Of a DNA stretch of 64,000 bases, positions 1-64,000 are shown one piece after another (within the stretch, counting starts at the first letter, position 1; the number at the start of each line of letters is the position of its first letter). The notes under the pieces were generated by a model. It did no database searches. It was not told the origin of the DNA and saw only the letters and a list, made by a program, of their open reading frames with translations. Location: assembly GCA_964510655.1 (NCBI GenBank), contig CAZEAY010000001.1, positions 164,944 through 228,943 of the forward strand, written 5' to 3'. Both the position numbers and the translations under genes were made by a program. The DNA is from an uncultured Candidatus Saccharibacteria bacterium (lineage in GTDB: Bacteria; Patescibacteriota; Minisyncoccia; Phycocordibacterales; XYD1-FULL-46-19).

Positions 1-80
1 CCAGAATAGCCATTAGGTACCAGAGGGCAGTACTCATCATTTGTTCTCCTGAGTGGATGGTGTTCAAAGGTTATTGGAGT

Positions 81-383
81 TTATGATCCGCCCATCGCCC
101 ATTTGACGTATTGGCCTAGCCAAACGAATGGACGGCTTAAGACGTAGCCGAGGACTCGGGTGGTTTTGGGGTGTCCGTCGTCGAGGTAGCTAACAAGCGC
201 TACTCCCAGGAAGAAAATCAAAAGTAGTGGCCAGAACAGGCACATCCCAAAAAACTCCCCATCGCTTGTTGGCTTGATGATTGAGCCTAAAATCCAAATC
301 AGAAATCGAACCACCAGGCTTCCAACGAAGAGCCAGATGACCAGTAGCAACAGTCCGATCAAGACTAGATTGGTGTGTGTCAT
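81..383 (-). CDS. hypothetical small integral membrane protein
   Basis: 100-aa ORF almost entirely hydrophobic (LVLIGLLLLVIWLFVGSLVV...); no recognisable motif. Confidence 0.35.
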   Translation of the reverse strand: MTHTNLVLIGLLLLVIWLFVGSLVVRFLIWILGSIIKPTSDGEFFGMCLFWPLLLIFFLGVALVSYLDDGHPKTTRVLGYVLSRPFVWLGQYVKWAMGGS

Positions 384-498
384 TACCGTTTTCTCCGCCT
401 TGTAGAATTGAAAGATCGTTTGTTTTGGAGTTTAGCAGTTTATTATTTTTTTATCAATTTCTGTTGAATTTTAGGCCACTTTCCCATATAGTTTCTTT

Positions 499-1719
499 AT
501 GAAGAGTGGAGCATTAAAACAATTCAACTTACCAGATAAACCAGGGGTTTATTTTTTTAAGCATGGGAAAAATATCCTTTATGTCGGCAAGGCTACTTCA
601 CTTAAAGATCGAGTACGGAGTTATTTTAATGTTGATCTAAATATTACGCGTGGACTCGGTATTGTTCAGATGGTTGAATTAGCTGATAGTATTTCTTTTA
701 TTGAAACAGACTCTGTTTTGGAGGCTTTGATTTTGGAGGCGGCTCAAATAAAAAAACATCGGCCGAAATATAATGTTAAAGAAAAAGATGATAAAAGTTT
801 TAATTTTGTGGTAATTACTAAAGAAGCTTTTCCACGAGTACTTTTGGTTCGTGGAAAACAATTACGAGAAGATGAAGAATTGGCTAAGCAGATAAAATTT
901 CAATTTGGTCCTTTTCCTCAGGGGAGTGAATTGAAAGAAGCTTTAAAAATAATTCGCAAAATATTTCCTTTTCGTGATAAATGCCTGCCTAAAGTTGGTA
1001 AACCTTGTTTCAATGCTCAAATCGGCTTATGTCCCGGGGTCTGTAGTGGGGCTGTTTCTGAACTGAACTATGCTCAAACAATAAAAAACCTAAAACGCTT
1101 ATTTGAGGGTAAGAAAAAAGATATTATTAAGGACCTAGAAAAACAAATGAAGGTTTTGGCGGGAAAGCAGGAGTTCGAAAAGGCTGGGGAGATAAAGAAA
1201 AAGATATTTACCCTGGGCCACATTCAAGATATTTCTTTGATCAAATATCGCGACAATCGAGAGAGGATTGGCGCTTTTCGGATTGAAGCCTATGACATCG
1301 CTCATCTAGCGGGTAAAGACACTGTGGGAGTGATGGCAGTGGTTTTAGATGGTGAAATGGATAAAAGTTCATACCGAAAATTTACCATAAAGGGACGTGG
1401 TAAAGACGTTGCCAATGATATTGAAAATTTAAAAGAAATTTTATCACGTCGCTTTAACCATGATGAATGGACCCTGCCTCAGATTATTGTTTTAGATGGT
1501 GGTAAGGCTCAACTAAAAGCCGGACAAAATATTTTAACAACCCTGGGTTTAGATATTGCTGCGGTTAGTGTTGTGAAGGATGAATTTCATCGAGCACGGG
1601 AAATTTTAGGCGATAAAAAAATAATTCGCGAGCACGAAAGAGAAATAATTTTAGCTAACAGTGAGGCTCATCGTTTCGCCATACATTTCCACAGGCAAAT
1701 TCGTGGACGGATGATATAA
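499..1719 (+). CDS. uvrC: UvrC-like excinuclease subunit (GIY-YIG + Cys motif + UVR + RNaseH-like endonuclease domain, no C-terminal HhH)
   Basis: GIY-YIG block GVYFFKHGKNILYVGKATSLKDRVRSYF, RPKYNVKEKDDKSF, Cys cluster PCFNAQIGLCPGVCSG, UVR-like QEFEKAGEIKKKI, endonuclease block IEAYDIAHLAGKDTVGVM...YRKFTIKG...IIVLDGGKAQL; ends at 406 aa without HhH. Confidence 0.8.
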   Translation: MKSGALKQFNLPDKPGVYFFKHGKNILYVGKATSLKDRVRSYFNVDLNITRGLGIVQMVELADSISFIETDSVLEALILEAAQIKKHRPKYNVKEKDDKSFNFVVITKEAFPRVLLVRGKQLREDEELAKQIKFQFGPFPQGSELKEALKIIRKIFPFRDKCLPKVGKPCFNAQIGLCPGVCSGAVSELNYAQTIKNLKRLFEGKKKDIIKDLEKQMKVLAGKQEFEKAGEIKKKIFTLGHIQDISLIKYRDNRERIGAFRIEAYDIAHLAGKDTVGVMAVVLDGEMDKSSYRKFTIKGRGKDVANDIENLKEILSRRFNHDEWTLPQIIVLDGGKAQLKAGQNILTTLGLDIAAVSVVKDEFHRAREILGDKKIIREHEREIILANSEAHRFAIHFHRQIRGRMI

Positions 1720-1789
1720 TAAAATAAATTACGAACTACTGCTTACGAATAATTTTGGTTATTCTTAATTTTTATTTCGAATTTATCTT

Positions 1790-3262
1790 ATGCCTGAAAA
1801 TTATTCATTTAAGTTGGCAGCCAATGAATGGTTAATAAAGACCAGATGGTTGTATTTGTTTTTGTTGGCGCTAACTTCTCTTGGGATAAATTGGAGCAAA
1901 CTTTCTGTTTTAAATTGGGCGAGTTTCACTTGGCTCAGTAATCCACTGCTGGTACTTTTTGTTTTGGCTTTTTTGGTCAACGCTTTACTGTATGTGGTTT
2001 CGCGAATGATTGATCTCGAGACTGCTCATCGTCACGTTTCCATCCTAAGTTTTCTCCAGGTTTCTTTTGAAATTGCGCTTATTTCGGCTCTTATTTATGA
2101 CTTTTCTGGAAGTATTAGTGTCGTTCCTGCTTTGTTATTTATTCCCATTGTTGAGTCTATTATTTTATTTGGGAATGTTGGACCCTTGGTGGTATCTATT
2201 CTAACGGGAGTGGTTTTAAATTTGATTGTTATTTTGGCTAATGCTCAAGCCGTACCATTTTTGTTTGGTCAAATAAAAGATGCCTCCTTTGATACTCTAA
2301 AAATTACCACTATCTTTAGTTGGTCTTTAATTTTTTCCGCTATCTATTTGGTGGTGGGGGCGATTTCAGCCTATATCGCTAAACAAATCGCGCAACGTGA
2401 GAAACTTTTGCTCCTAGAAACAGAAAATAAAGAAGTGCAAATGAATGCTTTGAAAAATTTTAATCAGGTTTTGGCTAGTGACACCAGAGCTTTGAAAGCT
2501 AAAGATTTTGAGTTAGAAATGGCCAACCGGAGACTAGAAACCCTAGAAGAGGCCAAATCCAAATTTATTTCTGTGACCGCTCATCAATTACGAACACCAT
2601 TGTCGGCTATTAAATGGACTTTTGATATGGTTTTGACTGGTGGATTGGGTCCGGTCACTCCTGAGCAGAAAGAATTTTTAAGTAAGGGGTTTGAGAGTAC
2701 TCAGCGAATGATCCATATTGTTAACGACTTACTTCATGTGGATCAGATGGATGCCAATAAAATTGAACTTAATTTTGAAAAGGTTAATCTAAACTCACTG
2801 ATTGAGAGTGTCAGTTTTGAATTTAATAATCAGGCGCAAAGTAAAGATATAAAATTGGATATAAAAGTTCCAGCTAAAGCCCTACCGGAAATTATGGGCG
2901 ATCAGTCTAAATTGCGAATTGTCTTGGAAAACCTCTTAGATAACGCAGTTAAATATACACCCAAAGGTGGTCAGATTACTCTAACCGCTTCTGATGCTAA
3001 ATTAAATTCGGCCCAAGCGATGATTGAAATTATTATTCAAGACTCTGGGATTGGGATCCCTGAATCTGAAAAATCTAAGATTTTTAGTAAGTTTTTCCGC
3101 GCGACTAATGCTATTCGCACGGAACCAGATGGTTCTGGTATCGGGCTCTTTATTTCTAAGGATATTATCGAAAAACATGGCGGGTCTTTGTGGTATGAAA
3201 GTAGCCCTAATAGTGGTTCAACTTTTTATGTCAGTTTGCCACTTAACCAGAAGGGTAAGTAG
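1790..3262 (+). CDS. sensor histidine kinase with polytopic N-terminal membrane domain
   Basis: multiple TM helices, H-box SVTAHQLRTPLSAIKW, N/G boxes LENLLDNAVKYT, DSGIGIPESEKSKIFSKFFRA, GSGIGLFISKDIIEKHGGSLW. Confidence 0.85.
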   Translation: MPENYSFKLAANEWLIKTRWLYLFLLALTSLGINWSKLSVLNWASFTWLSNPLLVLFVLAFLVNALLYVVSRMIDLETAHRHVSILSFLQVSFEIALISALIYDFSGSISVVPALLFIPIVESIILFGNVGPLVVSILTGVVLNLIVILANAQAVPFLFGQIKDASFDTLKITTIFSWSLIFSAIYLVVGAISAYIAKQIAQREKLLLLETENKEVQMNALKNFNQVLASDTRALKAKDFELEMANRRLETLEEAKSKFISVTAHQLRTPLSAIKWTFDMVLTGGLGPVTPEQKEFLSKGFESTQRMIHIVNDLLHVDQMDANKIELNFEKVNLNSLIESVSFEFNNQAQSKDIKLDIKVPAKALPEIMGDQSKLRIVLENLLDNAVKYTPKGGQITLTASDAKLNSAQAMIEIIIQDSGIGIPESEKSKIFSKFFRATNAIRTEPDGSGIGLFISKDIIEKHGGSLWYESSPNSGSTFYVSLPLNQKGK

Positions 3263-3334
3263 ATCGTCTTGTTTTTGCTAGGATTGTTAAGTATAATATG
3301 GTGAATTATTTAGTAAGCTTTAATTTTGAAGGCT

Positions 3335-3709
3335 ATGGCAGATCAAAAGAAAATTTTAATTGTAGAAGATGATGAATTTTTGCGTTCTTTAGCTGCAAAA
3401 CGTCTAGAAAAAGAGGGCTATCAGGTGCTGGCGGCGACCGATGGTGATATTGGTTTGAAAATGGCCAAGACGGAAAATCCAGTAATTATTCTTCTTGATC
3501 TTTTGTTGCCTGGTCTTTCTGGATATGAAGTGTTGGAAAAATTGCGAGAAGAGGAAGAAACTAAAAAGACTCCGATTATTGTTTTTTCTAATTTAGGGCA
3601 AAAAGAAGATGTTGAGAAGGCCAAGGGTTTGGGGGCCAATGACTTTTTAATTAAAGCCAACTTTACTCTTGACGATGTGGTAGAAAAGATTAAAACGTAC
3701 GTTGGTTAA
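3335..3709 (+). CDS. single-domain response regulator (receiver only)
   Basis: KILIVEDDEFLRSLAAKRLEKEGYQV...IILLDLLLPGLSGYEVLEKLR...IIVFSNLGQKEDVEKAKGLGANDFLIK; ATG at 3335 (track start at 3326 is a TTG). Confidence 0.85.
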   Translation: MADQKKILIVEDDEFLRSLAAKRLEKEGYQVLAATDGDIGLKMAKTENPVIILLDLLLPGLSGYEVLEKLREEEETKKTPIIVFSNLGQKEDVEKAKGLGANDFLIKANFTLDDVVEKIKTYVG

Positions 3710-3837
3710 ATTTTATTTTTGATTCTAAGATAAATAAAAACGGGGGATTTATTCCTCTGTTTTTTGTTACTCGTCTTGTTTAAATTATATTTTTAGATTA
3801 TTCTGATAAATAGATCTAGTGGGAAGGAGTATCTCTC

Positions 3838-4023
3838 ATGATCGATTCTGAAGAGAGGATGCGTATTCCCAAGGGCTTGCGCATTACCAAGACTCTTGGG
3901 GAACATCCTCAGCCAGCAGACGACGGTGTTCGTCTTGATGCTGTGGCTTTCCGAGAAGCTTCGAGGAGGAGAGTCGGGTGTTGTCATCCGACCAGATTCA
4001 TCGTTCTCCCTGATCGGAGCTGA
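3838..4023 (+). CDS. GC-rich ORFan mini-gene (61 aa) followed by its own terminator
   Basis: GGGAAGGAG SD 7 nt before ATG; local GC clearly above flanks; overlapping ORFs on both strands so a structured RNA cannot be excluded. Confidence 0.3.
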   Translation: MIDSEERMRIPKGLRITKTLGEHPQPADDGVRLDAVAFREASRRRVGCCHPTRFIVLPDRS

Positions 4024-4045
4024 CTCACTCCTGTGTCGAATTTTA

Positions 4046-4087
4046 CCCCACCCGTCGAAAGACAACGACGGGTGGGGATTTTGTTTG
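4046..4087 (+). terminator. intrinsic terminator
   Basis: ccccacccgtcg-aaagacaa-cgacgggtgggg hairpin then ATTTTGTTTG. Confidence 0.75.
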
Positions 4088-4183
4088 TAATTCAGGGTTA
4101 AATCTGGACCTATTTAGGTAGAAAAAAATTATTATAGATATACACAGTGGGACTTTGTTTTTTTGGGTGTTATAATTAAATCA

Positions 4184-5149
4184 ATGTCTCAAATTCGAGT
4201 TGGAATTGTCCGTGGTGGACCTAGTTCAGAATATGAAGTCTCTTTAAAAACAGGAGGCAGTGTTTTGGCTAATTTACCAACTCATTACCATAAAGAAGAT
4301 ATCTTAATTACGAAGGATGGTGTTTGGCATTTGCGTGGCGAACCGATTGCTCGACAAAATTTGCCTAATTATATCGACGTCGCCTTTCTGTGTCTTCATG
4401 GAGAATATGGAGAGGATGGTCAGGTTCAGCGAATTTTAGAAACCGTTGGTCTACCTTACACGGGGTCGGGGAGTTTGGCTTCGGCTTTAGGTATGAATAA
4501 GTTGCATACAAAAAAATATTTATCAGCCCATGGCATTAAAATGCCTCGTCATATTCACGTTGTGGCTGGTGACAATCCAATTGAAAAAACCCATGAAGTG
4601 TTTTTAAAGTTTGCTCCGCCTTACATTGTTAAACCGACCGACCGGGGTTCATCTGTCGGCTTGTTTGTTGTAAAAAGCGTCCATGATTTGCCTCAGGCTA
4701 TTTCTGCCTGTTTACAGATTTCAGATTCTGTCTTGGTGGAAGAATTTATTCGTGGTAGAGAGGCAACCTGTGGGGTGGTAGAAAAAATGCGTGGTCATGA
4801 TATTTATCCTCTTTATCCCACTGAGATTGTTCCTCCCCCTAAGCAAACCTATGATTATGATGCTAAATATAATTCGGTCGAGACAAAAATTGTTTGTCCT
4901 GGACGCTTTGCTCCAGAAGAAAAGCATCAGATTGCCAGGCTGGCGGTTTTAGCTCACGAAAAACTTGGACTTAGACATTATTCTCGTTCTGATTTTATCG
5001 TTTCTCCTCGAGGAATCTATTATCTGGAAACAAATACTCTTCCCGGTTTAACAGACCATTCCCTTGTTCCTAAGGCGGTCTCGGCGGCGGGAATCAATTA
5101 TGGCGATTTTTTAGATCACTTGATTAAGCTTGCTCTGGGTAAGATCTAA
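4184..5149 (+). CDS. ddl: D-alanine--D-alanine ligase
   Basis: IRVGIVRGGPSSEYEVSLKTG, CLHGEYGEDGQVQRILETVGLPYTGSGSLASALGMNKLHTK, ATP-grasp C-terminal half; ATG at 4184 preferred over the upstream TTG. Confidence 0.9.
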   Translation: MSQIRVGIVRGGPSSEYEVSLKTGGSVLANLPTHYHKEDILITKDGVWHLRGEPIARQNLPNYIDVAFLCLHGEYGEDGQVQRILETVGLPYTGSGSLASALGMNKLHTKKYLSAHGIKMPRHIHVVAGDNPIEKTHEVFLKFAPPYIVKPTDRGSSVGLFVVKSVHDLPQAISACLQISDSVLVEEFIRGREATCGVVEKMRGHDIYPLYPTEIVPPPKQTYDYDAKYNSVETKIVCPGRFAPEEKHQIARLAVLAHEKLGLRHYSRSDFIVSPRGIYYLETNTLPGLTDHSLVPKAVSAAGINYGDFLDHLIKLALGKI

Positions 5150-5206
5150 AATTGAGTTTTTTTATTACTTCTTGGATTTTAATTAGTCGACTGATATAAT
5201 GTCTTT

Positions 5207-5491
5207 ATGGAAGGCGTTTTAAAGTCGGATATTTTCTTTTTTATCACCTCACTCGTAGTAATTTTGATTGGGATTGGGTCAGTTATGGTTTTCTTTTATT
5301 TGGTTAATATTTTGCGTGACGTTAAAGATGTTTCGCGCACTGTCAAAGAGGAAACTAGGGGTATTGCCGAAGACCTTTCACAATTACGAACCAAAGTGAA
5401 AACTGGTGGCGTGGTGGTTGGGGTGCTGACTTTTTTCCGTCGCTTATTGTCACGCAGTAAAAAAGGTCGTAAACATAGTAAGGGTAATTAA
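5207..5491 (+). CDS. hypothetical small membrane protein
   Basis: one N-terminal TM helix, basic C-terminus. Confidence 0.4.
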   Translation: MEGVLKSDIFFFITSLVVILIGIGSVMVFFYLVNILRDVKDVSRTVKEETRGIAEDLSQLRTKVKTGGVVVGVLTFFRRLLSRSKKGRKHSKGN

Positions 5492-5516
5492 AAAAATAAT
5501 TTTAAATATAAATATT

Positions 5517-5885
5517 ATGGCAAGTAAGAAAACAACAGGTGTTGGCGCCGCTGGGATGGTCGGGATTGCGGCTACTTTAGCTGCGGCGGTGGCAGGAGGC
5601 TATTTTCTTTATGGTAAAGATGGGGCCAAAAATCGCAAAAAGATAAAAAGTTGGATGTTAAAAGCTAAGGGTGAGGTTTTAGAACAAATGGAGAAGGGGA
5701 AAGAGATGACCGAAGAAACCTATCACAATGTTATTGATAAGGTGTCCCAAAAATATCAAGCGGTTAAGAATATTGATCCCACTGAATTGCAACAGATGAC
5801 AAAAGAATTGAAGGGTCATTGGAAAAGTATCAAGAGCCAATTGTCCCCCAAGGCTAAAAGTAAAAAGAAAGTAGCTAAAAAGTAA
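5517..5885 (+). CDS. hypothetical membrane-anchored, Lys-rich coiled-coil protein
   Basis: N-terminal TM/Gly-Ala-rich helix then charged helical region. Confidence 0.4.
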   Translation: MASKKTTGVGAAGMVGIAATLAAAVAGGYFLYGKDGAKNRKKIKSWMLKAKGEVLEQMEKGKEMTEETYHNVIDKVSQKYQAVKNIDPTELQQMTKELKGHWKSIKSQLSPKAKSKKKVAKK

Positions 5886-5892
5886 TAAAATA

Positions 5893-5936
5893 AATCAAAA
5901 ATAGCCTAAATATGGGCTATTTTTGATTTATTTTAT
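5893..5936 (+). terminator. intrinsic terminator
   Basis: aaatcaaaaatagcc / ggctatttttgattt stem plus T-run. Confidence 0.7.
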
Positions 5937-6042
5937 ATCCCCAATTTTTTGCGTGCTTTTATTTTACTCATGTTATAATTGTGGACAGTAAGCTCGCTTC
6001 TTAGTGAACAGAGTTTATGCTTTTTATTATTAGTCGATTAAA

Positions 6043-7530
6043 ATGACAGAAAGAAAAATTTTCTTACGGTTTTTGTTTTTTATTGCTATTTTTTTTATCA
6101 ACAGTGGTCGTGTTTTTGCATCTCCTAATATTTTTGATATTTCGCCGACTTCGGGTAGCCGAATCAATGGTTTTACTAGTCTTACCTTTTCTACCACTGA
6201 GCTGAACGATGTTGGTTGTCAGATTGATGGTTTAAACTGGGGCAGACCCTGTGGCGCATCAAATTTTACTTCTATCCCTGGTTGGGGCAATGTTGAGGAG
6301 GGTACCGTCACTTTATTGATTAGTGGTACCGACCAAGAAGGAAATTCTTTCTCTACTACTACGACCTATCTTAAAGACACCCTGTTGCCAATTATTAATC
6401 TAATTGGTTCCAGTGAAGAGTCTGTGGTGGTGGGTACCACCTACACTGACCCTGGAGTCACTGCCTCTAACGAATTTGGAGTGGATTTAACTGCTGATGT
6501 TGTGGTTGGTGGAGACATTGTCGATATTAACACTCTCGGAGATTATACTATTACTTATAATGTAGCTGATTCACTTGGTGATCAGGCACTTGAGGTTCGT
6601 CGGATTGTTCATATTATTCCTTTTGCTGTCACTGGTTTGTCTGACGATTTTATTCCGACCAAAAATAAAACCTGGAGTTGGTCAGCCAATAAAGCCGATT
6701 CCACTTTTCGATTTTCCTTAGACCAAGATGTTTCTGGTGTCATCGATGGAGAATATTCCAGTCTAACAGGAACTAGTACTGAAAATTTAGCTGATGGAAC
6801 TTATTATTTACATGTTCAAGCTAAAGATTTATCAGATAATGAGAGTTTAGTGACAACTGTTTCTGTCGTTATTGATAATACTCCTCCAGTTATTGATGTT
6901 CTTGGTTCTAATCCCCTGAACTTAGTTGTTGGTGAAAGCTTCACTGATCCTGGAGCCACTTCTACTGATTCAATTGACGGAAGTGTGATTACTACTTCTG
7001 CTGGCTCAGTTGATAGTAATACGGCTGGGACTTATACGATTACTTATTCCGCCACTGATCGGGCGGGTAATGATGCTAGTGGTAGTCGCACGATTGTTGT
7101 TAGTCCCGCTCCATCTCGCAGCGGAGGTGGTGGAGGAGGAGGGTCTAGTCGAGTTTCTACTTCTCAGGTAAATGTAGCTCCAACTAGCCCCGTTTCTTCT
7201 GGGATTGTGTTGGGCGCCTCCACTTTTAGATTTTTGAAAGACTTATCTTTTGGAATGAAAAATAATGATGTCAATGAGTTACAGTTACGCTTGATTAAAG
7301 AGGGATACCTAAAATCTTTGAACACTGGTTATTTTGGGTCGCAAACTTTATTGGCGGTCAAAACTTATCAAAAAAGACACCAATTGCCAGCAAGTGGGTT
7401 TTTTGGCCCAATGACTCGTGCTATGATAAATGGAGATAATCAGACTGAGCTCGATCAGACAAAAATAAATGCTCTCCTTGAGCAATTAAAATATTTTCAA
7501 ACTTTGTTAGATAAGATTAAAAATAAATAA
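6043..7530 (+). CDS. secreted surface protein: signal peptide, Ig-like repeats, Gly linker, C-terminal peptidoglycan-binding (PG_binding_1-like) domain
   Basis: signal peptide LFFIAIFFINSGRVFA; repeated ...TDPGVTA/TDPGATS Ig-like modules; GGGGGGGS linker; C-terminal VNELQLRLIKEGYL...GYFGSQTLLAVKTYQKRHQLPASGFFGPMTRAMI. Confidence 0.7.
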   Translation: MTERKIFLRFLFFIAIFFINSGRVFASPNIFDISPTSGSRINGFTSLTFSTTELNDVGCQIDGLNWGRPCGASNFTSIPGWGNVEEGTVTLLISGTDQEGNSFSTTTTYLKDTLLPIINLIGSSEESVVVGTTYTDPGVTASNEFGVDLTADVVVGGDIVDINTLGDYTITYNVADSLGDQALEVRRIVHIIPFAVTGLSDDFIPTKNKTWSWSANKADSTFRFSLDQDVSGVIDGEYSSLTGTSTENLADGTYYLHVQAKDLSDNESLVTTVSVVIDNTPPVIDVLGSNPLNLVVGESFTDPGATSTDSIDGSVITTSAGSVDSNTAGTYTITYSATDRAGNDASGSRTIVVSPAPSRSGGGGGGGSSRVSTSQVNVAPTSPVSSGIVLGASTFRFLKDLSFGMKNNDVNELQLRLIKEGYLKSLNTGYFGSQTLLAVKTYQKRHQLPASGFFGPMTRAMINGDNQTELDQTKINALLEQLKYFQTLLDKIKNK

Positions 7531-7531
7531 C

Positions 7532-8905
7532 ATGAAAATCACTAATATTTTCTCTCGGCTAGTGTTGTCGGCCTTCCTCTGCCTAATTGTTTTGGTGGCG
7601 GTAAAGGCTTCGGCCGAGACCGTCGTCATTATCAAAAATGTCAATTCTGTTAGTCGTCAAGTGGAGTTAACTAACATAGTTGAAACCGATGTAGACTTGT
7701 CTGGTTGGAAGCTTGATCAGCAAAATCTACCAGTTGGCGAGGCGAATCCTTTGATTAGTACCGATTTGTCTGGAACAATTTCTGCAATGAGTGACAGAAG
7801 TTTTGCGGTTGAGGGATTTGGTCCTGAGGGGGCTATCTTTTATCTTTATGATCAAGATAATAATCTGGTTATGAGTGCCACCCTGGCTTTGAATGAAGAA
7901 GTCCCAGTGATTTCTGGAGTTTCTCCTGTTTCAGGAAGTCGGGTGGGAAGTCTAACAACTTTAACTTTTTCCAGTAGTAAATTTAATGATCCCGGGTGTC
8001 AGGTGGATGGTTTAAACTGGGGTAGTCCTTGCCAAGGGTTGACCTTTATGGCGATTCCGGGTTGGGGCAATGTAGAAGAGGGACCATTTACCTTAACCAT
8101 TAGAGATACTAATTCTGTTGGGGTAGAAGGTAGACTAGATATTAGCTATATCAAGGATGTAACTCCACCAACTCTTGTTAGTGCTACAGCTATTGATGCT
8201 ACAACCATTAGCTTGAGCTTTAACGAATACCTAAAATCTCCTGTTTTGTCTTCAGATTTTATGGTTAGTGGTAATAGTGGTGATAATCCTGTTGTCTCGG
8301 CGACCGTTGTTGGTTCTGTTATTGTCTTAAAACTCCAAAACTCATTTTTAAGTACGGATAATATTTTATTAAACATTAATCCATTTAATCCAATTAGTAT
8401 TAAAGATACTGTTGGTAATGAGTTTATTCCAGTTGAAACAATTTCAGTGGTTAACAATATTCCTGTTGTTGTGACTTCTCCAGCGGGACAGGGAAATTCA
8501 TCTGGAGGGGGAGGAGGTAGCAGAACTACTGGTTATCTTAATTTAACTCTGGCTCCTGGCGGACAAGTTTTGGGTTTTGCCATCTTCCGCTTCAACAACA
8601 ACTTATCCCAAGGACAAAAACATCCCGATGTGATGGAGTTACAAAAACGTTTGATTAGAGAAGGCTTTATGGCTTCCGCTAGCACAACTGATTATTTTGG
8701 ACCAAAAACTTTAGCGGCCGTAAAGCTTTACCAGAAAAAAAATAAATTGCCAACCAACGGTTATGTTGGTCCAATGACTCGTTCAGTACTAAATGGTTGG
8801 TTTACAAAAAATCGTCCAGTGACTAATTTGGCCAATGTTAATCAGCAAGAATTAATTAGGTTACAAAACTTGCTAGAAATGTTGTTAAAGTTGATTAAAA
8901 AGTAG
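7532..8905 (+). CDS. secreted paralog: lamin-tail-domain (LTD)-like N-terminus, shared DGLNWG..PGWGNVEEG module, Ig-like region, C-terminal peptidoglycan-binding domain
   Basis: signal peptide; LTD-like VVIIKNVNSVSRQVELTNIVETDVDLSGWKLDQ; DGLNWGSPCQGLTFMAIPGWGNVEEG matches DGLNWGRPCGASNFTSIPGWGNVEEG of 6043..7530; C-terminus MELQKRLIREGF...YFGPKTLAAVKLYQKKNKLPTNGYVGPMTRSVL. Confidence 0.7.
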   Translation: MKITNIFSRLVLSAFLCLIVLVAVKASAETVVIIKNVNSVSRQVELTNIVETDVDLSGWKLDQQNLPVGEANPLISTDLSGTISAMSDRSFAVEGFGPEGAIFYLYDQDNNLVMSATLALNEEVPVISGVSPVSGSRVGSLTTLTFSSSKFNDPGCQVDGLNWGSPCQGLTFMAIPGWGNVEEGPFTLTIRDTNSVGVEGRLDISYIKDVTPPTLVSATAIDATTISLSFNEYLKSPVLSSDFMVSGNSGDNPVVSATVVGSVIVLKLQNSFLSTDNILLNINPFNPISIKDTVGNEFIPVETISVVNNIPVVVTSPAGQGNSSGGGGGSRTTGYLNLTLAPGGQVLGFAIFRFNNNLSQGQKHPDVMELQKRLIREGFMASASTTDYFGPKTLAAVKLYQKKNKLPTNGYVGPMTRSVLNGWFTKNRPVTNLANVNQQELIRLQNLLEMLLKLIKK

Positions 8906-8955
8906 ACATGTTTCCTGAATAAAATTTTATTCCTAACTGTTTTGACGAATAACCA

Positions 8956-10068
8956 TTGTCATTTATGGATCTACAAAAAAAGATAAGAAATTTTTTCATC
9001 CCAACTCTGCAGAACCAACTAAGTCCTTATTCCTTAAGATATAAGACCTTGGTCTTTGTAGCGGTCCTGGCGGTGGCGATTGAGTTGTTGTTCTATGCTT
9101 ACGTTAATACAGCCTTCAAGCAAAATCTTTTACTCGGTAATATTATTGACAGTATTCAAACGACAGTGGCCGATGTTTTGCCTCAAGTTATTGCTGATGA
9201 GACAAACAACAATCGTCTTGCCAACAATGAGCCGCCACTCAAAAATAATCTTTACCTAACGATGGCGGCTAGGCTGAAGGTGGATGATATGGTAAAGAAA
9301 GGGTATTTTTCTCATCAGGGGCCAGATGGGAGTATGGCTTGGAATTGGATGGATAAGGTTAATTATTCTTATTCCTATGCAGGAGAAAACTTAGCGGTGA
9401 ATTTTTTTGACGCTCGTGACGTGGTTAGTGCTTGGATGAAATCTCCCACCCATCGAGAAAATATTTTAAGTCCTCATTTTACTGAAGTGGGGATTGCGGC
9501 TGCCCGTGGTGTTTGGGAGGGTAAAGAGACCGTCTTTGTTGTCCAAATGTTTGGTGCGCCTCCTGCTCCTGATAATATTTCTACTGGCTTGGCTAAAAAT
9601 GCGACTCCGCCTAAGATTTATAAAAAACCAGCCGAGTCCTCTCCAGTTGCGGTTTCTACCTCTAGTGTTAGTACTTCAACGGCTGTTACTCATTTAGCTG
9701 TTGCTACCTCTACAGTTATGGCAACATCGGTAGTTAACGGTGCCATTATACCAGGCAAAAGTCTTACCACTGTTCAAAAATGGTTAGTATCACCTCGTCA
9801 CTTGGCGAGAGATGCTTATATCGTTTTAATGATTTATATGTCTTTAGTCCTATTGATTCCAATGTTTATGATTTATCACCGTCATGTATCGGCTAGTCAA
9901 TGGCTGAGGTTCAAAGAAATATTTATTTTGTTCCGTCGCCCAATCACCTCGGCTCTTGTTACCTTCATCTTCATTTCATTGGCAATGTACCTAAACTATG
10001 CCTGGGGTAAGGCTGGTTCCAGTGTCCATAATATGTTTATTGAGGTGGGGGTATCCAAACAAATATAA
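8956..10068 (+). CDS. CAP (SCP/PR-1, YkwD-like) domain protein with membrane anchors
   Basis: LYLTMAARLKVDDMVKKGYFSHQGPDGSMAWNWM...AGENLAVNF...AWMKSPTHRENILSPHFTEVGIAAA; hydrophobic N- and C-terminal segments. Confidence 0.75.
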   Translation: MSFMDLQKKIRNFFIPTLQNQLSPYSLRYKTLVFVAVLAVAIELLFYAYVNTAFKQNLLLGNIIDSIQTTVADVLPQVIADETNNNRLANNEPPLKNNLYLTMAARLKVDDMVKKGYFSHQGPDGSMAWNWMDKVNYSYSYAGENLAVNFFDARDVVSAWMKSPTHRENILSPHFTEVGIAAARGVWEGKETVFVVQMFGAPPAPDNISTGLAKNATPPKIYKKPAESSPVAVSTSSVSTSTAVTHLAVATSTVMATSVVNGAIIPGKSLTTVQKWLVSPRHLARDAYIVLMIYMSLVLLIPMFMIYHRHVSASQWLRFKEIFILFRRPITSALVTFIFISLAMYLNYAWGKAGSSVHNMFIEVGVSKQI

Positions 10069-10112
10069 TAGGAGTATTATATAAACAATGGTTAATTTAA
10101 AGTATCACTAAT

Positions 10113-10487
10113 ATGGCTAAAAAAATCTTAATTGTTGACGATGATCCAAATATTACCGATGTTTATTCGATGAAATTTGCGGCTGATGGATATACTGTCG
10201 AGGTGGCTCCTAATACTAAAGAAGGTGAGGGAAAGATTGCCGGGGGCTATATTCCTGATTTGATTTTGTTGGATATCATTATGCCGGGTGATAATGGAAT
10301 TCAACTATTAGAACGTTTAGTTAAAAATCCTGTTTTAGCTAATACTAAAATTGTCATTTTCTCTAACTTAGATCAGCGAGCGGATATCGATGAAGAGATT
10401 GTAAAGAAGATTGCCGGTTACTATCTAAAGGTAAATATGATTCCTTCTGATATGTCTAAGAAAATTGCCGAGGTCTTGGCTGATTAA
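10113..10487 (+). CDS. orphan single-domain response regulator
   Basis: KILIVDDDPNITDVYSMKFAADGYTV...LILLDIIMPGDNGIQLLERL...KIVIFSNL. Confidence 0.85.
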   Translation: MAKKILIVDDDPNITDVYSMKFAADGYTVEVAPNTKEGEGKIAGGYIPDLILLDIIMPGDNGIQLLERLVKNPVLANTKIVIFSNLDQRADIDEEIVKKIAGYYLKVNMIPSDMSKKIAEVLAD

Positions 10488-10538
10488 ATTAAATAAAAAA
10501 AAATATTTTAGAAAACTGAAATCTCTTATAAAAAGATA

Positions 10539-10573
10539 ACCCCCAGATTGCTCAGTGCCGTCTGGGGGTTTCA
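10539..10573. terminator. bidirectional hairpin between convergent genes
   Basis: aacccccaga-ttgctcagtgccg-tctgggggtt; T-run follows on the minus strand. Confidence 0.65.
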
Positions 10574-10575
10574 TA

Positions 10576-11229
10576 TTAGGACTCTTCATGGTCATGAAGC
10601 AGGGTTGATCTTTGGATTGCCCGTTGAATGGCGAGCCAAACTTCTTCCTTGCTGTCCTCGGAGTTTATCGAGTGGAAGTGTTGGGGTAGACGACCGCGCA
10701 GGTGGTCCAACATAGGTACGGTTTGAGTTTGATAGACTGCCCACCGTTTCTCCCATTTTTCGAGGGTGTCGTCTGAACGCCGCTCTTCTCCTTGTTTGCC
10801 TCGATTAAGGCACCTCATCTGTGAGGTCTCTTTCGAAATAACCAGAGAGAGAACGATTGGAGAAAGCATTCTTTCTCGATCAGAATACTCACAAATTCTC
10901 AATGCCTGAAGCACTGTTCGGGGACAGCCGTTTAGAATAACTGTTCCCTTGGTCTTTGCCACTTCATTGAAAACTTGCTCCAAAATGGTTTGGTCGGGTA
11001 TTAAGCCCCCACTGCTCGCTAATTGGACCAAGTCGGGTATGCGTCGACATATGTCGCCAGTTCCGATGTAGTGTGAGCCCTTGGTCCAACTCACCAACTT
11101 CTTCTTCCCATGCTCATCTTTCCCGGCGCCGGGACCACCCTCCAAAATGACGAAGCGGCGCCCAATATTAATTATTGGCGGCGCCTCCACGGTTATCGCT
11201 GTAAAAGATTGCAATATCCTCCACCTCAA
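10576..11229 (-). CDS. adenylate-kinase-family (NMP kinase-like) protein, GC-rich cassette, divergent P-loop
   Basis: RRFVILEGGPGAGKDE (P-loop with GKDE instead of GKGT), IGTGDICRR, GGLIPDQTIL, VILNGCPRT (like LLDGFPRT); no ATG at the 5' end (TTG or other start); GC visibly about 50%. Confidence 0.6.
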   Translation of the reverse strand: MRWRILQSFTAITVEAPPIINIGRRFVILEGGPGAGKDEHGKKKLVSWTKGSHYIGTGDICRRIPDLVQLASSGGLIPDQTILEQVFNEVAKTKGTVILNGCPRTVLQALRICEYSDRERMLSPIVLSLVISKETSQMRCLNRGKQGEERRSDDTLEKWEKRWAVYQTQTVPMLDHLRGRLPQHFHSINSEDSKEEVWLAIQRAIQRSTLLHDHEES

Positions 11230-11523
11230 CTTTCTGCAAAGATCGTGGGATATAAAATACGGTTATCACCGTATTAGTCCGTTCATTATTTTATCGTTTT
11301 TGAAAAAGTTGTCAAATTTTAATTAGTGAAAATATGGCTTAATGAAGGCGTATAATTAATAGTATGTGGTCACTAATAAAATAATTACCGTCTCTTGTCG
11401 TGGTCAGGAATATTTTACTCGCCGTCGCTCGTAAAATTTCACGAAGCCTCTCGGCACGATTTACTAATCGCCTGCCTCGTGGTTTTGTGTGCTCACAAAA
11501 CATCATTCCGGCTTCCACATATT

Positions 11524-11556
11524 AAAAAAATCCGAAGCAGTTCGGATTTTTTTAAT
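11524..11556 (-). terminator. terminator downstream of tRNA-Ala(UGC)
   Basis: tccgaa-gcag-ttcgga hairpin flanked by A7/T7 runs. Confidence 0.65.
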
Positions 11557-11559
11557 ATG

Positions 11560-11630
11560 TGGACCCTAGGAGAATCGGACTCCTATCTCCCGGATGCAAA
11601 CCGGGTGCTCTACCACTAAGCTAAGGGCCC
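11560..11630 (-). tRNA. tRNA-Ala (anticodon UGC)
   Basis: reverse complement GGGCCCTTAGCTTAGTGGTAGAGCACCCGGTTTGCATCCGGGAGATAGGAGTCCGATTCTCCTAGGGTCCA folds as a cloverleaf; G3:U70 Ala identity pair; 7-nt anticodon loop TTTGCAT; CCA not encoded. Confidence 0.85.
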
Positions 11631-11911
11631 CTAAAACATTTTTTACTAAAAATGTTCGGGCGATCATTTAAATTACTATTTAAATGATTTAGCCAAACAT
11701 TTCTCTGAATACTACCTTAAAATGACTCTAAAATCAAAGAAGAATATTATTTTTTCTTCTCATTATAATGCTCTTTTAAAAAGAGAAATGGAAACCAGAG
11801 TATAAATAGAATGCTTTCTAATTCGAATTTCATTATCTGAATTTAGCAGAGGTAATCTTAAGAAGCAAATTATTTTATAGGGTTTATTTTGCTTTATTGA
11901 TTATTTGAGTA

Positions 11912-11955
11912 AAATAAAGGCCCCTGATGATGTGTTATACCACCAAGGGCCTTCT
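11912..11955 (-). terminator. intrinsic terminator for the 11962..12390 cassette
   Basis: aaggccc...gggcctt stem followed on the minus strand by TTTATTTT. Confidence 0.5.
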
Positions 11956-11961
11956 GTGAAG

Positions 11962-12390
11962 TTAAATCATGGATCTGATTTGGATTATATGAGCAGATCT
12001 GCTCAGACGTCCATACCCACAATCAACTTCGATTTTGTCGCCGACTTCGATATGATCGAAAAGTTCCTTGTTGACTTTGGTGTAGATATCCACACTGTCA
12101 ATTTTGAAACCAATTCGATACGATTCTTTGCGGCGCATCGGAACGAGAACTTTTCCGGTGTGAAGATAGATTATGCCAGCAGGGGACACATGCTTATCTT
12201 CAACCACCGTAATGACGGTTCTCCCCCGGTCTATTCCAACAGTATCAACCAGATCGAAGGCGAATAGCGCCAAACCTCCAAGCAGTGCGAGTGTTAACAT
12301 CAGCACCGTTGCGGCTACAAATCGATCTAGTAGTGTCGAGTGGCGTGAAAAAACAGCAATCCAGAGATCATTCCACATGTCTTTAATCAT
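11962..12390 (-). CDS. GC-rich cassette: membrane-anchored hypothetical protein (143 aa)
   Basis: ATG (MIKDMWND) preceded by AAGGGAGGG SD; N-terminal TM helix then beta-rich domain; perfect sigma70 promoter upstream. Confidence 0.55.
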   Translation of the reverse strand: MIKDMWNDLWIAVFSRHSTLLDRFVAATVLMLTLALLGGLALFAFDLVDTVGIDRGRTVITVVEDKHVSPAGIIYLHTGKVLVPMRRKESYRIGFKIDSVDIYTKVNKELFDHIEVGDKIEVDCGYGRLSRSAHIIQIRSMI

Positions 12391-12446
12391 GGTCAGACCC
12401 TCCCTTGTTTCTTTCGGAGATAGTTTGTGAATTTTCACCTTTTTAG

Positions 12447-12475
12447 ATTATAGCAAATATTTCACTAATTGTCAA
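12447..12475 (-). promoter_or_regulatory. consensus sigma70 promoter TTGACA-17-TATAAT
   Basis: minus-strand tTTGACAattagtgaaatatttgcTATAATc, about 50 nt upstream of the SD/ATG of the 11962..12390 gene. Confidence 0.65.
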
Positions 12476-12706
12476 ATATTCATCTTATAAAAAAGTTTTA
12501 GAAATTTACCCCCCTATTCAGGGTTTGATGCAATAATCTTTGCTCTGCTTTAGTGTAATTTTTTTTGTGACCCCACCAGGAGTCTTTCCTTACAGGAACA
12601 GTACAGCTTTCCCATTTGTTCGTTTATCTACTCACAAATATGGGAGAAGCTTTTCGACTTCCGGACGTAAGCAAAGCAGTTTGCTTACTTAAGTTCACTG
12701 AACAAA

Positions 12707-12740
12707 AATAGCAGCTATTACAGCTGCTATTTTTTACCAG
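12707..12740. terminator. bidirectional hairpin downstream of tRNA-Ala(GGC)
   Basis: aatagcagct-attac-agctgctatt flanked by A and T runs. Confidence 0.6.
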
Positions 12741-12811
12741 TGGACCTACCGGGAGTTGAACCCGGACCTGTTCCATGCCATGGAACCGTTCTACCGCTAT
12801 ACTATAGGCCC
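12741..12811 (-). tRNA. tRNA-Ala (anticodon GGC)
   Basis: reverse complement GGGCCTATAGTATAGCGGTAGAACGGTTCCATGGCATGGAACAGGTCCGGGTTCAACTCCCGGTAGGTCCA; G3:U70; T-stem CCGGG/CCCGG with loop TTCAACT; anticodon loop ATGGCAT. Confidence 0.8.
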
Positions 12812-12890
12812 TAAAAATAACAGTATTTACTATAACATATTTATTTAAATTTAAAAGTTTTTAGGGGATCTTTTCTTTTAACTTTTTTCT

Positions 12891-12934
12891 GTCCCAATAG
12901 TTTGGACGACCGTCCAAACTATTGGGACATTTTT
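12891..12934 (+). repeat. perfect 18-bp-arm palindrome plus T-run (terminator-like or operator-like)
   Basis: gtcccaatagtttggacg-ac-cgtccaaactattgggac then ATTTTT; no upstream plus-strand gene to terminate. Confidence 0.6.
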
Positions 12935-12980
12935 AATTAGTAATTTGATAAAGTGTCGTAAATTTGTTAAATTTAACACT

Positions 12981-13211
12981 ATGTTTAAAGAATTTTTAAT
13001 GAAAAAGATGTTGAAGGCTAAGGGGGTGCCAGAGGATCAAATTGATATGGTTATGACTTTGGTGGAAAAAAATCCCGCTTTGTTCACTAAAATATCCGAA
13101 GAAATCCAAGCTAAAATAAAAGGTGGTCAGGATCAGATGCAGGCTAGTATGGAAGTGATGTCTAAGTATAAAGATGAGGTACAGAAGATAATGGCTGAGA
13201 TAAAACAATAA
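12981..13211 (+). CDS. hypothetical small helical protein
   Basis: MFKEFLMKKMLKAKGVPEDQIDMVMTLVEKNPALF...; start ambiguous (12945, 12981 or 12999). Confidence 0.35.
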   Translation: MFKEFLMKKMLKAKGVPEDQIDMVMTLVEKNPALFTKISEEIQAKIKGGQDQMQASMEVMSKYKDEVQKIMAEIKQ

Positions 13212-13215
13212 TTCT

Positions 13216-14304
13216 ATGTCCTTAAGTATTGGCATTGTCGGGTTACCTAATGTCGGTAAATCCACCCTATTTAATGCGTTAACGCGCAAAAAAGTTCCGG
13301 CGGAGAATTATCCGTTTTGCACCATCGATCCATCGGTGGGTATTGTGGCTGTACCTGATGAACGAGTGGATATATTAAATGTTTTTTCTAAGTCGGCTAA
13401 GAAAATTCCCGCCGCCATTGAATTTGTGGATATTGCTGGTTTAGTCAAAGGAGCCGCCGAAGGCGAAGGTTTGGGTAACAAGTTTCTGTCTCATATTCGT
13501 GAGGTAGATGCTATCGCTGAAGTAGTTAGAATTTTCAAGGACGGAAATATTACTCATGTTTCCAATGAAGTAAATCCTATTGACGATATTGAGACTATCA
13601 ATCTGGAGCTTATCTTGGCTGACTTACAAACTGTTTCAAAACGTTTGGCTAATCTCTCTCATGACACTAAGAGGGGAGATAAAAAGGCAATGTTGGAAAG
13701 TGAATTTACTGCTCGTCTCCAAAAAGTTTTAGAGGAGGGAAAGATGGCTTCTACGATAAAAGATGAATTAACTGATGATGAAAAAATATATTTTCACAAT
13801 TTACATCTATTGTCCGGTAAGCCGATTTTATATGTATTGAATAAAAAAAGTGGAGCAGAACTGGTAGATACTGCACCCCTACTGAAATACTTAGCTGATT
13901 TAGGCGCCAATTACTGTTATGTTGATGCTCGAATTGAGCAGGAATTGTCTGATTTTGAAGGTGAAGAAAGAAAAATGTTTAAGGCTGAACTGGGGGCGAC
14001 CGATGATGATGGAATTGATAAATTGATCACAGAAAGCTATAAGATGCTCGATCTAATTACTTTTTTAACAACAGGAGAGGATGAAACGCGGGCTTGGACT
14101 ATTAAAAAAGGCTCGACGGCACCAGTAGCTGGGGGAGCGATTCATACAGATTTTACGGAAAAATTTATTAAAGCAGAAGTAGTTTTTTGGAAAGATTTAA
14201 TTGAAGCTGGATCGTATGGTTCGGCTCGTGAAAAAGGTTTGGTTCGAACAGAAGGAAAAGAATACATAGTTAAAGATGGGGACGTTATAGAGTTTAAGAT
14301 TTAA
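13216..14304 (+). CDS. ychF: ribosome-binding ATPase YchF (Obg-family GTPase)
   Basis: IGIVGLPNVGKSTLFNALT, NYPFCTIDPSVGIVAVPDERVD, DIAGLVKGAAEGEGLGNKFL, C-terminal TGS-like VIEFKI. Confidence 0.9.
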   Translation: MSLSIGIVGLPNVGKSTLFNALTRKKVPAENYPFCTIDPSVGIVAVPDERVDILNVFSKSAKKIPAAIEFVDIAGLVKGAAEGEGLGNKFLSHIREVDAIAEVVRIFKDGNITHVSNEVNPIDDIETINLELILADLQTVSKRLANLSHDTKRGDKKAMLESEFTARLQKVLEEGKMASTIKDELTDDEKIYFHNLHLLSGKPILYVLNKKSGAELVDTAPLLKYLADLGANYCYVDARIEQELSDFEGEERKMFKAELGATDDDGIDKLITESYKMLDLITFLTTGEDETRAWTIKKGSTAPVAGGAIHTDFTEKFIKAEVVFWKDLIEAGSYGSAREKGLVRTEGKEYIVKDGDVIEFKI

Positions 14305-14362
14305 ATTATTGACTTTTATCATATAAGTGATATAATTAAAAATAGATTGGAGTCAACTCACC

Positions 14363-14641
14363 ATGGATAAAAACTCGAAATGGATGGCTATTTCGGGAAT
14401 TACTGGACTATCATTCTTTTTGATCGCAAACTTTACGAATGTCTTCACGGGTTCAAGTGTTCTCGCGGGTTGTCTACAACTTTGTGTGAATGCATTTGTG
14501 TTCGTGACTTGGAAGAAATCATTCGTACAAAGTAGAGGGTTCAAAAAGTTTGTTGCATTCTTTGGAATTGTAGTGCCGTGTGTCATGGCAAGCATTACAA
14601 TCTGGAGAGTGCTGATTCCAGCCATTCTTCGTCTAGATTAA
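14363..14641 (+). CDS. hypothetical small membrane protein
   Basis: two or three hydrophobic helices; own terminator. Confidence 0.4.
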   Translation: MDKNSKWMAISGITGLSFFLIANFTNVFTGSSVLAGCLQLCVNAFVFVTWKKSFVQSRGFKKFVAFFGIVVPCVMASITIWRVLIPAILRLD

Positions 14642-14686
14642 CCCCGCAAAATCTCAAAGTAGATTTGTGGGGTTTTTGTTTTTTAG
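14642..14686 (+). terminator. intrinsic terminator
   Basis: ccccgcaaaatct / agatttgtgggg stem then TTTTTGTTTTTT. Confidence 0.75.
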
Positions 14687-14798
14687 TTTCTTATCTAAAA
14701 TTTTGACAAATAGTATTATGGATAGTGATTAATTCCAATATTTAAAAAAACAGACCCCTTTGCTGAAGCATTGGGGTCTGAAGAAGGTTCAGTGGTGG

Positions 14799-15437
14799 TC
14801 ATTTGGTGCCGAACACACGGTCTCCTGCATCTCCCAGACCAGGGAGAATGTAGGCCTGTTCGTTCAGTTTGCGATCAATGGTTGCAGCAATGATCTGAAC
14901 AGAGGGATAAGTGCTTTGAATCTCCTTGATTCCCTCAGGCGCTGCGATAATGCAGAGGAAGGTGATTTTTTTGCACCCCCATTCTGCTACTTGCGAGATC
15001 GCGCTCTTGGCTGAGCCGCCGGTAGCCAGCATGATGTCGAAAATCAGCGAGTGATGATTATCGAGCACCCGTTCGACTGTCGGTTGTGGATAGTAGCGTT
15101 GGGGTTGGTGTCCATTGGCATCATCACGGAACATGCCGAGATGATACACTGGGGATTCTGGGAAGAGGATTCTTGCTGGTGGAATCATTTCCATTCCCGC
15201 ACGCATGATTGGTATCAGGGCGATGTTTTCCGCTACCCGATACCCATCTGTCACCTCCAGAGGTGTTTCCACCTGTCCAGTTTGGATCTCGATATAGCGC
15301 AGAGCTTCGAAAAGTAACGGGACGCTGATTTCGCGGATCAGATGGGCAAAACGGTCAGAGGGCGTGTCTTTGTTTCGCAGTGCGGTCAGCATGAGTTGAA
15401 TTGCCCTGTGCCCAGAGAGATTAATCACGCGATTCAT
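14799..15437 (-). CDS. upp: uracil phosphoribosyltransferase (GC-rich relative to neighbours)
   Basis: FDIMLATGGSA (like DPMLATGGS), ILPGLGDAGDRVFGTK (like IPGLGDAGDKIFGTK), PIMRAGMEM; GGAAGGAG SD upstream. Confidence 0.9.
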   Translation of the reverse strand: MNRVINLSGHRAIQLMLTALRNKDTPSDRFAHLIREISVPLLFEALRYIEIQTGQVETPLEVTDGYRVAENIALIPIMRAGMEMIPPARILFPESPVYHLGMFRDDANGHQPQRYYPQPTVERVLDNHHSLIFDIMLATGGSAKSAISQVAEWGCKKITFLCIIAAPEGIKEIQSTYPSVQIIAATIDRKLNEQAYILPGLGDAGDRVFGTK

Positions 15438-15601
15438 TTTTCACGTGCTCCTTCCAAAAAATATAAAAACCTAAGTGGTTCCGTTTAAAACCCTAACATA
15501 TAAGGGTAAGGGTTTCCAGTTTCATAAATCAAAAAATGAAGAATCTTCCTTTTTCCCTTATTTAAGATTATTATATTTAGTATATTAGCTAATTTAATTA
15601 T

Positions 15602-16177
15602 ATGGACCAACTAGACGGCATTAAGCCACGAAAAAACTTCAATGTTTTGAAATGGCTTCTAATTATTAGTATTGTTATTGTTTTGAACCTGTTTTTTAAT
15701 TTTGCGATTATGTCGGTTTATCCGGCTCCTAAATATGAAGATTTTTGTAAAGCTGAACAGGTAAACGTTCAACCGGTCACTAAAGAAGCTTGTGTGGTCA
15801 TTGGTGGGCAGTGGAATGAATCATCTTCGGTGGAAAAAGTTGTTCCTGAAAGAGCCAGTGAACCACAAAAACTCCAAACCAATAGTTATTGTGATACCTC
15901 TTTTACTTGTCGGAAAAACTTTGAAGACGCTAATAATACTTATCAAAGAAATGTTTTTGTTGCCCTGATTGTCTTAGGTGTTATTTCTCTGATTGGCGGA
16001 TTTGTCTTGGCTTCTGTTTCTGTGGTTTCTCTTGGCCTCTCTTTTGGCGGTGTCTTATCCCTAGTAATTGCTTCAATGCGTTACTGGTCAGCGATGAATG
16101 AATATATTAGAGTGATCATTTTGGGAATTGCTCTGATTGTTCTGATCTGGATCGGCATGAAAAAATTTAAGGACTAG
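15602..16177 (+). CDS. hypothetical membrane protein
   Basis: N-terminal TM, Cys-containing extracytoplasmic region, C-terminal TM helices. Confidence 0.45.
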   Translation: MDQLDGIKPRKNFNVLKWLLIISIVIVLNLFFNFAIMSVYPAPKYEDFCKAEQVNVQPVTKEACVVIGGQWNESSSVEKVVPERASEPQKLQTNSYCDTSFTCRKNFEDANNTYQRNVFVALIVLGVISLIGGFVLASVSVVSLGLSFGGVLSLVIASMRYWSAMNEYIRVIILGIALIVLIWIGMKKFKD

Positions 16178-16203
16178 AGGTAATAAAGAATAGAGAATAA
16201 AGA

Positions 16204-16240
16204 ATTTAGAATAAAAAAACCCGGAAGAACTCCTTCCGGG
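16204..16240 (+). terminator. intrinsic terminator (flanked by roughly 20-bp imperfect inverted repeats at 16184-16207 and 16261-16285)
   Basis: aaaaaaacccggaag-aact-ccttccgggttttttt. Confidence 0.8.
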
Positions 16241-16370
16241 TTTTTTTGGTTAATTTTTATGTTCTATATTCTTTATTCTATGATCCTGTTTTATGTCTAG
16301 CCATACTGGTTTTTTTGTTGTAATATACAAGAATACTTTTTAACTTATTAAGTTTTATTTAACAGGATAA

Positions 16371-19241
16371 ATGAAAAAATACGATCCAAAGAAGATTGAG
16401 GGTAAGTGGCAGAAGGTTTGGGATAAATCTGGCATTTACCAGGCTAAAGATTTTTCTAAAAAACCCAAGTGGTATTCTTTGATCGAGTTTCCTTATCCTT
16501 CTGGTGATGGTCTTCATACTGGCCATATTCGGAGTAATACCGCAATGGATATTATCTCGCGTAAACGGCGTATGGAGGGCTACAACGTCCTTTATCCTAT
16601 TGGTTGGGATGCTTTTGGGTTACCAACAGAAAATTACGCTATTAAAACAGGTATCCATCCGGTGAAGGTAACGAAAAAAAATACTGATATTTTTCGTAAG
16701 CAACTTAAATCGGTAGGCTTTTCTTTTGACTGGAAACGCGAAATAAATACTAGTGATCCTAATTACTACAAATGGACTCAGTGGATTTTTTTGCAATTAT
16801 TCAAAAAGGGGCTGGCTTATAAACAAAAAACTTTAATCAACTGGTGCCCAAAAGATAAGACTGGACTGGCTAATGAGGAGGTGGTCAATGGTTGTTGTGA
16901 ACGCTGTGGAACCGAGGTGGTCAAAAAAGAAAAAGAACAGTGGATGTTGGCTATCACTAAATATGCGGATCGCCTTGATAAAGATTTAGATAAGGTGGAC
17001 TATTTGCCCCAGATTAAAACCCAACAACGTAATTGGATTGGTCGCTCTGAAGGAGCGGAGATAAAATTCAAAATTCAAGAGGTAAAAGGCCAAAGTGAAG
17101 GTCAAAATAGAAAAGTTGAACACGAAATTTCGGTTTTTACTACTCGTGCTGATACGTTGTTTGGGGTAACTTATGTTGTTTTGGCGCCAGAACATGAATT
17201 GGTTAATAATTTAAAGTTGGAAATTAAAAATTGGGAAGAAGTAAGTAACTATATTAAAAAGGTTAGCAAGGAAAGTGACACCGAGCGCACAGCGGAAAAT
17301 AGAGAGAAGACTGGTGTCAGGTTGGAGGGTATTACCGCCATTAATCCCGCCAATCAGGAAGAGGTACCGGTTTTTATTGCCGACTATGTTTTAGCTTCTT
17401 ATGGCACAGGAGCGGTAATGGCTGTACCGGCCCACGATGAACGAGATTGGGCTTTTGCAAAAAAATATAATTTGCCAATTAAAGAAGTTATCATTCCAGA
17501 GCGAATTGATAAGAGAAATCCACCGGTGGCTGGCAAAAAAGAAGTCGAAAGACAAAATGTTCATGCCATTGTTTACAATCCGCAGACTAAAAAATACCTC
17601 TGTCTTAATTGGAAAAAATATAATTGGAAAACTTTCCCAATGGGGGGAGTGGAAAAGGGTGAAAATGTTGTGGAAGCAGCTAGGCGTGAAGTTTTGGAGG
17701 AGACTGGCTATTCCGATTTAAAACTTGTCAGAGTTCTTGGCGGACAGGTAAAAGCTGAATATTTTGCTGCTCATAAAGACCAAAATCGAGTGGCTTATAC
17801 GAGTGCTGTTTATTTTGAATTAAAAAGTGAACAAAGAGAATCGGTGACTAAGACCGAAGAAGAGATGTATGATCTTGTGTGGTCGGATTGGAATGACATT
17901 ACGGTTGACAAAATGACTCACGCGGAAATGGATGTCTGGTTGGAACGATTAGAAAATGAAGAGAGATCATTTACTGATTATGGTATTTTGATTAACTCTG
18001 GACAATTTAACAAACTTAGCAGTGAACAAGCTAAAAAAGAAATCACTAAATTTGTTAAAGGAAAAATTGTCACCAAGTATAAATTACGTGATTGGGTTTT
18101 TTCTCGTCAGCGTTATTGGGGTGAACCAATTCCTCTGGTTTATTGTGAAAAAGACGGATGGGTGGCGGTACCAGAAAAAGAACTGCCGGTTGTTTTACCT
18201 AATGTAAAAAATTATCAGCCGTCTGATGAGGGGGAATCCCCACTGTCTCGTGATAAAAAATGGGTAAATACCACCTGTCCAACTTGTGGCGGTAAGGCGA
18301 CGAGAGAAACTGACACCATGCCAAACTGGGCCGGATCATCTTGGTATTCTTTGCGCTATATCGATCCAACTAATAAAAAGAGTTTGGCTGATGTGAAAAA
18401 ATTAAAATATTGGCAACCAGTAGATTGGTATAATGGTGGAGCTGAACATATTACCCTACACCTCCTTTATTCTCGTTTTTGGAGTAAGTTTTTATATGAT
18501 CTGGGTATGTCTCCAGCCGACGAACCTTATCTAAAAAGAACTACCCATGGGATGATTTTGGGGGCGGGAGGAATTAAAATGTCAAAATCTAAAGGTAATG
18601 TGGTAAATCCAGACACGACCGTAAAGACTTACGGGGCGGATACTCTGCGTGTTTATGAAATGTTTATGGGTCCTTTTGATCAGTCTATTGCTTGGAGTAC
18701 TGAAAGTATTATTGGTTCTCGCCGATTTTTAGATAAGGTTTGGAATATTGGCCAAAAAACCACCAAAATTAAACCAACAGAGGAATTTGAGATTTTGACC
18801 AACAAAACAATTAAAAAGGTAGGGGAAGATATTGAGGTCATGGGTTTCAATACGGCCATTTCTGCGATGATGATGTGGGCTAACGAAGCTGACAAGCTGG
18901 ACCAGGTTCCCATTTCTTCACTTTTGGATTTTCTCAAAGTTTTAGCTCCTTTTGCCCCTCATTTAGCCGAAGAGTTGTGGGCGAGTTTGGGTAACAAAAA
19001 AACCATTCACTTGGAAAAGTGGCCTATTTACGATGAAACTAAATTAAAAGATAAGACGGTAACAATTGTGGTGCAGATCAATGGTAAAGTTCGCGATTCT
19101 TTTGAAACAGAAGCGGGGATTAGTCAGTCAGACATGGAGGAAAAGGTCTTAGTAAGAGAGGTTGTAAAAAAATGGATGGAAGGTCAAACCGTTCGTAAAA
19201 TCATCTATGTTCCAGATAAGTTAGTGAATATTGTTTTATAA
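16371..19241 (+). CDS. leuS: leucyl-tRNA synthetase with an inserted Nudix hydrolase domain (about residues 378-536, nt 17502-17978)
   Basis: HTGHIRSNTAMD (HIGH), TTRADTLFGVTY, GTGAVMAVPAHDERDWAFAKKYNLPIK, KLRDWVFSRQRYWGEP, KMSKSKGN; insert contains a perfect Nudix box GGVEKGENVVEAARREVLEETGY (17643-17711). Confidence 0.95.
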   Translation: MKKYDPKKIEGKWQKVWDKSGIYQAKDFSKKPKWYSLIEFPYPSGDGLHTGHIRSNTAMDIISRKRRMEGYNVLYPIGWDAFGLPTENYAIKTGIHPVKVTKKNTDIFRKQLKSVGFSFDWKREINTSDPNYYKWTQWIFLQLFKKGLAYKQKTLINWCPKDKTGLANEEVVNGCCERCGTEVVKKEKEQWMLAITKYADRLDKDLDKVDYLPQIKTQQRNWIGRSEGAEIKFKIQEVKGQSEGQNRKVEHEISVFTTRADTLFGVTYVVLAPEHELVNNLKLEIKNWEEVSNYIKKVSKESDTERTAENREKTGVRLEGITAINPANQEEVPVFIADYVLASYGTGAVMAVPAHDERDWAFAKKYNLPIKEVIIPERIDKRNPPVAGKKEVERQNVHAIVYNPQTKKYLCLNWKKYNWKTFPMGGVEKGENVVEAARREVLEETGYSDLKLVRVLGGQVKAEYFAAHKDQNRVAYTSAVYFELKSEQRESVTKTEEEMYDLVWSDWNDITVDKMTHAEMDVWLERLENEERSFTDYGILINSGQFNKLSSEQAKKEITKFVKGKIVTKYKLRDWVFSRQRYWGEPIPLVYCEKDGWVAVPEKELPVVLPNVKNYQPSDEGESPLSRDKKWVNTTCPTCGGKATRETDTMPNWAGSSWYSLRYIDPTNKKSLADVKKLKYWQPVDWYNGGAEHITLHLLYSRFWSKFLYDLGMSPADEPYLKRTTHGMILGAGGIKMSKSKGNVVNPDTTVKTYGADTLRVYEMFMGPFDQSIAWSTESIIGSRRFLDKVWNIGQKTTKIKPTEEFEILTNKTIKKVGEDIEVMGFNTAISAMMMWANEADKLDQVPISSLLDFLKVLAPFAPHLAEELWASLGNKKTIHLEKWPIYDETKLKDKTVTIVVQINGKVRDSFETEAGISQSDMEEKVLVREVVKKWMEGQTVRKIIYVPDKLVNIVL

Positions 19242-19315
19242 GTGACCTCTGGTCTACGGGGTTGACCCCTGTAGTAGATTTTGACCAAAGGAGTCTTTCA
19301 AAATTCACTACGGGG

Positions 19316-19344
19316 TTGACTTATATTTCAAAAGATGATACAAA
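19316..19344 (+). promoter_or_regulatory. sigma70 promoter TTGACT-17-TACAAT
   Basis: ggggTTGACTtatatttcaaaagatgaTACAATag upstream of the 19406 gene; the 13-mer CTACGGGGTTGAC also occurs at 19253. Confidence 0.55.
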
Positions 19345-19405
19345 TAGACTATCGTAAAATTAATCAAAAGAAGATTTAATACGTTTTATTTATCAATAAA
19401 TTATT

Positions 19406-20440
19406 ATGGCTAAAGAAAATTTGTCGTTTAAACCCAAGGATGCGATCAAAAAACTTTTGTCTCCTCTCTCTGATCGAGCAAGAGATATTATCACCAAACG
19501 CTACGGTCTGGGTAAAAACTCTGTCCGAATGACTCTAGAGGCTATTGGTGGTGAATATAAGATTACTCGCGAACGGGTTCGCCAGATTGAAAATTTTGCC
19601 ATCAATACTATAAAAAAATCTGAACACTATCAAAAATCTGATCTCTATTTTAATGAAATAAAGACTTTGATGGATGATTTTGGTGGTGTGGTACATGAGT
19701 CAGAATTTTTAGAATCTATTTCTAAAGATAAGGCAACTCAGAATCATATCCATTTTATGTTGGTTCTCTCTGATGCCTTTTTTAAACTGCGAGAAGATGA
19801 AGAATTTCATCATCGCTGGACCACTAACCGTGAATTGGCCTCTAAGGTACACAACTCGATCAAGGACCTTTGCCAAAACTTTACGGAAAATGATTTAGTA
19901 TCAGAACAAGAATTAATCACTCGTTTCTTGGGTGAATTAAAAGAAATTGTTGATGATGATAAGACCCGCGCTTTTGCTAAGAAATGGCTGGCGATTTCTA
20001 AAAATATTGGTCAAAATCCCTTGGGTGAGTGGGGGTTAGTAAAATCTCCAAATGTAAAAATGCGTGGTATTAGAGACTATGCTTACTTAGTCATTCGTCA
20101 AAATGGTTCACCAATGCACTTTGTTGAAGTGGCTAAAGCGATTTCCACTACTTTTGGTAAAAAGGCTCATCCCGCTACTTGCCACAATGAATTAATTAAA
20201 GATAAGCGTTTTGTTTTGGTTGGTCGCGGTCTTTATGCCTTGGCTGAGTGGGGATACACCAAAGGTATCGTCGCCGATGTTATTCGTACTCTACTAAAGA
20301 AAGAAGGACCACTAACTCGAGAAGAAATTGTTGGAAAAGTATTAAAGGAACGTCACGTTAAAGAAAATACTATTATTGTAAACCTTCAAAATCCAAAGTA
20401 TTTCCGTAAGGAGAAGGGTGGGAAATATAGTATTGTTTAA
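19406..20440 (+). CDS. DNA-binding protein: N-terminal sigma-70 region-4-like HTH, C-terminal HARE-HTH-like domain
   Basis: ITKRYGLGKNSVRMTLEAIGGEYKITRERVRQIENFAI resembles sigma70 region 4.2; C-terminus YAYLVIRQNGSPMHFVEVAKAI...GLYALAEWGY resembles HARE-HTH. Confidence 0.5.
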   Translation: MAKENLSFKPKDAIKKLLSPLSDRARDIITKRYGLGKNSVRMTLEAIGGEYKITRERVRQIENFAINTIKKSEHYQKSDLYFNEIKTLMDDFGGVVHESEFLESISKDKATQNHIHFMLVLSDAFFKLREDEEFHHRWTTNRELASKVHNSIKDLCQNFTENDLVSEQELITRFLGELKEIVDDDKTRAFAKKWLAISKNIGQNPLGEWGLVKSPNVKMRGIRDYAYLVIRQNGSPMHFVEVAKAISTTFGKKAHPATCHNELIKDKRFVLVGRGLYALAEWGYTKGIVADVIRTLLKKEGPLTREEIVGKVLKERHVKENTIIVNLQNPKYFRKEKGGKYSIV

Positions 20441-20458
20441 AATCAAAATAGATAACTA

Positions 20459-20487
20459 AAAAAACGCTTACTGGCGTTTTTTTAGTT
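20459..20487 (+). terminator. intrinsic terminator
   Basis: aaaaacgc-ttactg-gcgtttttttag. Confidence 0.65.
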
Positions 20488-20552
20488 CTCCACATTTTTC
20501 AATTAAAATCTGTCGCTCTTTAAGTGAGAATGTTGTATTATTCTAAGTATCT

Positions 20553-21773
20553 ATGACTCCCGACCTATTTTTCCAACACCCAGTATTTATTTTGTGGGTT
20601 TGGGCTTGGCGTACAATTTTGTGGTGGTATCCAGTGGTAGCCGTCTATGCCTTAGGTTATGTCTATATGGCTTATATTAGGGCCAACTGGATTAAAAATA
20701 TTCCTTGGGTACTCTTAGAAATTAAGATGCCTAAAGAAATTTCCAAATCTCCTCAGGCTATGGAGGTGCTGTTTGCTCAAATGTATCAAACCGCCCCCAA
20801 TTCTTTAATTGATATCTACATTAAAGGACGCACTCGTTCGTGGTTTTCATTAGAAATTGTTTCTATTGAAGGAAATATCCATTTTTACATTCGCACGGAA
20901 GCCAAATTTAAAAAATTAATTGAATCGGGAATTTATTCTCAATATCCCGGCGTAGAAGTTTATGAGGCTGATGACTATGTTTACAAAGTTCCTTATGGTG
21001 TTCCCGGAAGCGACTGGGAAATATTTGGAGTGGAATTTAAATTATCAAAACCCGATGCGTTTCCAATCAAGACTTATGTTGATTATGGTCTAGATAAAGA
21101 CCCAAAAGAGGAATTTAAAATCGATCCACTAACCCAGGTGTTAGAATTTTTAGGTTCTATTGGTCAAGGAGAACAAATTTGGCTTCAAATACCTATGATG
21201 GCGGCACGTAATCGTTATCCTAAGCCTGGTACTTGGTTTGGAACCCAAAGTTGGCAGGACGTTGGTAAGGCGGAAATTAAAAAGCTTTCAGAGGCCGGTC
21301 AGAAGAAAGATGACCCTTATGGTGGAGTATTTAAATTAACTCCGGGAGAAATTGAGAAACTGAAGGCTGTTGAAAGGAGTTTGAGCAAATACGGCTTTGA
21401 CTGTGGTTATCGTGGCATTTATTTAGCCAAAGGTGAATCATTTGATGGGGTAAATATTGGCCGATTGATTGGTAGTATCAAACAGTATGGTTCTGAAAAT
21501 TTGAATGGTTTTAAACTAAATCTTAATACCAGTTTTGATTATCCTTGGCAAGATTTTCGGGGGATACGTTTGGCTAAAATGAAAAGGGACATCTTCAGAA
21601 ATTATCGTCGTCGGGCTTATTTTTTCCCTCCCGCGAAATCTGTTCCTTTCGTTTTGAACACAGAAGAATTGGCAACCATTTTCCACTTCCCTGGATTAGT
21701 GGCTAATACTCCAACTCTTGACCGTATTAGTTCGAAGCGAGGTGAACCGCCTCCAAATTTGCCCGTGGCCTAA
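20553..21773 (+). CDS. hypothetical membrane-anchored protein (406 aa)
   Basis: Trp-rich N-terminal TM helices then soluble domain; no recognised motif. Confidence 0.45.
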   Translation: MTPDLFFQHPVFILWVWAWRTILWWYPVVAVYALGYVYMAYIRANWIKNIPWVLLEIKMPKEISKSPQAMEVLFAQMYQTAPNSLIDIYIKGRTRSWFSLEIVSIEGNIHFYIRTEAKFKKLIESGIYSQYPGVEVYEADDYVYKVPYGVPGSDWEIFGVEFKLSKPDAFPIKTYVDYGLDKDPKEEFKIDPLTQVLEFLGSIGQGEQIWLQIPMMAARNRYPKPGTWFGTQSWQDVGKAEIKKLSEAGQKKDDPYGGVFKLTPGEIEKLKAVERSLSKYGFDCGYRGIYLAKGESFDGVNIGRLIGSIKQYGSENLNGFKLNLNTSFDYPWQDFRGIRLAKMKRDIFRNYRRRAYFFPPAKSVPFVLNTEELATIFHFPGLVANTPTLDRISSKRGEPPPNLPVA

Positions 21774-21788
21774 ATTAATATTTTTTTC

Positions 21789-22811
21789 ATGATTAAAAAA
21801 GAGGACCTAATAGCGCCCATAGTTAAACATTGTGATTGGGTTAAAGATAAATTAAATCATTATAAATTTTGGCGAGAGACTGGTCTGACAGTATTAGCTT
21901 TTTCTTTGTGGCTGTTGGGACTTTATGCTGTTTTTTGTTCGGCCCCCTTTGGTTTTCCTGAAGGGACGATAATGCGCGTGCATAAAAATACCAGTATCAG
22001 TCAGTTAAGTCTCTCTCTTTATGACAAAGAGATGATTCGTTCTCCTTTTGTTTTTAAAGTTTTAACAAGTCTTTTTGATTCAGGAAAAGTTTTTGCCGGC
22101 GACTATCGTTTTAAAGATAAAGAAAATGTTTTTACGTTAGCTCGTCGCTTTACCCGCGGAGAATTTGGAATCAATCCTACCAGAGTTACTATCTTAGAGG
22201 GATCTAGTTCCCGTGAAATTGCGACATTGTTAGATAAAAAATTACCTGTTTTCGAAAAAGATGCCTTTATCGCTTTAGCCGAGAAACAAGAGGGGCATCT
22301 TTTTCCTGATACTTACTTTATTAAGCCCTCTGATGACGAAGGCGACATTATCAAGTTGATGACCGATAATTTTGAGAAACAACTTAGCAAGATTAAGCTT
22401 GATGTTTTGGCCTCTAATCGCAGTTTTGATGATATTCTTACCATGGCTTCAATTATTGAATTAGAAACAAGAACACCAGAATCACGTCGAATGGTGTCTG
22501 GTATATTATGGAATCGGATTAAAAAAGATATGAAACTTCAGGTGGATGCAGTTTTTCCTTATATTATGAACAAATATAGTTTGCAGTTGACAATGAAAGA
22601 TTTGCAAACCGATTCTCCTTATAACACTTATAAATATAAAGGATTGCCGCCAGGACCAGTTGGCAACCCAGGTTTAGACTCTATTAAAGCGGCTCTCAAT
22701 CCAACCAAGACTTCTTACCTATATTATTTGTCAGACAAGCAAGGGAAGATGCATTATGCTGAAACCTATAAGGGACATATGGCGAACAGACGGAAATATT
22801 TAGGAATGTAG
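21789..22811 (+). CDS. mltG: endolytic murein transglycosylase MltG (YceG-like)
   Basis: N-terminal TM; LASIIELETRTPESRRMVSGILWNRIKKDMKLQVDA; YNTYKYKGLPPGPVGNPGLDSIKAALNP. Confidence 0.85.
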   Translation: MIKKEDLIAPIVKHCDWVKDKLNHYKFWRETGLTVLAFSLWLLGLYAVFCSAPFGFPEGTIMRVHKNTSISQLSLSLYDKEMIRSPFVFKVLTSLFDSGKVFAGDYRFKDKENVFTLARRFTRGEFGINPTRVTILEGSSSREIATLLDKKLPVFEKDAFIALAEKQEGHLFPDTYFIKPSDDEGDIIKLMTDNFEKQLSKIKLDVLASNRSFDDILTMASIIELETRTPESRRMVSGILWNRIKKDMKLQVDAVFPYIMNKYSLQLTMKDLQTDSPYNTYKYKGLPPGPVGNPGLDSIKAALNPTKTSYLYYLSDKQGKMHYAETYKGHMANRRKYLGM

Positions 22812-22919
22812 TTAAAAATTTACTCTTCTTTAGTAGACTTTAAATTATGTGAATAATGTTTTATACTTACTTTTCGCGACAGAATTTATTAAAGCCAAAC
22901 TAAAATATTATTTAAACAA

Positions 22920-23471
22920 GTGAAAAAAAGAAACCTAGCTTTTATTGATTTAGAAACCACCGGCTTGGATGCCGACAAACATGAAATTATTGAAATTGGC
23001 TGTATTATTGCGCGCCAAGTAGAACGAGACGGACGAGGAAATGATTTGGAAGTTATAGAAGAATTTGATTTAAAAGTAAAACCAGAACATATTGAAACTT
23101 CGGACCCAGAGTCCCTTAAAATAAATGGTTATCATGAAATGGATTGGATGTTTGCCGTTTCTTTAGAACAGGCAATGAAAATGTTAGCTGAGAAAACCGA
23201 TGGAGCGATGTTGGTCGCTCAAAATGTTGCCTTCGATTGGCTGTTTTTGGAAAAAGCTTTCGCTAAAACAGGGATAGAGAATAAAATGGATTTTCATCGG
23301 ATAGACATTTTATCGATGGCCTATGGAAAACTTTATCATGATGACAGAGCTCAGAGATTTTCTTTACGAGCCCTGTGTGAATATTTTGATATTAAAAATG
23401 ATCGAGCCCATTCCGCCTTAGCCGATATTCGGGCTGAATACGAGGTTTATAAAAAATTAATTGAGCTGTAA
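22920..23471 (+). CDS. DEDDh 3'-5' exonuclease (DnaQ/epsilon-like)
   Basis: LAFIDLETTGLDADKHEIIEIGCII (Exo I), AQNVAFDWLFL (Exo II), HSALADIRAEYEVYKKL (Exo III); GTG start. Confidence 0.8.
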   Translation: MKKRNLAFIDLETTGLDADKHEIIEIGCIIARQVERDGRGNDLEVIEEFDLKVKPEHIETSDPESLKINGYHEMDWMFAVSLEQAMKMLAEKTDGAMLVAQNVAFDWLFLEKAFAKTGIENKMDFHRIDILSMAYGKLYHDDRAQRFSLRALCEYFDIKNDRAHSALADIRAEYEVYKKLIEL

Positions 23472-23487
23472 GTTTTTATAAAAGAAA

Positions 23488-23518
23488 GCCCGCGACGTCA
23501 TTAGATGACGTCGCGGGC
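23488..23518. terminator. GC-rich hairpin, functional mainly for the minus-strand KH gene
   Basis: gcccgcgacgtcat-tag-atgacgtcgcgggc; T-run follows on the minus strand. Confidence 0.65.
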
Positions 23519-23542
23519 AACAAGAGACGTTGAACCCGAGGA

Positions 23543-23809
23543 TTATTCGATTACAGAGATCATTCCACGCATATCATCCTTGGCAAGAACTGCATATGCC
23601 AATTTACGGATTGCCTTGATTGTTTGACCACCAAGGCCGATAACCTGTCCGACCTCCTCTCGGGCGACACGGATTTCATAGATGACGGTGTTGTTTGTTG
23701 ACATCATATCCACGTCAACACGTTCTGGACTGTCCACGAGCAGGCGGACCCACAGAAGGATTGCTTCCTGTACCTGCTTTTCAGGAGGGATAGAAGATTC
23801 GGTAACCAT
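23543..23809 (-). CDS. KH-domain RNA-binding protein (KhpA/YlqC-like), GC-rich
   Basis: VGQVIGLGGQTIKAIRKLA GXXG KH motif; ATG (MVTESS) with GAGGTG SD; consensus promoter upstream; track ORF N-terminal extension is spurious. Confidence 0.6.
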   Translation of the reverse strand: MVTESSIPPEKQVQEAILLWVRLLVDSPERVDVDMMSTNNTVIYEIRVAREEVGQVIGLGGQTIKAIRKLAYAVLAKDDMRGMISVIE

Positions 23810-23873
23810 TGGAGCACCTCTCAGCGGGAACGGGTTCGGTGTGTCGTATAAAGAACACAGCTTACTGTCTAAA

Positions 23874-23902
23874 ATATTAACTAAATATTTTGATTTTGTC
23901 AA
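23874..23902 (-). promoter_or_regulatory. sigma70 promoter TTGACA-17-TAATAT for the KH gene
   Basis: minus-strand TTGACAaaatcaaaatatttagtTAATAT. Confidence 0.6.
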
Positions 23903-23922
23903 ATTGACCTAAATAACGATAT

Positions 23923-23951
23923 TTGACCATTTACTGAATAAGTTATATAAT
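23923..23951 (+). promoter_or_regulatory. sigma70 promoter TTGACC-17-TATAAT for the 23972 gene (divergent from the KH promoter)
   Basis: TTGACCatttactgaataagttaTATAAT; adjacent palindromic ttgtcaaattgacc. Confidence 0.6.
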
Positions 23952-23971
23952 AGAAGCTGAATTCTTTAAGA

Positions 23972-24265
23972 ATGGAGGTGGTAAATTTGCTTTACCTGTA
24001 TACTTTGGCTGAGGCCTCTCGTCTTATTCGAGAAAAAGATCCTGAGGCTTTCCCTGATCAAAACTGTTTGATTGCTGGCCAAGTAGCGCCTTTGAATTAC
24101 CTCTTATGGATGGTTAACACTGTGGCCGAAACAACAGATCGCGAGAAAGCGGCTCGCTTGGTCGGTTGGATCCTGGCTCATTTGGAGATACACGGTCTGC
24201 TGGATAAACAGACGAGCCATAATCTAGTCAAAAAAGATGTAGGAGCAAGCCCCTCGTCTTCCTGA
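23972..24265 (+). CDS. GC-rich ORFan (97 aa)
   Basis: GGAGGTGG SD region (start may be ATG at 23972 or the downstream TTG); followed by a hairpin terminator at 24270-24312. Confidence 0.35.
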   Translation: MEVVNLLYLYTLAEASRLIREKDPEAFPDQNCLIAGQVAPLNYLLWMVNTVAETTDREKAARLVGWILAHLEIHGLLDKQTSHNLVKKDVGASPSSS

Positions 24266-24317
24266 CTTTATGGGCCAAGGTTACTCGTGTGTAATCTTGG
24301 CCCACATTTTTTAATAT

Positions 24318-25421
24318 ATGAGTAATAAAATTACTAAAAAAGTTTTTGTTGGCATGTCTGGAGGAGTTGATTCTTCTGTTTCGGCGGCTTTGTTGCAAGA
24401 GCAAGGTTATGAAGTAATAGGAGTATTTATCAAGGCCTGGGAGCCAGAAGGTTTTGATTGTGGTTGGCGTGAAGAGCGGAGGGATACTATGAGAGTAGCT
24501 GCTCATCTAAAAATCCCCTTTGTCACCCTTGATCTTGGTAAAGAATACAAAGAATCTGTGGTGGATTATATGGTGGCTGAATATAAAGCTGGGCGAACAC
24601 CTAATCCAGATGTGATGTGCAATAAAGCAATTAAATTTGGTGCCTTCTTTAAAAGAGCCGTGTCTTTAGGGGCTGACTATGTGGCGATGGGACACTATGC
24701 ACAGATACAAAAAGCCAAATGTCAAAAGTCAAATGTCAAAAGCACAGAAGAAAAATATGAAATGCTTGCCGGAATAGACAAAAACAAAGATCAAACTTAT
24801 TTTCTCTGGACCTTAGGACAAGAGCAACTTAGTCACACCCTTTTTCCGGTTGGGCATTTAGAAAAAACTGAGGTAAGAAAGTTAGCGGAAAAGTTTAAAT
24901 TACCAAACAAAACCAAAAAAGACAGCCAGGGGATTTGTTTTGTTGGTCAACTTGATTTAAAAGAGTTTTTAAAAGAATTTATCGAAGAGAAAGATGGTGA
25001 TGTTTTAGATATGGAAGGAAATGTGGTGGGCAAACATCGCGGTGTTTTGTTTTACACTCTAGGAGAGCGTCATGGTTTTGAAATATTTAAGAAAACACCA
25101 AATGAATCACCTTTATATGTTATTTCTAAAGACTTAAAAAATAACACTATTACTGTTTCAGACAGCCCTTTTTCGAAAGATGATGATAAGGAAGTGCCAA
25201 TAGAGTCGGTAAATTGGGTATCTGGTCAAACTCCCGATTTATCAAAAAAATATCAAGCCCGTATTCGTTATCGCCAACCACTCCAAGAATGTCAGATTAG
25301 AGAAATTACTCCAAATAAATTTCAGGTGGTATTTGACCAACCACAAGCCTCGATTTCTTCTGGTCAGTCGGTCGTTATCTATGATGGTGAAATTTGTCTA
25401 GGTGGTGGAGTGATAAGTTAA
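24318..25421 (+). CDS. mnmA: tRNA-specific 2-thiouridylase MnmA
   Basis: VFVGMSGGVDSSVSAALL PP-loop, CNKAIKFGAFF, GICFVG. Confidence 0.9.
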   Translation: MSNKITKKVFVGMSGGVDSSVSAALLQEQGYEVIGVFIKAWEPEGFDCGWREERRDTMRVAAHLKIPFVTLDLGKEYKESVVDYMVAEYKAGRTPNPDVMCNKAIKFGAFFKRAVSLGADYVAMGHYAQIQKAKCQKSNVKSTEEKYEMLAGIDKNKDQTYFLWTLGQEQLSHTLFPVGHLEKTEVRKLAEKFKLPNKTKKDSQGICFVGQLDLKEFLKEFIEEKDGDVLDMEGNVVGKHRGVLFYTLGERHGFEIFKKTPNESPLYVISKDLKNNTITVSDSPFSKDDDKEVPIESVNWVSGQTPDLSKKYQARIRYRQPLQECQIREITPNKFQVVFDQPQASISSGQSVVIYDGEICLGGGVIS

Positions 25422-25452
25422 TTAAAAATTACGAATTACTAATTATAAATTA

Positions 25453-25497
25453 ATCATCACTTTGAGCTCGAACCTCAAAGTGATGATTTTTGCTTTT
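25453..25497 (+). terminator. intrinsic terminator
   Basis: atcatcactttgag-ctcgaac-ctcaaagtgatgat then TTTTGCTTTT. Confidence 0.8.
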
Positions 25498-25632
25498 GAG
25501 GCTGAATTTGATAGTATAATTAATACTTGTCCCGTTAAAAATAGACTTGTGGATTTAAGGTGGGCAAAACAAATAGTGGTAATTAACTGTGTGTTTCGAT
25601 GAGATTATATTAGAAAATAAATTTTTAATGGG

Positions 25633-27468
25633 ATGCAATCACACGAGATCAGAGAACGATTTTTAAAATTTTTTGAAAAAAGGGGACATGCCATAATTCC
25701 TTCAGCTTCTTTGGTGCCAGAAAATGATCCCTCCACCCTTTTTAATACCGCTGGGATGCAACCCCTCGTTCCTTATCTTTTAGGTACGCCACATCCGAAG
25801 GGTGTTCGTTTGGTAGACTGTCAAAAATGTGTCCGGACAGGTGATATTGACGATGTTGGTGATAATCGTCACCTTACTTTTTTTGAAATGTTGGGCAATT
25901 GGAGTCTGGGAGACTATTTTAAACAAGAAGCAATTAATTGGAGCTTGGAATTTTTAACTAATAAAGAAGAAGGCTTAGGACTTGATATAAACCGTTTTTA
26001 TGTAACTGTTTTTAAGGGCCTGCCTGCGCAGGCAGGTGAGAATGGTATACCGCGTGATGAAGAAGCCATTACTGTTTGGAAAGAAGCTTTTGCTAAATTT
26101 AATATTACAGCCGAAGTCGCTGGAGAAGATGAACAGGTTGGTGGAAATATTAGAATTATTCCATTAGGTGTTGATGATAACTTCTGGATTGCTGGTGCCA
26201 CTGGCCCCTGCGGTGGAGACACCGAAATGTTTTATGACACTCGCCCAGAAGAGGGTCCACTAGCTGGCAAATTTGGTGATTTGGTAGATTCCTACCGACT
26301 GATTGAGGTTTGGAATGATGTTTTTATGGAGTTCAATAAAACCGCCGATGGTAAATATGAACCCTTAGCCAAAAAGAATGTTGATACTGGTATGGGTTTG
26401 GAACGCACAACCGCCGTGGTCAATGGCCATGCCACTGTTTTCGATACCGACCTCTTTACCCCTGTTTTGTCAAAAATATCAGAACTAGCAAAAAACGATG
26501 ACGATCGAGCCGGGAGAATTGTCGCTGACCATCTCCGCACTGCTATTTTTATGATCGCCGACGGAGTAATCCCATCGAACACTGATCGTGGTTATGTTTT
26601 GCGTCGTCTGCTCAGACGAGCCATTCGCTATTCCGATGTTTTAGGTATGCCTGCAGGCTCTTTGATTACTCTACTTGATATTATCATCACCAAATACACT
26701 GATGTTTACGATAATTTGTTGTCACAAAAAGAAAACATTAAAGAAGAAATCTCTAAGGAGGAAAGTAAATTTAGACAAACTCTCGATAAAGGTTTGAAAG
26801 AAATTTCAAAACTTCTAGACAAACAAGAAAAAATTTCCGGTCTCGATGCTTTTAATCTCTATCAAAGTTATGGTTTCCCCATTGAAGTAACAAAAGAAAT
26901 CGCTCGGGAGAAAAATCTCACTGTCGATGAAACAGAATTCAATGACCAGATGAAAAAACATCAAGAGTTGTCTAAATCAGGTTCTGAAGAAAGATTTAAA
27001 GGTGGTTTAGGTGGCTCCAGTCAGCAAATTGTGAAGTATCATACCGCTACCCACTTGCTCCAGCAGGCCCTAGTTGACGTCCTGGGCCCCGAAATTGCCC
27101 AAAAGGGTAGTAATATTACTGATGAACGCCTCCGCTTCGATTTTGCTTGGCCAGCTAAAATGACCGATGAAGAAAAAGCTCAAGTGGAAAAGATTGTGAA
27201 TGAAAAAATTGAGGCCAGTTTACCAGTGAATAAAGTTATCCTTCCCAAAGACGAAGCCGAGAAAACCGGAGCTCGACATTTGTTCAATGAAAAATATGGC
27301 GATGAGGTCAGTATTTATTTTATCGGTGATTCTTTAGATACTGCTTACTCTAAAGAATTTTGTGGTGGACCCCACGTAACCAACACCAACACTCTTGGTC
27401 ATTTTAAAATTGCCAAAGAGGAAGCGGTGGCGGCGGGAGTCAGAAGAATTAAGGCGATATTGGAATAA
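25633..27468 (+). CDS. alaS: alanyl-tRNA synthetase, short form (catalytic, tRNA-recognition and editing domains; no C-Ala domain)
   Basis: FLKFFEKRGHAIIPSASLVPENDPSTLFNTAGMQP, WNDVFMEFN, editing-domain HTATHLLQQAL...CGGPHV; ends at 611 aa. Confidence 0.9.
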   Translation: MQSHEIRERFLKFFEKRGHAIIPSASLVPENDPSTLFNTAGMQPLVPYLLGTPHPKGVRLVDCQKCVRTGDIDDVGDNRHLTFFEMLGNWSLGDYFKQEAINWSLEFLTNKEEGLGLDINRFYVTVFKGLPAQAGENGIPRDEEAITVWKEAFAKFNITAEVAGEDEQVGGNIRIIPLGVDDNFWIAGATGPCGGDTEMFYDTRPEEGPLAGKFGDLVDSYRLIEVWNDVFMEFNKTADGKYEPLAKKNVDTGMGLERTTAVVNGHATVFDTDLFTPVLSKISELAKNDDDRAGRIVADHLRTAIFMIADGVIPSNTDRGYVLRRLLRRAIRYSDVLGMPAGSLITLLDIIITKYTDVYDNLLSQKENIKEEISKEESKFRQTLDKGLKEISKLLDKQEKISGLDAFNLYQSYGFPIEVTKEIAREKNLTVDETEFNDQMKKHQELSKSGSEERFKGGLGGSSQQIVKYHTATHLLQQALVDVLGPEIAQKGSNITDERLRFDFAWPAKMTDEEKAQVEKIVNEKIEASLPVNKVILPKDEAEKTGARHLFNEKYGDEVSIYFIGDSLDTAYSKEFCGGPHVTNTNTLGHFKIAKEEAVAAGVRRIKAILE

Positions 27469-27472
27469 AATT

Positions 27473-28075
27473 ATGAAAAAACAAATTGTTGTCATTCATG
27501 GCGGAACAACCTTCGACACATATGAGGAATACTTAGATTATTTAAATTCATGCAAGATAACCCTAGAAAGAATTAACTATAAAGACTGGAAGGATTTCTT
27601 AGTATCAAATTTACCTGATTTTGAAGTGATCTATCCTAAAATGCCAAATTCTAAAAATGCCCATTATTTAGAGTGGAAAATTTGGTTTGAAAAGTTGCTT
27701 CCACTGCTACGGGACGATGTCACCCTGATCGGTCATTCTCTGGGAGGTATTTTCTTGGCTAAATATCTAACAGAAAATAACTTTCCAATTAGAATCGCTT
27801 CAATTCATTTAGTTGCTGCTCCTTATGATACCGAGTTCTGCAAAGAATCCTTGGGAGATTTTGCCCTCTCTGGAAAAGTGGGTAAATTATCTATATACAC
27901 AGATAGTCTATTTCTCTATCAAAGTAAAGATGATCCTGAGGTTCCCTATGGTGATGTTGAAAATTATAAAAAAGATATTCCAGATGCTATCCTGACTACT
28001 TTTGAAGATCGAGGGCATTTTATTCAAAAAGACTTTCCTGAATTATTGGAAAATATTAAAAAATCTTCTGAATAA
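27473..28075 (+). CDS. alpha/beta-hydrolase-fold esterase (YdeN/RBBP9-like serine hydrolase)
   Basis: MKKQIVVIHGG..., nucleophile elbow LIGHSLGG; track ORF start 27395 overlaps alaS and is a spurious extension. Confidence 0.6.
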   Translation: MKKQIVVIHGGTTFDTYEEYLDYLNSCKITLERINYKDWKDFLVSNLPDFEVIYPKMPNSKNAHYLEWKIWFEKLLPLLRDDVTLIGHSLGGIFLAKYLTENNFPIRIASIHLVAAPYDTEFCKESLGDFALSGKVGKLSIYTDSLFLYQSKDDPEVPYGDVENYKKDIPDAILTTFEDRGHFIQKDFPELLENIKKSSE

Positions 28076-28077
28076 AA

Positions 28078-28478
28078 TGATTTTTTCAAGTTTACTAAAA
28101 GAATTAGATAAATTAAATTTACCTAAGGATAAATACGCCGTTACTTCGTCAGGACCACTGGCTATTCGTGGTATTCGCGAAGCCAAGGATATTGATTTGG
28201 TGGTTACTGAAGATTTGTGGAAAAAATTAAGTGAAGAATATCCAGTAAATGAAAAACCGATTTGTGACACAATAAATCTTGGCAACATTGAGGTCCTGGG
28301 TAATTTTCGCGGAGAGAATATTTTTTCAGCCAACGAACAGATTATTAAAGCTGATATTATAGATGGTCACAGGTTTGTAAATTTAGATATGATTATTTCT
28401 TTTAAAAAAGCCCTCGGACGAGAGAAGGATTTGGTTGATCTAAAATTGATTCAAGATTATCTATTGACTAATAATTAA
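28078..28478 (+). CDS. Pol-beta-superfamily minimal nucleotidyltransferase
   Basis: AVTSSGPLAIRGIREAKDIDLVV (GS...RG...DIDLVV NTase signature). Confidence 0.5.
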
Positions 28479-28591
28479 AGCAATATTGGGACAAAAAACA
28501 CTCTTAATAAATAACTTGAAAATTTAAATTGTTAGCGATAAGGTATAATTAGCATAGACAGTTCATCAAATAGAAAGTGGGGTGTCGCCAA

Positions 28592-28933
28592 ATGATTTTT
28601 ATGACGTCTGGTCAGGAAGAAGACAGAGGAGCTCTTGCCGAGTCTGAAGAAGGGAAAGAGGATATCCCAGCGGAGTTATGGGGTGGGATAGGACCGATAG
28701 AGATAGTCGTATTCTATAATGGAAAGAAGTTTGTCCAAAAAACGACAATTGCCGAGATGGCAATGTACGAAGCCTTAAAGCGTCTCGCCCCAGATTGGTG
28801 TCCTTACCCACACAGGGTTGACATGAGGACCCGTCAGGTGATGGCCTGGTTGATCACCGACACTGAACTTCGAGTAAGTCTGGGTGGACCAGACTTTGTG
28901 GATGCCTACACTCGCGACTTTCTCTACCTCTAG
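28592..28933 (+). CDS. GC-rich ORFan
   Basis: GC visibly higher than neighbours; TATAAT 40 nt upstream; own terminator. Confidence 0.35.
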   Translation: MIFMTSGQEEDRGALAESEEGKEDIPAELWGGIGPIEIVVFYNGKKFVQKTTIAEMAMYEALKRLAPDWCPYPHRVDMRTRQVMAWLITDTELRVSLGGPDFVDAYTRDFLYL

Positions 28934-28956
28934 CCCAGTTTTCTTGGTTGGAAATT

Positions 28957-28993
28957 GCCCATCACTCATCTAGAGCGATGGGCTTTCTTTTTT
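28957..28993 (+). terminator. intrinsic terminator
   Basis: gcccatc...gatgggc stem then TTTCTTTTTT. Confidence 0.65.
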
Positions 28994-29070
28994 AAAAAAT
29001 ATTAACTTAAAGTTATTCCCACTTTTTATTTACACCACAAACTTGTCTCGTGGTATAATCAGAAGTAATT

Positions 29071-30243
29071 ATGTCCTTCTGGAACCTTTTTGGAATTAAA
29101 AGAAATTCTGTGTTGGCTATTATTGATATTGGTAGCTCTCAAGTCAGCGGAGCGCTTGTGTTGGTTTCAAAAAATAGATCTGGACATAAAAATCATCAAA
29201 TTGTTTTTAATACAAAAGTAGAAATTAGTGTCGATGGTGAATTAGATTTCGACCGCTTTGACTTTGAGATCATCAAGGCTATTAAAATGGTCACCCACAA
29301 ACTGGTCCGAAGTGGCTTTACTCAACCGGAAAAATTTGTGTGTTTTCTTGCTTCCACCTTCCTTGTTTCCCAAACAAAGGTGATAAATTTTTCTCAAGAC
29401 AAGCAATTTGTTTTTACCCAAAAAATCCTTGAGGGTATTACCAAGCGTGAGGCAGAAGACTTTCGTGCTCGAAACGAAAAAGGTGATCAATTTCAGATTA
29501 TTGAAAACAAGGTAATGCAAATCAAGTTGGACGGTTATGAGGTGGCTAAGCCTTTTGATAAAAAAATAACAAAACTTAGCTTGGCGCAATTTTTAAGTGG
29601 TAGCCCAGTTAGCCAATTAAACAAAATAAGAAGTGCTATCGGTAGTCAGAGTCACAGTGAAAAAATAAGTTTTCATTCTTATAATTTTGCCGCTTTTTCC
29701 ACTCTAAGAGACCTTTTGGCGGGTAAGAAAAATTTTATTGCTGTTGATATTGGGGGAGAATTAACCGATGTTTCTCTATGTATGGACGGTGTTTTGCTAG
29801 AAAACTTGTCCTTTCCTTATGGCCTAAATGCTATTATTAGAGATACGGCTCGTTCCCAACAGACCTTTCGAGCTGAAGCTAAATCCCAACTAGCTTTATA
29901 TTCCGAAGGAAGACTGCAGTCACGAGCGAAAAATATTTTTGAGCAATCTTTAGCTGTTTCTCGGCAAAAATGGACAAGTTTAATGGCTGAGGCTTTATCT
30001 TTAATGATGGAAACTTCTGTGATTCCTGACCAAATTATTTTGACGGGCGACACTATTGCTAATCAAGTATTTGTAAATTGGTTAAAGGAGGGGGATTTCA
30101 AAAAATATATGTTGTCCAATAATCCATTTAAGGTATCATATATAGATCATTCCCGTTTATCTGATTTAGCGACCAGATCGAAGACGATAAAAGATACCTA
30201 TTTGGTTTTTGAATCAATGTTTTTAGAAAAAATTAATAATTAA
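29071..30243 (+). CDS. actin-like ATPase of the PilM/FtsA family
   Basis: LAIIDIGSSQVSGALVLV phosphate-1 motif; FIAVDIGGELTDVSL phosphate-2/adenosine motif; no adjacent ftsZ. Confidence 0.55.
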   Translation: MSFWNLFGIKRNSVLAIIDIGSSQVSGALVLVSKNRSGHKNHQIVFNTKVEISVDGELDFDRFDFEIIKAIKMVTHKLVRSGFTQPEKFVCFLASTFLVSQTKVINFSQDKQFVFTQKILEGITKREAEDFRARNEKGDQFQIIENKVMQIKLDGYEVAKPFDKKITKLSLAQFLSGSPVSQLNKIRSAIGSQSHSEKISFHSYNFAAFSTLRDLLAGKKNFIAVDIGGELTDVSLCMDGVLLENLSFPYGLNAIIRDTARSQQTFRAEAKSQLALYSEGRLQSRAKNIFEQSLAVSRQKWTSLMAEALSLMMETSVIPDQIILTGDTIANQVFVNWLKEGDFKKYMLSNNPFKVSYIDHSRLSDLATRSKTIKDTYLVFESMFLEKINN

Positions 30244-30266
30244 ATTTTTAAAACAATTACAAAAAT

Positions 30267-31589
30267 ATGGATGAAGTTCGTAAAAAAAGTCTAAGTGAAG
30301 TTCTCCCTAAAAAGGGGCTAGACCTTGCCGGACAAAAATCTAATCCTACCCGACGGCAAAAAATAGACTTAGGTGACGAACCGCTATCATCTGAGTCAAC
30401 AACAAAAAGGGGTGCCACCAAAAAATATTACGAAACTACTCGAGTTAAAACACCAAGACTGTCTTTTTTTGTTTGGTTTTGTATTGCCTTAATTTTGATT
30501 GTTGGTGGATATTTTTTATCTACCGTTTTCGCTTCAGTCACCGTTAAAATAACCCCTCGTCACCTAACATCCAATGTTGCTGGAACATACACTGCCAGCC
30601 GGGCTCCGGCTGAGGGAATCGAATTTTCCGTAATTAAATTAGAAGAAACTGCCACCAAGTCTGTTCCCGCTTCTGGGCAATCAAAAGTTGAAACAAAAGC
30701 TGTTGGCACAGTGGTGATCACTAATAATTTCAGCACAGCCTCACAAAAATTGGTTGCCGGAACAAGATTAGAAACGAAAAATGGTTTAATTTTTAAATTA
30801 GATAATACCGTAACAGTTCCCGGACAAACTAAAAAAGGAACAACAGTCACTCCTGGAGCGATTTTGGCTAAAGTGACCGCCTCGGAGGCTGGAGAAGATT
30901 ACAATGTTGGCCAAGCCAGCTTAAAAATTGTCGGTTTTAAAGGTACTCCTCGTTATGATAAGTTTACCGTTCAAACAAGAACAAATCTTGAGGGGGGTAA
31001 GCAGGGTGTAATCAGTGTTGTAAAACCCGAAGATCGTGCCAAGGCTTTGGCGGGCTTAGAGGCAGAATTAAAAGATAAGGTAGCAAAAAAAGCTCGTCTC
31101 CAAATTCCAAAAGATTTTATTATTTGGAACGATGGGGTAATAACCTCTCTTACTGATGAAATAAAAAATGATAGTGCTAGTTCTTCTAACGTCATCTTAT
31201 CGGCAAAAGTAACCATGATTGCGATTTTGTTTAACGTCAAAAATGTTAGCGAGTATTTTGCCGAAAAAGAGCTTAAGGATGAGTCGGTAACCGGAATCAG
31301 AATCTTCAACATTGAATCCTTAAAATTTACTCTAAAAGATAAAGATAAATTTGATTTTGAAAAAACCGATAAGATTAATTTCACTCTCGATGGCGAGGCT
31401 AATCTAGTCTGGCCAGTGGATAGTGCTAGCCTTAAATCCAAACTATTAAACACCTCAATCAAAGAAAAAGATAAGGTTTTTGCTAGTTTTCCGTCGGTCT
31501 ATCGGGCCGAAGCCGTAGTCCGTCCACCCTGGGTCTTGTCCTTTCCTAACAATCAAGATAAAATTAATATTAAGCTAATCATTGAATAA
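30267..31589 (+). CDS. hypothetical bitopic membrane protein with large extracytoplasmic domain
   Basis: basic N-terminus, single TM (FFVWFCIALILIVGGYFL), about 350-aa beta-rich ectodomain. Confidence 0.45.
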   Translation: MDEVRKKSLSEVLPKKGLDLAGQKSNPTRRQKIDLGDEPLSSESTTKRGATKKYYETTRVKTPRLSFFVWFCIALILIVGGYFLSTVFASVTVKITPRHLTSNVAGTYTASRAPAEGIEFSVIKLEETATKSVPASGQSKVETKAVGTVVITNNFSTASQKLVAGTRLETKNGLIFKLDNTVTVPGQTKKGTTVTPGAILAKVTASEAGEDYNVGQASLKIVGFKGTPRYDKFTVQTRTNLEGGKQGVISVVKPEDRAKALAGLEAELKDKVAKKARLQIPKDFIIWNDGVITSLTDEIKNDSASSSNVILSAKVTMIAILFNVKNVSEYFAEKELKDESVTGIRIFNIESLKFTLKDKDKFDFEKTDKINFTLDGEANLVWPVDSASLKSKLLNTSIKEKDKVFASFPSVYRAEAVVRPPWVLSFPNNQDKINIKLIIE

Positions 31590-31671
31590 AGATTGGAGAG
31601 CCTAAAAACCCTAAGATTTTCATAGTTTTACCTATTGAGGTCCATATTTTTAAAGTGGACTATTGTTGGGG

Positions 31672-31700
31672 TTGACTCTCTTAGAGTATTTTGTTAATAT
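31672..31700 (+). promoter_or_regulatory. sigma70 promoter TTGACT-17-TAATAT upstream of infA
   Basis: ggggTTGACTctcttagagtattttgtTAATATg. Confidence 0.6.
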
Positions 31701-31718
31701 GTTTCAGGTAAATAAGTA

Positions 31719-31958
31719 ATGGAAAAAACCGGTCAAAATCAAGGGTCTTCAACAAAAGAAGGCGAGATCGCTGTTGGAACAATAACAGAGGCTTTGCCTA
31801 ATACTTTGTTTAGAGTTGCCCTTACTGATGAGAAGGAAATCTTGGCTTATTTATCTGGAAAAATGCGTTTACACAGGATTCGCGTCCTGATTGGAGACAA
31901 GGTTGAGATGGTCCTCGATCCTTACGGAGGAAGAGGGCGAATCACTCGCCGATTATAA
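31719..31958 (+). CDS. infA: translation initiation factor IF-1
   Basis: GTITEALPNTLFRVALTDEKEILAYLSGKMRLHRIRVLIGDKVEMVLDPYGGRGRITRR. Confidence 0.9.
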   Translation: MEKTGQNQGSSTKEGEIAVGTITEALPNTLFRVALTDEKEILAYLSGKMRLHRIRVLIGDKVEMVLDPYGGRGRITRRL

Positions 31959-32016
31959 TAATAAGCTTAAGTACAACAGTCATTAAATAGAGTGACGTTG
32001 GAATTTTTTTTAACTA

Positions 32017-32133
32017 ATGAAAATCCGTTCAACAATAGAAAAGCGATGTACCCAATGCAAAATGGTCAAACGTCGGGGACATCTCTATATTATTTGTAAA
32101 AATAAGCCTCGTCACAAACAAAAACAGGCTTAG
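32017..32133 (+). CDS. rpmJ: 50S ribosomal protein L36 (not in the ORF track, 38 aa)
   Basis: MKIRSTIEKRCTQCKMVKRRGHLYIICKNKPRHKQKQA with the C..C...C....H zinc ribbon. Confidence 0.85.
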   Translation: MKIRSTIEKRCTQCKMVKRRGHLYIICKNKPRHKQKQA

Positions 32134-32174
32134 TTTTTAATTAACTTTTAATTTTTAACCCTTAATTTAATAAA

Positions 32175-32552
32175 ATGCGCATCTCTGGTATCACTCTTCC
32201 AAATAAAAGAATCGAATATGCCCTAACGGCAGTTTACGGCATTGGGATTGCTCGTTCCAAAAAAATAGTAGCTGATGCCGGAATTCCTTTGGGTAAAAAA
32301 CCAGATGAGTTGTCTACCGACGAAGAAAACAGTATTCGTCGCGTCGTAGAGCAATTTAAGATTGAGGGAGATTTAAAGCGCGAGGTTAGTGCTAACATTA
32401 AGCGCCTAAAAGACATTGGATCTTATCGTGGCTCACGTCACGCCAAAGGATTGCCTAGTCGAGGACAACGAACCAAGACTAATTCCCGAACTCGCCGTGG
32501 TAATACCCGCAAGACTATGGGTTCTGGTCGCAAGAAAGTAGAGAAGAAGTAA
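32175..32552 (+). CDS. rpsM: 30S ribosomal protein S13
   Basis: MRISGITLPNKRIEYALTAVYGIGIARSKKI...; basic C-terminus. Confidence 0.95.
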   Translation: MRISGITLPNKRIEYALTAVYGIGIARSKKIVADAGIPLGKKPDELSTDEENSIRRVVEQFKIEGDLKREVSANIKRLKDIGSYRGSRHAKGLPSRGQRTKTNSRTRRGNTRKTMGSGRKKVEKK

Positions 32553-32575
32553 TCCTAATTCATATATAAATCAAC

Positions 32576-33004
32576 ATGGGAAAGAAACGAATAATCAAAG
32601 CAGGTACAGGAGACACTGGTTCACAAGCCAAGACTGCTTCACGTGGAGCCAAACGCCGAATCGAACACGGCACCTTGTATATTAACTCCAGTTACAACAA
32701 CACCACCATGCTTTTGACCGATGAAAAGGGTAATGCTGCCATGTGGTCTTCTTCTGGTTCTCTTGGTTTCAAGGGGGCAAAGAAGGGTACTCCTTTTGCG
32801 GCTGGTAAAGTAGCTGAACAATTAGCCGACAAAGCAATTGCCGCTGGATTGAAGGAGATTGATATTGTCGTTAAAGGTGTTGGTTCTGGTCGGGAATCTT
32901 CCATCCGTTCGTTTATTTCCAAAGGAGTGGCTATCGCGACTATTAAAGACGAAACCCCAGTTCCATTCAACGGACCAAAACCAAAGAAACCACGACGCGT
33001 TTAA
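32576..33004 (+). CDS. rpsK: 30S ribosomal protein S11
   Basis: GTLYINSSYNNTTMLLTDEKGNAAMWSSSGSLGFKGAKKGTPFAA. Confidence 0.95.
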   Translation: MGKKRIIKAGTGDTGSQAKTASRGAKRRIEHGTLYINSSYNNTTMLLTDEKGNAAMWSSSGSLGFKGAKKGTPFAAGKVAEQLADKAIAAGLKEIDIVVKGVGSGRESSIRSFISKGVAIATIKDETPVPFNGPKPKKPRRV

Positions 33005-33027
33005 AAATAATTTTCAATTAAAAAAAT

Positions 33028-33642
33028 ATGAGAGTTGGACCAAAATACAAAATCGCCCGCCGATTAGGAGACCGAATTTTCCCCAAGACACAGGGGACTA
33101 AGTTTACTGTGTCTGGTACAGAAAAAAAGAGTCACAGCAAAAAAGGCAAGCGAACAATGAGTGAGTACGGTCTCCAGCTTATTGAAAAACAAAAAGCCAA
33201 ATATACCTACGGTACTTCCGAAAAGCAGTTTTCCAACTATGTAAAAAAGACTCGCACCATGAAAAATGATTTACCGGCTGCTAATCTTTACCGCGCCCTA
33301 GAATCTCGTTTGGATAACGTGGTCTTCCGTATGGGGTTGGTAAATTCCCGCGCTTTTGCTCGCCAAGCAGTTTCCCACGGTCACATCACTATCAAAGGAC
33401 GTAAGGTAACTATTCCTTCTTGTGAAATCCATGTTGGAGATGTTATTGGAATCCGCCCAGGGAGTAAGGATAATGGAATTTTTCGTGATTTAGCTGAAAA
33501 GATGAAAAACCACACCGCCCCAAATTGGCTGTTGGTAGATCCTCTTAAGTACGAAGCGACTGTTCAAGGCTTACCATCATACAAAGATAAAGAGCCAAAC
33601 TTGAATTTCGAAGCAATCTTGGAATTCTATAGTCGCGTATAA
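33028..33642 (+). CDS. rpsD: 30S ribosomal protein S4
   Basis: MRVGPKYKIARRLGDRIFPKTQ...; S4 domain NLYRALESRLDNVVFRMGL. Confidence 0.95.
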   Translation: MRVGPKYKIARRLGDRIFPKTQGTKFTVSGTEKKSHSKKGKRTMSEYGLQLIEKQKAKYTYGTSEKQFSNYVKKTRTMKNDLPAANLYRALESRLDNVVFRMGLVNSRAFARQAVSHGHITIKGRKVTIPSCEIHVGDVIGIRPGSKDNGIFRDLAEKMKNHTAPNWLLVDPLKYEATVQGLPSYKDKEPNLNFEAILEFYSRV

Positions 33643-33709
33643 AATTACAAATAAAAAGTCGCAGATATTTATTTAAATTTATTATTAGCTTTAGCTTCAC
33701 CATTGCAAC

Positions 33710-34681
33710 ATGCCAGATTTTAATATCATTTTGCCTTCAAAACCGGTGGTAATAACAGAAAGTGAAACTTCCGGTGTTTATGAAATTGAAGGTTTGTATC
33801 CTGGCTATGGCCATACTTTAGGCAATTCATTACGAAGAATTATTCTTTCGTCTTTGCCTGGTTTCGCCATTACCTCTGTCAAAATCGACGGAGTAAACCA
33901 CGAATTCTCCACCATCGACGGAGTAAAGGAAGATGTCATTACAATGATCCTAAACTTGAAGAAAGTACGTTTTCAAGTTACAGGTGATGAACCACAAACG
34001 GTAAATCTAACCATTAAAGACGCCAAAGAAGTTTTGGCTGGCGACATTAAAACCTCTGGAGGAGTAGAGGTTGCCAACAAAGATTTGTATCTCTGCACTG
34101 TTACCGGAAAAACAAACCTAAACATTGAGATGACTCTAGAAAAAGGTTTGGGCTATGTACCAAAAGAAGTCTTAAGTAAAGATAAAGTAGAAATTGGCAC
34201 CATTGTCATGGACGCTATTTTTACTCCAATTCGTCGCGTTAGTTACGAAGTAGAACACATGCGTGTTGGCAATCGTACCGATTACAACAAATTAAGAATT
34301 GCCATTGAAACCGATGGTTCCTTAACTGCTCGTGAGGCTCTTGAGAAGTCTATTGAAATCATGATTCATCAACTAAAAGCGATTATTGGTTTTAAAGAAG
34401 AAATCATTGAATCTGCTCAAATAGATGATAGTGAAGAGGCTTATGAAAGCGACGTTACTGCTGGAAATGATGCCAAACAAGAGGATATTCTTAAGACTCG
34501 TATCGAGGACCTAAACCTCTCGGTTCGAACCCAAAAAGCCCTTTCTGCTGCTTCCATCAGAACTATTGGTGGGTTGACTAAGAAGAAAGAAGATGATTTA
34601 CTATCTATCGCAGGCTTGGGTCAAAAGGGTGTCGAAGAAATCAAAAAAGCCTTAAGTAATTTTGGTATTAATCTTAAATAG
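33710..34681 (+). CDS. rpoA: DNA-directed RNA polymerase alpha subunit
   Basis: GYGHTLGNSLRRIILSSLPG; C-terminal domain LNLSVRTQKAL. Confidence 0.95.
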   Translation: MPDFNIILPSKPVVITESETSGVYEIEGLYPGYGHTLGNSLRRIILSSLPGFAITSVKIDGVNHEFSTIDGVKEDVITMILNLKKVRFQVTGDEPQTVNLTIKDAKEVLAGDIKTSGGVEVANKDLYLCTVTGKTNLNIEMTLEKGLGYVPKEVLSKDKVEIGTIVMDAIFTPIRRVSYEVEHMRVGNRTDYNKLRIAIETDGSLTAREALEKSIEIMIHQLKAIIGFKEEIIESAQIDDSEEAYESDVTAGNDAKQEDILKTRIEDLNLSVRTQKALSAASIRTIGGLTKKKEDDLLSIAGLGQKGVEEIKKALSNFGINLK

Positions 34682-34683
34682 AG

Positions 34684-34800
34684 ATAAACATACAAATATA
34701 CGAATTTTACAAATCTACGAATGGCTACGAATGAATACATAGAGAAACGCATTTATTCGCAGCCATTCGTACCATTCGCATCATTTGTAGATTAGCATAT
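34684..34800. repeat. intergenic inverted-repeat element, copy A (MITE-like or structured RNA)
   Basis: aaacatacaaatatacgaattttacaaatctacgaatggctacgaat ... cattcgtaccattcgcatcatttgtagat; 45/47 identical to 42108-42154. Confidence 0.7.
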
Positions 34801-34808
34801 TAACTTTT

Positions 34809-35162
34809 ATGAAACACCATTCAAAAATCAGAAAATTAGGACGAACAAAAAGTGTCAGAAAAGCCCTGATCCGATCATTGGCCGAGGCTTTGATTTTGAG
34901 TGGTAAAATCAAAACAACCGAAGCTAAAGCCAAAGAATTACGACCTTTTATTGAAAAACTTATCACCAAAGGTAAAAAGGGTGATTTAGCCGCCCGCCGA
35001 GTCGCTATTTCTCGCTTAATTGGTGTGGAATTGGTCGCTAAATTGTTTAATGAGATTGCCCCTAAGTTTACTGATCGCAACGGCGGTTACACTCGTATTA
35101 TAAAATTACCGGCCCGCGGTGGAGACGGCAGTAAGATGGCGATTATTGAATTTGTTGCATAA
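34809..35162 (+). CDS. rplQ: 50S ribosomal protein L17
   Basis: [29 protein letters not shown]... Confidence 0.9.
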
Positions 35163-35167
35163 AAATT

Positions 35168-35521
35168 ATGACTACCAGAGAATATACAATTGATGCAGAA
35201 GGAAGAACACTAGGTCGGGTTGCCTCCGAGGTAGCCACCTTACTTTGTGGCAAAGATTCTCCTGATTATGCTCGCAACTTAGTTAGTGATGTAAAAGTAT
35301 CGGTCACTAATATTTCTAAAATTAAAGTCATCAATAATAAATTAGAGTCTCGTTATCACAAGCACTACACTGGTAATCCTGGCGGTTTACGTGTCCAAAC
35401 CAACGCCCAAATTGTTGCTAAAAAGGGATACAGTGAATTATTGCGCTTGGCGGTACATGGAATGTTGCCAGACAACAAATTGAAACCACTTATGCTTAAG
35501 AATTTAATTATTTCAGAATAA
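35168..35521 (+). CDS. rplM: 50S ribosomal protein L13
   Basis: DAEGRTLGRVASEVATLLCGK...LAVHGMLP. Confidence 0.85.
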   Translation: MTTREYTIDAEGRTLGRVASEVATLLCGKDSPDYARNLVSDVKVSVTNISKIKVINNKLESRYHKHYTGNPGGLRVQTNAQIVAKKGYSELLRLAVHGMLPDNKLKPLMLKNLIISE

Positions 35522-35522
35522 A

Positions 35523-35933
35523 ATGGCAACTACTACCGAAAAAAATCGCTATATTGAAGCCGTTGGACGTCGCAAGACCTCTACTGCTCGAGTTCGTTTA
35601 ACCAAGAGTACCAAAGATACTTTTGAAGTGAACGGTAAGACAATGAAAGAATACTTTCCAACCGCTGAAATGCAGTCGACCGTCGTTGAAGCTTTAAAGA
35701 AAACAAACCTAGAGGGAGTATTCGCTATTACTGCTAAGATTGTTGGTGGGGGAATTCACTCTCAAGCCGAAGCTTTACGCTTAGGTATTGCCCGCGCTTT
35801 GCAAACCAACGAACCAGAACTTCGCAAACCATTAAAAGTAGAAGGATTGCTTAGTCGCGACCCACGCGCCAAAGAGCGGCGCAAATTCGGTCTCAAAAAG
35901 GCCCGCAAGAGTCCTCAGTGGAGTAAACGTTAA
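35523..35933 (+). CDS. rpsI: 30S ribosomal protein S9
   Basis: YIEAVGRRKTSTARVRLTK...RDPRAKERRKFGLKKARKSPQWSKR. Confidence 0.9.
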   Translation: MATTTEKNRYIEAVGRRKTSTARVRLTKSTKDTFEVNGKTMKEYFPTAEMQSTVVEALKKTNLEGVFAITAKIVGGGIHSQAEALRLGIARALQTNEPELRKPLKVEGLLSRDPRAKERRKFGLKKARKSPQWSKR

Positions 35934-35936
35934 AAA

Positions 35937-35966
35937 TTAAAACCCCTAAATGGGGTTTTAATTTTT
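35937..35966 (+). terminator. intrinsic terminator
   Basis: aaaacccc-taaat-ggggtttt then AATTTTT. Confidence 0.75.
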
Positions 35967-36029
35967 AAGAAAAGTTATATAATTTATTATGATTTTGGGA
36001 ACCTAATATAATTAGTAAAACATCGCCTC

Positions 36030-37598
36030 ATGAATACTCAAACATATAATGAGATTGGTAGAGAAGTAGGAACAGAACTAAATAATTTTTTTGAACAATT
36101 TTGTGTTAAATATCCTGAATACCAAACCATAAAGAATGACTATTTAAGAAAAAAGACTCACTTAAACGGTCTTCAGTTTTATGCCGGTTTTATAAGTGGG
36201 AAAAGTAAAAATTGGGAAAATCACATCGAAGTTCCTATTGCTATAGAAATGGTGATGATTTGGGCTTACAAAACTAATCGCATTTTAGATAAAAAGCAAG
36301 ATGTTTGGGCTAAGGAGGAAAATTTGAAAAATACTGCACTAGAACACGATTTGATGCTCGCTTGTATTTATAGTCTTTTAGAATCATATTCTCAAAAAAA
36401 AATCAGTAAAAATGAAAGGATAAAAGATATAATTGGTCATTGTTTATCTCGCCTAGCTTATGGTTTTTGGATCGAACGAAGCATAAGTGTAAAGTATACA
36501 AAACTTGAAGAAATTCTTATTGACTGGGATCTTAAACATGTCGATAGAAATATAAATTTTAACCTCGTGTACGATTATGCTTCTATTGTGGGTTATGCTA
36601 TTTCAAGCGGCGACTTTTCAATAATTGATAAATATGAAAGAGAATTTGACCCACAGGAACGATTTTCCAATGCGGGACAGATAATCAATGATCTTGGTGA
36701 TTTCGGAAACGACATTGATAAACATGTGAAAGTATATCAGGACCTATTTTCTGACATCCGAAATGGAATTATTACTTTTCCCGTACATACACTTATAGGA
36801 GAAAAATTAGTTTTAAGAGCTTTAAAAATGCCCAACCTTACACGGACAAAATTTTGGCAGTGGAGGATGAGGAGGTTGATTGCAAGTAAGAACGTCAGTG
36901 CGGATGTTCTTCGCATTTCCGAAAAAGCTTATTATGCTCATAAAAATTTTTTTGAAAAGCATATCCCAAATTTGAACCCGCTCCTTTTGAGAACTTACGG
37001 TATGCTTATCAACAACAAATATTTTAACCAAAATATTATTAAAGAAGAAGGCAGTGTACTTAGGAGTCGCGTGGTGCTTTGCAGTAATTTGGGAAAGACA
37101 TTGGGAAATTACGATAAACTAGCAGCTCATAAGGAAGGTAAACTGCATAAAGCTTTTTCCATCCTTGTGTTTAATAAAAAGGGAGAACTTTTGATTCAGA
37201 AAAGGGCTGAGGGCAAATATCATTCGGGTGGTTTATGGGCAAACACTTGCTGTAGTCATTATATGGAATCAGAAAGTGTGGAAGTAACAATTCATAGACG
37301 TCTTGAAGAAGAAATGGGATTTGATTGTGATTTGAAGAAAAGATTCAGTTTTGTTTACAATCTCGATGTTGGAAATGGGATGAGAGAACATGAATTTGAT
37401 ACGGTTTTTGAGGGTGAGTACAACGGAGAAATAAACCCCAACCCCGATGAAGTTAGTGATGTGAAATGGATTTCAATCAAAGAACTGAGAAAGGATATTA
37501 CCACGTATCCAGAAAAATATGCAGAATGGTTTAAAAAAATAATTGAGAGAATGAACGGATCAAAGGCCTACTTTACCAAAAACATGAATCAAAATTAA
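36030..37598 (+). CDS. fusion: divergent trans-polyprenyl-synthase-like domain + type-1 isopentenyl-diphosphate isomerase
   Basis: N-terminal about 340 aa with NDLGDFGNDIDK (degenerate second Asp-rich motif) and NGIITFPV (GK.T.P-like), but no clear first DDxxD; C-terminus LHKAFSILVFNKKGELLIQKRAEGKYHSGGLWANTCCSHYMESE...EHEFD = IDI-1 (Nudix fold). Confidence 0.7.
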   Translation: MNTQTYNEIGREVGTELNNFFEQFCVKYPEYQTIKNDYLRKKTHLNGLQFYAGFISGKSKNWENHIEVPIAIEMVMIWAYKTNRILDKKQDVWAKEENLKNTALEHDLMLACIYSLLESYSQKKISKNERIKDIIGHCLSRLAYGFWIERSISVKYTKLEEILIDWDLKHVDRNINFNLVYDYASIVGYAISSGDFSIIDKYEREFDPQERFSNAGQIINDLGDFGNDIDKHVKVYQDLFSDIRNGIITFPVHTLIGEKLVLRALKMPNLTRTKFWQWRMRRLIASKNVSADVLRISEKAYYAHKNFFEKHIPNLNPLLLRTYGMLINNKYFNQNIIKEEGSVLRSRVVLCSNLGKTLGNYDKLAAHKEGKLHKAFSILVFNKKGELLIQKRAEGKYHSGGLWANTCCSHYMESESVEVTIHRRLEEEMGFDCDLKKRFSFVYNLDVGNGMREHEFDTVFEGEYNGEINPNPDEVSDVKWISIKELRKDITTYPEKYAEWFKKIIERMNGSKAYFTKNMNQN

Positions 37599-37643
37599 AT
37601 AGTTTCTGACATTAAGGGGCTTTGTTCGTTATAGAATAAATCA

Positions 37644-38357
37644 ATGAATGATCTCGCTAAACTTCTGAAGGAAACCAAATCTCTAGCTAATCCAATTCAT
37701 GCCAAAACTCTGTCTTGGTTTTTTAAAACTGGAAAAGGGGACTATGGTGAGGGTGATAAATTTCTAGGCTTGAAAGTTCCTGTTTGCCGAACGGTGGCTA
37801 AAAAATATATTTCTTTAGATTGGACTGATTTAGACAAACTTATCAGATCAAAATATCACGAGGAGCGTTTGATTGCCTTGCTTATTTTGGTGGAAAAATA
37901 TTCTAGAGCTACAGAAACTGAAAAAACTAAAATCTATAAGTTTTATCTAGCTCACACTAAGTGGATTGACAACTGGGATTTAGTTGATCTTTCTGCCCCT
38001 AAAATTGTCGGGGTCTATTTATTTAATCAAGATAAGAGACCTTCCACGCTATTTAAACTGGCAAAGTCGAAAAACCTTTGGGAGAAACGAATTGCTATTG
38101 TAGGAAGCTACTATTTTATTAAACAACATCATTATCAAACAACTCTAGATCTAGCTGAAATTCTTCTTAGGGATAAACACGACCTAATTCACAAAGCCGT
38201 TGGCTGGATGTTGCGCGAGGTCGGCAAAGAATCCATTACCACCCTCACACCATTTCTAAAAAAACATTACCAAAAGATGCCCCGCACCATGTTGCGTTAT
38301 TCTATTGAAAAATTTCCAGAAGAAGTTAGACAGGCTTATCTTGCTGGAACTATTTAA
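37644..38357 (+). CDS. DNA alkylation repair protein (AlkD/AlkC-like HEAT-repeat glycosylase)
   Basis: ANPIHAKTLSWFFKTGKGDYGEGDKFLGLKVPVCR...NWDLVDLSAPKIVG...WEKRIAIV. Confidence 0.75.
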   Translation: MNDLAKLLKETKSLANPIHAKTLSWFFKTGKGDYGEGDKFLGLKVPVCRTVAKKYISLDWTDLDKLIRSKYHEERLIALLILVEKYSRATETEKTKIYKFYLAHTKWIDNWDLVDLSAPKIVGVYLFNQDKRPSTLFKLAKSKNLWEKRIAIVGSYYFIKQHHYQTTLDLAEILLRDKHDLIHKAVGWMLREVGKESITTLTPFLKKHYQKMPRTMLRYSIEKFPEEVRQAYLAGTI

Positions 38358-38394
38358 CTTTTAAAGACAGTGTGCTAGTCTATATAAAGCTTAA

Positions 38395-38592
38395 ATGTTC
38401 TTAAGCGTGATCTATTCCAACGTGATGATGGAGGTTACTATGGTTACACTGGCAGACGGTACGGCGTGGTACAAGGTCGGAGACAATTGGTTCGAGGTGA
38501 ACCCCACCGAAGAAGCCCTGAGCGGCTTCAAACCTTCCGGCTGGTACGGATCCAGGCCTGGTCATCGTGAGATGAACTACATCACCAATTAA
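38395..38592 (+). CDS. GC-rich ORFan mini-gene
   Basis: GGAGGT SD before ATGGTTACA (MVTLADGTAWYKVGDNWFEV...); GC about 50%. Confidence 0.3.
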   Translation: MFLSVIYSNVMMEVTMVTLADGTAWYKVGDNWFEVNPTEEALSGFKPSGWYGSRPGHREMNYITN

Positions 38593-38610
38593 CGCTCCTT
38601 CGGCGAATCG

Positions 38611-38652
38611 TGCCGCCAATCGTCCTAGACGATTGGCGGCATTCTTGATTCT
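38611..38652 (+). terminator. intrinsic terminator
   Basis: tgccgccaatcgtc-ctag-acgattggcggca then TTCTTGATTCT. Confidence 0.75.
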
Positions 38653-38683
38653 CAAACCCTAAAAGGGTAAGCTATTAGTATCT

Positions 38684-39232
38684 ATGAATATTACCACCCC
38701 AAAAGATCATCTTTATCAATTAGATATACCAAGAAAAATGAACAAGAAAAACGTCATTATTTTAACTGTGGTAATTGTTGTTTTAATTGTAGTTGGTTAC
38801 TTTTTTGGTAATCAAAAAATTGCTCTGGCTCCCGCTACGAATTTAAAAAATAATTCTAAGGTAGCAACCGATAAGGCTGTCGTTACCACTTCATCATCTA
38901 AGATTACAATAGCAAATCAAATTCCCGGAGAGGTTGTGTTAGTAAGTGAGGTAATGATGAATGAAAATGGTTGGGTAGCCGTACATGACGATGTCGACGG
39001 TAAACCAGGTAACATTTTAGGCGCCTACTTCTTGAACGCTGGTACTTATAAAAATCAAATGGTCCCGCTTTTGCGTGGAGTAACCGATGACCATTCCTAT
39101 CTAGTAGTAATTCACAAAGACGACGGAGACAAAGTTTTTGACTATAAAATAGATACTCCTGTCACTAATACTAAGGGGGAAGTGGAGACCGCCAGCTTCA
39201 ATGTCGTAGCCGAAAGCCCTCGGGGAGAATAG
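38684..39232 (+). CDS. hypothetical exported protein
   Basis: N-terminal TM anchor then beta-rich domain. Confidence 0.45.
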   Translation: MNITTPKDHLYQLDIPRKMNKKNVIILTVVIVVLIVVGYFFGNQKIALAPATNLKNNSKVATDKAVVTTSSSKITIANQIPGEVVLVSEVMMNENGWVAVHDDVDGKPGNILGAYFLNAGTYKNQMVPLLRGVTDDHSYLVVIHKDDGDKVFDYKIDTPVTNTKGEVETASFNVVAESPRGE

Positions 39233-39439
39233 TTAAACTTCTAAGTTTTTAAAAAGGTCGGGCATTTTGACCGTTGTTTTTTAAACTGGACACTTGTTGT
39301 TGATTTTTTATTTTTATGTATTATAATTGGATATATAGTTATAAAATAAATTATTGGTTTTGACAACTAGACCAGTCCTTAACTATTTTTTAAAATATCT
39401 TTTGTATTTAATTACCAACCTTTATAACTCAAGCAAAAA

Positions 39440-40027
39440 ATGCCAAAAGATGACTTAAATAATGATCGTGAGTTTGAGGAAATCCCAGAAGAAGTATTTA
39501 TGGACGATGACGATGGAACGGCTTCTTCGGAAAAAATAAAAAAAATAAAAGCTGAATTAAAAGCCTGCCAAAAAGAAAAACAAGAATACCTCACTGGCTG
39601 GCAAAGAGCCAAAGCCGACTACTTGAACCTTAAAAAAGAAGAAGAGAGCCGAAGATCTGACATTCATAAATATGCCAAAGCTGATGTTTTAAATGATTTG
39701 ATTCGCTTAGCCGACAGTTTCGAAATGGCCTTTGCCAACAAAACAGCTTGGGAAAATGTTCCGGAAAATTGGCGAAAAGGGGTGGAGTATATTCATAGTC
39801 AATTGCTAATTGTTTTCCGAGATCACGGATTAGAAGAAATCAATCCATTGGGCGAAATATCCGACCCGGCCCGCGATGAAAGTGTTGGAATTATTGAATC
39901 AGAAAATCCTGAGGACGAAAATAAGGTCATGGAAGTCGTTAAAAAGGGTTACCGTCTAAACGACAAAATAATTAGACCAGCACAAGTTCGAATCGGAGCA
40001 TACCGATTCGAAAAATCGAAATCCTAA
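39440..40027 (+). CDS. grpE: nucleotide exchange factor GrpE
   Basis: coiled-coil N-terminus, RRSDIHKYAKADVLNDLIRLADSFEMA, C-terminal beta domain VVKKGYRLNDKIIRPAQVRIG. Confidence 0.85.
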   Translation: MPKDDLNNDREFEEIPEEVFMDDDDGTASSEKIKKIKAELKACQKEKQEYLTGWQRAKADYLNLKKEEESRRSDIHKYAKADVLNDLIRLADSFEMAFANKTAWENVPENWRKGVEYIHSQLLIVFRDHGLEEINPLGEISDPARDESVGIIESENPEDENKVMEVVKKGYRLNDKIIRPAQVRIGAYRFEKSKS

Positions 40028-40188
40028 GCACGAAATTCTAAACAATATCAAAATTATAATGAACAAAATTCAAAACAAAAGTATTTCATTTAAAACATTA
40101 AGATTTTGAGATTTGAATTTGTTTCGGATTTCGATATTCGAATTTAATATTAACAACAAAAATTATTAATTAAATTAACAAAAAACAT

Positions 40189-42105
40189 ATGGCAAAAATT
40201 CTTGGTATTGATTTAGGGACAACAAACTCCGCAATGGCTTATGTAGAAGGTGGTGAGCCAAAAATTGTGGAAAACAGTGAAGGTAATCGCACCACACCAT
40301 CAATTGTGGCCATTTCTAAGGCGGGTGAGCGCTTGGTGGGCCTTTTGGCAAAGCGTCAGGCTATCACCAACCCGCAAAACACCATCTATGGCGTCAAACG
40401 CATGATGGGGCACTCTTTCAACGATCCCAACGTTCAAAAAGATAAAGATTCTGTTCCTTTTGCAATTGAAGCCTCTGAAGACGGCGGGGTAAAAGTAAAA
40501 ATTTCTGATAAATCTTATCGTCCCGAAGAAATCTCGGCGATGATTCTTCAAAAACTGAAGCATGATGCCGAAGCTAAGTTGGGTGAAAAAATAGAAGAAG
40601 CGGTAATTACCGTTCCGGCCTATTTCGACGACTCTCAACGCAAAGCTACTAAAGATGCGGGTGAAATTGCCGGTTTCAAAGTTCGTCGTATTATCAACGA
40701 ACCAACCGCCGCCGCTTTAGCTTACGGTTTCAACAAGAAAAAAGATGAAAAAATTGCCGTCTACGACTTTGGTGGCGGAACCTTTGATATTTCCATTTTG
40801 GAAATCACTGGTGGCTCCGACGGTGAGCAATCGATCGAAGTAAAAGCGACCGATGGTGACTCACACATGGGCGGTGAAGATATCGACCAAGATATTATTC
40901 ACTTTATTGGTGACAAATTCTCTAAAGAAAACGGTATCGATATTCTAAAAGATGAATTAGCTCTACAACGACTAAAAGAAGCCGCCGAAAAAGCTAAACA
41001 CGAATTGTCTACTGTCTTAGAAACCGAAATAAATATTCCTTTTATCACTTCCAACCAAGACGGTCCAAAACACCTCTTGATCAAATTTACCCGCGCTGAA
41101 TTAGAAAACTTAGCTAACAAATATATCGAACGCTCTATCGAAATCAGTAAACGAGCTGTCGATGCTTCTGGATTTAAAATCGGTGATATAAATGAAGTGA
41201 TTTTAGTTGGTGGTCAAACTCGTATGCCAGCTATCCAAGAAGCGGTTAAAAAACTGTTTGGCAAAGAACCAAATCGCTCCATCAACCCCGATGAAGTAGT
41301 TGCTATCGGCGCTGCGATTCAAGGAGGTATTTTCCAAGGAGATGTAAAAGATGTTTTGCTTTTGGATGTCACCCCATTGTCTTTGGGTATCGAAACTTAT
41401 GGCGGTATTGCCACCAAACTGCTGGAAAAAAATACCACCATCCCAACCACTCGCTCTCAAGTCTTTTCCACCGCGGCCGATAACCAGACATCCGTCGAAA
41501 TTCACATCGTCCAGGGTGAACGCGAAATGGCTGCCGACAACAAAACTCTAGGTCGGTTTATTCTAGACGGCATTCCACCTTCACCTCGTGGCTTACCACA
41601 AATTGAAGTCTCTTTTGACTTGGATGCTAATGGAATTCTGTCTGTCAAAGCTAAGGACAAGCAGACAAACAAAGAACAATCGATTCGTATTGAGGCTAAG
41701 ACTAGTCTTTCAAAAGAAGATATCGAGCGAATGAAAAAAGATGCCGAACTTCACGCTGATGAAGATAAAAAGAAAAAAGAAATGGTAGAAATTCGCATTG
41801 GAGCTGATCAAATGATTTATACCGCCGAAAAATCACTCAAAGATGCTGAGGGCAAAATTTCTGACGAATTGAAGAATGCCGTTCAAGCTAAAATTGACGA
41901 AGTGAAAAAAGTGAAAGACGGCGAGGATCAAGAAGCAATTAAAAAGGCTTCCAGTGAACTATCGTCCGAAATGATGAAGATTGGCGAAGAAATGCAGAAA
42001 CAGGCTCAAGCCAACCCAGAGTCCAAACCAGAAGGTGAAGCCAAATCAGATGAAGGTAAAGACAAGCCAGAAGAAGGCACCGTGCACGAGGCAGAAGTGA
42101 AATAG
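40189..42105 (+). CDS. dnaK: chaperone DnaK (Hsp70)
   Basis: [41 protein letters not shown]. Confidence 0.97.
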
Positions 42106-42232
42106 TTAAACATACAAATATACGAATTATACTAATCTACGAATGGCTACGAATTCGTCATTCCTTGAGTACGTAAAGTAAAATAAAAAACATTTGTAAT
42201 CATTCGTATTATTCGCATCATTCGCTGATTGG
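42106..42232. repeat. intergenic inverted-repeat element, copy B
   Basis: aaacatacaaatatacgaattatactaatctacgaatggctacgaat ... aatcattcgtattattcgcatcattcgctgatt; same architecture as 34684-34800. Confidence 0.7.
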
Positions 42233-42243
42233 TATATTTATTT

Positions 42244-43314
42244 ATGAAAAATTACTACGAAATCCTTGGACTACAGAAAGGTGCTTCCAAAGAGGAGGTT
42301 AAAAAGGCTTTCCATAAATTGGCGCACCAATATCACCCCGACAAAAAAGGGGGAAATGAGGCCAAATTCAAAGAAATCAACGAAGCCTACCAAATCCTCT
42401 CCGACGACCAGAAACGTGCCCAGTATGACAATTTTGGGTCTTACAACGGCTCTGCTGGGGCTGGTGGAGGCTTTAATGCTGGCGGTTTTGACTTTTCCGG
42501 TTTTACCGGTGGCAATGGCCAGGGTTTTGAGTTTGATTTAGGTGATATCTTTGGTGACATTTTTGGTGGTCGAGGAGGTGCTCGCGGTCAAAAACGCGGT
42601 CGGGATATTTCGGTAGATATTCAAATTTCATTTGCCGACGCCATCTTCGGAATTGAACGAAAAATTGCAATTAATAAAATTAGTAGCTGTGACACCTGTA
42701 CTGGTACTGGCGCCGAACCGCATACCTCACTAAAAACTTGTCCAACTTGTAAGGGTGAAGGGGCAATCAGAGAAAACAAACGCACTATGTTTGGAACTTT
42801 TGCTTCCACTCGCGAATGTATTACCTGCCACGGTCAAGGACAAATCCCTGAGAAAAAATGTCACACTTGTGGTGGTGACGGAGTACTTAAGAAAAATGAA
42901 GAAATCAAAGTCACTATTCCAGCCGGAATTGAAAGCGGCCAAATGATCAGACTTTCTGGTCGGGGCGAAGCGATTCCTCATGGCTTACCAGGTGATTTGT
43001 ATGTAAAAATTTATGTCGAAAGAGACGCTGTTTTCCATCGCAACAATCAAAATATTGAGATGGATCTGGAAATCAAACTGACAGAAGGACTATTGGGCGG
43101 TGAGAGGGAGATAAAAACACTAGACGGCAATTTAAAACTGAAAATTCCGGCTGGCATTTCTTCTGGCGAAATTTTACGTGTTCGGGATAAGGGTGTCCCT
43201 AGTCGGGGAGGCAAACGCGGAGATTTAATGATAAAAGTAATTATCAAAACTCCCGCCAAACTTTCCAAACAAGCCAGAAAATTAATCGATGAATTAAAGG
43301 AAGAGGGGTTATAA
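42244..43314 (+). CDS. dnaJ: chaperone DnaJ
   Basis: J-domain [34 protein letters not shown] region, four CxxCxGxG repeats; ATG at 42244 (track start is an upstream TTG). Confidence 0.95.
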
Positions 43315-43337
43315 AGATTATGATAGGTTAAGATTTA

Positions 43338-43367
43338 TTGACATTTTTTTATTTTAATATATAAAAT
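43338..43367 (+). promoter_or_regulatory. sigma70 promoter TTGACA-18-TAAAAT for the 43436 cassette
   Basis: ttaTTGACAtttttttattttaatataTAAAATaag. Confidence 0.5.
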
Positions 43368-43435
43368 AAGTAGATAGTTTCTATCTCATCTCGTTGTTTA
43401 TCCAACGACATGATTAAGAGGTTAAAGGTGAAACC

Positions 43436-43687
43436 ATGAAGCAGGAACATGCAAATGGGAAAACCTTCAAGCCTGACGATCGGGGTAGGGGGGTAGACGA
43501 AGATGGATTCGCCGTCTCCTCGGTAACCTTCATCACGAACATCAGAACCTGTGTTTCAGTGAACACGGGCGGAGAGATGATTCGTGTAAGGGGAACCAAC
43601 GACAAAACCCTGAATGAACTGTCATTCACCCGCGAAGAGTGGGCAGCGTTCATTGCTGGTGTCAAACTCGGCGAGTTCGACATTTGA
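43436..43687 (+). CDS. DUF397-like small protein (GC-rich cassette)
   Basis: C-terminus CVSVNTGGEMIRVRGTNDKTLNELSFTREEWAAFIAGVKLGEFD closely resembles the actinobacterial DUF397 C-terminal pattern (...CVEVA...VRDS.DP....L.FT..EW.AF..G.K.GEFD); AAAGGTGA SD. Confidence 0.5.
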   Translation: MKQEHANGKTFKPDDRGRGVDEDGFAVSSVTFITNIRTCVSVNTGGEMIRVRGTNDKTLNELSFTREEWAAFIAGVKLGEFDI

Positions 43688-43702
43688 ACCACACCCCAAA
43701 AA

Positions 43703-43740
43703 CCCCACAGTTTGACTCAAAAGGCTGTGGGGTTTACTTT
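43703..43740 (+). terminator. intrinsic terminator
   Basis: ccccacag...ctgtgggg stem then TTTACTTT. Confidence 0.7.
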
Positions 43741-43746
43741 ATATAT

Positions 43747-44508
43747 ATGAAAATTAAAAGTGCCACAAAGAAAGGAAGTTTACTTTATGCAGACTTAAGC
43801 CAACCAACCAAAGGCAATTCACAACTACTCATACCAATGAGTGGCTTTTCTGGTGGTTTGGACTTTGAGTTATTTAAATGTATAAAAGAAAAATTTCCAG
43901 ATGATCATACCGACACTCTAACTATTAATTTTTGTGATGAGGAAAATAAAAAAGATTATCCCCACACCATGAAAACGGAGGATTATTCATTAGGCATCTA
44001 TTCACGAGAATTAAAAAATATCATTGATTTATTTATTAAAAAATATTCAAATATAGTGTTAATTGGCCACAGTTTCGGCGCAATCATTGGTATAAAATTT
44101 TTGACCAAATATCCTAAGTATCAGAAAAAAATAAACCTTGTTATCTGGGACCCCAGTCTCCTCCCTTGGGGAATTAAAACTACTGAAGAGAACTTTGCGT
44201 TTGATAAAAAAAATAAACTATACAAATTTAATTTTGCTGATTTTTATATCAATAAAAAATTTTATAAGGAACTCGCAAAATTTGATTCCGTAAAATACTT
44301 CGGTAAAATTAAGACGCCCACACTAATAGTCGCTGCAGAAAACAGCGCAGATAAAGATTCAAAAAAATATTTATCTCATTCTCTAGATAAAAAAAATTCC
44401 AAGTTAGTCATACTTAAAAACACCGACCATTTCTTTACTGGAAGCAAAACTCGAAAAATCCTCTTAAAAGAAACAGCTGATTTTATAAAAAGTTCGCAAA
44501 CCTATTAA
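43747..44508 (+). CDS. alpha/beta hydrolase (esterase/lipase-like)
   Basis: MKIKSATKKGSLLYADL..., nucleophile elbow VLIGHSFGAI; track start 43639 is a spurious extension overlapping the previous gene. Confidence 0.6.
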   Translation: MKIKSATKKGSLLYADLSQPTKGNSQLLIPMSGFSGGLDFELFKCIKEKFPDDHTDTLTINFCDEENKKDYPHTMKTEDYSLGIYSRELKNIIDLFIKKYSNIVLIGHSFGAIIGIKFLTKYPKYQKKINLVIWDPSLLPWGIKTTEENFAFDKKNKLYKFNFADFYINKKFYKELAKFDSVKYFGKIKTPTLIVAAENSADKDSKKYLSHSLDKKNSKLVILKNTDHFFTGSKTRKILLKETADFIKSSQTY

Positions 44509-44545
44509 CAAATTGAAATAAGGGGGGTTATAAAAAATATTAATA

Positions 44546-44574
44546 TTGACAAAATAGTAATACGAAGTTACTAT
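44546..44574 (+). promoter_or_regulatory. sigma70 promoter TTGACA-17-TACTAT for the 44626 cassette
   Basis: TTGACAaaatagtaatacgaagtTACTAT. Confidence 0.55.
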
Positions 44575-44625
44575 CTGAAATAGACGTTCTTTAGAACGGT
44601 TCATTTTTAAGGAAGGTGAGGGACT

Positions 44626-45135
44626 ATGTTGGAGACTGAGGATCAGATCGCATTACGCGATCGTGTCAGAATTATACGATCTCTCGATTTGGAACCAATC
44701 AAGTATAAGTTGGTTCACTCGGAAGATAAAACCATAACCAGAGAAGAAGCGGATCTTTTGGAGACAAGATACAAGGATTTCCTTGTTCTTTGCCTCAAAT
44801 ATCCCGACACCAAGATCGTCCCAGATCGTGGTGTTGACAATTTCTGGCACACACATATCCTGGACACACGGAAATATGCGGAAGACTGTCAATGTGCTTT
44901 CGGACGCTTTCTCCACCACTTCCCCTATTTCGGAATGATGGGTGATGAAGACGCCGCAAACCTGCAGGACGCTTTCACTGAAACCCGGCGCCTGCTCGCA
45001 GAAGAATTTGGTGGACAATATCTGGACCACCAACAAGAATCCAGATCATCCGACTGTGATGCCCAGCAATGTGATCCGTCTGAGTGTCACAACTTCGCCA
45101 GTGCACGCCCAAGACCAACCTTTGCGGCCGCTTAA
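44626..45135 (+). CDS. DUF1399/GRDP-like Cys/His-motif protein (GC-rich cassette)
   Basis: DNFWHTHILDTRKYAEDCQCAFGRFLHHFPYFG resembles the W-H-T-H...Y..D...G..L.H core of glycine-rich-domain protein (DUF1399) families; GGAAGGTGAGG SD. Confidence 0.45.
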   Translation: MLETEDQIALRDRVRIIRSLDLEPIKYKLVHSEDKTITREEADLLETRYKDFLVLCLKYPDTKIVPDRGVDNFWHTHILDTRKYAEDCQCAFGRFLHHFPYFGMMGDEDAANLQDAFTETRRLLAEEFGGQYLDHQQESRSSDCDAQQCDPSECHNFASARPRPTFAAA

Positions 45136-45151
45136 AGCCGCAACAATCAAA

Positions 45152-45193
45152 CCCTGCCAATTTTGAAAGGAACTTTGGCAGGGTTTTTTATTT
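45152..45193 (+). terminator. intrinsic terminator
   Basis: ccctgccaa-ttttgaaaggaact-ttggcaggg then TTTTTTATTT. Confidence 0.75.
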
Positions 45194-46099
45194 ACCGTGA
45201 AATTCAAGATTTGGCAAAGATTCACAATTTTTCACAAATCTATTCATCCAATCAATAGACATTTCAGACGATTGTTGTTTTTGTTCACTAAGATAATGAT
45301 CGCCCCCCTCAAAAATCACGAGTCGATAAGGTACTTTATTTTTATATAGTTCTTCCGCCATTCTAATGGAATCCAGTGGATTTACTCGCCAATCAGCAGT
45401 ACCGTGCATTAATAGAATTGGTACATTTTTCGGTAACTTATCAGCCCAATAAAGAACTGAGCGTTTTTTTAATTCCTCTTCGTTCCCACCAAACATTTTA
45501 ATATAATGATCTTCCATTTCAGGACGAAACTCTTTTTTAGTCAACAAATCTGTTGTACCAGCAACAATAACAGCGGCCTTTATCCAGTCAGTTCGAGCTA
45601 AAGCCAAATAGGTCATCATTCCACCTCGACTTGCTCCATACATACCGATCCGCGACGCATCAGCTCGAGAATATTTTTTAAGAATAGGGTACAAATTTAA
45701 AACATCTTCAATATCAGTTCCTCCCATTTCATCAACACCTTCTCCTCCAGCATTTCCAGAATATTGACTAAAAATTGTAATATATCCAGCCTTAGCAAAA
45801 AGACTCAGACGTAAAAACAAGTGGCCAATCTTAATGGAGCCAAAATCCCCAGACCCACCTCGATTGTAAATAACGCAAGGTAGATTTTCTCCTTCTTTAG
45901 GTTCGACAATATATCCGACAACCCTATGTCCTTGTGATAAATAAACCATTCGATAGACATTAATTAGTTTAGAGTTTTTTTCGGCCTCTAACACATAATC
46001 TGAACCTATTTTATCTTTTAGCTCCTGATCTAAAATTATTGATTTAACATCAACAATTCCATCTATGGACTTTAAAATATCTATATTATCTTCCTTCAT
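45188..46099 (-). CDS. S9-family serine peptidase / alpha-beta hydrolase (prolyl-oligopeptidase catalytic domain only)
   Basis: GASRGGMMTY (GxSxGG), MHGTADWRVNP (S9 HGxxD block); start set at MKEDNID (46097-46099); longer track ORF N-terminus overlaps the neighbouring promoter/gene and looks spurious. Confidence 0.6.
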   Translation of the reverse strand: MKEDNIDILKSIDGIVDVKSIILDQELKDKIGSDYVLEAEKNSKLINVYRMVYLSQGHRVVGYIVEPKEGENLPCVIYNRGGSGDFGSIKIGHLFLRLSLFAKAGYITIFSQYSGNAGGEGVDEMGGTDIEDVLNLYPILKKYSRADASRIGMYGASRGGMMTYLALARTDWIKAAVIVAGTTDLLTKKEFRPEMEDHYIKMFGGNEEELKKRSVLYWADKLPKNVPILLMHGTADWRVNPLDSIRMAEELYKNKVPYRLVIFEGGDHYLSEQKQQSSEMSIDWMNRFVKNCESLPNLEFHGK

Positions 46100-46176
46100 C
46101 TTTTCATTATAACACATAAAACTACAATGATTAATACTGGTGTTAATACTTATTTTAGAATGATGTTTGAAAAAAG

Positions 46177-46205
46177 CTGGATATATTTGACATATACACC
46201 AATAT
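46177..46205 (+). promoter_or_regulatory. sigma70 promoter TTGACA-17-TATCAT for the 46269 cassette
   Basis: TTGACAtatacaccaatatatgcTATCAT; AAGGAGG SD before ATG. Confidence 0.55.
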
Positions 46206-46268
46206 ATGCTATCATTAGAATAGAGTCTTAAACAGACCAAGTATTGAAAATCTACAAGGAGGTGCGGG

Positions 46269-46880
46269 ATGAGTAATCTGCTTATCGCTCTCGCTATTAC
46301 TCTGATCATCTTCGTCCTGTTCCTCCTATCGAGGAATTGGCGGCGAGTCGTCCAGATCGTGGCCGGCTGGGGTCTCTATGGAGCCCTGAACTGGTTCTAT
46401 GACAATCCGTTCTGGTTGCTTATTCAGAACCATTTCGGAGTTGTCGTCGGTTCAGCCATGCTAACTGTTGGTGCATTCCTAATCAATTTCTGTGTCCTTC
46501 ATTGGTATCAGAAGAAGGGAGTGGACTGGCTCGGAGTAGGAGTTCTCGAAGAAATCAAGGAAAAAGGACATGCTTGGGCAGAAAAGCTTTGCAACCACAG
46601 TCAGTGGTATGTGAAGATTCCTGCCTACATTCCTGCCAAGTTCTTTCAAGTCCTCGTCTGGGGGCTGAAGAAGAATGATGTATTGGCCTTTGTATTTCTT
46701 TCAGTCACACAGGATTCCTTTATCACCACCGCTTTCCTTCGTCACGGACGATTTGGAAAGTTGAGTAGCTGGGATTATGTTATCTTCTCACTGAGCACTA
46801 TCGTGAGTTGCGTAGTGCACAGCGTGTGGATGGCCACTATCCTGAGCCTGATCAAGGCAATCCTGTTGAAGATGAGCTGA
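46269..46880 (+). CDS. GC-rich cassette: polytopic membrane protein (203 aa)
   Basis: five or six predicted TM helices; own promoter, SD and terminator. Confidence 0.5.
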   Translation: MSNLLIALAITLIIFVLFLLSRNWRRVVQIVAGWGLYGALNWFYDNPFWLLIQNHFGVVVGSAMLTVGAFLINFCVLHWYQKKGVDWLGVGVLEEIKEKGHAWAEKLCNHSQWYVKIPAYIPAKFFQVLVWGLKKNDVLAFVFLSVTQDSFITTAFLRHGRFGKLSSWDYVIFSLSTIVSCVVHSVWMATILSLIKAILLKMS

Positions 46881-46884
46881 GTAC

Positions 46885-46923
46885 GGGGTGGAGACGATGT
46901 GTCGTCTCCACCCCATTTTTTTA
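46885..46923 (+). terminator. intrinsic terminator
   Basis: ggggtggagacga-tgtg-tcgtctccacccc then ATTTTTTTA. Confidence 0.8.
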
Positions 46924-46996
46924 TAATTGAATTGTTAATCTAACAAAGGTATAATTATTAACACAAAAATAATCTTCTTACGAACAAAGAAACTTT

Positions 46997-47761
46997 ATGA
47001 CAATAGAGGATTTATACACCCCGCTGGAAGAAGCAAGGGAAGAAATAAAACGTCGGTGGGCTGATAAAGATTTAGAAAAAAAAGTACACGAATTTTTAAA
47101 GGGGAAAATCCCCGAAGTTTTTTTGAGTGAGCCAAGGGCGGTTTCTACTACCCATGTGGCCACGCCAAACTGGGCTCTTTTGCAATTTAAAAACGAAGCT
47201 AAAGAAGTGGGTCTAAGACCTTTAATTTTTGAATATCTCGAAGACGTCTTTGTCACTACAAATTTCGACAAAGCCTCTTTGGCCCGAATGGTTTTTTACC
47301 ATGGCAAAGATGATCATGGCGACATGATGACCTCCAGTCGTCACGCCATTGACCTTACCGGCAAACACGAAAAAAAGAAATTGAAAGAAATAGATACTCT
47401 ATGGGGTGAAAATTTAGTTGATTTTCACCATAAAGTTTTTGGTGAATATTGTCCGGAAATTGAAATTTACGATGGTTCTCATCATTATCACTCAATGGGT
47501 AGTTGCGCTAAGGAGTATTATCCATATATCTTAGCCCTCTATCTTAGAAATGGCATCTTATTTGAAAACTATTTAGCCAACAACCGCGAAAAGAAATTTT
47601 TAGAAGAAATCCTTTTTCCAGCATTTCAATTTGTGTATGAAAAATTTGGTATCAAACCTTTAATCGTCCCAATTACTCCTCAAAATGAAGCCGATAATAA
47701 ATATTGGTGGTGCTACCCAGAGTTTGTGAAGACTAGATTACCAAAACCAAAAACCGATTAA
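46997..47761 (+). CDS. hypothetical protein (254 aa)
   Basis: soluble, His/Cys-containing (HGKDDHGD, HHYHSMGSC); no recognised family. Confidence 0.45.
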   Translation: MTIEDLYTPLEEAREEIKRRWADKDLEKKVHEFLKGKIPEVFLSEPRAVSTTHVATPNWALLQFKNEAKEVGLRPLIFEYLEDVFVTTNFDKASLARMVFYHGKDDHGDMMTSSRHAIDLTGKHEKKKLKEIDTLWGENLVDFHHKVFGEYCPEIEIYDGSHHYHSMGSCAKEYYPYILALYLRNGILFENYLANNREKKFLEEILFPAFQFVYEKFGIKPLIVPITPQNEADNKYWWCYPEFVKTRLPKPKTD

Positions 47762-47839
47762 TGTCTTAAAAAACAACACCGGTGGATATCCCACGGTGTT
47801 GTTTTTTAAATAAGATGTTACAATATTCTCAATAACTAT

Positions 47840-48178
47840 ATGGACAAAAAATCTAAGATTTTATTATATTGTGTAGGTATCGCCTTTATCGCCTCAATTG
47901 GCACATCTTTTTATAAATACGTAATTACTAAAAATTACCAAATTTTTGCTGAAATCCCTTGTGATCCAACTTTAGATAATTGTTTTGTGCGAGAAGAAGA
48001 GGATGGCACAGTTAGTCACCTTTTTAAATTAAGTCGCCAAGCTTCTAATATTCCTCTTTGCGACCCAAATAAAGAGGAAAACTGCCAGGCTTTAACTTGC
48101 CAGCCAAACGAAAAAAATTGCACAATATCCAGTTGTTCTAAAGAAGAGTTACAAGAAGGAGAGAGTTGCTCGAGATAG
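47840..48178 (+). CDS. small Cys-rich exported protein
   Basis: N-terminal TM/signal then 10 Cys in about 70 aa (CDPTLDNCF...CDPNKEENCQALTCQPNEKNCTISSC...ESC). Confidence 0.45.
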   Translation: MDKKSKILLYCVGIAFIASIGTSFYKYVITKNYQIFAEIPCDPTLDNCFVREEEDGTVSHLFKLSRQASNIPLCDPNKEENCQALTCQPNEKNCTISSCSKEELQEGESCSR

Positions 48179-48188
48179 AATAATTATT

Positions 48189-48779
48189 ATGGATCTGTCA
48201 TTTTTATATAAAATAAAAAAATTTTTTACAAAAAAAGAAAAACCCTTTGAAATAAAAGACACGGGTAAATATGGCAACGGCTGTTTTGCAACGAGAGATA
48301 TAAAGAAAGGGGAAACTATTACATTTTTCAACGGAGAAGTTATTACTTTTGAAGAAACAGAAAAAAGAATAGTTACAGGGGATGAAAACAGGACAGACTC
48401 CTTTCAGGTTGATCTAGAGATGGATATGGATTTGAACGAAGAAAGCAGGTCTTTTAATCATAGCTGTAATCCAAATGCTGGTTTTAGAGGTTTTAGTGAG
48501 ATGATTGCCCTTAGAGATATTAACAGGGGGGAAGAAATAACATACGATTATTCAGCTACGGTTGGTCCAAATATCCCAAAAACTTTATGGGAAATGCCTT
48601 GTTTCTGTAAATCAAATAACTGCAGGAAAATTATAGGTAATGTATTAACTATTCCAAAAGACCAACTTGATCAATATGTAGAAGCTGGCACTCTTCAAGA
48701 TTATATAAAAAAAGAGCTCGAAATAATCAAAAAAAATAATGGAATTTTACCCAAATATAAAGAAATTAAACCTCTATAA
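48189..48779 (+). CDS. SET-domain protein (putative protein-lysine methyltransferase)
   Basis: GNGCFATRDIKKGETI, NHSCNPN, EEITYDY, post-SET CFCKSNNC. Confidence 0.75.
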   Translation: MDLSFLYKIKKFFTKKEKPFEIKDTGKYGNGCFATRDIKKGETITFFNGEVITFEETEKRIVTGDENRTDSFQVDLEMDMDLNEESRSFNHSCNPNAGFRGFSEMIALRDINRGEEITYDYSATVGPNIPKTLWEMPCFCKSNNCRKIIGNVLTIPKDQLDQYVEAGTLQDYIKKELEIIKKNNGILPKYKEIKPL

Positions 48780-48795
48780 AATAATTTAAATCAAT

Positions 48796-50604
48796 ATGGG
48801 AGAGAATTTAGTTACACATCTTGGTCACTGCATAACAGCCGCTTCAGAATTAGTTGGTGGTAATTTAAGTTTAGTTTATTATTCACACATACCCACAGTA
48901 GCCATAACATTGTTAATGGGTATATTTGTTCTTAGGGCAAGTAAGGGAAGTCTGCAGTCAAAAATATTCTTTTCGTTTTGTGTAGTATTTTCCCTTTGGG
49001 TAGTAGCAAATTTTGTAGCCTGGATTGGGACGAGTAGTGTGTGGATCAGTTTTTTTTGGTCTCTATTGGGATTATCGGATATCATATTTTATGTACTAGG
49101 TCTATATTTCTTCTATGTTTTTGTAGAAAATAAAGACACCACCTTTCGTTTAAAAATTATACTAAGTGCAATTTTAATTCCATTTCTGATCCTTGCGCCA
49201 ACAAAACTTAATCTACCAGGTTTTGACTATACAAACTGCGCGGCAATAGATACTTCATTTTTAGGATATCTATTCTACGCCAAAATGTTTATTGCTGGAT
49301 GGTTAATAGTTTTATCAATATATAAATATAAAAAATCTCAAAAGTCTGAGCGTCCAAAAATAATTCTACTGTCTATCGGGTTGGCTCTTTTCTTCTTATC
49401 ATTCTTCGTCACTGGTTATATTGCCGACACCTATCTCCGTTATGATATCGAACTTTACGGTCTATACGCCATGACGGCTTTTATGGGTATCTTGGCGTAT
49501 TTAATAGTCAAATATAAGGCTTTTGATATTAAGTTACTTGGAGCTCAAGCTCTGGTTTACTCTTTAATTATCTTACTTGGAGCGCAATTCCTCTTTATCA
49601 AAAGTCAGATAAACATGGTCCTAACCGGAATAGCTCTTTTCTTAACAATAATTTTTGGTTACTACCTCATTCTCGGAATCAAAAAAGAAATTGCGCAGAA
49701 AGAAGAAATTCAAAGATTGGCAACTAGTTTAGCAAGATCAAATGACCAATTAGTTGTCGCCAATGAAAAATTGAAAGAATTAGATAAGCAAAAAACCGAA
49801 TTCGTATCTTTGGCCTCGCACCAGTTGCGTAGCCCACTGACTGCGATCAAGGGTTATTCATCCATGATTTTGGAGGGTTCATTTGGAAAAATAAATGAGA
49901 AAGCCAAGGAGGCGGTTGGGCGAGTATTTGAATCCAGTCAAAAATTGGTTTTAGTCATTGAAGACTTCTTAAACATTACGCGCATTGAACTCGGCCGAAT
50001 GAAATATGATGTTTCGGAATTTAGTTTCAACAAATTGGTCACCAGTGTCATTGGCGAACAAAAACCAAACGTCGAGCGACGGGGTCTAGCCATTAGCTAT
50101 GAAGAGGATGCACCAGAATACAAAGTTTTTGCTGACTTCGGTAAAATCAGTCAGGTTATCTCAAATATTGTCGACAATGCCGTAAAATATTCTAAAGAGG
50201 GAAGTATCGCTGTTAAGGTGGTTGGGATTACCGACGGAAAAGATAAGAAGGTTCGTCTATCCGTCAAAGATACTGGGGTCGGAATTGAGCCACAAGTTTT
50301 ACCTCATTTATTCCAAAAATTCGTCCGCGCCTACGATGCTGGCAAAACCAATATTATTGGTACTGGGCTCGGCTTATTCGTAGCTAAGCAAATTGTCGAC
50401 TCTCATCCTGGAGGCAAGATCTGGGCCGAATCTGAGGGCAAAAACAAGGGTTCTACTTTCTTTGTCGAACTCTCTCTCTCGACAGGCGTAGCCCCAGTCC
50501 TAACTCCACCACCCGCCGACCCTGCTGTGGCTGAACCAGCCTCATCTTCTGCAACCACCACCGAACCCCCAATCCCACAACCCACCGCCGGCGATTTATC
50601 GTAA
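48796..50604 (+). CDS. sensor histidine kinase with about 7-TM N-terminal sensor domain and Pro/Thr-rich tail
   Basis: multiple TM helices; H-box SLASHQLRSPLTAIKGY; NIVDNAVKYS; DTGVGIEPQVLPHLFQKFVRA; GTGLGLFVAKQIVDSHPGGKIWAES. Confidence 0.85.
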   Translation: MGENLVTHLGHCITAASELVGGNLSLVYYSHIPTVAITLLMGIFVLRASKGSLQSKIFFSFCVVFSLWVVANFVAWIGTSSVWISFFWSLLGLSDIIFYVLGLYFFYVFVENKDTTFRLKIILSAILIPFLILAPTKLNLPGFDYTNCAAIDTSFLGYLFYAKMFIAGWLIVLSIYKYKKSQKSERPKIILLSIGLALFFLSFFVTGYIADTYLRYDIELYGLYAMTAFMGILAYLIVKYKAFDIKLLGAQALVYSLIILLGAQFLFIKSQINMVLTGIALFLTIIFGYYLILGIKKEIAQKEEIQRLATSLARSNDQLVVANEKLKELDKQKTEFVSLASHQLRSPLTAIKGYSSMILEGSFGKINEKAKEAVGRVFESSQKLVLVIEDFLNITRIELGRMKYDVSEFSFNKLVTSVIGEQKPNVERRGLAISYEEDAPEYKVFADFGKISQVISNIVDNAVKYSKEGSIAVKVVGITDGKDKKVRLSVKDTGVGIEPQVLPHLFQKFVRAYDAGKTNIIGTGLGLFVAKQIVDSHPGGKIWAESEGKNKGSTFFVELSLSTGVAPVLTPPPADPAVAEPASSSATTTEPPIPQPTAGDLS

Positions 50605-50646
50605 AAATCACAGAATAAAAGTTAACTAACCAGATTATATAGGCTA

Positions 50647-50675
50647 TTGACAGAAAACAGAATCTTCAATAGAGT
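50647..50675 (+). promoter_or_regulatory. sigma70 promoter TTGACA-17-TAGAGT for the 50683-57901 operon
   Basis: TTGACAgaaaacagaatcttcaaTAGAGT; ATG at 50683 lies only about 7 nt after the -10, so the mRNA may be leaderless. Confidence 0.45.
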
Positions 50676-50682
50676 TAAATTA

Positions 50683-51624
50683 ATGCTATTGGATGCCTAT
50701 AAAAAAATGTTCTTTATACGAACAGTGGAAGAACAAATAGCCGCTTATTACCTTAAGAATAAAATAGCAAGCCTCATTCATTTCTGTATTGGTCAGGAAG
50801 CGATAGCTGTGGGCGTCTGTAATGCACTACAGAAAGATGACCGTGTTATAGGAAATCATCGATCACACGGACATTACCTAGCCAAAGGAGGAAATCTTAA
50901 AAAGATGGTCTGTGAATTGTTGGGAAGGGGATACGGTTCGTCGAATGGTAAGGGTGGATCTATGCACCTAATTGACACATCGGTTAATTTTATTGGATCG
51001 ACGCCAATTCTTTCGAGCGCGGTGCCTCTCTCTTGCGGTAGTGCCTTTGAACAAAAATACCACAAAAGTGATGCGGTAACGGTCGTATTCTTGGGTGACG
51101 GCGCCTTTGAGGAGGGGGGTGTCTATGAATCTCTAAATCTTGCGGCTCTTTTTAATCTACCAATACTTTTTGTTGTTGAAAATAATCTCAGATCAATTAA
51201 TACACGCCTTTCGGAACGGCGATCCTCGGACCATAATATTGAAAATATCGTTACTGGCTTTGGAGTACGATACATAAAAGCTGATGGAAATGATTATTTA
51301 GACGTGACAATAAAAACTGGAAATCTTATAACTGGGGTACGAGCGGGCAAACCTGCTCTTATTGAATGTATGACATACCGTCACTTAGCACATAGTGGGC
51401 CAGATTTTGAAGAGGAAACTCGTGAAGAAGATACCGTAGAACGGCGGAAGGAAAAAGATTCGGTAGCAAAGATGAGACGAGAAAATCTAGCTTCAGGAAT
51501 TTCAGAAGAGGAAATTATTGCTGCGGAAAATGATATTAAAAGAGCTGTTGCCGATGCTATTCTGTACGCTGAACAGGCACCATTCCCAAAAAAAGAAAGT
51601 TTATATACGGATCTTTATGTCTAA
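50683..51624 (+). CDS. thiamine-diphosphate-dependent 2-oxoacid/acetoin dehydrogenase E1 alpha-like subunit
   Basis: GQEAIAVG, GDGAFEEGGVYESLNLAALFNLPILFVVENN (TPP motif GDG...N), YRHLAHSGPD; track start 50647 is a TTG inside the -35 box. Confidence 0.75.
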   Translation: MLLDAYKKMFFIRTVEEQIAAYYLKNKIASLIHFCIGQEAIAVGVCNALQKDDRVIGNHRSHGHYLAKGGNLKKMVCELLGRGYGSSNGKGGSMHLIDTSVNFIGSTPILSSAVPLSCGSAFEQKYHKSDAVTVVFLGDGAFEEGGVYESLNLAALFNLPILFVVENNLRSINTRLSERRSSDHNIENIVTGFGVRYIKADGNDYLDVTIKTGNLITGVRAGKPALIECMTYRHLAHSGPDFEEETREEDTVERRKEKDSVAKMRRENLASGISEEEIIAAENDIKRAVADAILYAEQAPFPKKESLYTDLYV

Positions 51625-52654
51625 TAGAATTATCAAATACACCGAAGCAATTAAGGAAGCCACTGACCAAATAATGGAGATAGATAAGGATGTTGTTGTC
51701 CTTGGTCTAGAAGTCTCATATAAAAACGGTGCGGACGGAACAACCGCTGGCCTTAAGGAAAAATATCCCAACCGAATAATTGAAACACCTCAATCAGAAA
51801 ATGCTGTAACAGGAATGGCTGTTGGGGCAGCTATAACGGGTCTTCATCCTATTGTGCATCACGGCAGAGTTGAGTTTGCGATCTTTGCGGCCGATCAGAT
51901 ATTTACACAGGCGGCGAAGTGGAATTATATGTTCGGCGGCGGTCAACCGGTTCCTGTTGTATTTAGGATCAATATTGGTCGACAATGGGGTCAGGGCCCA
52001 CAACACACTCAAGCACTCTATCCGCTTTTTGGTAATGCACTTGGCCTTAAGGTTGTGATCCCCTCTACTCCGCGTATGGCGAAGGGTTTACTTATCTCTG
52101 CAGTTCGAGACAAAAATCCCGTTGTTATTTTGGAACCGCGATGGCTTTTCTCTTTAAAACAAGATGTCCCAATTGAACCCTATGATAAACCTCTAGATAA
52201 AGGGGTCGTGGTTAAAGAGGGGGCAGATCTTACGATTGTTTCTTACGGAGATGGTCTGATTGCAGCTTATGAAGCTTTAGATCTGATTAACAACCATATT
52301 GACGTAGAACTTATAGATCTTGTCTCTATAAATCCTATAGATTATGTAACTGTCTTAAAATCAGTTAAAAAAACTGGCCGGCTTATCACAATTGATACCA
52401 CCAATCACGCTTTTAGTGTTGGCTCGGAGGTTATAGCAAATATTTCAGAGCAGCAGCTATCGTTAAAGAAAGCTCCAGTTGCACTTTCCTGTCCCGATGT
52501 TCCGGTACCTACTTCAACAATACTCACTGAATCTTACTATCCAACAAAAATAGATATAGCAAATGCTGCGTTACTCCTTATGGGTAAGCCAACCATAAAT
52601 CGCGAATTAACTTTTGAAGAACTACACCTTGGCCCTAATTTTGTTATTAAATAG
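51617..52654 (+). CDS. E1 beta-like (transketolase-type pyrimidine-binding + C-terminal) subunit
   Basis: MSNR... overlaps the alpha stop by 8 nt; ETPQSENAVTGMAVGAAITGLHPIV; C-terminal transketolase-like domain. Confidence 0.8.
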   Translation: MSNRIIKYTEAIKEATDQIMEIDKDVVVLGLEVSYKNGADGTTAGLKEKYPNRIIETPQSENAVTGMAVGAAITGLHPIVHHGRVEFAIFAADQIFTQAAKWNYMFGGGQPVPVVFRINIGRQWGQGPQHTQALYPLFGNALGLKVVIPSTPRMAKGLLISAVRDKNPVVILEPRWLFSLKQDVPIEPYDKPLDKGVVVKEGADLTIVSYGDGLIAAYEALDLINNHIDVELIDLVSINPIDYVTVLKSVKKTGRLITIDTTNHAFSVGSEVIANISEQQLSLKKAPVALSCPDVPVPTSTILTESYYPTKIDIANAALLLMGKPTINRELTFEELHLGPNFVIK

Positions 52655-52656
52655 TT

Positions 52657-54228
52657 ATGATATTTTATAATAGCAAACAAAAGATTATAAGAAATAAAAA
52701 TCTTCCCAAATCCGTACGATCTGTAGTACGTATGTATCCACCTAACCAGGTCAATAGATTATTTTATGGCGGACTCCCTCATCTAGGCAACACTCTTTTG
52801 AACTCTTGGAAATCGACCGCGATACAAGAAGCAGCGAAGACATATGAGGACTACAGTCTTTCTTCAAACCTTCTTATAAAAGGTTTTAAAGATCCTACTG
52901 CGGACAAGGTAAGACTAGGAATTGGAAGTCCTGCGCGTTTCAAACCTTTTGACAAGTGTATTACTGGAATAGAACATGCCTTGGGAAATAGGATCCTTTC
53001 TGACTACCAATTAGCTGCAGGATATAGTGAGGACAAAGGACCAATCATAAAATATTTTAAAGTTACTCATGATTTAGAAATCACAGAGAATAATATTATT
53101 TTCACTCATTCAAGCACTCAGGCGCTTTCTCTTGTTATGGAGGCAATACTTGACTATGGGGATGCGGTCATTATGACAGCTCCCAATTATGGACTTTTTG
53201 CCTTTATACCGGAGAGAATTGGGGGCGAAGTTAGGCTTTTACCGCTTACCAGCCTTAATAATTGGAAGATTAACCCGAAAGAACTTAAACAGCTCATTGT
53301 TAATACAAATGATGAACTTAAGCGGGATTATGACATGAATCGTGGGAAATATATTTTCAGGCGTTCTGGTATACCGCCAAGAGTTTCGGCTTTTCTTAAT
53401 TTAAATCCGCACAACCCGACGGGTGTTGTGTATAGTGCAAAGGATAGATTGTTGTTGACAGAAATTTCCAATGTTTGCAATCGGGCTGGCGTATTTATTA
53501 TTGATGATTTGGCTTATTTTGGCCTAGAGTTCGACAGAAATTCCACTGCCTTGCCCGTTTGTAGCTTGGAGGATAATTTTAATAATACAATAACAATGTA
53601 TTCTCTTTCTAAATCTTATGGGTTAGCTGGCTTAAGATCAGGTATAATCATAGCTAACGAGGTGATTATCTCCCTGATAAGAGATAAAATATTTCAAAGT
53701 TTGGATTCATTGTCTTTATTGCAATCGGCCGCTATGAGCGCAATTTTCTTAACGGAAAATAATGCTATTTTTGAAAGAGAGAAGTATTTTACCGATATTA
53801 CCAGAAAATATTATGAAAGATATATCTTTACAAAAGCCGTTATTATGGGAGTTGATAAAATTAATAATGAAGAAAAAATACTACTAGACAAAATCATTAA
53901 GAATAACAAGCTGAATTTTAATATAAAAAAATCTATGAGCGGCATCAAAGATGTTAGTATCGCTCTTGAACCGCAGTCTGGTTTTTTTATAATTTTGGAT
54001 TTAAGCAAAATACTCGGAAAATCATATAAAGGATTCAAGATAGTTGATGATGTAACTTTGTTAAAATTTTTGTATACATCAAGCAATATTAAATTATTGA
54101 CCGGCAGAGCATTTTGTTGGCCTAACCAAAGCCAGCTTACTGCCAGGGTAACTATCGCGTTTGATAAATATGAAGATTTATTGAAATCTTTTTTACGCCT
54201 CAAATCATCTATAGAGCTATTAGTATGA
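52657..54228 (+). CDS. PLP-dependent class I/II aminotransferase (long, 523 aa)
   Basis: NPHNPTGVVYS, YSLSKSYGLAGLRSGII (PLP-Lys block); about 100-aa N-terminal extension. Confidence 0.75.
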   Translation: MIFYNSKQKIIRNKNLPKSVRSVVRMYPPNQVNRLFYGGLPHLGNTLLNSWKSTAIQEAAKTYEDYSLSSNLLIKGFKDPTADKVRLGIGSPARFKPFDKCITGIEHALGNRILSDYQLAAGYSEDKGPIIKYFKVTHDLEITENNIIFTHSSTQALSLVMEAILDYGDAVIMTAPNYGLFAFIPERIGGEVRLLPLTSLNNWKINPKELKQLIVNTNDELKRDYDMNRGKYIFRRSGIPPRVSAFLNLNPHNPTGVVYSAKDRLLLTEISNVCNRAGVFIIDDLAYFGLEFDRNSTALPVCSLEDNFNNTITMYSLSKSYGLAGLRSGIIIANEVIISLIRDKIFQSLDSLSLLQSAAMSAIFLTENNAIFEREKYFTDITRKYYERYIFTKAVIMGVDKINNEEKILLDKIIKNNKLNFNIKKSMSGIKDVSIALEPQSGFFIILDLSKILGKSYKGFKIVDDVTLLKFLYTSSNIKLLTGRAFCWPNQSQLTARVTIAFDKYEDLLKSFLRLKSSIELLV

Positions 54229-55100
54229 AAATATATATTGCATCATCAGAAGAGCATGTGGGAAAAATTAAAGAAGATATTTATATTCGCGACGCTTATA
54301 GAGATAAGGGATTTTTTTGTGAAATCTTTACACTGGAAGACATCATAAGGATATCAAAACCATCTGATGTGGTAATTTTAAAAAGCATCTGGGGGTATCA
54401 TTTACATTACCGAGAATTTCTAAAGAAAATATCAATACTCAAAGAAAAGAAGATTAAATTAATAAACGGCTATGAATTTATTTTTTGGAATATTGATAAG
54501 TATAAATACTTATCCGAATTAAAACATCTAAACGTGGTCCCAACAGTGCTTCTTAATTTCAAAAGTGCCGAGACTGCATCTGAGATTAGAAATAAAATAT
54601 CGCAGGCAAATAAAAAGTTGAATACAGATACCTTAGTTATTAAACCTTGTATTTCAGAAAGCGGTTATTTAACTTTTAAATACGATAAAACTAAAAACAA
54701 TAAGGCTACTATTGCAATGCTGAAAAAGAATAAACATTTTAACTTTGTCGCGCAGCCTTACCGGCCGGATGTCTTGACGGGAGAGCTGTCTGTAATCATA
54801 ATTAACGGCATACCCTTGTATGGCATCAAGAGATTCTCAGGAATTTTCACTGAAAAGAAAGACTTGGAGTATATTGATCAACAAAAAATTCCTAAACAAA
54901 TTACGGATCAAGTGAGACTATTACTTAATTTTTTTGTTAATAAATTTAAGTCTTTGCCAAAAATTTGTAGAGTGGATTTTGTAAAACATGACTTAAAGTA
55001 TGAACTTTTGGAAATTGAGTTGATTGACCCTGATTTATTTTTTAGATTTCTTCCAGAGAGGGTATTACATAAATGTCTGGCAGGACTTATTGGTATTTAG
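54225..55100 (+). CDS. ATP-grasp-fold ligase (RimK/glutathione-synthetase-like)
   Basis: LVIKPCISESGYLTF, RVDFVKHDLKYELLEIELIDPD; ATGA overlap with the aminotransferase stop. Confidence 0.5.
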   Translation: MKIYIASSEEHVGKIKEDIYIRDAYRDKGFFCEIFTLEDIIRISKPSDVVILKSIWGYHLHYREFLKKISILKEKKIKLINGYEFIFWNIDKYKYLSELKHLNVVPTVLLNFKSAETASEIRNKISQANKKLNTDTLVIKPCISESGYLTFKYDKTKNNKATIAMLKKNKHFNFVAQPYRPDVLTGELSVIIINGIPLYGIKRFSGIFTEKKDLEYIDQQKIPKQITDQVRLLLNFFVNKFKSLPKICRVDFVKHDLKYELLEIELIDPDLFFRFLPERVLHKCLAGLIGI

Positions 55101-55167
55101 AAAAGATAAATTTTATGCATAATCATAAATTTATTGAAATCAAAAATTATAAGCCCGCAATTAATAA

Positions 55168-55698
55168 ATGATAAATCTTATGAAAAAAAAAGTATCAGAA
55201 ATAAAAAATGAATCAGATACTTCTTCGGACGTGAAAAAACAAATTTTTAGAAAAGGAGTTTCTGCTCTGATCTTAAATAAGAATCAGGAAGTTCTCTTGG
55301 TTAATCTCAGATCATTCGAGACTAAATTTTATGCTGTTCCGGGGGGAGGGATAGAAGCGGGTGAAACGTTAGACGATGCGGCTTACAGGGAAATCAAGGA
55401 GGAATTAGGTATTTCTAAAAAACTTCTTGAGTCAGTTGGTATGTCTACTAGTCCAATTAAGCTCTTATTTAAAACAGGGAAACTTAAAAGGGATGGGGTT
55501 GAATATGATGGCATGGAGAGATTCTTTTTTGGGTTTCACTTTTTAGGAAAAGATGACTACATAACCCTGCAATCCGATGAAATAAGAGGTTATAAATGGG
55601 TTACATTTAGTAACCTCAAAGATCATCTTCTTTTCGAAAATCAACTAGAGGATACTACTGAAAAATTACTAGAATTATTCCCCCATTTGAAGAGATGA
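55168..55698 (+). CDS. Nudix hydrolase
   Basis: Nudix box GGIEAGETLDDAAYREIKEELGI. Confidence 0.8.
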   Translation: MINLMKKKVSEIKNESDTSSDVKKQIFRKGVSALILNKNQEVLLVNLRSFETKFYAVPGGGIEAGETLDDAAYREIKEELGISKKLLESVGMSTSPIKLLFKTGKLKRDGVEYDGMERFFFGFHFLGKDDYITLQSDEIRGYKWVTFSNLKDHLLFENQLEDTTEKLLELFPHLKR

Positions 55699-55710
55699 AG
55701 ATATTATTTT

Positions 55711-56955
55711 ATGGATTATAAAGCTCCCCTTAATAAACCAACCCTTCTTTTTGTTGAGGAGTATGAGAGTACCCTATCTAGAAGTGTCATCTCGAACCAG
55801 ACAATCACATTAGTTTTATTGCGATTTAAGCAAAATATGTTATTTAGTCAGGAACACTTGGATAGGAGCTCTCATGTTCCCTGCTTTGTTTTCGACAAAA
55901 CGAAGCCGATAGAAAGTGAAACAAAGAAATTTAAAAAATTCTGTCGAGAAAGTGGGATTGTGGTTAATTATTTCTATAATGACTCTGAATATAACCAGGA
56001 GGTGATTCAGAAATTTGCCTCGCTGCTTGAATTTCCGGGTGCGCTGAATGAATATCAGGCCCGCTGTGTAAGAGATAAGGCCGTAATGAAAGATAAATTG
56101 CAAGAACTTGGATATCGGACAATGTCTTATCAAGAGCTGGGTTCTGTTGATGATGCGTTGGACTTTGCTGAAAAAAATGGCGGTTTTCCTTTTATTGTTA
56201 AGTGGCGCAGAGGACTTTCATCTAAAGAAGTATACCGGATTGAAAGCAGGGGGCAATTAGAAGCCCTTCAGCTTGATTATTCTACCGGGCGATTCATTGC
56301 AGAAACATATTGCCCATACTTGATCTGGAGTTTTGATTCACTAGTACAAGATGGGAAAGTTGTGGGAACTTTTCTTACTTGGCTTCCATACACCAATCTT
56401 AGCTTCGCAGAAAAGAAGGAGAAGTTCGCTCAAATCACAGTTGCAGAACAGCCGAAGAGTATTAGATTTGATGGAAGAAAAATAACTCAGGATATTATTA
56501 ATGGGATTGGCTTGGAAAATGGATACATAGAAGTCGAAGTGTTTGTTGATCCTTACGGGTCCCCTACAGTGTGCGAAATTGCGTGGCGAACCCCCGGAGA
56601 GCACATGTTGTCAAATCAAAGCCTAGCCTTTGGAGTAGATGTCTGCTCTTTATTAGTCGATATTATGGTTGGCAAAAAAATCCAACCGCTTCCTCTAAAT
56701 GGTCGACAGTGCGTCGGTGATATGTTTTTACCACTGACCAGTGGTACTGTCACTCAAATTTCTTCCTATGAGGATATAAGCGGTCTCGATGGAGTAATCA
56801 ATGGCGACGTTGTGTATAAACAAGGAGATGTTATCGAGTCAAAAAGACAATATACGAGTTGTGCCGGCTGGGTCCAAATCATCGGACAAAGTGCGGATGA
56901 GGTCTTAAATAGGATGTTAAGGGTATATGAGAAGTTTAAAATTGAAACGACCTAA
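55711..56955 (+). CDS. ATP-grasp-domain enzyme (carboxylate-amine ligase-like) with unknown N-terminal domain
   Basis: RDKAVMKDKLQELGYRTMSYQELGSVDDALDFAEKNGGFPFIVKWRRGLSSKEVYRIES. Confidence 0.55.
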   Translation: MDYKAPLNKPTLLFVEEYESTLSRSVISNQTITLVLLRFKQNMLFSQEHLDRSSHVPCFVFDKTKPIESETKKFKKFCRESGIVVNYFYNDSEYNQEVIQKFASLLEFPGALNEYQARCVRDKAVMKDKLQELGYRTMSYQELGSVDDALDFAEKNGGFPFIVKWRRGLSSKEVYRIESRGQLEALQLDYSTGRFIAETYCPYLIWSFDSLVQDGKVVGTFLTWLPYTNLSFAEKKEKFAQITVAEQPKSIRFDGRKITQDIINGIGLENGYIEVEVFVDPYGSPTVCEIAWRTPGEHMLSNQSLAFGVDVCSLLVDIMVGKKIQPLPLNGRQCVGDMFLPLTSGTVTQISSYEDISGLDGVINGDVVYKQGDVIESKRQYTSCAGWVQIIGQSADEVLNRMLRVYEKFKIETT

Positions 56956-57010
56956 GCAACTTAGTTCCATCTGAGACCAGCACTATGAAAAAAGTACAAT
57001 AAAACCAAGT

Positions 57011-57901
57011 ATGAAAAAATTCAATAAAATAGCTATTATTGATACAGTTAAAATTGCTGAGGAGGCAAAGGAGCAAATACAGCTTTACTCAAGTGAACCG
57101 GTTATTTATCCTGACCACGACACAAAAGATGAGAAGGAAATTTCTCAGAGAATTAATGACGCAGATGCTGCGTTGGGAAATTGGCATTCAAAAATAAATG
57201 CTTCAATCTTAAAACATACTCCAAATCTTAAATATATTGGAATTTGTGGAACAAGTTTAGCGAATATTGATCTTGAGGCGATAAGAAAACATAACATAGT
57301 TATCAAAAACGTCACAGATTATGGCGATCAAAGTACGGCTGAATATATTTTTGCGCAACTACTCAATCTCTTTAGGGGGTTCGGTAAACACATGTGGAGA
57401 ACCGAACCTAGTGAGCTTTACACAAAAACAATTGGAATCGTCGGTCTAGGAGCAACAGGGCAGCAAGTTGCCGGGATGGCTTTGGGATTTAAAATGAAAG
57501 TTTTATATTACAGTAAAACCAGAAAGGCGGAGTGGGAGAAGAAAGGAGTTCAATATTTTCCCATTGATGATTTACTAAGGAAGAGCGATATCATATCTAT
57601 GCACGTTCCTAAAAATACTAAGATTATTGGAAAAGATGAATTGGAAAAAATCGGTAATGGCAAAATTATAACCGATACTTGCTTAGGAAACATTTATAAA
57701 GATATTGATGCAGTCCGACTGTGGCTTGGAAATGAAAATAATTTTTTAATAAGAGATCATCATCCTGAAATAAAAGAAAAACTCGGTGATTTGAGTAGAT
57801 TTATATACACAGATGCAATAGCCGGAATAACAGCAGATACCCGAGAAAGGCTAGGTGCGAAGGTTATAGATAATATCAAAGCCTATCTAAAAGACAATTA
57901 A
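57011..57901 (+). CDS. D-isomer-specific 2-hydroxyacid dehydrogenase family (NAD-binding)
   Basis: TIGIVGLGATGQQVAGMALGFKMKVLYYSK (GxGxxG Rossmann), DIISMHVPKN. Confidence 0.75.
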   Translation: MKKFNKIAIIDTVKIAEEAKEQIQLYSSEPVIYPDHDTKDEKEISQRINDADAALGNWHSKINASILKHTPNLKYIGICGTSLANIDLEAIRKHNIVIKNVTDYGDQSTAEYIFAQLLNLFRGFGKHMWRTEPSELYTKTIGIVGLGATGQQVAGMALGFKMKVLYYSKTRKAEWEKKGVQYFPIDDLLRKSDIISMHVPKNTKIIGKDELEKIGNGKIITDTCLGNIYKDIDAVRLWLGNENNFLIRDHHPEIKEKLGDLSRFIYTDAIAGITADTRERLGAKVIDNIKAYLKDN

Positions 57902-57929
57902 CTCGTGCTGAAAGTGTGGGCCACAACTT

Positions 57930-57967
57930 AGAACTAAAAATACCCAAGCAAGAATCTGCTTGGGTAT
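57930..57967 (-). terminator. intrinsic terminator for the NDK-like gene
   Basis: acccaagcag-attc-ttgcttgggt then T-run on the minus strand. Confidence 0.6.
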
Positions 57968-58401
57968 CATAGCATGCGGAAGACCCCAACGTCTTTTTCC
58001 GCTTCCATCATGTTCCTAGATCGATGAATGATATTTTGATAATATCTGACACCATCGATCATAAGGGGTTTTCTCCCGCCGAATTTAAAGCGTATACTTT
58101 CGGGGGAGCAATCGACAGGATCAAGTTCTGTGCCTGTGATTCGAAGAAGCGTACTAATAGCGTTTTTCCCAACTACAAGCCCTGCTTCAACGAGTCCATC
58201 CACAAGAGGTTTGAAAATTGCATCTCTGTACCTCTCAGGCAGGTCAGAATAAATGATTTCCAATGCCCAACGTGGCATCTCAAGACTCTTGCTACCTGAG
58301 ATAGTTAGGCCACCAGCCTCGATCATTGCTCTGACTTCTTCACGAAATACCAAACCATGGGGCTTGATAATGTAAAAACTAGTTTCCAGAGTACTGTCCA
58401 T
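57967..58401 (-). CDS. nucleoside-diphosphate-kinase-like protein (divergent, GC-rich)
   Basis: YIIKPHGL (like IIKPDG), PLVDGLVEAGLVVG, NIIHRSRN (NDK active-site N..H.S pattern); AGGAG SD; consensus promoter upstream. Confidence 0.55.
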   Translation of the reverse strand: MDSTLETSFYIIKPHGLVFREEVRAMIEAGGLTISGSKSLEMPRWALEIIYSDLPERYRDAIFKPLVDGLVEAGLVVGKNAISTLLRITGTELDPVDCSPESIRFKFGGRKPLMIDGVRYYQNIIHRSRNMMEAEKDVGVFRML

Positions 58402-58466
58402 GAACCCAGCTCCTATTTAAAAAACTGAGTTGTGCTTGTTTTAAACACAAACTACATCCTTTCTTT

Positions 58467-58495
58467 TTTATATACCATATTTCACATATTGTCAA
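58467..58495 (-). promoter_or_regulatory. sigma70 promoter TTGACA-17-TATAAA for the NDK-like gene
   Basis: minus-strand TTGACAatatgtgaaatatggtaTATAAA. Confidence 0.55.
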
Positions 58496-58538
58496 TATTA
58501 CACCTAAAGCACACCTGGAGTAGTTTGAGAAAAAATAC

Positions 58539-59183
58539 TCACACTAACTTAAAGTAATCCAAGCTTGTTTTTATGAAACTTTCAGTGTCAGACTGTTTTA
58601 GCCAGATATTTTTGATTTCCTGTAATTTACCTTTTAGGTCGGGATAGAAAAGTAATTCTTCTGCTCCAATCGCTTTTTGGATTGACGGTAAATTTAGAAA
58701 AATCACATTAAATATCTCCGACAACTCCCAAAGCTTGTCGTCATTTCTAATTCCTAATTTCTCACAAAAATCATAAAAGGCAAAGTGGGTTAATTCATGG
58801 GCAATAACCTCTTTTCGCATATCATATGAACGCTTGTAATAGACCTGGAAGCTCTTAGTTTCTAGATAGCGTGGGTTGCAGTTAAAAATAGACAAGTAAC
58901 AAGTATAGTTTTCTTTACTATAATCTTTGCCAAAATATTTTTTAAGTTCAAAAAATAGCGGCTCTTTTATTTCATTGAAACAATTTCCAGTATCTTCTAA
59001 AACTTTCTCTAATTCATCCTTTTTTGCAATATAAAAATCATCTATGTACTCTACATGATTTTCTTTCTTAATATTTGGATGATCATCACGTATTTTTTTA
59101 CCAAAATCTGCACCACCAATAACAGCATCACAAAAAGCCAAATATACTTCTTTATCTAATTTTTTATTTAATTCTATTTCCAT
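58539..59183 (-). CDS. hypothetical HExxH-motif protein (putative Zn-metallohydrolase)
   Basis: VIAHELTHFAF; similar size and motif context to the 62586 gene. Confidence 0.4.
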   Translation of the reverse strand: MEIELNKKLDKEVYLAFCDAVIGGADFGKKIRDDHPNIKKENHVEYIDDFYIAKKDELEKVLEDTGNCFNEIKEPLFFELKKYFGKDYSKENYTCYLSIFNCNPRYLETKSFQVYYKRSYDMRKEVIAHELTHFAFYDFCEKLGIRNDDKLWELSEIFNVIFLNLPSIQKAIGAEELLFYPDLKGKLQEIKNIWLKQSDTESFIKTSLDYFKLV

Positions 59184-59185
59184 AT

Positions 59186-59779
59186 TTAAAAGATAACATC
59201 AAAAAGTTCAGTATTAGAAACTTCTGACCCATAAGTAACTGCCTTCATCCTATTTTCTATCGCGAAATGACAATTTAAACCGCTGTCGTCTATAACCAAA
59301 ATATCTTCTGGAGCAATAGCGGGGTTTAATTTTTGTGTTTCTTGGATGGCAAATTGCCAAAAGGCGTCGTCTGGCTTGGCCACCCCGGCTTCGGACGAGT
59401 TTATCACCAAGTCTGGCAAATCGGCTATTTGATATTTTTCCATTAACACACCGAGGGCACTGGAGTTATTTGTCGTATAAACAATCAATTTGCCAGCCTG
59501 TTTCGCCTTTAATAAAAGATCATACAGAGCATTGTTTCTACTCTCTGAATCAAATAATTCAGAACAGTATTTATTCCAAATTTCCCCAGATACACCTTTT
59601 TCTTTTAAGAAATCATCAATTTCTTTATCTGTTCTATCTTTAGTCTGTAAGTATTTAAAAATTTCACCCACAAGCTCTTTCTTGAGTCCAAATTCTTTTT
59701 CATATTTTTCTTTTATCGCTGATGTATTATTTACAACAAGCACACCACCAATATCAACAAATAAAACTTTAATGGACAT
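59186..59779 (-). CDS. HAD-superfamily hydrolase
   Basis: motif I VLFVDIGGVL (DxG), motif IV ILVIDDSGLN. Confidence 0.65.
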   Translation of the reverse strand: MSIKVLFVDIGGVLVVNNTSAIKEKYEKEFGLKKELVGEIFKYLQTKDRTDKEIDDFLKEKGVSGEIWNKYCSELFDSESRNNALYDLLLKAKQAGKLIVYTTNNSSALGVLMEKYQIADLPDLVINSSEAGVAKPDDAFWQFAIQETQKLNPAIAPEDILVIDDSGLNCHFAIENRMKAVTYGSEVSNTELFDVIF

Positions 59780-59905
59780 AGTTATTATAATTCACAAAAT
59801 CTTCTTAAACATATTCAGAGAGATTTTAATTAGGAATAAAGCTATGGGCATTATAGATTAAGGACCATTTGATTACAACACAGAATATAGTAGACTGGAA
59901 TTACT

Positions 59906-60319
59906 ATGGAAAAAAGAGTCAGGGCTGTAATTATTCAGAATGGTTCTGTTCTACTGATTCATCGGGTCAAACCAGACCGAGAATACTGGGTTTTCCCCGG
60001 AGGCGGCCTTAAGAAAACCGATGCTACACCTCAGGATGGCCTGAAACGTGAGTGTCTAGAGGAGCTCGGAGTTACTATTGAGGTCGGAGATCTCTTTAAG
60101 GAAGAGATATATGATTTTTCTCTCGAAAAACAGATTGAGCTCTTCTATCTCTGCAGGATTACTGGTGGGAAAATTGGAACTGGCACTGGTCCAGAGTTTA
60201 CCCGTGATCCGGGGCAATCTGGTACCTACGAACCTCAATGGATCTTAATCAGCGATCTCAACAGCAAGAATGTCCAGCCGACCACAATAAGAAATATGGT
60301 GGTAAGTGTAAGTTCATAA
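59906..60319 (+). CDS. Nudix hydrolase
   Basis: WVFPGGGLKKTDATPQDGLKRECLEELGV (Nudix-box variant with RECLEELGV). Confidence 0.7.
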   Translation: MEKRVRAVIIQNGSVLLIHRVKPDREYWVFPGGGLKKTDATPQDGLKRECLEELGVTIEVGDLFKEEIYDFSLEKQIELFYLCRITGGKIGTGTGPEFTRDPGQSGTYEPQWILISDLNSKNVQPTTIRNMVVSVSS

Positions 60320-60330
60320 AAATAATTAAC

Positions 60331-61311
60331 ATGAAAAAAATATATCCAAAAAAATTACAGGCGGGTGATGAGATAAGAATAGTTGCTCCCTCACATTCTA
60401 TATCAATTATTTCAGAGGCAAACCGTGAAATCGCTAATAAACGTCTTTCTGATTTAGGCTTTAAAGTAACGTTTGGTAAAAACGTAGAAGAAAGTGATGA
60501 ATTTCATTCTTCATCCATTAAATCTCGGGTCGCAGACTTACACAAAGCCTTTTTGGATAAAAAGGTAAAAGGAATCTTTACTGTCATTGGCGGATTTAAC
60601 TGTAATCAGCTTTTAAAATATATTGATTGGAAAATAATCAAAAACAATCCTAAAGTATTTATTGGATATTCAGACACAACTGCGTTACAAAATGCCATTT
60701 TTGCCAAAACTGGTTTAATTACATATTCTGGACCCGCCTGGTCTACCTTTGGTCAAAAACTACATTTCGATTACACACTAGACTATTTCAAGAAATGCTT
60801 AATGTCTGACGAGGTCGTTGAAATTAAGCCGGCTAAAGAATGGAGCGACGACGCTTGGTATAAAGATCAAGATAATCGAGTATTGATAAAAAATGACGGC
60901 TGGCTCATCATAAATAAAGGGCAAGCTTCGGGAACAATCCTGGGAGCTAATCTTTGTACCTTAAACCTACTCCAAGGAACAGAGTATTTCCCAAATTTAA
61001 AAGATTCAGTTTTGTTCATAGAAGATGATGAAGAATCGAAGTCTGGAAATTTTGACCGAGACTTACAATCTCTCATTCACCAGCCATCATTCAAAGGGGT
61101 AAAAGGAATTGTAATCGGACGATTCCAAAATGCGAGTAAAATGACGAACGATAAGTTGATAAAAATAATAAAAACCAAAGCCGAATTAAAAAATATTCCC
61201 GTAATTACCAATGTGGATTTTGGTCACACCAGCCCAATCATCACTTTCCCAATTGGTGGAGAGGTAAAGATCGATACTAAAAAGAAGAGTATTGTAATTA
61301 CCAAACACTAA
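60331..61311 (+). CDS. LD-carboxypeptidase / MccF-like peptidase S66
   Basis: GDEIRIVAPS, nucleophile block FIGYSDTTAL, C-terminal GHTSP; ATG at 60331 (track start 60238 overlaps the Nudix gene). Confidence 0.8.
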   Translation: MKKIYPKKLQAGDEIRIVAPSHSISIISEANREIANKRLSDLGFKVTFGKNVEESDEFHSSSIKSRVADLHKAFLDKKVKGIFTVIGGFNCNQLLKYIDWKIIKNNPKVFIGYSDTTALQNAIFAKTGLITYSGPAWSTFGQKLHFDYTLDYFKKCLMSDEVVEIKPAKEWSDDAWYKDQDNRVLIKNDGWLIINKGQASGTILGANLCTLNLLQGTEYFPNLKDSVLFIEDDEESKSGNFDRDLQSLIHQPSFKGVKGIVIGRFQNASKMTNDKLIKIIKTKAELKNIPVITNVDFGHTSPIITFPIGGEVKIDTKKKSIVITKH

Positions 61312-61313
61312 AA

Positions 61314-61952
61314 ATGGATAGGAATCTGATATATTTAGCCGGTGGAGGAGGGGAACAGCAAACCTTTTTATTTGATGATGTTTATCTAAAAAGCCTACCT
61401 AAAAACGGCAAAATTTTATATTTACCAATTGCTCTTCGTGGTCATAAATTATATGAAGATGCTCCGAAGTGGCTCAGGGACTTAATAAATTCACACAACC
61501 GACAAGATATAGAGATTGAAACATGGACAGAAATAGAAAATAAAAACTTTTCTGATTTACAAGATTTTGACAGTATCTTCATTGGTGGTGGAAACACTTG
61601 GAGTTTACTCAAAGAAATCAGAGAATCTGACTTTGATAAACTACTTATAGAATTTCTGGCGACAAGAGGATCAATTTATGGAGGCAGTGCTGGAGCAATT
61701 ATTTTGGGTAAAAAAATTACTAGCCCAGATGAAAATGAAGTTGAATGGAAAGATGACAACGGCCTTGACCTGCTGGGAGATTATTCGGTCTTCTGCCATT
61801 ACAAAACTGATCAAGAAAATGAGTGTCAAAAATGGTCTGAGGACAATAAACTACCAGTAATCTGCCTATCGGAAGAAACAGGAAGTGTGTTTGATGAAGG
61901 AAGGTTTGAAATTATTGGAGATGGGCAAGGAATGATAATTAAAACAACATAA
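61314..61952 (+). CDS. peptidase S51 family (dipeptidase E / cyanophycinase-like)
   Basis: IYLAGGGG, FIGGGNTWSLL, GGSAGAIILG (S51 Ser block). Confidence 0.75.
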   Translation: MDRNLIYLAGGGGEQQTFLFDDVYLKSLPKNGKILYLPIALRGHKLYEDAPKWLRDLINSHNRQDIEIETWTEIENKNFSDLQDFDSIFIGGGNTWSLLKEIRESDFDKLLIEFLATRGSIYGGSAGAIILGKKITSPDENEVEWKDDNGLDLLGDYSVFCHYKTDQENECQKWSEDNKLPVICLSEETGSVFDEGRFEIIGDGQGMIIKTT

Positions 61953-62519
61953 TTATTTATTTTTTCCCAAATACTCGGCGAGCTTAGACCAAGTATCTAA
62001 TTTTTCACTCCAGAAATTTAACATTTCTTCATCAGAAATCTCAGTCGCAATTTGAGAAAAACCTTCAGGAATAAAAACTTGATTAATAGGGGAATATCCC
62101 ACTGGTCCCACAGAAAGAGGCATTTTACCAAAAGCGGACGAACAAAAAACAACCGGCTCTTGTCCGGGAACACAATAAGCTAAACTACTGCGCACCTCAA
62201 TTTTTCGATTTTCTTTTCCAGACATTAGGAGCAAGTAATCTTCCGCCGATAACCAATTATTAGTGAATTTAATAAATGGTCCCGGAAAGCCATTTAGGGC
62301 TTCAATGTAATAGCCAGCATCTTCCACAATTACAGGAGCGTTTAATTCATTAGCCGCTAGTTTAGCCGAGAAAGCGGAAATCTCATTCACATCAGTAGAT
62401 TGAATCTCGTGAAGGTTCTCAATGTTTTTATGAGTGAGATTTATTCCAAAAGCACCAAGTGCCTTTTGGGCAACTTCAAATTTTCGACTGTTGCTGGTGA
62501 CAAAAATTAAATCAGCCAT
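61953..62519 (-). CDS. non-canonical purine NTP pyrophosphatase (Ham1/RdgB/ITPase)
   Basis: LIFVTSNSRKFEVAQ, EDAGYYIEALNGFPGPFIKF. Confidence 0.85.
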   Translation of the reverse strand: MADLIFVTSNSRKFEVAQKALGAFGINLTHKNIENLHEIQSTDVNEISAFSAKLAANELNAPVIVEDAGYYIEALNGFPGPFIKFTNNWLSAEDYLLLMSGKENRKIEVRSSLAYCVPGQEPVVFCSSAFGKMPLSVGPVGYSPINQVFIPEGFSQIATEISDEEMLNFWSEKLDTWSKLAEYLGKNK

Positions 62520-62585
62520 GTTTTTATCTCTATTATGAAAGACGTATAAATTCTAATAAATTAGGCATATAATATCATTTAATTA

Positions 62586-63269
62586 GTGAAACATAAACCA
62601 AGTATGGAAACTTTTGAACAAAAAGAGGGTGAGCCAACAAAATTAGACTTTGAATTTAGCGTCAAGCAAGATACCGACCGAATAAAAAACACCCTACAAA
62701 AAGCGGGGTGGTATCAAAAAAATGGTTATAAACCCAAGATGCCAAAAGACCTTTCATTAGAAGAAATGGGGGACTTATCTGAAGAAGAAGTTAAAAAAAT
62801 AATTGCTGATGAATTTGATGGGGAGGAATATAAATCAATTATTAGTAAGATTGAAGAAGACTGGGAAAAATTTGAACCACAACTACGCATTGGATTAGCT
62901 AATTTGGGAATAGACATAGACACTCGGTATCAAATAATGTTAACAAGATACGGGACCGGCGGGAGTTATAATAATAATTGGAATCCTAAGGGGGTGACAG
63001 TAAACATTGCCGAAAAACAAGAAGTTTCTGTTATTGCAATAATCTGTCATGAAATAGTCCACCTATGTATTCAGGATTTGATTGAAAAATATAACGTGTC
63101 GCACTGGTCAAAAGAGCATATTGTAGATTTGATAATAAAAAGTATTTTTGCAGATGAAAGGATGCAGAAAATCGATCCAATCCTTGCATCCCAAATTGAC
63201 GAAATATTTGGAAGAGATAAAACAAATATAGAGGATATAATTAAAAAAGTTGGTAATTTAAAACAATGA
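62586..63269 (+). CDS. hypothetical HExxH-motif protein (putative Zn-metallohydrolase)
   Basis: VIAIICHEIVHL; acidic N-terminus. Confidence 0.4.
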   Translation: MKHKPSMETFEQKEGEPTKLDFEFSVKQDTDRIKNTLQKAGWYQKNGYKPKMPKDLSLEEMGDLSEEEVKKIIADEFDGEEYKSIISKIEEDWEKFEPQLRIGLANLGIDIDTRYQIMLTRYGTGGSYNNNWNPKGVTVNIAEKQEVSVIAIICHEIVHLCIQDLIEKYNVSHWSKEHIVDLIIKSIFADERMQKIDPILASQIDEIFGRDKTNIEDIIKKVGNLKQ

Positions 63270-63808
63270 AAATAATAGTCGGATCGGTTAGTGACCGGAA
63301 AATTAAAACAGTGGAGAAGGTGGTCAGGCAACTGGTTGGCGAATCTAGCGACCTCAACGTTTGTGGCTATGCCGCAAATTCTGGTGTTCCCAATACTCCT
63401 TATGACAAACAAACATACACTGGAGCCCATAATCGATCCAAGGAAAGCCGATTAGGAGCCGGAGAAGCCGATTATTATATTGGGCTAGAAAGTGGTCTAG
63501 TAGAGCGTTATGGTCATTTATACGAAGAGGCTTGGGCTTGTATAATAGACAAAAACGGTCAAGATTTTTTTGGTTATTCTAGTGGTCTAAAAGTACCAGA
63601 CTATGTTTTAAAAAGAATGAAAGAATGTGAGTTAGAACATTGTGATGTAATGTATGAGCTAGAAAAAGAAAATAATAAACTTCGCAACAGTGACACCTGG
63701 CATAGTTATTCTGGTGGACTAATATTGCGAGAGATCAGTTTAGAAGAAGCTGTCCGCAATGCATTTATCCAGATCATCGCTCCGGAGAATAGTTTCTATC
63801 AAAAATAA
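63266..63808 (+). CDS. YjjX-like (DUF84) inosine/xanthosine triphosphatase
   Basis: MKIIVGSVSDRKIKTVEKVVRQLV, GYAANSGVPNTPYDKQTYTGAHNRS, ADYYIGLESGL resemble the YjjX pattern; ATGA overlap with the previous gene. Confidence 0.65.
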   Translation: MKIIVGSVSDRKIKTVEKVVRQLVGESSDLNVCGYAANSGVPNTPYDKQTYTGAHNRSKESRLGAGEADYYIGLESGLVERYGHLYEEAWACIIDKNGQDFFGYSSGLKVPDYVLKRMKECELEHCDVMYELEKENNKLRNSDTWHSYSGGLILREISLEEAVRNAFIQIIAPENSFYQK

Positions 63809-63939
63809 GAGATATAAACTCTTTTTTATTTCGCCCATCGGAGAGATAGAACCAACAAAAAAAAATGATTTGACATTTGAATCAACAATGGTATAGTTAT
63901 TTGCGGACAATTCTTATTTTGACGAGGAGGTGCCTGAAG

Positions 63940-64000
63940 ATGAAACACCTAAGCCGTGCAGAAAAAGAAGCCTTGATATTGACAGATGTAAGGAATGCAC
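63940..64000 (+). CDS. 5' end of an unidentified gene (partial, runs off the window)
   Basis: GAGGAGGTG SD 6 nt before ATGAAACACCTAAGC... Confidence 0.3.
   Translation, partial: MKHLSRAEKEALILTDVRNA

Follow-up and report, generated by a model that had tools for sequence, protein, structure and literature searches.

The window analysed here, a contiguous stretch of 64,000 nucleotides with a GC content of 38.1%, has the backbone of a member of the Paceibacteria (Parcubacteria, CPR) rather than of the Saccharibacteria, and is interspersed with 13 GC-richer genes, here called cassettes, that make up 8.0% of its length (Table 1). A sequence-only reading had singled out twelve such loci of about 50% GC against a background in the mid-30s. 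All twelve intervals (44.4-53.2% GC) are indeed outliers, although the window as a whole lies above the mid-30s, and a thirteenth compositional outlier was found at 81-383 on the minus strand.

Table 1. Cassette units of the window and their predicted expression signals (window positions; SD, Shine-Dalgarno site)
Unit	Span	Strand	Promoter	SD	ORF	Terminator
c81	81..457	minus	promoter-like site 457-429		81-383, 100 aa, membrane-like	
c3838	3764..4077	plus	weak, 3764-3791	GGGAAGGAG	3838-4023, 61 aa	hairpin 4046-4077
adk-like	10530..11315	minus	11315-11288 (TTGACA-16-TAAAAT)	GGAGG	10576-11214/11229	hairpin near 10570-10538
c11962	11916..12475	minus	12475-12447 (perfect; TTGACA-17-TATAAT with TG)	AGGGAGG	11962-12390, 142 aa, N-terminal hydrophobic stretch	11954-11916
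upp	14744..15489	minus	promoter-like site 15489-15460	GGAAGGAG	14799-15437, uracil phosphoribosyltransferase	near 14780-14744
khpA	23488..23902	minus	23902-23874 (TTGACA-17-TAATAT)	GAGAGGTG	23543-23809	23518-23488
c23972	23923..24304	plus	23923-23951 (TTGACC-17-TATAAT)		23972-24265, 97 aa	24271-24304
c28592	28544..28983	plus	TATAAT 42 nt 5' of start	weak (GGGGTG)	28592-28933, 113 aa	near 28957-28983
c38395	38395..38642	plus		GGAGG before ATG 38440	small ORF, probable start internal ATG 38440 (50 aa), stop 38592	38610-38642, 15 pairs
DUF397	43338..43735	plus	43338-43367 (TTGACA-18-TAAAAT)	AAGGTGA	43436-43687, 83 aa	43700-43735
GRDP-like (formerly DUF1399)	44546..45190	plus	44546-44574 (TTGACA-17-TACTAT)	AAGGTGAGGG	44626-45135, 169 aa	near 45149-45185
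c46269	46187..46914	plus	46187-46215 (TTGACA-17-TATCAT with TG)	AGGAGGTG	46269-46880, 203 aa, membrane protein	46885-46914
NDK-like	57939..58495	minus	58495-58467 (TTGACA-17-TATAAA)	AGGAG	57967-58401, 144 aa	57968-57939

The six products named earlier from the letters alone (upp, adenylate-kinase-like, NDK-like, KhpA-like, DUF397-like and DUF1399-like) were all borne out by Pfam. The upp product matches UPRTase at 197 bits and NF001097 at 203.7 bits (cut-off 114), and that of khpA, a KH-domain RNA-binding protein, matches KH_KhpA-B at 58.4 bits. The adk-like product scores 45.8 bits with Pfam ADK and 66 bits with NCBIfam adenylate-kinase models, under the cut-offs of the latter, and its alignment with PDB 3cm0 shows matches across PGAGK, TGDI.R, G.PRT and RSDD; the NDK-like product (Pfam NDK, 44.7 bits) aligns with PDB 3vvt over the NxxH motif, which holds the catalytic histidine. 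Scores for DUF397 (31.0 bits, cut-off 24) and GRDP-like (23.0 bits, cut-off 22.7) both exceed their thresholds. No Pfam match was found for c81, c3838, c11962 or c46269; c11962 also lacked PHROG, NCBIfam and phage matches, c3838 gave no credible Rfam match, c38395 had no Rfam match, neither a family nor a phage match was found for c28592, and c3838, c11962 and c23972 likewise have no known family. The c46269 product belongs to an uncharacterised family of mostly ~200 aa proteins (170 representatives, the best 50% identical over its full length). Coding support for c3838, c23972 and c38395 consists solely of the ORF, its signals and codon-position GC, and these are best regarded as putative genes.

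The cassettes had been described as single ORFs wedged between housekeeping operons, which calls for several qualifications. The khpA and c23972 units form a divergent pair; adk-like and c11962 alternate with a pair of tRNA-Ala genes, c11962 lying between tRNA-Ala(GGC) at 12740-12811 and tRNA-Ala(UGC) at 11559-11630; and DUF397, GRDP-like and c46269 share a 5.5-kb variable region with accessory genes of native GC. The c81 ORF, within a GC-rich zone spanning 1-406, has no terminator of its own; beyond it, also on the minus strand, another GC-rich ORF led by an SD begins near position 40 and exits the window's left edge.

Composition and codon usage of the cassettes are atypical for the window. 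Mean gene-level GC is 0.489 for the 13 cassettes and 0.380 for 60 backbone ORFs (Mann-Whitney p=1.9e-8), with mean GC1/GC2/GC3 of 0.548/0.394/0.524 against 0.470/0.342/0.329 (p=1.2e-8 for GC3). Across cassettes GC3 ranges from 0.41 to 0.68, with z(GC3) from 2.0 to 8.8 (GC and GC3, respectively: c81, 0.498 and 0.604; adk-like, 0.495 and 0.528; upp, 0.515 and 0.545; c28592, 0.491 and 0.518; c38395, 0.51 and 0.68; GC of c3838, 0.532, and khpA, 0.479; GC3 of c46269, 0.583). Trinucleotide frequencies set the cassettes apart as well: their correlation with the pooled backbone is -0.18 to 0.66, against an average of 0.845 among backbone genes matched for length (p=2.8e-7). Lysine content is 4.7% in cassettes and 9.1% in the backbone, and codon fractions in cassettes, backbone and a ribosomal-protein plus DnaK set diverge for leucine (CTG 0.28/0.08/0.06; TTA 0.06/0.31/0.28) and elsewhere (TTC 0.70/0.21/0.35; AAG 0.51/0.25/0.30; AGC 0.22/0.08/0.02). 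Short internal GC peaks of ~0.47 occur inside backbone genes as well, so that the two classes are told apart by whole-ORF statistics. According to the Muto-Osawa relations, raised GC1, GC2 and GC3 together with halved lysine are the mark of a gene that evolved in a genome of ~50% GC, and a cassette GC3 of ~0.5 would fit a donor of roughly that composition.

As proposed earlier, a strong sigma70-type promoter stands at nearly all cassettes. Within bases 1-60000, 11 or 12 of the 12 consensus positions are matched at six sites; five of these lie directly 5' of cassettes (c11962, adk-like, c23972, DUF397 and c46269), and the sixth lies 5' of a small inserted ORF at 14363. Among four promoters reported with exact 17-bp spacers, three were exact as placed, the fourth being at 46187-46215 and not at 46177-46205. 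The GC-rich intrinsic terminators likewise stand: a strong hairpin with a T run is found 3' of 12 of the 13 cassettes (12 pairs, 10 of them G-C, at c3838; 14 pairs, 10 of them G-C, at khpA), and their 3' 75 nt have a lower minimum free energy (MFE) than those of backbone genes (-24.5 versus -11.0 kcal/mol; p=1.7e-5). Promoters and terminators of this kind are found at native operons too, which leaves the SD as the sole discriminating signal. An SD of 4 nt or more precedes 11 of 13 cassettes, as the claim of strong SD sites at most of them had it, versus 3 of 48 backbone genes (Fisher p=6e-8); the count rises to 12 if c38395 begins at its internal ATG, and c23972 has no SD upstream. Where the start of a backbone gene is secure (dnaK, ychF, leuS, alaS, rpoA and ribosomal proteins), the upstream region is A/T-rich and devoid of an SD. 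The region around the start codon has an MFE of -10.4 kcal/mol in cassettes and -4.4 kcal/mol in the backbone.

Bacteroidota are known for SD-poor translation initiation. Among Parcubacteria the anti-SD motif has been reported in only 48%, with a subgroup devoid of it (PMC9297842, RNA 2022), and the native genes of our window, lacking an SD and starting in unstructured, A/U-rich regions, resemble those of such SD-poor Parcubacteria; unlike in those descriptions, or in Bacteroidota, a minority SD-led class here coincides with the class of foreign composition. In Paceibacteria loci the SD frequency was 0-29%, loci of 50% GC included; by the same method, low-GC control loci of the Firmicutes type, carrying the names Clostridia, Clostridiales, Christensenella or Herbivorax, mostly gave 46-67% (range 0.33-0.67). 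Other AT-rich Paceibacteria showed a weaker link between GC-outlier status and SD (5/22 vs 28/441, p=0.015). The suggestion that acquired genes were fitted with native expression signals therefore fails for the SD, which is not native here. Because the SD is rare in both the backbone and related Paceibacteria, the cassettes look like complete imported units from SD-using donors, whose expression signals would have travelled along with the genes, although the SD could instead have been selected after insertion.

Gene order in relatives shows that cassettes were inserted into conserved synteny. The order b12945-YchF-b15602-LeuS, continuing to b22920-MnmA, is conserved in ~30 Paceibacteria loci. 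In three of these (L010, L021, L029) YchF and b15602 are adjacent with no upp between them, which identifies the upp unit as an insert; the same follows for the khpA/c23972 pair from the adjacency of b22920 and MnmA in L010, where the gap is 59 bp. In L009 the two tRNA-Ala genes lie in synteny, ~460 bp from one another. A close relative, L089 (DnaK 92.6% identical, GC 37%), lacks the whole c38395 segment while both flanks align, and after dnaJ it carries different genes, including GC-elevated, SD-led and terminator-bearing ORFs of its own. As to the mechanism of insertion, no shared flanking repeat or target duplication was found, nor any integrase among the genes examined.

Since the source is a metagenome-assembled genome and the shifts in composition are abrupt, an assembly or binning error that inserted foreign reads in a Parcubacteria contig might produce such a picture. 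This is extremely improbable, given four independent Logan contigs, assembled per run from SRR14271372 and SRR14271365, that match the window at 100% identity over cassette junctions: L001 and L002 across both junctions of upp, L112 over 6576-11729 with both junctions of adk, and L113 over 42724-45092 with DUF397 and the 5' part of the GRDP-like unit. The 3' junction of NDK recurs, identically placed, in three other samples; moreover, the GC shifts coincide with ORF boundaries, and the flanks carry matching promoters and terminators. Composition, codon usage, synteny breaks, the lack of c38395 and the other gene set after dnaJ in L089, and independent assemblies together support the earlier proposal of repeated, mostly single-gene acquisition from a higher-GC source.

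NDK is the sole cassette common to a sister lineage (L003/L088), where it has the same 3' junction, and it is under purifying selection (dN/dS 0.105; dS 0.47, similar to the 0.40-0.91 of flanking genes). Its terminator stem shows a compensatory change between the lineages, and its 5' UTR is unalignable with the SD kept. With the lowest GC3 of all cassettes (0.407) and the signature nearest the backbone (r=0.66), it is the most ameliorated of the set. This bears on whether the cassettes might be native genes, their GC held high by selection for very high expression or stable mRNA, or else by a local mutational bias tied to their strong promoters. The window's strongest promoters, SD sites and terminators do belong to cassettes, and a slight GC3 enrichment (0.32-0.41) is seen in dnaK and the ribosomal-protein genes. 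Nevertheless, CTG, AGC and G-ending codons, common in cassettes, are avoided in the ribosomal/DnaK set; GC1, GC2 and amino-acid use are shifted too; cassettes are absent from conserved junctions in relatives; and the oldest cassette is the least GC-rich, which indicates decay rather than maintenance. A native origin is accordingly very unlikely.

The donors themselves are elusive. No close match was found among 5.8 billion clusters, and since the best homologues are just 34-50% identical, the donors must belong to divergent lineages that have not been sampled. For upp the best homologues (46-48% identical) carry Clostridia, Chloroflexota and Ignavibacteriales names and lie in ordinary non-CPR contexts; for adk-like the best is a cyanobacterial Adk (34%); and the GRDP-like protein best matches genes (36-49%) on proteobacterial plasmids, those of Azospirillum, Variovorax, Cupriavidus, Halomonas and Pseudomonas. 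It had been suggested that the genes came from a high-GC actinobacterial host, on which the organism lived as an episymbiont, and then received the recipient's promoter, SD and terminator. The DUF397 family is dominated by actinobacteria, and this cassette, with one partial homologue among all those clusters, has as its sole phage match Saccharomonospora phage PIS 136 (45% identity over 53 residues); six Streptomyces plasmids weakly match the GRDP-like protein. The actinophage match is a sign of shared family membership, not of transfer, and best-match taxonomy yields an actinobacterial tie, a weak one, for the DUF397 cassette only. Actinobacterial GC3 typically lies above ~0.85, far over the values of the cassettes (GC 44-53%), and with a Paceibacteria backbone, best matches of upp, adk-like and GRDP-like elsewhere and an SD foreign to genome and relatives alike, the actinobacterial-host proposal is already largely refuted and must be judged very unlikely.

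Phage morons, which sit between the genes of prophages as insertions, are autonomous modules of promoter, gene and terminator with a deviant GC. The cassettes share with them the single gene, its own promoter and intrinsic terminator, and a composition unlike the surroundings, so that they might be cargo of decayed phages, plasmids or integrative elements, their format stemming from the mobile-element pool and not from cellular donors. Consistent with this, adk-like and c11962 adjoin tRNA-Ala genes, NDK in L003 borders on an IS481-family transposase, relatives of the GRDP-like gene are plasmid-borne, and upp and DUF397 match PHROG families. Yet the units are dispersed singly and unclustered amid chromosomal housekeeping operons; a Pfam scan of selected backbone genes found no integrase, capsid, terminase or conjugation genes, and the search for flanking repeats was likewise negative. 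IMG/VR holds no close relatives of c46269, GRDP-like or NDK, and GenBank phages gave no match to c11962 or c28592 and only weak ones to adk-like. We consider such an origin unlikely, if somewhat less so than the readings above. Integron cassettes are similarly mobile, mostly single-ORF units of diverse, often unknown function, but they are promoterless, bear attC sites and are arrayed beside an integrase and attI, whereas the units described here have their own promoters, share no repeat and are dispersed, with no integrase among the genes examined.

The probable explanation is that the cassettes are accessory genes of horizontal origin, which entered a small, AT-rich Paceibacteria genome on many separate occasions as self-contained, SD-bearing expression units; at least 13 GC-richer genes were most likely gained from other bacteria, for the most part singly. 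Each would be monocistronic, comprising a sigma70 promoter, a 5' UTR with SD, the coding sequence and an intrinsic terminator, and would have inserted at variable intergenic positions that separate conserved operons and beside tRNA-Ala genes. Donors would have roughly 50% GC and SD-dependent initiation, which makes close Paceibacteria relatives unlikely sources. In a survey of the streamlined genomes of Patescibacteria (PMC12455944, mSystems 2025), individually transferred genes and islands cover up to 13% of genome length, occupy variable slots and often have unrecovered donors, much as the present cassettes do at 8%. That survey assigns 83% of detected single-gene transfers into Patescibacteria to other Patescibacteria, a poor fit to a non-Paceibacteria donor unless the donors were SD-using CPR classes; here the SD and the distant non-CPR matches oppose close Paceibacteria donors, and the uniform promoter-SD-CDS-terminator format and the SD contrast with native genes do not appear to be described there.

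Native genes would start without an SD on unstructured, A/U-rich leaders, while foreign 5' ends, GC-richer and more structured, would keep theirs. After insertion, purifying selection may retain the genes as they drift slowly towards host composition, NDK being presumably the oldest and most drifted. If expressed, upp and the Adk-like and NDK-like kinases together would add steps of uracil and nucleotide salvage. Horizontal transfer in Patescibacteria is a known type of event; the informative feature is the SD contrast, for in a genome whose native genes do without it, the ribosome-binding site itself flags the cassettes as foreign.

Whole-gene statistics, and not GC content judged by eye, make the cassettes a real class, since short GC peaks of about 0.47 are found within conserved backbone genes too. 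The GC of the window is 38.1%, and the 12 intervals picked out in the sequence-only reading as GC-rich range from 44.4 to 53.2%. A non-overlapping ORF set was called, and 13 cassettes (the 12 listed plus a minus-strand ORF, c81, here as elsewhere named by its left-hand coordinate) were compared with 60 backbone ORFs. Mean GC was 0.489 in the cassettes versus 0.380 in the backbone, with GC1/GC2/GC3 of 0.548/0.394/0.524 and 0.470/0.342/0.329, respectively (Mann-Whitney p ~1e-8 for GC and for GC3; cassette z(GC3) 2.0 to 8.8). Trinucleotide correlation with the pooled backbone was -0.18 to 0.66 for cassettes against a mean of 0.845 for backbone genes of similar length (p=2.8e-7), and the signature is more alike from cassette to cassette (mean r 0.58) than from cassette to backbone. 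In GC, GC3, codon usage and trinucleotide signature alike the cassettes are outliers, with p between 1e-7 and 1e-8, and the listed loci are indeed GC-rich relative to the backbone, as had been proposed.

Two ordinary sources of such a signal were considered and rejected. Native genes under selection for high expression would be expected to share the codon preferences of the ribosomal-protein and DnaK genes, a set that avoids CTG, AGC and G-ending codons. The cassettes do not: fractions in cassettes, backbone and the ribosomal-protein/DnaK set are 0.28, 0.08 and 0.06 for CTG, 0.06, 0.31 and 0.28 for TTA, 0.70, 0.21 and 0.35 for TTC, and 0.51, 0.25 and 0.30 for AAG. Codon positions 1 and 2 are shifted as well, along with amino-acid use (Lys 4.7% in cassettes vs 9.1% in the backbone). 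RNA genes, the other candidate, are limited in the window to two tRNA-Ala genes (Rfam at gathering thresholds); E-value scans of two further regions gave nothing credible, nor was any Rfam family found among the GC-rich ORFs beside YchF in relatives. The composition of the backbone may itself have changed. GC is about 50-52% in L008 and L010, among the closest relatives by YchF (71% and 66% identical), and 50% in L036, a Taylorbacteria locus further removed (YchF 60% identical); the window, the sister-lineage locus L088 and the close relative L089 lie at 37-38%. These figures suggest that, compared with the nearest relatives sampled, the lineage of the window has moved strongly towards AT.

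Conserved gene order provides evidence of insertion. A YchF scan of GTDB genomes places the backbone in Paceibacteria/Parcubacteria (best match 71%, then Vogelbacteria and Taylorbacteria at 64-66%), and the order b12945-YchF-b15602-LeuS-b19406-b20553-b21789-b22920-MnmA (b denoting backbone ORFs) recurs in about 30 Paceibacteria loci. In three of these relatives (L010, L021, L029) YchF lies directly beside b15602, at a junction filled in the window by the upp unit and a small ORF at 14363; the b22920-MnmA gap, 59 bp in L010, is occupied by the divergent khpA/c23972 pair. L089 (Ga0247840_10001181), recovered by a metagenome scan (DnaK 92.6% identical, ribosomal proteins 82-93%, GC 37%), retains infA through rpsI, followed by alkD, b38684, grpE, dnaK and dnaJ. 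Both flanks of c38395 align there and the cassette is missing; after dnaJ come different genes, which include GC-elevated ORFs of its own with GGAGG SD sites and hairpin terminators. Insertion or variable presence is thus demonstrated for upp, khpA/c23972 and c38395, and for the stretch that follows dnaJ. The neighbourhoods of YchF or GrpE in loci of some 60 relatives yielded no cassette homologues besides NDK and a DUF397-like match of 26% identity in L089. The tRNA-Ala pair 5' of b12945-YchF is syntenic in another relative, L009, where the two genes are about 460 bp apart; c11962 lies between them in the window, and adk follows tRNA-Ala(UGC). Judged by this synteny, the pair is a conserved landmark, the surrounding spaces being variable slots that in the window hold c11962 and adk. 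Misassembly was rejected as a source of these junctions: four stretches of the window, which cross those of upp, adk and duf397 and of the 5' part of grdp, recur at 100% identity in Logan per-run contigs (SRR14271372, SRR14271365). Repeated acquisition of single genes, as first suggested, is upheld by the conserved junctions in relatives that lack upp, khpA/c23972 and c38395. Each locus had been described as a single ORF; the units are mostly of one gene, with exceptions such as the divergent khpA/c23972 pair and the c81 island, which has at least two genes.

Several NUDIX genes are present in the window and in relatives (L003, L088), and one of them in the window, encoding a 522-aa protein, is missing from L089 yet of native composition. 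In the 956-aa LeuS, the precomputed Pfam list has a NUDIX domain between two tRNA-synt_1 halves, and the LeuS proteins of relatives match it in at least two separate blocks, which suggests a putative lineage-specific insert or a split gene.

Coordinates of features discussed in the text (positions in the window unless another locus is named)
Feature	Locus	Coordinates	Strand	Remark
GC-rich zone	window	1-406		c81 and start of a second ORF; runs off left edge
c81	window	81-383	minus	cassette
SD-led start of second ORF	window	near 40	minus	ggagaacaaATG
tRNA-Ala(UGC)	window	11559-11630		
tRNA-Ala(GGC)	window	12740-12811		
tRNA-Ala pair	L009	110-185, 647-718		
Promoter of small ORF	window	14309-14336		11/12 match, extended -10
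Small inserted ORF	window	14363-14641		92 aa, GC 0.40
Relocated promoter	window	46187-46215		
leuS	window	16371-19241		
NUDIX gene	window	36030-37598		522 aa
NUDIX gene	window	55168-55698		
Intergenic repeat, copy 1	window	34682-34806		just after rpoA
Intergenic repeat, copy 2	window	42104-42243		just after dnaK
Native starts lacking an SD	window	499, 5207, 37644, 42244, 48189		examples
Native start lacking an SD	window	59779	minus	example
Rfam E-value scans	window	3700-4180, 38340-38700		
Stretches matched by Logan contigs	window	14740-18437, 12769-15634, 6576-11729, 42724-45092		100% identical
IS481-family transposase	L003	1175-2047		rve domain, GC 0.455

The cassettes carry strong transcription signals at both ends. 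Six promoter-like sites in bases 1-60000 fit the consensus at 11 or 12 of 12 positions; five lie directly 5' of cassettes and the sixth is 5' of the small inserted ORF. Four promoters with 17-bp spacers had been proposed; three are as placed, and the last proved to lie at a different position (Table). At the other end, 12 of the 13 cassettes have a hairpin of 8-16 bp with a T run within about 25 nt 3' of the gene, and the minimum free energy of the 3' 75 nt is -24.5 kcal/mol for cassettes versus -11.0 for the backbone (p=1.7e-5). When terminator-like hairpins in bases 1-60000 are ranked by strength, cassettes, with 8.0% of window bases, account for 8 of the top 14. Only c81 has no hairpin terminator of its own; another GC-rich, SD-led ORF comes next and leaves the window, so that at least one island has more than one gene. 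Promoters and terminators of the same type are present at native operons too. The small ORF behind the sixth promoter has no counterpart between YchF and b15602 in L010, L021 or L029; it may have been inserted at an earlier date and have come to share the composition of the host.

Translation signals, on the other hand, separate the two gene sets. Counting an SD of at least 4 nt within the 20 nt 5' of each start codon, we found one in 11 of the 13 cassettes (GGAGG, AAGGAG, AGGAGGTG), or in 12 if c38395 starts at an internal ATG, and in 3 of 48 backbone genes, 38 of which have no SD-like motif (Fisher p=6e-8). Direct inspection of backbone starts fixed by conserved N-termini (dnaK, ychF, leuS, alaS, mnmA, rpoA, rpsM/K/D/I, rplQ/M, infA and ftsZ) revealed A/T-rich upstream sequence and no SD. 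Predicted structure from -30 to +30 is likewise weaker in the backbone (-4.4 vs -10.4 kcal/mol in cassettes; p=3e-7). By the same crude measure, some 45 Paceibacteria loci give 0-29% SD, those at about 50% GC included, and low-GC Firmicutes-type loci (named Clostridia, Clostridiales, Christensenella, Herbivorax) mostly 46-67%, with a range of 0.33-0.67. An anti-SD motif has been found in only 48% of Parcubacteria, in some of which the SD helix is suggested not to form (PMC9297842); the native genes of the window, mostly without SD motifs, resemble that SD-poor subgroup. The scarcity of SD sites in backbone and relatives argues that those of the cassettes are not a native signal, and the proposal that each acquired gene had been fitted with native expression signals fails in this respect. 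Foreign composition and SD-led signals coincide near-perfectly in an otherwise SD-less genome, a feature worth recording. Other AT-rich Paceibacteria loci have fewer GC outliers, with only a weak enrichment in SD sites (5/22 vs 28/441), and a density of 13 cassettes per 64 kb may be particular to the lineage of the window and its near relatives. Leaderless transcription was rejected as a general account of native genes, as the distance distribution of -10 boxes is without a clear peak, although a few of them end 4-8 nt before ATG. The several native genes with a -10-like hexamer at that distance suggest that mRNAs may be leaderless at the start of some operons.

NDK alone among the cassettes has an orthologue, in a sister lineage (L003/L088) that is 82-85% identical in nucleotides and has the gene at the same 3' junction, and so affords a view of age and selection. 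Its dS between the two lineages, 0.47, falls within the range of flanking genes (0.40-0.91), indicating that the gene was present before they split, and a dN/dS of 0.105 shows that it is functional; L003 and L088 represent one lineage with no outgroup, so these substitutions are unpolarised. The terminator stem shows a compensatory change between the lineages, and the promoter and 5' UTR are unalignable, the SD being retained in both. GC3 is lower in NDK (0.407) than in any other cassette, and the trinucleotide signature of NDK is the closest to that of the host (r=0.66), as expected if an older acquisition has slowly approached host composition; the other cassettes would then be younger. An IS481-family transposase gene lies directly 5' of NDK in L003 and is missing from L088 and the window, and L003 and the window cease to be syntenic precisely at the start codon of NDK.

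Pfam searches confirmed the original product calls (Upp and the adenylate-kinase-like, NDK-like, KhpA-like, DUF397-like and DUF1399-like proteins). Upp scores 196.9 bits with PF14681 (UPRTase; cut-off 27) and 203.7 with NF001097 (cut-off 114; full-length match), and falls under the TIGR01091 cut-off (188.4 vs 208.35). The adk-like protein matches PF00406 (ADK) at 45.8 bits (cut-off 26.8) and agrees with PDB 3cm0 across PGAGK, TGDI.R, G.PRT and RSDD, every NCBIfam equivalog being far under its cut-off (66 vs 154); by sequence the product is a predicted Adk-fold NMP kinase. NDK-like scores 44.7 bits with PF00334 (NDK; cut-off 27) and 38 vs 155 in NCBIfam, and its NIIH aligns with NVIH of PDB 3vvt, so that the NxxH motif holding the catalytic His is kept. 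Pfam scores are 58.4 bits for KhpA, 31.0 for DUF397 (gathering score 24) and a borderline 23.0 vs 22.7 for the GRDP-like protein (the former DUF1399), which is backed by tblastn matches of 36-49%, one annotated as glycine-rich domain-containing protein-like. Orphan status was rejected for c46269, which belongs to an uncharacterised membrane-protein family, mostly about 200 aa, with 170 representative clusters (best match 50% identity). Pfam, PHROG and NCBIfam searches gave no family match for c81, c3838, c11962, c23972, c28592 or c38395. Together, Upp, the Adk-like NMP kinase and the NDK-like kinase are imports that plausibly extend nucleotide salvage.

The best cassette matches overall are only 34-50% identical and taxonomically scattered. 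In 5.8 billion clusters, the best non-self matches of Upp are 46-48% identical and carry Clostridia, Chloroflexota and Ignavibacteriales names (two that were looked up have ordinary non-CPR contexts), and DUF397 has one partial match. In a Saccharomonospora phage there is a further DUF397 match, of 45% identity over 53 residues, and plasmids gave none. The best adk-like match is 34% identical, and GRDP-like relatives are mainly proteobacterial plasmid genes (36-49%). A codon-usage search of 80 fetched genomes gave weak correlations of cassette RSCU, 0.39 at most with any. At rates like those of NDK, divergence to less than 50% identity cannot have followed transfer in genes whose GC3 is still above 0.5, so the donors themselves must be divergent, unsampled lineages. 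The Muto-Osawa relations link codon-position GC to genome GC, and applying them to the three codon positions we infer donors of about 50% GC; these would also use SD sites. Actinobacterial GC3 is much higher than that of the cassettes. These properties argue against Actinobacteria and, given SD scarcity even at 50% GC, against close Paceibacteria. With a cassette GC3 too low, scattered best matches and a Paceibacteria backbone, the actinobacterial donor and host envisaged in the sequence-only reading are unsupported, and an attractive host inference is thereby removed. SD-using CPR classes are possible donors; they would fit the finding that other Patescibacteria are the source of most single-gene transfers into this group (PMC12455944).

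The means of entry left few traces. The cassettes showed neither a flanking repeat nor a target duplication, their ends share no repeat family, and there was no integrase among the window genes examined; hints of mobility are the tRNA-Ala genes adjoining adk and c11962 and the transposase beside NDK in L003 alone. A different, intergenic repeat occurs in two copies of about 125-140 bp, 75-94% identical, with ACGAAT/ATTCGT motifs (repeat families D4 and D6); it is a candidate REP- or MITE-like element, or else the two sites may share a structure for regulation or termination. Phage origin was rejected on scans of IMG/VR, GenBank phages and PHROG and on the neighbours examined. Cassette neighbours are ychF, leuS, mnmA, ftsA, dnaJ and similar genes, with no phage structural or integration genes among those examined. 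IMG/VR scans for c46269, grdp and ndk gave no close viral relatives, and GenBank phages nothing for c11962 and c28592, weak adk-like matches (26-31% identity) and one actinophage DUF397 match; PHROG gave generic Upp and DUF397 families only. The cassettes do resemble phage morons as autonomous promoter-gene-terminator modules, but without prophage context they are not morons in the strict sense. Integron cassettes are promoterless ORFs with attC sites, arrayed beside intI and attI, whereas the units described here have their own promoters, no attC or shared end repeats, and are dispersed over 58 kb, so that integron identity was also rejected. What they represent is horizontal gene acquisition of a kind already documented for Patescibacteria, where acquired DNA makes up to 13% of genome length (PMC12455944). 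Establishment might be confined to foreign fragments with a complete, generic expression unit, and an SD would ease the translation of a GC-rich 5' end with more structure where native mRNAs rely on unstructured leaders.

A further notion, which we consider rather unlikely though conceivable, is that two initiation regimes coexist, native genes being SD-independent and the imported set (about 17% of ORFs in the window) SD-dependent, with its SD under selection. Retention of the NDK SD in both lineages, despite unalignable 5' UTRs, supports it. If so, the anti-SD would be kept chiefly on account of foreign genes; in SD-poor CPR the SD motif would be a simple sequence marker by which to recognise the mobile gene pool, and it would possibly filter which foreign genes become established. 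Neither the window nor any fetched locus contains a 16S rRNA gene; if the 16S instead lacked an anti-SD, structured, SD-bearing foreign mRNAs would need another translation route.

SD presence in an SD-poor Parcubacterium separates imported from native genes almost as well as composition does and provides a second, independent marker of HGT, and SD-led imports offer a natural test for SD pairing in ribosomes of this kind. For CPR bacteria, with minimal genomes and a dependence on other cells, how functions are gained is a central question, and this region illustrates cleanly how they can be gained through many imports of one gene each.

Follow-up and report, generated by a model that had tools for sequence, protein, structure and literature searches.

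Do the two neighboring tRNA-Ala genes of this locus bracket an acquired mini-island, as a sequence-only reading of the DNA had proposed, and is the divergent adenylate-kinase-like (ADK-like) gene beside them a catalytically altered enzyme or a recent pseudogene? We followed both questions through the window, by which we mean the whole 64-kb stretch of DNA that was analysed, and through related loci from other genomes and metagenomes. The overall explanation that we consider probable combines an ancestral tRNA pair, three gene-by-gene gains at a hotspot, and a kinase that is likely expressed with a rebuilt Mg2+ site.

The tRNA-Ala pair and its backbone

ARAGORN finds only two tRNAs in the whole 64 kb, tRNA-Ala(UGC) at 11559-11630 and tRNA-Ala(GGC) at 12740-12811, both on the minus strand as first described, and Rfam RF00005 agrees, scoring them at 66.6 and 57 bits where 29 is the gathering score. 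Each has a cloverleaf, an Ala anticodon and the G3:U70 pair that had been claimed for both, which is visible in the aligned sequences; neither has an encoded CCA. These are ordinary, ancestral, functional tRNA genes.

The pair sits in a conserved backbone that runs CAP protein, response regulator, tRNA-Ala(UGC), tRNA-Ala(GGC), small protein, YchF, orf191 and LeuRS. The left flank of the first slot is a plus-strand response-regulator receiver gene (10113..10487; Pfam Response_reg, 57.6 bits), whose product is 96% identical in amino acids to its counterpart in L083, 88% in L087 and 80% in L088/89. To the right of the tRNAs, also on the plus strand, lie the gene for a small conserved protein of 77 aa (12978-13211), kept in 30 metagenome loci, and that for YchF (13216-14304; TIGR00092, 411 bits). 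The tRNA-Ala pair adjoins these two genes in L003, L084/85, L087, L088 and L089, and a single tRNA-Ala(GGC) occupies the same position in L082, L086, L095 and L096. We take the pair to be ancestral in the backbone.

An empty site, which the earlier reading had suggested looking for in relatives, is found in metagenome contig L087. There CAP, response regulator, tRNA-Ala(UGC) and tRNA-Ala(GGC) (both minus strand), small protein and YchF are ordered and oriented as in the window, the ADK-like gene is missing, no gene lies between the tRNAs, and 54 nt and ~140 nt stand at the positions of 1.06 kb and 0.92 kb in the window. By blastn, L087 215-932 matches 9757-10490 and L087 976-1055 matches 11550-11630, such that 43 unaligned L087 bases replace 1059 window bases in the first slot; L087 is 97.5% identical across tRNA-Ala(UGC) and 9 nt of its trailer. 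Farther on, L087 1144-1198 (55 nt) corresponds to window 11824-12739. As aligned, L087 is a true empty site for the first two insertions described below. In L089, orf191 follows YchF (which extends to 5541) after 83 nt, and the uracil phosphoribosyltransferase (UPRTase) gene of the window is absent. A tblastn search finds the ADK-like gene, the ORFan between the tRNAs and the UPRTase gene in none of three earlier loci and 30 metagenome loci. Conservation of the arrangement across distant relatives had been named as what would speak against acquisition; the tRNA pair is shared with relatives and ancestral, and the cargo genes are those that the relatives lack.

Each tRNA gene runs into a palindrome. 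Directly 3' of tRNA-Ala(UGC) lies a perfect one (11514..11563, inverted repeat I2; 23-nt arms, 4-nt loop, 100% complementary), built as A-tract, stem and T-tract, whose tRNA-side arm takes in the final 5 nt of that gene. We interpret it as a bidirectional terminator; a fold comparison finds no such hairpin at the corresponding position of L087. Directly 3' of tRNA-Ala(GGC), an imperfect palindrome and putative terminator (12690..12748, inverted repeat I3, folded; 27-nt arms, 81% complementary) has one arm that overlaps the tRNA over its final 9 nt. Upstream of tRNA-Ala(UGC), the minus-strand region 11751..11823 aligns at 74% to L087 1070-1143. It is probably the promoter of that tRNA and, as judged from the alignment, belongs to the backbone, not to an insert.

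Three inserts and their genes

Relative to L087, the first insertion (~1.06 kb, 10491..11549) is an ADK-like expression unit and the second (~0.92 kb, 11824..12739) an ORFan expression unit; relative to L089, the third (~1.28 kb, 14304..15582) carries orf92 and the UPRTase gene. The GC-rich gene of every insertion is on the minus strand, opposite to the local gene direction, and has an SD and a terminator of its own. Strong sigma-70-type promoters serve the ADK-like gene and the ORFan, and the UPRTase gene has only a weak promoter-like site. None of the three has a relative of >90% identity anywhere.

Against the ORF baseline of the window (mean GC 0.390, sd 0.045; mean GC3 0.344, sd 0.066), the ADK-like ORF has a GC of 0.495 and a GC3 of 0.528, the UPRTase gene 0.515 and 0.545, and the ORFan 0.444 and 0.447, a mild deviation of ~1.5 sd. 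The label 'GC-rich', given earlier to kinase and inter-tRNA ORF alike, clearly suits the former and suits the latter only mildly. By leave-one-out codon-usage likelihood, the five GC-rich ORFs rank as the top five of 61. The UPRTase gene makes a third GC-rich gene on the minus strand; situated just beyond the coordinates of the sequence-only reading, it was missed there.

The ORFan (142 aa, P0167; 11962..12390, minus strand) matches itself alone among 5.8 G proteins, and searches of Pfam, NCBIfam, PHROG and PADLOC assign it to no family. Its signals are as first described: an SD, AAGGGAGGG, at 12398-12406, 7 nt upstream of the ATG at 12390, and a TTGACA-17-TATAAT promoter matching at 12/12 positions (minus strand, 12475..12447), with an extended -10 TG. 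An intrinsic terminator (11916..11954, minus strand; 16-bp stem, then a T-run) follows the gene. An N-terminal helix, one transmembrane helix and a beta-rich C-terminal part are predicted, by which the protein would be membrane-anchored; the single-sequence AF2 model has a pLDDT of 53, below usable quality.

The UPRTase gene (14799-15437, minus strand) has a full-length match to PRK00129 at 203.7 bits, above the cutoff of 114, and scores 196.9 bits with Pfam UPRTase and 188.4 with TIGR01091, the last below its cutoff of 208.35. Its nearest homologues are 46-48% identical; those that are named come from Clostridia, Chloroflexota/Anaerolineales or Ignavibacteriales, with no Patescibacteria name among them. 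Compared with the Upp family as a whole (PRK00129/TIGR01091), the gene is peculiar in its GC3 of 0.545 in a genome at 0.34. A terminator hairpin lies at ~14750-14780. The accompanying orf92 (14363-14641, plus strand) has a host-like GC.

Insertion 1 also includes a GC-richer minus-strand spacer of ~200 nt (11316..11513) that separates the ADK promoter from the tRNA terminator, has several hairpins and matches no Rfam family at threshold. The fold of 11316-11560, terminator palindrome included, has an MFE of -66.9 kcal/mol (z = -5.5), largely from the palindrome.

Other cargo fills the backbone slots in relatives: a 619-aa ORF in L082, a 175-aa Cys-rich ORF in L083, a GIY-YIG protein, an AAA_28 kinase-like protein and a PurF-like protein in L084/85, a 172-aa ORF and a GIY-YIG protein in L088/89, and PPDK_N with isochorismatase in L086. 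The intergenic slots thus appear as a zone of gene-by-gene turnover, and the comparison supports the view that the kinase gene and the inter-tRNA ORF are lineage-specific, compositionally foreign additions. That much of the proposed mini-island stands; the single island bracketed by the tRNA pair gives way to separate single-gene inserts around a pair that is itself ancestral. What we see is a variable spot that has gained genes, not a new kind of system.

The ADK-like gene and its active site

The ADK-like ORF (10576..11229, minus strand) has 217 codons from its first TTG and a Pfam ADK score of 45.8 bits, above the cutoff of 26.8. It has no in-frame ATG upstream of the P-loop, as had been observed; the likely start is the TTG at 11214 (212 aa, P0001), which the public gene call uses and which GGTGGAGG, a GGAGG SD at 11218-11225, precedes. 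A sigma-70-like promoter that was not listed before, TTGACA-16-TAAAAT, matches at 11/12 positions (11288..11315, minus strand). Past the end of the gene, a hairpin read from the sequence, CCCCCAGA-13 nt-TCTGGGGG (10540..10568), has T-rich tails on both strands and is likely a bidirectional terminator for the convergent response-regulator and ADK-like genes. A plus-strand terminator scan reports a smaller stem, 10551-10566, that overlaps this hairpin.

All 20 NCBIfam adk and UMP-CMP models fall far short of their cutoffs. PRK14527 does best (65.9 against 154); the UMP-CMP kinase model TIGR01359 gives 43 bits against 207.6. By these scores the protein would be a superfamily member and not an orthodox Adk equivalog. 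In sets of 5.8 G clusters and of 1.84 G representatives it matches itself alone, the next best sequence being ~35% identical, and among ~15 billion public proteins neither it nor the ORFan has a relative above ~35% identity. The 64-kb window holds no canonical adk. The AF2 model (pLDDT 91, pTM 0.86) has the CORE/NMP/LID three-domain fold, and Foldseek aligns it to AK1-type and M. tuberculosis Adk with a TM of 0.82-0.86, an rmsd of 1.9-2.6 A and a best E of 1e-13; the best 50 PDB matches are all adenylate or UMP/CMP kinases. With the short-LID adenylate kinases (PF00406; M. tuberculosis 2CDN, AK1 1Z83, T. thermophilus 3CM0) it has in common the fold, domain order and short LID, together with the P-loop G-x-x-G-x-G-K, TGDxxR, PRTxxQ, the LID Args, R-x-D-D and the C-terminal Arg. 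It differs from them in an identity of just ~25-35%, in the absence of sister sequences from the 5.8 G and 1.84 G sets, and in ~20 extra N-terminal residues if the first TTG is the start.

The Walker A sequence GGPGAGKDE, as first read from this ORF, is borne out. It keeps G31, G34, G36 and K37 and departs from G-x-P-G-x-G-K-G-T where GKGT becomes GKDE: Gly in 73/76 homologues is replaced by Asp (G38D), and Thr in 67/76 by Glu (T39E). In the NMP site, DGFPR with its Mg2+-anchoring Asp has become NGCPR, through D100N (Asp in 75/76 homologues; the equivalent of E. coli Asp84) and F102C (Phe in 50/76). GTGDICRR keeps R62, NGCPRTVLQ keeps R104, T105 and Q108, and all invariant catalytic residues (K37, R62, R104, R139, R151, D153 and R162) are present, as are the nearly invariant R143 and D154; R139, R151, D153, D154 and R162 answer to the LID and C-terminal residues R123, R156, D158, D159 and R167 of E. 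coli.

The Gln of PRTxxQ, in at least 90% of aligned homologues and here Q108, reads the adenine of AMP, and its retention makes AMP the likelier substrate. The structural neighbors at a TM of ~0.8 also include the short-LID, ADK-fold UMP-CMP kinases (TIGR01359; 1UKY, 2UKD), and a pyrimidine NMP kinase would suit the acquired UPRTase neighbor; the Gln favors AMP instead. Since the phosphoryl-transfer machinery, made up of the P-loop Lys, five Arg and the Asp-Asp pair, and the adenine-reading Gln are both kept, ATP + AMP = 2 ADP would be the most likely reaction.

In E. coli Adk, Asp84 is a water-mediated Mg2+ anchor, and with D84A the kcat drops from 330 to 1.8 s-1 and the bound Mg2+ is lost (PMC11313852). 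An Asn at this position could likewise cause a large loss of activity, and the earlier suggestion of a catalytically altered kinase is plausible. Among 77 aligned sequences, only the ADK-like protein (Asn) and P0053 (Gly) lack the Asp. Both have a metal-capable side chain directly after the P-loop Lys (Asp and Thr, respectively) and a common motif, GGPGxGK[DT]EH, a pattern that looks coupled and not like random decay. The post-Lys position is the classical Walker-A Ser/Thr site, which Gly occupies in every orthodox adenylate kinase. The Mg2+ site is rebuilt, and the outcome would be either a slow enzyme or one whose new P-loop carboxylate binds the metal. The bolder form of the second, an active and undescribed adenylate-kinase sub-type in which the post-Lys position supplies the Mg2+ carboxylate in place of the outer-sphere DGFPR Asp and binds the metal directly, we regard as doubtful.

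A dead or dying relic, that is, a pseudo-kinase or pseudogene inactivated by G38D, T39E and D100N and lacking a proper start, is somewhat less doubtful, and still unlikely. Three of the family's most conserved positions are altered, the ~180-fold cost of D84A to kcat in E. coli Adk bears on one of them, and the missing ATG and the NCBIfam scores far below cutoff point the same way. Against this, the 217-codon frame is unbroken, the promoter is near-consensus, a GGAGG SD stands ahead of the in-frame TTG, a terminator is present, the model is very confident, the phosphoryl-transfer site has lost none of its invariant Arg, Lys and Asp residues, and P0053, which also lacks the Asp, argues for coupled change. 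The frame and its signals, the model and the retained residues likewise leave the 'recent pseudogene' of the sequence-only reading unsupported. Expression, activity and substrate we infer: the gene is most likely expressed, and its product most likely folds as a short-LID adenylate kinase.

Proposed routes of arrival and significance

YchF relatives place the host in the Patescibacteria (Paceibacteria-type). We propose that slots in the conserved backbone turn over genes rapidly, and that in the host lineage three of them would each have gained ~1 kb: an adenylate-kinase-family gene, a putatively membrane-anchored ORFan, and a stretch with a UPRTase gene. The DNA would have entered this hotspot by illegitimate or homology-assisted recombination rather than through an integrase.

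A classical tRNA-targeted island, in which a tyrosine or serine recombinase put one element into the tRNA-Ala 3' end with kinase and ORFan as cargo, is very unlikely here. Foreign-composition cargo does lie immediately 3' of each tRNA-Ala gene, L087 and L089 supply empty sites, and cargo at the same slot differs from relative to relative, as in tRNA-associated islands and core-gene-flanked hotspots. In L088, moreover, a ~100-nt element with terminal inverted repeats stands at the 3' end of tRNA-Ala(GGC), followed by a second GGTCCAC, and this end can thus be a target of something mobile. However, no integrase or recombinase occurs among the ORFs of 8.9-16.2 kb, where the coding-strand ORFs of at least 110 aa are CAP, response regulator, ADK-like, ORFan, YchF, UPRTase and orf191 (no family). 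The direct repeats derived from the tRNA 3' end that had been suggested are also absent: the window has no copy of either 3' end when up to 3 mismatches are allowed over 18-20 nt, a repeat finder is equally blank, and direct matches of at least 7 nt lead only to the other tRNA-Ala. Lacking both an integrase and a tRNA-derived direct repeat, the locus is not a classical tRNA-integrated island. Unlike such islands, its inserts measure ~1 kb, with one GC-rich gene each (the third adds a host-like 92-aa ORF), the two beside the tRNAs are separate single-gene inserts far below typical island size, and at the third slot, which follows ychF, there is no tRNA.

Patescibacteria genomes undergo reductive evolution, which lends some appeal to the reverse history, with kinase, ORFan and UPRTase as old residents that were deleted in L087, L089 and others. 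In its favor, no donor lineage has been identified for any of the three, which is odd if transfer was recent. We judge it as improbable as the classical island. The three genes are missing from all the loci searched by tblastn, kinase and ORFan lack any close relative in public proteins, and cargo differs between relatives in the same slots; old residents should have ameliorated to the host GC3 of 0.34, and 0.45-0.55 is observed. Parsimony and composition argue for gain rather than loss, and transfer would have run into the backbone slots.

That GC-rich pieces of another organism were misjoined into the contig by assembly or binning is hardly credible: GC shifts are sharp, retrieved Logan contigs stop near the tRNAs and cassette B (11730-12768) lies outside them, but independently assembled contigs from SRR14271372 and SRR14271365 match 6227-11729, 12769-15634 and 14740-20348 at 100%, spanning response regulator/ADK-like/tRNA(UGC), small protein/YchF/orf92/UPRTase and UPRTase/orf191/LeuRS, and host intergenic sequence that is alignable to relatives borders the inserts. 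The junctions covered by these contigs, which exclude cassette B, are not an assembly artefact.

In the preferred reading of gene-by-gene gain, nothing is overturned; tRNA-adjacent hotspots and orphan genes are expected in Patescibacteria. The locus is a clean, base-resolved case of three single-gene gains in a conserved backbone with matching empty sites. The ADK-like protein is a natural experiment on the Mg2+ site of adenylate kinase, which has been studied intensively as a model of phosphoryl transfer. In one relative, the same slot holds a PurF-like enzyme and a further P-loop kinase-like protein. Patescibacteria are unable to make their own nucleotides and live by salvage. Two of the three genes gained here encode enzymes of nucleotide metabolism, and which salvage genes are picked up, and at which sites, is relevant to the way such tiny genomes adapt.

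The tRNA-Ala pair and its conserved surroundings

According to ARAGORN, the window has just two tRNA genes, both of them tRNA-Ala on the minus strand, UGC at 11559-11630 and GGC at 12740-12811, scoring 66.6 and 57 bits against the Rfam tRNA model (gathering score 29). Alignment of the two genes shows the G3:U70 pair in each, and CCA is encoded by neither. Between them lies a 142-aa minus-strand ORF (11962-12390, hereafter the ORFan), for which a promoter scan places the perfect TTGACA-17-TATAAT as a 12/12 match with TG at 12475..12447 (minus strand). Its Shine-Dalgarno sequence, AAGGGAGGG, stands 7 nt upstream of the ATG at 12390, and a scan places a terminator 3' of it at 11954..11916 (minus strand). 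The ADK-like ORF, also on the minus strand (10576-11229), scores 45.8 bits with the Pfam ADK family (cutoff 26.8), carries the loop GGPGAGKDE and has a second near-consensus promoter upstream, TTGACA-16-TAAAAT, at 11315..11288 (minus strand). It has no in-frame ATG upstream of the P-loop, and in the public annotation (P0001, 212 aa) translation begins at TTG 11214, preceded by GGTGGAGG. Transcription from the kinase and ORFan promoters is predicted to start near 11,280 and 12,440, respectively. All of these features that the sequence-only reading had described, namely the tRNA pair, the identity pair, the promoter and SD of the ORFan, the altered loop and the missing ATG, are thus confirmed.

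Among the matches listed from species-representative genomes, the best relatives of the adjacent YchF (13216-14304) are Paceibacteria/Parcubacteria-type Patescibacteria MAGs at no more than 71% identity. Closer relatives came from the 90% protein clusters of YchF and of the response regulator (RR), and from a metagenome scan with the 77-aa small protein encoded between tRNA-Ala(GGC) and YchF; locus arrangements were derived by tRNA scans and tblastn with the window proteins. The locus L087 (RR and YchF each 88% identical) reads CAP protein, RR, tRNA-Ala(UGC)(-), tRNA-Ala(GGC)(-), small protein, YchF, in the order and orientation of the window, with 54 nt from RR to the first tRNA and about 140 nt from tRNA to tRNA. 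L088 and L089 (YchF 77%) read CAP, RR, a 172/158-aa ORF, a GIY-YIG gene, tRNA(GGC)(-), tRNA(UGC)(+), small protein and YchF, which in L089 is followed directly by orf191 (a 191-aa ORF) and LeuRS. L084/L085 (YchF 90%) have tRNA(UGC)(-), 2.7 kb of sequence, tRNA(GGC)(+), a 144-aa minus-strand ORF, the small protein and YchF, while L082 (YchF 92%) has tRNA(GGC)(+), a 619-aa ORF, the small protein, an 88-aa ORF, YchF, two other ORFs and LeuRS. In L083 (RR 96%), a Cys-rich secreted ORF of 175 aa comes after RR, and in L003 (YchF 68%) 460 nt containing a small membrane ORF separate the two tRNA-Ala genes. The tRNA-Ala pair adjoining the small-protein and ychF genes is therefore ancestral in the clade; the neighboring and intervening content is genome-specific. 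No remnants of the relatives' cargo (GIY-YIG, the 619-aa ORF and others) were found in the window.

As a separate observation, the LeuRS of the window (16371-19241, 956 aa) has a NUDIX hydrolase domain inserted after its editing domain (Pfam PF00293, residues 394-525, E 3.6e-16), also present in the precomputed Pfam list for the identical Logan-contig protein. This fusion is unusual; the LeuRS of L003 appears to carry the domain too.

Three single-gene inserts

The empty site that would be expected of an acquired segment is present in L087, which has neither of the first two inserts. By blastn, four segments of L087 align with the window: 215-932 with 9757-10490, 976-1055 with 11550-11630 (97.5%), 1070-1143 with 11751-11823, and 1199-2214 with 12740-13816. 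The unaligned gaps between these segments therefore give the insert sizes, 1059 bp for insert 1 (10491-11549, ADK-like) against 43 bases in L087, and 916 bp for insert 2 (11824-12739, ORFan) against 55. Insert 3 occupies 1279 bp (14304-15582) against 83 in L089 and comprises a host-like 92-aa ORF and a GC-rich UPRTase gene with its own SD and terminator hairpin. The latter gene (14799-15437, minus strand), which lies just beyond the coordinates of the sequence-only reading and was overlooked there, is without close relative. This insert (about 1.28 kb, between ychF and orf191) is missing from L089; other cargo takes its place in L082, L084 and L088. Inserts 1 and 2 are built alike, running on the minus strand from the tRNA 3' end through a long palindromic terminator and a hairpin-rich spacer of about 200 nt to a strong promoter and SD, a single GC-rich ORF and a terminator.

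A long palindrome serves as the terminator where cargo lies 3' of a tRNA-Ala gene, and one of its arms reaches into the tRNA 3' end, as at 11514-11563 (perfect 23-nt arms), at 12690-12748 (27-nt arms, 81%) and in L082 at 1-110 (arms of about 30 nt, including TAGGTCCAC). No comparable hairpin is present at the empty site of L087 (976-1000, 1150-1198). Selection may have favored these palindromes as insulators, or they may stem from quasi-palindrome correction or be a footprint left by insertion. An Rfam search for structured RNA in the spacers of about 200 nt after each tRNA returned only sub-threshold noise at E up to 1, and the strong fold z-scores of the spacers come mainly from the terminator palindromes. 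Nor did an all-versus-all comparison of 26 regions downstream of tRNA-Ala genes reveal a common element, the sole cross-genome match being 39 nt (82%, E 4e-5) between the window GGC downstream region and that of the L089 UGC gene. This hairpin-containing motif, TAAGxAAGCnAACTGCTTnGCTTnCGTnCGGA, falls at about 12652-12690 in the spacer after tRNA-Ala(GGC) of the window and at 4048-4085, just 3' of tRNA-Ala(UGC), in L089; the differences in its stem are paired changes.

The inserted genes also stand out in composition. GC of the window averages 38%, and GC3 over its 61 ORFs has a mean of 0.344 (sd 0.066), compared with 0.528 for the ADK-like ORF, 0.447 for the ORFan and 0.545 for UPRTase. Two further outliers are distant, at 44626-45135 (GC3 0.48) and 46269-46880 (GC3 0.58). 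Ranked by a leave-one-out codon-usage likelihood, the five take places 1-5 among the 61 ORFs, each more than 3 sd off the host mean. The three inserted genes also oppose the local gene direction, since the plus strand carries almost every other gene of the first 44 kb. The distant pair, both without close relatives at 90% identity, flanks an S9 peptidase gene on the minus strand (45188-46309). The ORF at 44626-45135 gives a weak GRDP-like match, and that at 46269-46880 matches no family. The region 44626-46880 may be a second plasticity spot.

The locus is not an assembly artefact. Logan contigs, independently assembled from two runs (SRR14271372 and SRR14271365), are 100% identical over 6227-11729, 12769-15634 and 14740-20348, and span both junctions of insert 1 and both of insert 3, so that this support covers those two inserts. 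Region 11730-12768, with the ORFan cassette, has no coverage among the retrieved contigs, which end on either side, and NCBI is the sole source of record for the ORFan protein. The sampled population may be polymorphic for the cassette, or these two assemblies may just be fragmented there.

By tblastn, the ADK-like, ORFan and UPRTase genes occur at none of the related loci. This absence, together with the foreign codon usage, makes gain of the three genes in the window lineage the parsimonious reading. Among 5.8 billion clusters and 1.84 billion representatives, the kinase has no match but itself; its next best single-domain matches reach about 35% identity and about 68 bits, and where summed scores are higher, the proteins are long and have several ADK domains. 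The ORFan likewise matches only itself, and its single-sequence AF2 model has a pLDDT of 53. The nearest homologues of UPRTase are 46-48% identical, the named ones being from Clostridia, Chloroflexota/Anaerolineales or Ignavibacteriales. The lack of an identifiable donor is a weakness of the gain reading and points to unsampled or fast-evolving sources.

A divergent adenylate-kinase-family protein

The kinase was aligned with 76 single-domain homologues (77 sequences in all). It keeps every invariant column (G36, K37, G74, G101, R104, R139, R151, D153 and R162) and most of the nearly invariant ones (G31, G34, G58, R62, P103, Q108, R143, D154, T170 and P172), a set that covers the lysine of the P-loop, the arginines of the AMP site and of the LID, the Asp-Asp pair and the PRTxxQ Gln. 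This Gln reads the adenine of AMP, and its retention makes AMP a likelier substrate than UMP or CMP, judging from the alignment. The departures are G38D (Gly in 73 of 76 homologues), T39E (Thr in 67), D100N (Asp in 75) and F102C (Phe in 50, Tyr in 18).

With the 76-homologue alignment, AlphaFold returns a model with pLDDT 91 and pTM 0.86. The model is poorly defined only in residues 1-20, consistent with translation starting at TTG 11214 or later. The top Foldseek matches of the model are AK1-type and bacterial short-LID adenylate kinases (TM 0.82-0.86), with an rmsd of 1.9 A to M. tuberculosis Adk, and a sequence search of the PDB concurs.

The position of D100 corresponds to Asp84 of E. coli Adk, which holds Mg2+ via two waters; in the D84A mutant the bound metal is lost and kcat falls from 330 to 1.8 s-1 (PMC11313852). 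The Asp84 equivalent is missing in only two of the 77 aligned sequences, the window kinase and P0053, a homologue from the 1,808 ADK-family hits, and both have a side chain after the P-loop Lys (Asp and Thr, respectively) within a common motif, GGPGxGK[D/T]EH. Orthodox adenylate kinases have Gly at this position, unlike the Asp of the window kinase, whereas in classical Walker-A NTPases a Ser/Thr there binds Mg2+ directly. Three readings were therefore rated from the residue pattern, the AlphaFold and Foldseek results, the D84A effect and the pattern shared with P0053. Most likely, the kinase is folded, expressed and probably still a phosphotransferase, with its metal site rebuilt or weakened. 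Relocation of the Mg2+ ligand to the P-loop would be an attractive special case, as yet unproven. That the protein is an inactive relic, as the D84A effect might lead one to expect of a kinase with Asn at this position, seems unlikely though far from negligible given the intact invariant columns and the predicted fold. In any event, the protein is a divergent member of the adenylate-kinase family; it has no close relative, and its Mg2+/P-loop configuration is unusual. A phmmer search of all six-frame ORFs found no second, canonical adk in the window, nor is the usual secY-adk neighborhood within it (30267-31589 is not SecY).

Probable gene-by-gene turnover and a possible link to nucleotide salvage

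The interpretation of the sequence-only reading, a small acquired island between the tRNA pair, is supported in part: foreign genes were most likely gained, but the tRNA pair is ancestral and brackets no integrase-type island. Coding-strand ORFs of at least 110 aa within 8.9-16.2 kb are CAP, RR, ADK-like, ORFan, YchF, UPRTase and the 191-aa ORF without family match, with no integrase or recombinase gene among them. The direct repeats derived from the tRNA 3' end that such an island predicts did not appear with a repeat finder on 9500-13300, in pattern searches for the tRNA 3' ends allowing up to three mismatches, or in a k-mer scan, none of which gave a repeat or att site for either tRNA. Against PHROGs, the ORFan has no match and the kinase only a weak partial thymidylate-kinase match (E 0.0013), PADLOC has no family for either, and tblastn against 50,697 phage records brings up no match to the ORFan and, for the kinase, just phage adk genes at 26-31% identity. 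The missing integrase, the missing tRNA 3'-end repeat and the lack of a close phage or PADLOC match make a classical tRNA-integrated island very unlikely. An integron-cassette reading was dropped as well, since an attC-like site and integron integrase are absent and the cassettes carry their own promoters.

Three neighboring slots, each with single genes bearing their own signals and with relative-specific cargo, fit a recombination-prone zone with gene-by-gene turnover. The locus is a conserved tRNA-Ala pair within a small genome-plasticity zone, most likely filled in this lineage by three foreign single-gene units.

In relatives, GIY-YIG nuclease genes adjoin the tRNA-Ala genes in L084 (4407-4676, Pfam E 4e-14), L088 (3646-3954, E 5e-17) and L089 (3330-3575, a close homologue of that of L088); none was found in the window. 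Such nucleases may drive breakage and turnover at the locus. At 3960-4080 of L088, 3' of tRNA-Ala(GGC), 17-nt terminal inverted repeats (CCCCGTTAGAAATT... / ...AATTTCTAACGGGG) delimit an element of about 100 nt, after which comes a second copy of the GGTCCAC of the tRNA. The element resembles a miniature inverted-repeat element whose target was duplicated at the 3' end of the tRNA, and is another possible agent of turnover in relatives.

The slot between the tRNA-Ala genes of L084/L085 (4962-7026) encodes a PurF-like amidophosphoribosyltransferase and an AAA_28 P-loop kinase-like protein, a nucleotide-metabolism theme shared with the ADK-like and UPRTase genes of the window, yet with host-like GC. 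These bacteria rely on nucleotide salvage. Among the gained genes, two of three belong to nucleotide metabolism, namely UPRTase (uracil + PRPP -> UMP) and the NMP-kinase-family protein, and this choice of cargo may reflect selection for salvage capacity, or may be coincidence.

What the first reader, a model, noticed from the sequence alone, without database searches (positions are those of the whole stretch)
34684..34800. Roughly 120-bp inverted-repeat element present immediately after rpoA and after dnaK
Copy A (34684-34800) and copy B (42106-42232) share a nearly identical 47-nt 5' arm: aaacatacaaatatacgaatt[t/a]tac[a/t]aatctacgaatggctacgaat. Each also has a 3' arm that is its imperfect reverse complement (cattcgtaccattcgcatcatt... 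in A, cattcgtattattcgcatcatt... in B), so each copy can fold into a long stem-loop. Both start within 3 nt of the stop codon of a highly expressed gene and end at the SD of the next gene (rplQ, dnaJ). Shorter related motifs, AAATTACGAAyTACT, sit right after the stops of uvrC (1726-1754) and mnmA (25425-25451). Candidates are a MITE-like mobile repeat, an RNA processing or attenuation structure separating differentially expressed cistrons, or a protein-binding site.
Basis: seen in the sequence. Interest (0 to 1): 0.6.

Follow-up and report, generated by a model that had tools for sequence, protein, structure and literature searches.

The report
Gene-less heptamer-array hairpin mobile element
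The two ~130-bp inverted repeats after rpoA and dnaK are real, related copies of a small insertion made of arrays of the 7-base unit TACGAAT, and elsewhere in the same bacterial groups the same arrays flank a small nuclease gene of unknown function (GxxExxY), so they look like gene-less relatives of an apparently undescribed selfish element.

Summary
Copy A (34682-34808) and copy B (42106-42243) are 80% identical over their whole length. The similarity stops at the rpoA/dnaK stop codons and at the rplQ/dnaJ start codons. Each arm is an array of five to six TACNAAT heptamers, so the arms are not plain palindromes. The rpoA-rplQ spacer is 14 nt in a relative with 93% RpoA identity and 5 nt in one with 79%, so A is a recent gain or loss.

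The same stereotyped array, c-TACGAATTACGAAT-n3-TACGAAT-n-TACGAAT, and its inverse occur in more than 80 loci of Patescibacteria and Bacteroidota. Their outer ends lie a few bases from gene boundaries. In a sample chosen by protein similarity alone, 50 of 66 GxxExxY (PF13366, PD-(D/E)XK) nuclease genes carry these arrays, inverted, on both sides. None of 53 control genes does. Heptamers match between arms at 95% of positions and spacers at 33%, which points to recognition of the unit rather than selection for a continuous stem.

Best reading: A and B are gene-less, MITE-like members of a nuclease-cassette family, co-transcribed inside core operons. That the nuclease binds the heptamers and moves the element is inferred, not shown. 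I found no Rfam family and no paper describing it.

The parts
34682..34808 (+). Copy A: the whole rpoA-rplQ spacer, a gene-less heptamer-array hairpin element
   Evidence: Homologous to copy B from the stop codon to the ATG. The spacer is 14 nt in L140 and 5 nt in L143.
34691..34732 (+). Copy A, 5' array: TACAAAT, TACGAAT, TACAAAT, TACGAAT, TACGAAT, starting at 34691, 34699, 34708, 34716 and 34726
34733..34754 (+). Copy A, loop (22 nt)
   Evidence: Partly alignable with the loop of B.
34755..34805 (+). Copy A, 3' array: ATTCGCA, ATTCGTA, ATTCGCA, ATTTGTA, then degenerate ATTAGCA and ATTAACT. It ends 3 nt before the rplQ ATG at 34809.
42106..42243 (+). Copy B: the whole dnaK-dnaJ spacer, a more decayed copy of the same element
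   Evidence: The dnaJ ATG is at 42244.
42113..42154 (+). Copy B, 5' array: TACAAAT, TACGAAT, TACTAAT, TACGAAT, TACGAAT
42155..42191 (+). Copy B, loop (37 nt). Relative to A it carries a 12-nt insertion just after the 5' array.
42192..42242 (+). Copy B, 3' array: ATTTGTA, ATTCGTA, ATTCGCA, ATTCGCT, ATTGGTA, then degenerate ATTTATT
1730..1750 (+). Possible solo-array remnant 11 nt after the uvrC-like stop: TACGAAC..TACGAAT
   Evidence: Weak: two-heptamer clusters are not enriched over shuffles.
25430..25450 (+). Possible solo outer-end remnant 8 nt after the mnmA stop: TACGAAT-TACTAAT-TATAAAT, contiguous like the doubled outer end of the canonical array
   Evidence: The L140 mnmA-alaS spacer lacks it.

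Best explanation
Copies A and B are two diverged copies of a small, gene-less, MITE-like insertion. It belongs to a family that is widespread in Patescibacteria (the window's own phylum) and Bacteroidota.

The full-length member of this family is a cassette of about 460 bp, laid out as follows:
- the host gene's stop codon, then about 4 nt;
- an array of 3-5 TACNAAT heptamers, canonically C-TACGAATTACGAAT-n3/4-TACGAAT-n-TACGAAT;
- a ~126-aa GxxExxY PD-(D/E)XK nuclease gene;
- the inverted array, then a few nt;
- the next host gene's start codon.

The cassette sits between co-transcribed host genes, in their orientation, so it is probably expressed by read-through.

The heptamers, not the stem, are the conserved unit. 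I infer that they are recognition sites for a protein, most plausibly the element's own nuclease, which would bind several units on each arm and promote copying or excision. No target-site duplication was seen.

The window's copies lack the gene and would depend on a nuclease encoded elsewhere, or they are inert relics. B is visibly decaying. In the cell they are carried inside the rpoA-rplQ and dnaK-dnaJ transcripts as interrupted hairpins whose bases touch the stop and start codons. Any effect on mRNA processing or on translational coupling would be secondary and is untested.

Shown: family membership by architecture, insertion polymorphism, linkage to the nuclease gene, and heptamer-specific conservation. 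Inferred: who binds the heptamers and how the element moves.
For: - A and B are homologous over their whole length but not beyond it.
- The rpoA-rplQ site is empty in relatives with 93% and 79% RpoA identity.
82 of these carry the same non-periodic spacing (7|8, 10|11, 8) and 24 carry hairpin pairs. They are overwhelmingly from Patescibacteria and Bacteroidota.
- The same scan of viral contigs returned only regular period-8/9/10 tandem repeats, with no hairpin pairs and no GxxExxY genes. This serves as a negative control.
- 152 of 177 arrays are intergenic. The outer end lies within 15 nt of an ORF boundary in 80 of 129 cases, next to diverse housekeeping genes.
- All 5 GxxExxY genes in the array-selected loci are flanked by inverted arrays.
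- In loci selected by protein similarity only, 50 of 66 non-redundant GxxExxY genes have at least 2 heptamers on both sides in the inverted configuration, and 40 of 66 have at least 3. None of 53 control genes does. Three further look-ups agree.
- Heptamer positions are complementary between arms at 95% and spacers at 33%.
- Unit variants (TACGAAA, TACAAAT, TACTAAT, TACGGAT) match on both arms of an element. The nearest protein relative shares the same unit in 29 of 38 cases, against 11.1 expected by permutation.
- The nuclease gene is co-oriented with its upstream host gene in 55 of 56 cases. The median distance from host stop to first heptamer is 4 nt.
- Three copies in L042 share arms and loop, so the gene-less form itself multiplies.
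Against: - No GxxExxY gene or relic lies in the 64-kb window or in three relatives' loci. Whether the source genome encodes one is unknown.
- The window's arrays have spacing 8, 9, 8, 10 with five units, not the canonical 7, 10, 8. Similar five-unit arms do flank a GxxExxY gene in L202.
- The loops of 26 short hairpins show no coding remnants. Inter-arm distances are bimodal (11-92 vs 386-632 nt), so descent of the short form by internal deletion is not demonstrated.
- No target-site duplication and no target consensus beyond a C next to the outer heptamer.
- No PD-(D/E)XK-only transposition mechanism is known (my own knowledge).
- The protein-selected sample covers one GxxExxY subfamily (47-100% identity to a query that itself came from an array-selected locus). 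One relative, L133, has same-orientation ATTCGTG repeats instead.
- The link between protein and unit could reflect co-inheritance rather than recognition.
Confidence: 0.7

Rival explanations
1. Landing-pad variant. The gene-less hairpins are the primary element, or a site that the host tolerates. The GxxExxY gene is a homing-type nuclease gene that moves from filled to empty hairpins. It would cut between the arrays and be copied in by recombination, using the ~35-nt arrays as homology arms. Under this reading A and B are empty sites rather than deletion derivatives.
For: - Inter-arm distances are bimodal with no intermediates, and short loops carry no coding remnants.
- Arms are near-identical among copies within a genome (L042 and window A/B).
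- The nuclease gene fills the loop almost exactly: the array ends about 1.5 nt before the ORF and the stop codon lies at the 3' array.
Against: - Loops of short hairpins are not conserved between genomes or even between A and B, so there is no obvious common cleavage site.
- It does not explain how empty hairpins reach new loci, although L042 shows that they do multiply.
- It has the same lack of biochemical evidence as the main model.
Confidence: 0.2
2. Host RNA element. The hairpins are structures in the polycistronic mRNA that were selected to separate differently expressed cistrons (rpoA|rplQ, dnaK|dnaJ), through RNase III-type processing, protection of the 3' end, or attenuation.
For: - Both copies lie inside operons, on the sense strand, between a highly expressed gene and the next one.
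- Copy A and the canonical elements fold strongly (z -5.5 to -12.9).
- The dnaK-dnaJ spacer also holds array-type hairpins built of other units in two relatives.
Against: - The rpoA-rplQ site is empty in the closest relatives.
- Copy B folds no better than shuffles.
- Spacers between heptamers are complementary only at chance level, and arm differences in A give A-C mismatches rather than compensated pairs.
- There is no T-run or terminator signature and no Rfam family.
- The same arrays flank a nuclease gene and abut unrelated genes in both orientations.
Confidence: 0.1
3. Host operator. The heptamer arrays are binding sites on double-stranded DNA for a chromosomal regulator or a nucleoid protein that acts on the adjacent genes.
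For: - Short units in several copies are conserved while the spacers are not, which is typical of protein sites.
- Many solo arrays sit directly upstream of start codons.
Against: - The arrays sit between co-transcribed genes and directly after stop codons as often as before starts (43 vs 37).
- The neighbouring genes have no common function.
- Presence or absence varies among close relatives.
- The unit spacing of 7, 10, 8 is not helically phased.
- The association with one selfish-looking gene is very strong.
Confidence: 0.05
4. Chance low-complexity or simple tandem repeat with no common origin.
For: - TACGAAT alone is only about twofold enriched in the window: 17 occurrences against 8.9 expected.
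- Two- and three-heptamer clusters are at shuffle level.
Against: - The composite pattern gives 0 matches in 100 shuffles.
- A and B are 80% identical over 125 nt.
- The stereotyped non-periodic architecture recurs in 82 loci. True tandem repeats in viral contigs look different.
Confidence: 0.01

Closest known systems
REP/REPIN elements and their RAYT (TnpA-REP, HUH Y1) transposase genes
   Same: - A single small nuclease-type gene is flanked by inverted repeats.
- Many gene-less hairpin doublets of about 100 nt are dispersed in intergenic spaces, often just after stop codons inside operons.
- There is no target-site duplication.
- The repeat sequence is tied to its gene's lineage.
   Different: - The gene here is a minimal PD-(D/E)XK (GxxExxY, PF13366) nuclease, not an HUH/Y1 enzyme.
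- The arms are arrays of 3-5 spaced heptamers rather than a single palindrome with a 5' GTAG.
- Almost the same unit is shared across phyla.
- The gene-bearing form is itself present in many copies and loci rather than one per genome.
Classical MITEs (for example Correia elements of Neisseria, ERIC, RUP)
   Same: - Small (about 130 bp), with terminal inverted repeats.
- Present in several copies, with presence or absence varying between relatives.
- Co-transcribed with the neighbouring genes.
   Different: - No target-site duplication was detected.
- The related full-length element encodes no DDE transposase.
- The inverted repeats are internally repetitive heptamer arrays.
Free-standing homing endonuclease genes (phage seg/mob genes; the PD-(D/E)XK homing enzyme I-Ssp6803I)
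   Same: - A small nuclease ORF is wedged between conserved genes, co-oriented with them and with no room for its own promoter.
- Its presence is patchy among relatives.
   Different: - Homing genes lack flanking inverted arrays and stay at one cognate locus.
- Here the same ends occur at many unrelated loci and also without the gene.
Integron gene cassettes and attC sites
   Same: - A promoterless ORF is followed by an imperfect inverted repeat built of paired 7-bp core sites.
- The repeat starts at the stop codon and ends just before the next ORF.
   Different: - The units are TACNAAT, not RYYYAAC/GTTRRRY.
- The arrays lie on both sides of the ORF.
- The cassettes are scattered in housekeeping operons rather than arrayed next to an integrase.
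Cyanobacterial STRR heptanucleotide repeats (recalled from memory, not tested here)
   Same: Heptamer repeats located in intergenic, co-transcribed regions.
   Different: STRR are contiguous period-7 tandem runs of other sequences. No inverted-arm architecture or nuclease linkage is established for them.

Membership tests
Heptamer-array / GxxExxY cassette family (defined here) | Two inverted arrays of at least 3 TACNAAT heptamers, period 7-11 | tested here: met
   A has 5 + 4 units within one mismatch (two more degenerate outer units in the 3' arm). B has 5 + 4 (two more degenerate units).
Heptamer-array / GxxExxY cassette family (defined here) | Canonical unit spacing of 7|8, 10|11, 8, with a doubled outer heptamer preceded by C | tested here: not met
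   The window arms have spacing 8, 9, 8, 10 with five units and no C before the first unit. A comparable five-unit arm (8, 11, 8, 10) flanks a GxxExxY gene in L202. The window copies are therefore a variant, not the canonical form.
Heptamer-array / GxxExxY cassette family (defined here) | Fills a short spacer between co-oriented genes, with outer ends a few nt from the stop and start codons | tested here: met
   A lies between the rpoA stop and the rplQ ATG. B lies between the dnaK stop and the dnaJ ATG. The family-wide median from host stop to first heptamer is 4 nt.
Heptamer-array / GxxExxY cassette family (defined here) | A GxxExxY (TIGR04256 / PF13366) gene between the arms | tested here: not met
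   The loops are 22 and 37 nt. There is no GxxExxY ORF or relic anywhere in the window. A and B are gene-less forms, like 24 of the 120 genome loci.
Heptamer-array / GxxExxY cassette family (defined here) | Presence or absence differs between close relatives | tested here: met
   The rpoA-rplQ spacer is 127 nt here, 14 nt in L140 and 5 nt in L143.
Classical MITE | Terminal inverted repeats, small size, several copies | tested here: met
Classical MITE | Target-site duplication flanking the element | tested here: inconclusive
   None is visible at A, at B or at the three L042 copies. The outer flanks show no consensus beyond C at -1. The exact ends cannot be fixed because the empty-site spacers have diverged.
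Classical MITE | Ends shared with an autonomous element that encodes a transposase | tested here: inconclusive
   The ends are shared with a cassette that encodes a PD-(D/E)XK nuclease, and this family is not a known transposase.
REP/REPIN-RAYT | A REP palindrome with a conserved 5' tetranucleotide, and a RAYT (Y1 HUH) gene flanked by REPs | tested here: not met
   The arms are heptamer arrays. The gene found between such arms is GxxExxY, and no other cargo recurs. The whole source genome could not be searched for a RAYT.
Intrinsic (Rho-independent) terminator | G+C-rich stem followed by a T-run | tested here: not met
   No terminator-like site within 34682-34808 or 42106-42243.
Any Rfam family | Score at or above the family's gathering threshold | tested here: not met
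   Only two tRNAs in the window at gathering thresholds. At E <= 1 the only matches are miRNA-hairpin models far below threshold. Nothing matches a full cassette.
Integron attC | R''/L'' and L'/R' core sites (RYYYAAC / GTTRRRY), cassette array next to intI | tested here: not met
   The units are TACNAAT/ATTNGTA. The neighbours are housekeeping genes.

The most novel reading that the evidence does not exclude
The GxxExxY / PDDEXK_3 proteins are a large family listed as function unknown. They may be the mobility enzymes of a previously unrecognised class of ultra-compact (~460 bp) bacterial mobile cassettes. On this reading the ends are arrays of heptamer recognition units, the cassettes insert between co-transcribed genes of core operons, and they spawn gene-less hairpin derivatives such as the two in this window. 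That would be a transposition or homing mechanism carried out by a minimal Cas4-like PD-(D/E)XK nuclease alone.
Probability: 0.4. Interest if true: 0.85.

Novelty: new variant of a known kind. Interest (0 to 1): 0.68.

Why it matters
- It gives a first concrete functional context for PF13366/TIGR04256. This nuclease family is very common in Patescibacteria and Bacteroidota and is listed as 'unknown' in the 2012 PD-(D/E)XK survey (PMC3424549). The library searches found only passing mentions of it since.
- It explains a class of odd long spacers inside ribosomal-protein, RNA-polymerase and chaperone operons in the otherwise very compact genomes of the candidate phyla radiation.
- The linkage makes a testable prediction: the nuclease binds TACNAAT arrays. 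The test can be done in cultivable Bacteroidota.
- If the enzyme turns out to move DNA by itself, it would be a new type of minimal mobile element. Its short modular recognition code would be a possible tool.
- For annotation, these hairpins should not be called terminators or riboswitch-like leaders.

Tried and rejected
- Rfam at gathering thresholds and at permissive E-values found nothing relevant.
- The terminator/promoter scan found no terminator in either element. One promoter-like match lies in B's loop, at chance level.
- I looked for a recurrent neighbouring gene around arrays by all-against-all BLAST of 190 neighbours. Only diverse housekeeping genes came up.
- I looked for other cargo between inverted arrays. 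Apart from two solo arrays that bracket a rhomboid gene, only GxxExxY appeared.
- The search for related loci with the 5-sequence GxxExxY alignment failed because no stretch was conserved enough. I replaced it with a single-protein query.
- The viral-contig scan returned only coding or simple tandem repeats, which is useful only as a negative control.
- A test for relics of the GxxExxY C-terminus in short loops was not significant: 2 of 26 against 0.6 expected.
- The PDB sequence search found no homologue. PADLOC gave only marginal hits to nuclease domains, and PHROGs gave none.
- Literature searches for the doubled heptamer, for TACGAAT plus 'heptamer', for GxxExxY, for PDDEXK_3 and for MITEs in Patescibacteria found nothing on this element.
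- The source genome could not be named: the cluster look-up returned no accession or name. Its complete sequence could not be searched.

Full report
**1. The observation.**

- The repeat finder reports the 5' arms as 51 nt at 94% identity (34682-34732 vs 42104-42154). It reports the 3' arms as 52 nt at 75% (34755-34806 vs 42192-42243).
- A pairwise alignment shows homology across the whole spacer, loops included: 100 of 125 aligned positions are identical, with 17 gap columns. B carries a 12-nt insertion after its 5' arm.
- The coding flanks are unrelated. The two copies are therefore not part of a larger duplication.
- The arms are not simple palindromes. They are arrays of the heptamer TACGAAT and one-mismatch variants.
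  - A: TACAAAT-a-TACGAAT-tt-TACAAAT-c-TACGAAT-ggc-TACGAAT, a 22-nt loop, then ATTCGCA-gcc-ATTCGTA-cc-ATTCGCA-tc-ATTTGTA-g-ATTAGCA-t-ATTAACT-ttt-ATG.
  - B has the same plan with more mismatches.
- A composite pattern matches only these two sites, with none in 100 shuffles.
- Pfam confirms the neighbouring genes as L17, Hsp70 and DnaJ, and also MnmA, AlaRS and a UvrC-like protein. RpoA is confirmed by precomputed hits.
- As RNA, A folds well (-32.3 kcal/mol, z = -5.5). B is no better than shuffles (z = -1.5).
- Neither copy has a terminator-like tail, and no Rfam family matches.

**2. The element is an insertion.**

RpoA homologues place the window in Patescibacteria, class Paceibacteria. The nearest named relatives are Candidatus Vogelbacteria and Paceibacterota. 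I fetched syntenic loci from three relatives.
- The rpoA-rplQ spacer is 127 nt here. It is 14 nt in L140 (93% RpoA identity) and 5 nt in L143 (79%). In L141 (87%) it is 68 nt of different sequence, and only the last dozen bases resemble the window.
- The mnmA-alaS spacer of L140 also lacks the TACGAAT-TACTAAT motif seen at 25430.
- The dnaK-dnaJ spacer is occupied in all three relatives, but by different things.
  - L141 has inverted arrays of TACGAGT-type units around a long loop.
  - L143 has an analogous ~100-nt hairpin built from a different unit (AAAGTCN / GACTTTN). That hairpin recurs at least five times within 14 kb.
  - L140 has GTCATCC..GGATC-type repeats.
- Array-type hairpins at gene junctions are therefore a general and fast-changing feature of this clade.

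**3. The same architecture is widespread.**

I scanned one genome per species for three spaced heptamers.
- 82 loci carry arrays with the same non-periodic spacing. Heptamer starts lie at 0, 7(8), 17/18 and 25/26, that is C-TACGAATTACGAAT-n3/4-TACGAAT-n-TACGAAT.
- 24 loci have a plus-orientation array followed within 120 nt by its inverse.
- By record title, the loci are almost all Patescibacteria of many classes and Bacteroidota. A few MAGs are labelled Gammaproteobacteria, and I did not verify those labels.
- The identical scan of viral contigs also hit the limit. It returned only regular period-8/9/10 tandem repeats, many of them evidently coding, with no hairpin pairs. That is a useful negative control for the pattern.
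- 152 of 177 arrays are intergenic. The outer (doubled) end lies within 15 nt of an ORF boundary in 80 of 129 cases, next to starts (37) about as often as stops (43).
- The neighbouring genes are diverse housekeeping genes with no recurrent family.
- Canonical short elements fold at -30 to -62 kcal/mol (z -5.8 to -12.9), with an internal loop at the 3-4-nt spacer.
- Three copies within 8 kb of L042 share arms and loop, so the gene-less form itself multiplies.

**4. Link to a nuclease gene.**

One pair of arrays, in L078, enclosed a 141-aa ORF.
- A phmmer search with that ORF found five relatives in the 120 loci. All five are TIGR04256 GxxExxY proteins, and all five are flanked by inverted heptamer arrays.
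- Contexts of three homologues picked from a protein search agree. P0029 sits between rpsG and fusA with canonical arrays. P0079 is flanked by TACTAAT/ATTAGTA arrays. P0111, from a WOR-1 genome, has ATTCGTG-type repeats in the same orientation on both sides, which is an exception.
- A metagenome scan selected by protein similarity alone gave 80 loci. Among 66 non-redundant genes with both flanks available:
  - 50 have at least 2 heptamers upstream in plus orientation and at least 2 downstream in minus orientation;
  - 40 have at least 3 on both sides;
  - 1 shows the reverse configuration;
  - none of 53 other genes in the same loci qualifies.
- The layout is extremely compact. The median distance from host stop to first heptamer is 4 nt. 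The array ends about 1.5 nt before the GxxExxY ORF, and its stop codon lies at the 3' array.
- The gene is co-oriented with the upstream host gene in 55 of 56 cases and with the downstream gene in 31 of 37.

**5. What is conserved.**

Across 41 distinct canonical arm pairs, heptamer positions are complementary between arms at 95%. Spacer positions are complementary at only 33% (45% if G-U pairs are counted). Spacer lengths agree in 27 of 41 pairs.
- Variant units are shared by both arms of an element: TACGAAA/TTTCGTA, TACAAAT/ATTTGTA, TACTAAT/ATTAGTA and TACGGAT/ATCCGTA.
- The nearest GxxExxY relative below 90% identity has the same unit in 29 of 38 cases, against 11.1 expected by permutation (maximum 20). 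Gene and arms therefore travel together.
- The selected entity is the heptamer rather than a continuous helix. This is what recognition by a protein predicts.
- The base just outside the outermost heptamer is C in 63% of 180 flanks. Beyond it there is no target consensus, and I saw no target-site duplication.

**6. The protein.**

An AlphaFold2 model built from 48 homologues is confident (pLDDT 92.4).
- E31, D70, E80 and K82 are invariant, so the active site is maintained.
- There is no sequence homologue in the PDB, no PHROG match, and only marginal PADLOC hits to nuclease domains.
- The 2012 survey of the superfamily lists PDDEXK_3 as function unknown, with multiple transfers (PMC3424549).
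- Searches for the repeat and for the family names found no description of this element.

**7. Interpretation.**

The best-supported reading is that A and B are gene-less, MITE-like members of this cassette family. A is fairly intact and B is decaying. Both are carried passively within the rpoA-rplQ and dnaK-dnaJ transcripts.

That the GxxExxY nuclease binds the heptamers and mediates movement is an inference. It rests on linkage, on unit-level conservation and on the intact active site. It has not been shown.

Points against, or left open:
- No GxxExxY gene or relic lies in this window or in the relatives' loci.
- The window's arms are a five-unit variant with spacing 8, 9, 8, 10.
- Short loops carry no coding relics, and inter-arm distances are bimodal. 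The short forms may therefore be 'empty' partners rather than deletion products, which is the landing-pad variant.
- The protein-selected sample covers only one subfamily.

A host RNA-processing role cannot be excluded as a secondary effect, but several results argue against it as the origin: the empty orthologous sites, B's weak fold and the non-complementary spacers. One speculative idea is worth testing. Because the stem base touches both the host stop codon and the next start codon, folding would keep them adjacent and so limit the harm the insertion does to translational coupling.

**8. Verdict.**

The family resembles REPIN-RAYT systems and free-standing homing-nuclease genes in how it appears to work. 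It fails their membership tests: the enzyme is different, there is no REP palindrome and no target-site duplication. I rate it a new variant of a known kind. There is a substantial chance that it represents a new class of minimal mobile element.

Noticed in passing
L143:8665-8771, 14693-15079, 17776-17880, 18964-19171: A relative with 79% RpoA identity carries at least five copies of an analogous ~100-nt hairpin. Its arms are arrays of a different unit (AAAGTCN / GACTTTN, period ~9). The copies again fill spacers between stop and start codons (S13-S11, dnaK-dnaJ, after dnaJ). No associated gene was identified.
   Followed up: partly
L140:17640-17776; L141:9466-9705; L143:12186-12676, 15677-15882, 19538-19795; L114 ~6880: A second dispersed repeat family occurs in several intergenic regions of the relatives, sometimes inside the loop of an array hairpin. 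It consists of GTCATCC/GTCATTCC...GGGAATC/GGATC hairpins, for example gtcattcccgcgcaggcgggaatc.
   Followed up: no
window:16182-16279: Inverted arrays of GAATAAA/GAATAGA-type heptamers (period 7) flank a G+C hairpin with a T-run, just after the ORF ending at 16177. The layout is 'array - terminator - inverted array', built from another unit.
   Followed up: no
L133:1381-2030: In a WOR-1 genome the GxxExxY gene is flanked by ATTCGTG/ATTCGCG/AATTAGAG repeats in the same orientation on both sides, not inverted. This is an exception to the family's architecture.
   Followed up: no
L123:1453-1931 and L149:1446-1904: Two GxxExxY cassettes with different units (TACGAAT vs TACTAAT) sit at the same rpsG-fusA junction in different Patescibacteria. 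This is either an old insertion whose unit has drifted or a recurrent hot spot.
   Followed up: no
L141:3394-3461: The rpoA-rplQ spacer of the 87% relative holds a different 68-nt sequence. Its start resembles the L140 spacer and its last ~12 nt resemble the window's 3' end (tattaatttt-ATG). It may be a decayed or replaced element.
   Followed up: partly
L014, L017, L023, L042, L080, L102, L112, L117 (record titles): Several MAGs that carry canonical arrays are titled 'uncultured Gammaproteobacteria'. Their gene content and G+C make me suspect the labels are unreliable. The 3' arm in L112 closely resembles the window's (…ATTCGTAgattagcattatg…).
   Followed up: no
L225-L344 (viral contigs): Matches of the three-heptamer pattern in IMG/VR are period-9 (tripeptide-coding) or period-8/10/11 simple tandem repeats, many of them in giant-virus MAGs. 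They are unrelated to the hairpin family.
   Followed up: yes
window:25452-25500: Directly after the TACGAAT-TACTAAT-TATAAAT remnant downstream of mnmA there is a perfect hairpin with a T-run (atcatcactttgag…ctcaaagtgatgatttttg), which is a likely intrinsic terminator. The whole 211-nt spacer is replaced by 47 nt in L140.
   Followed up: partly
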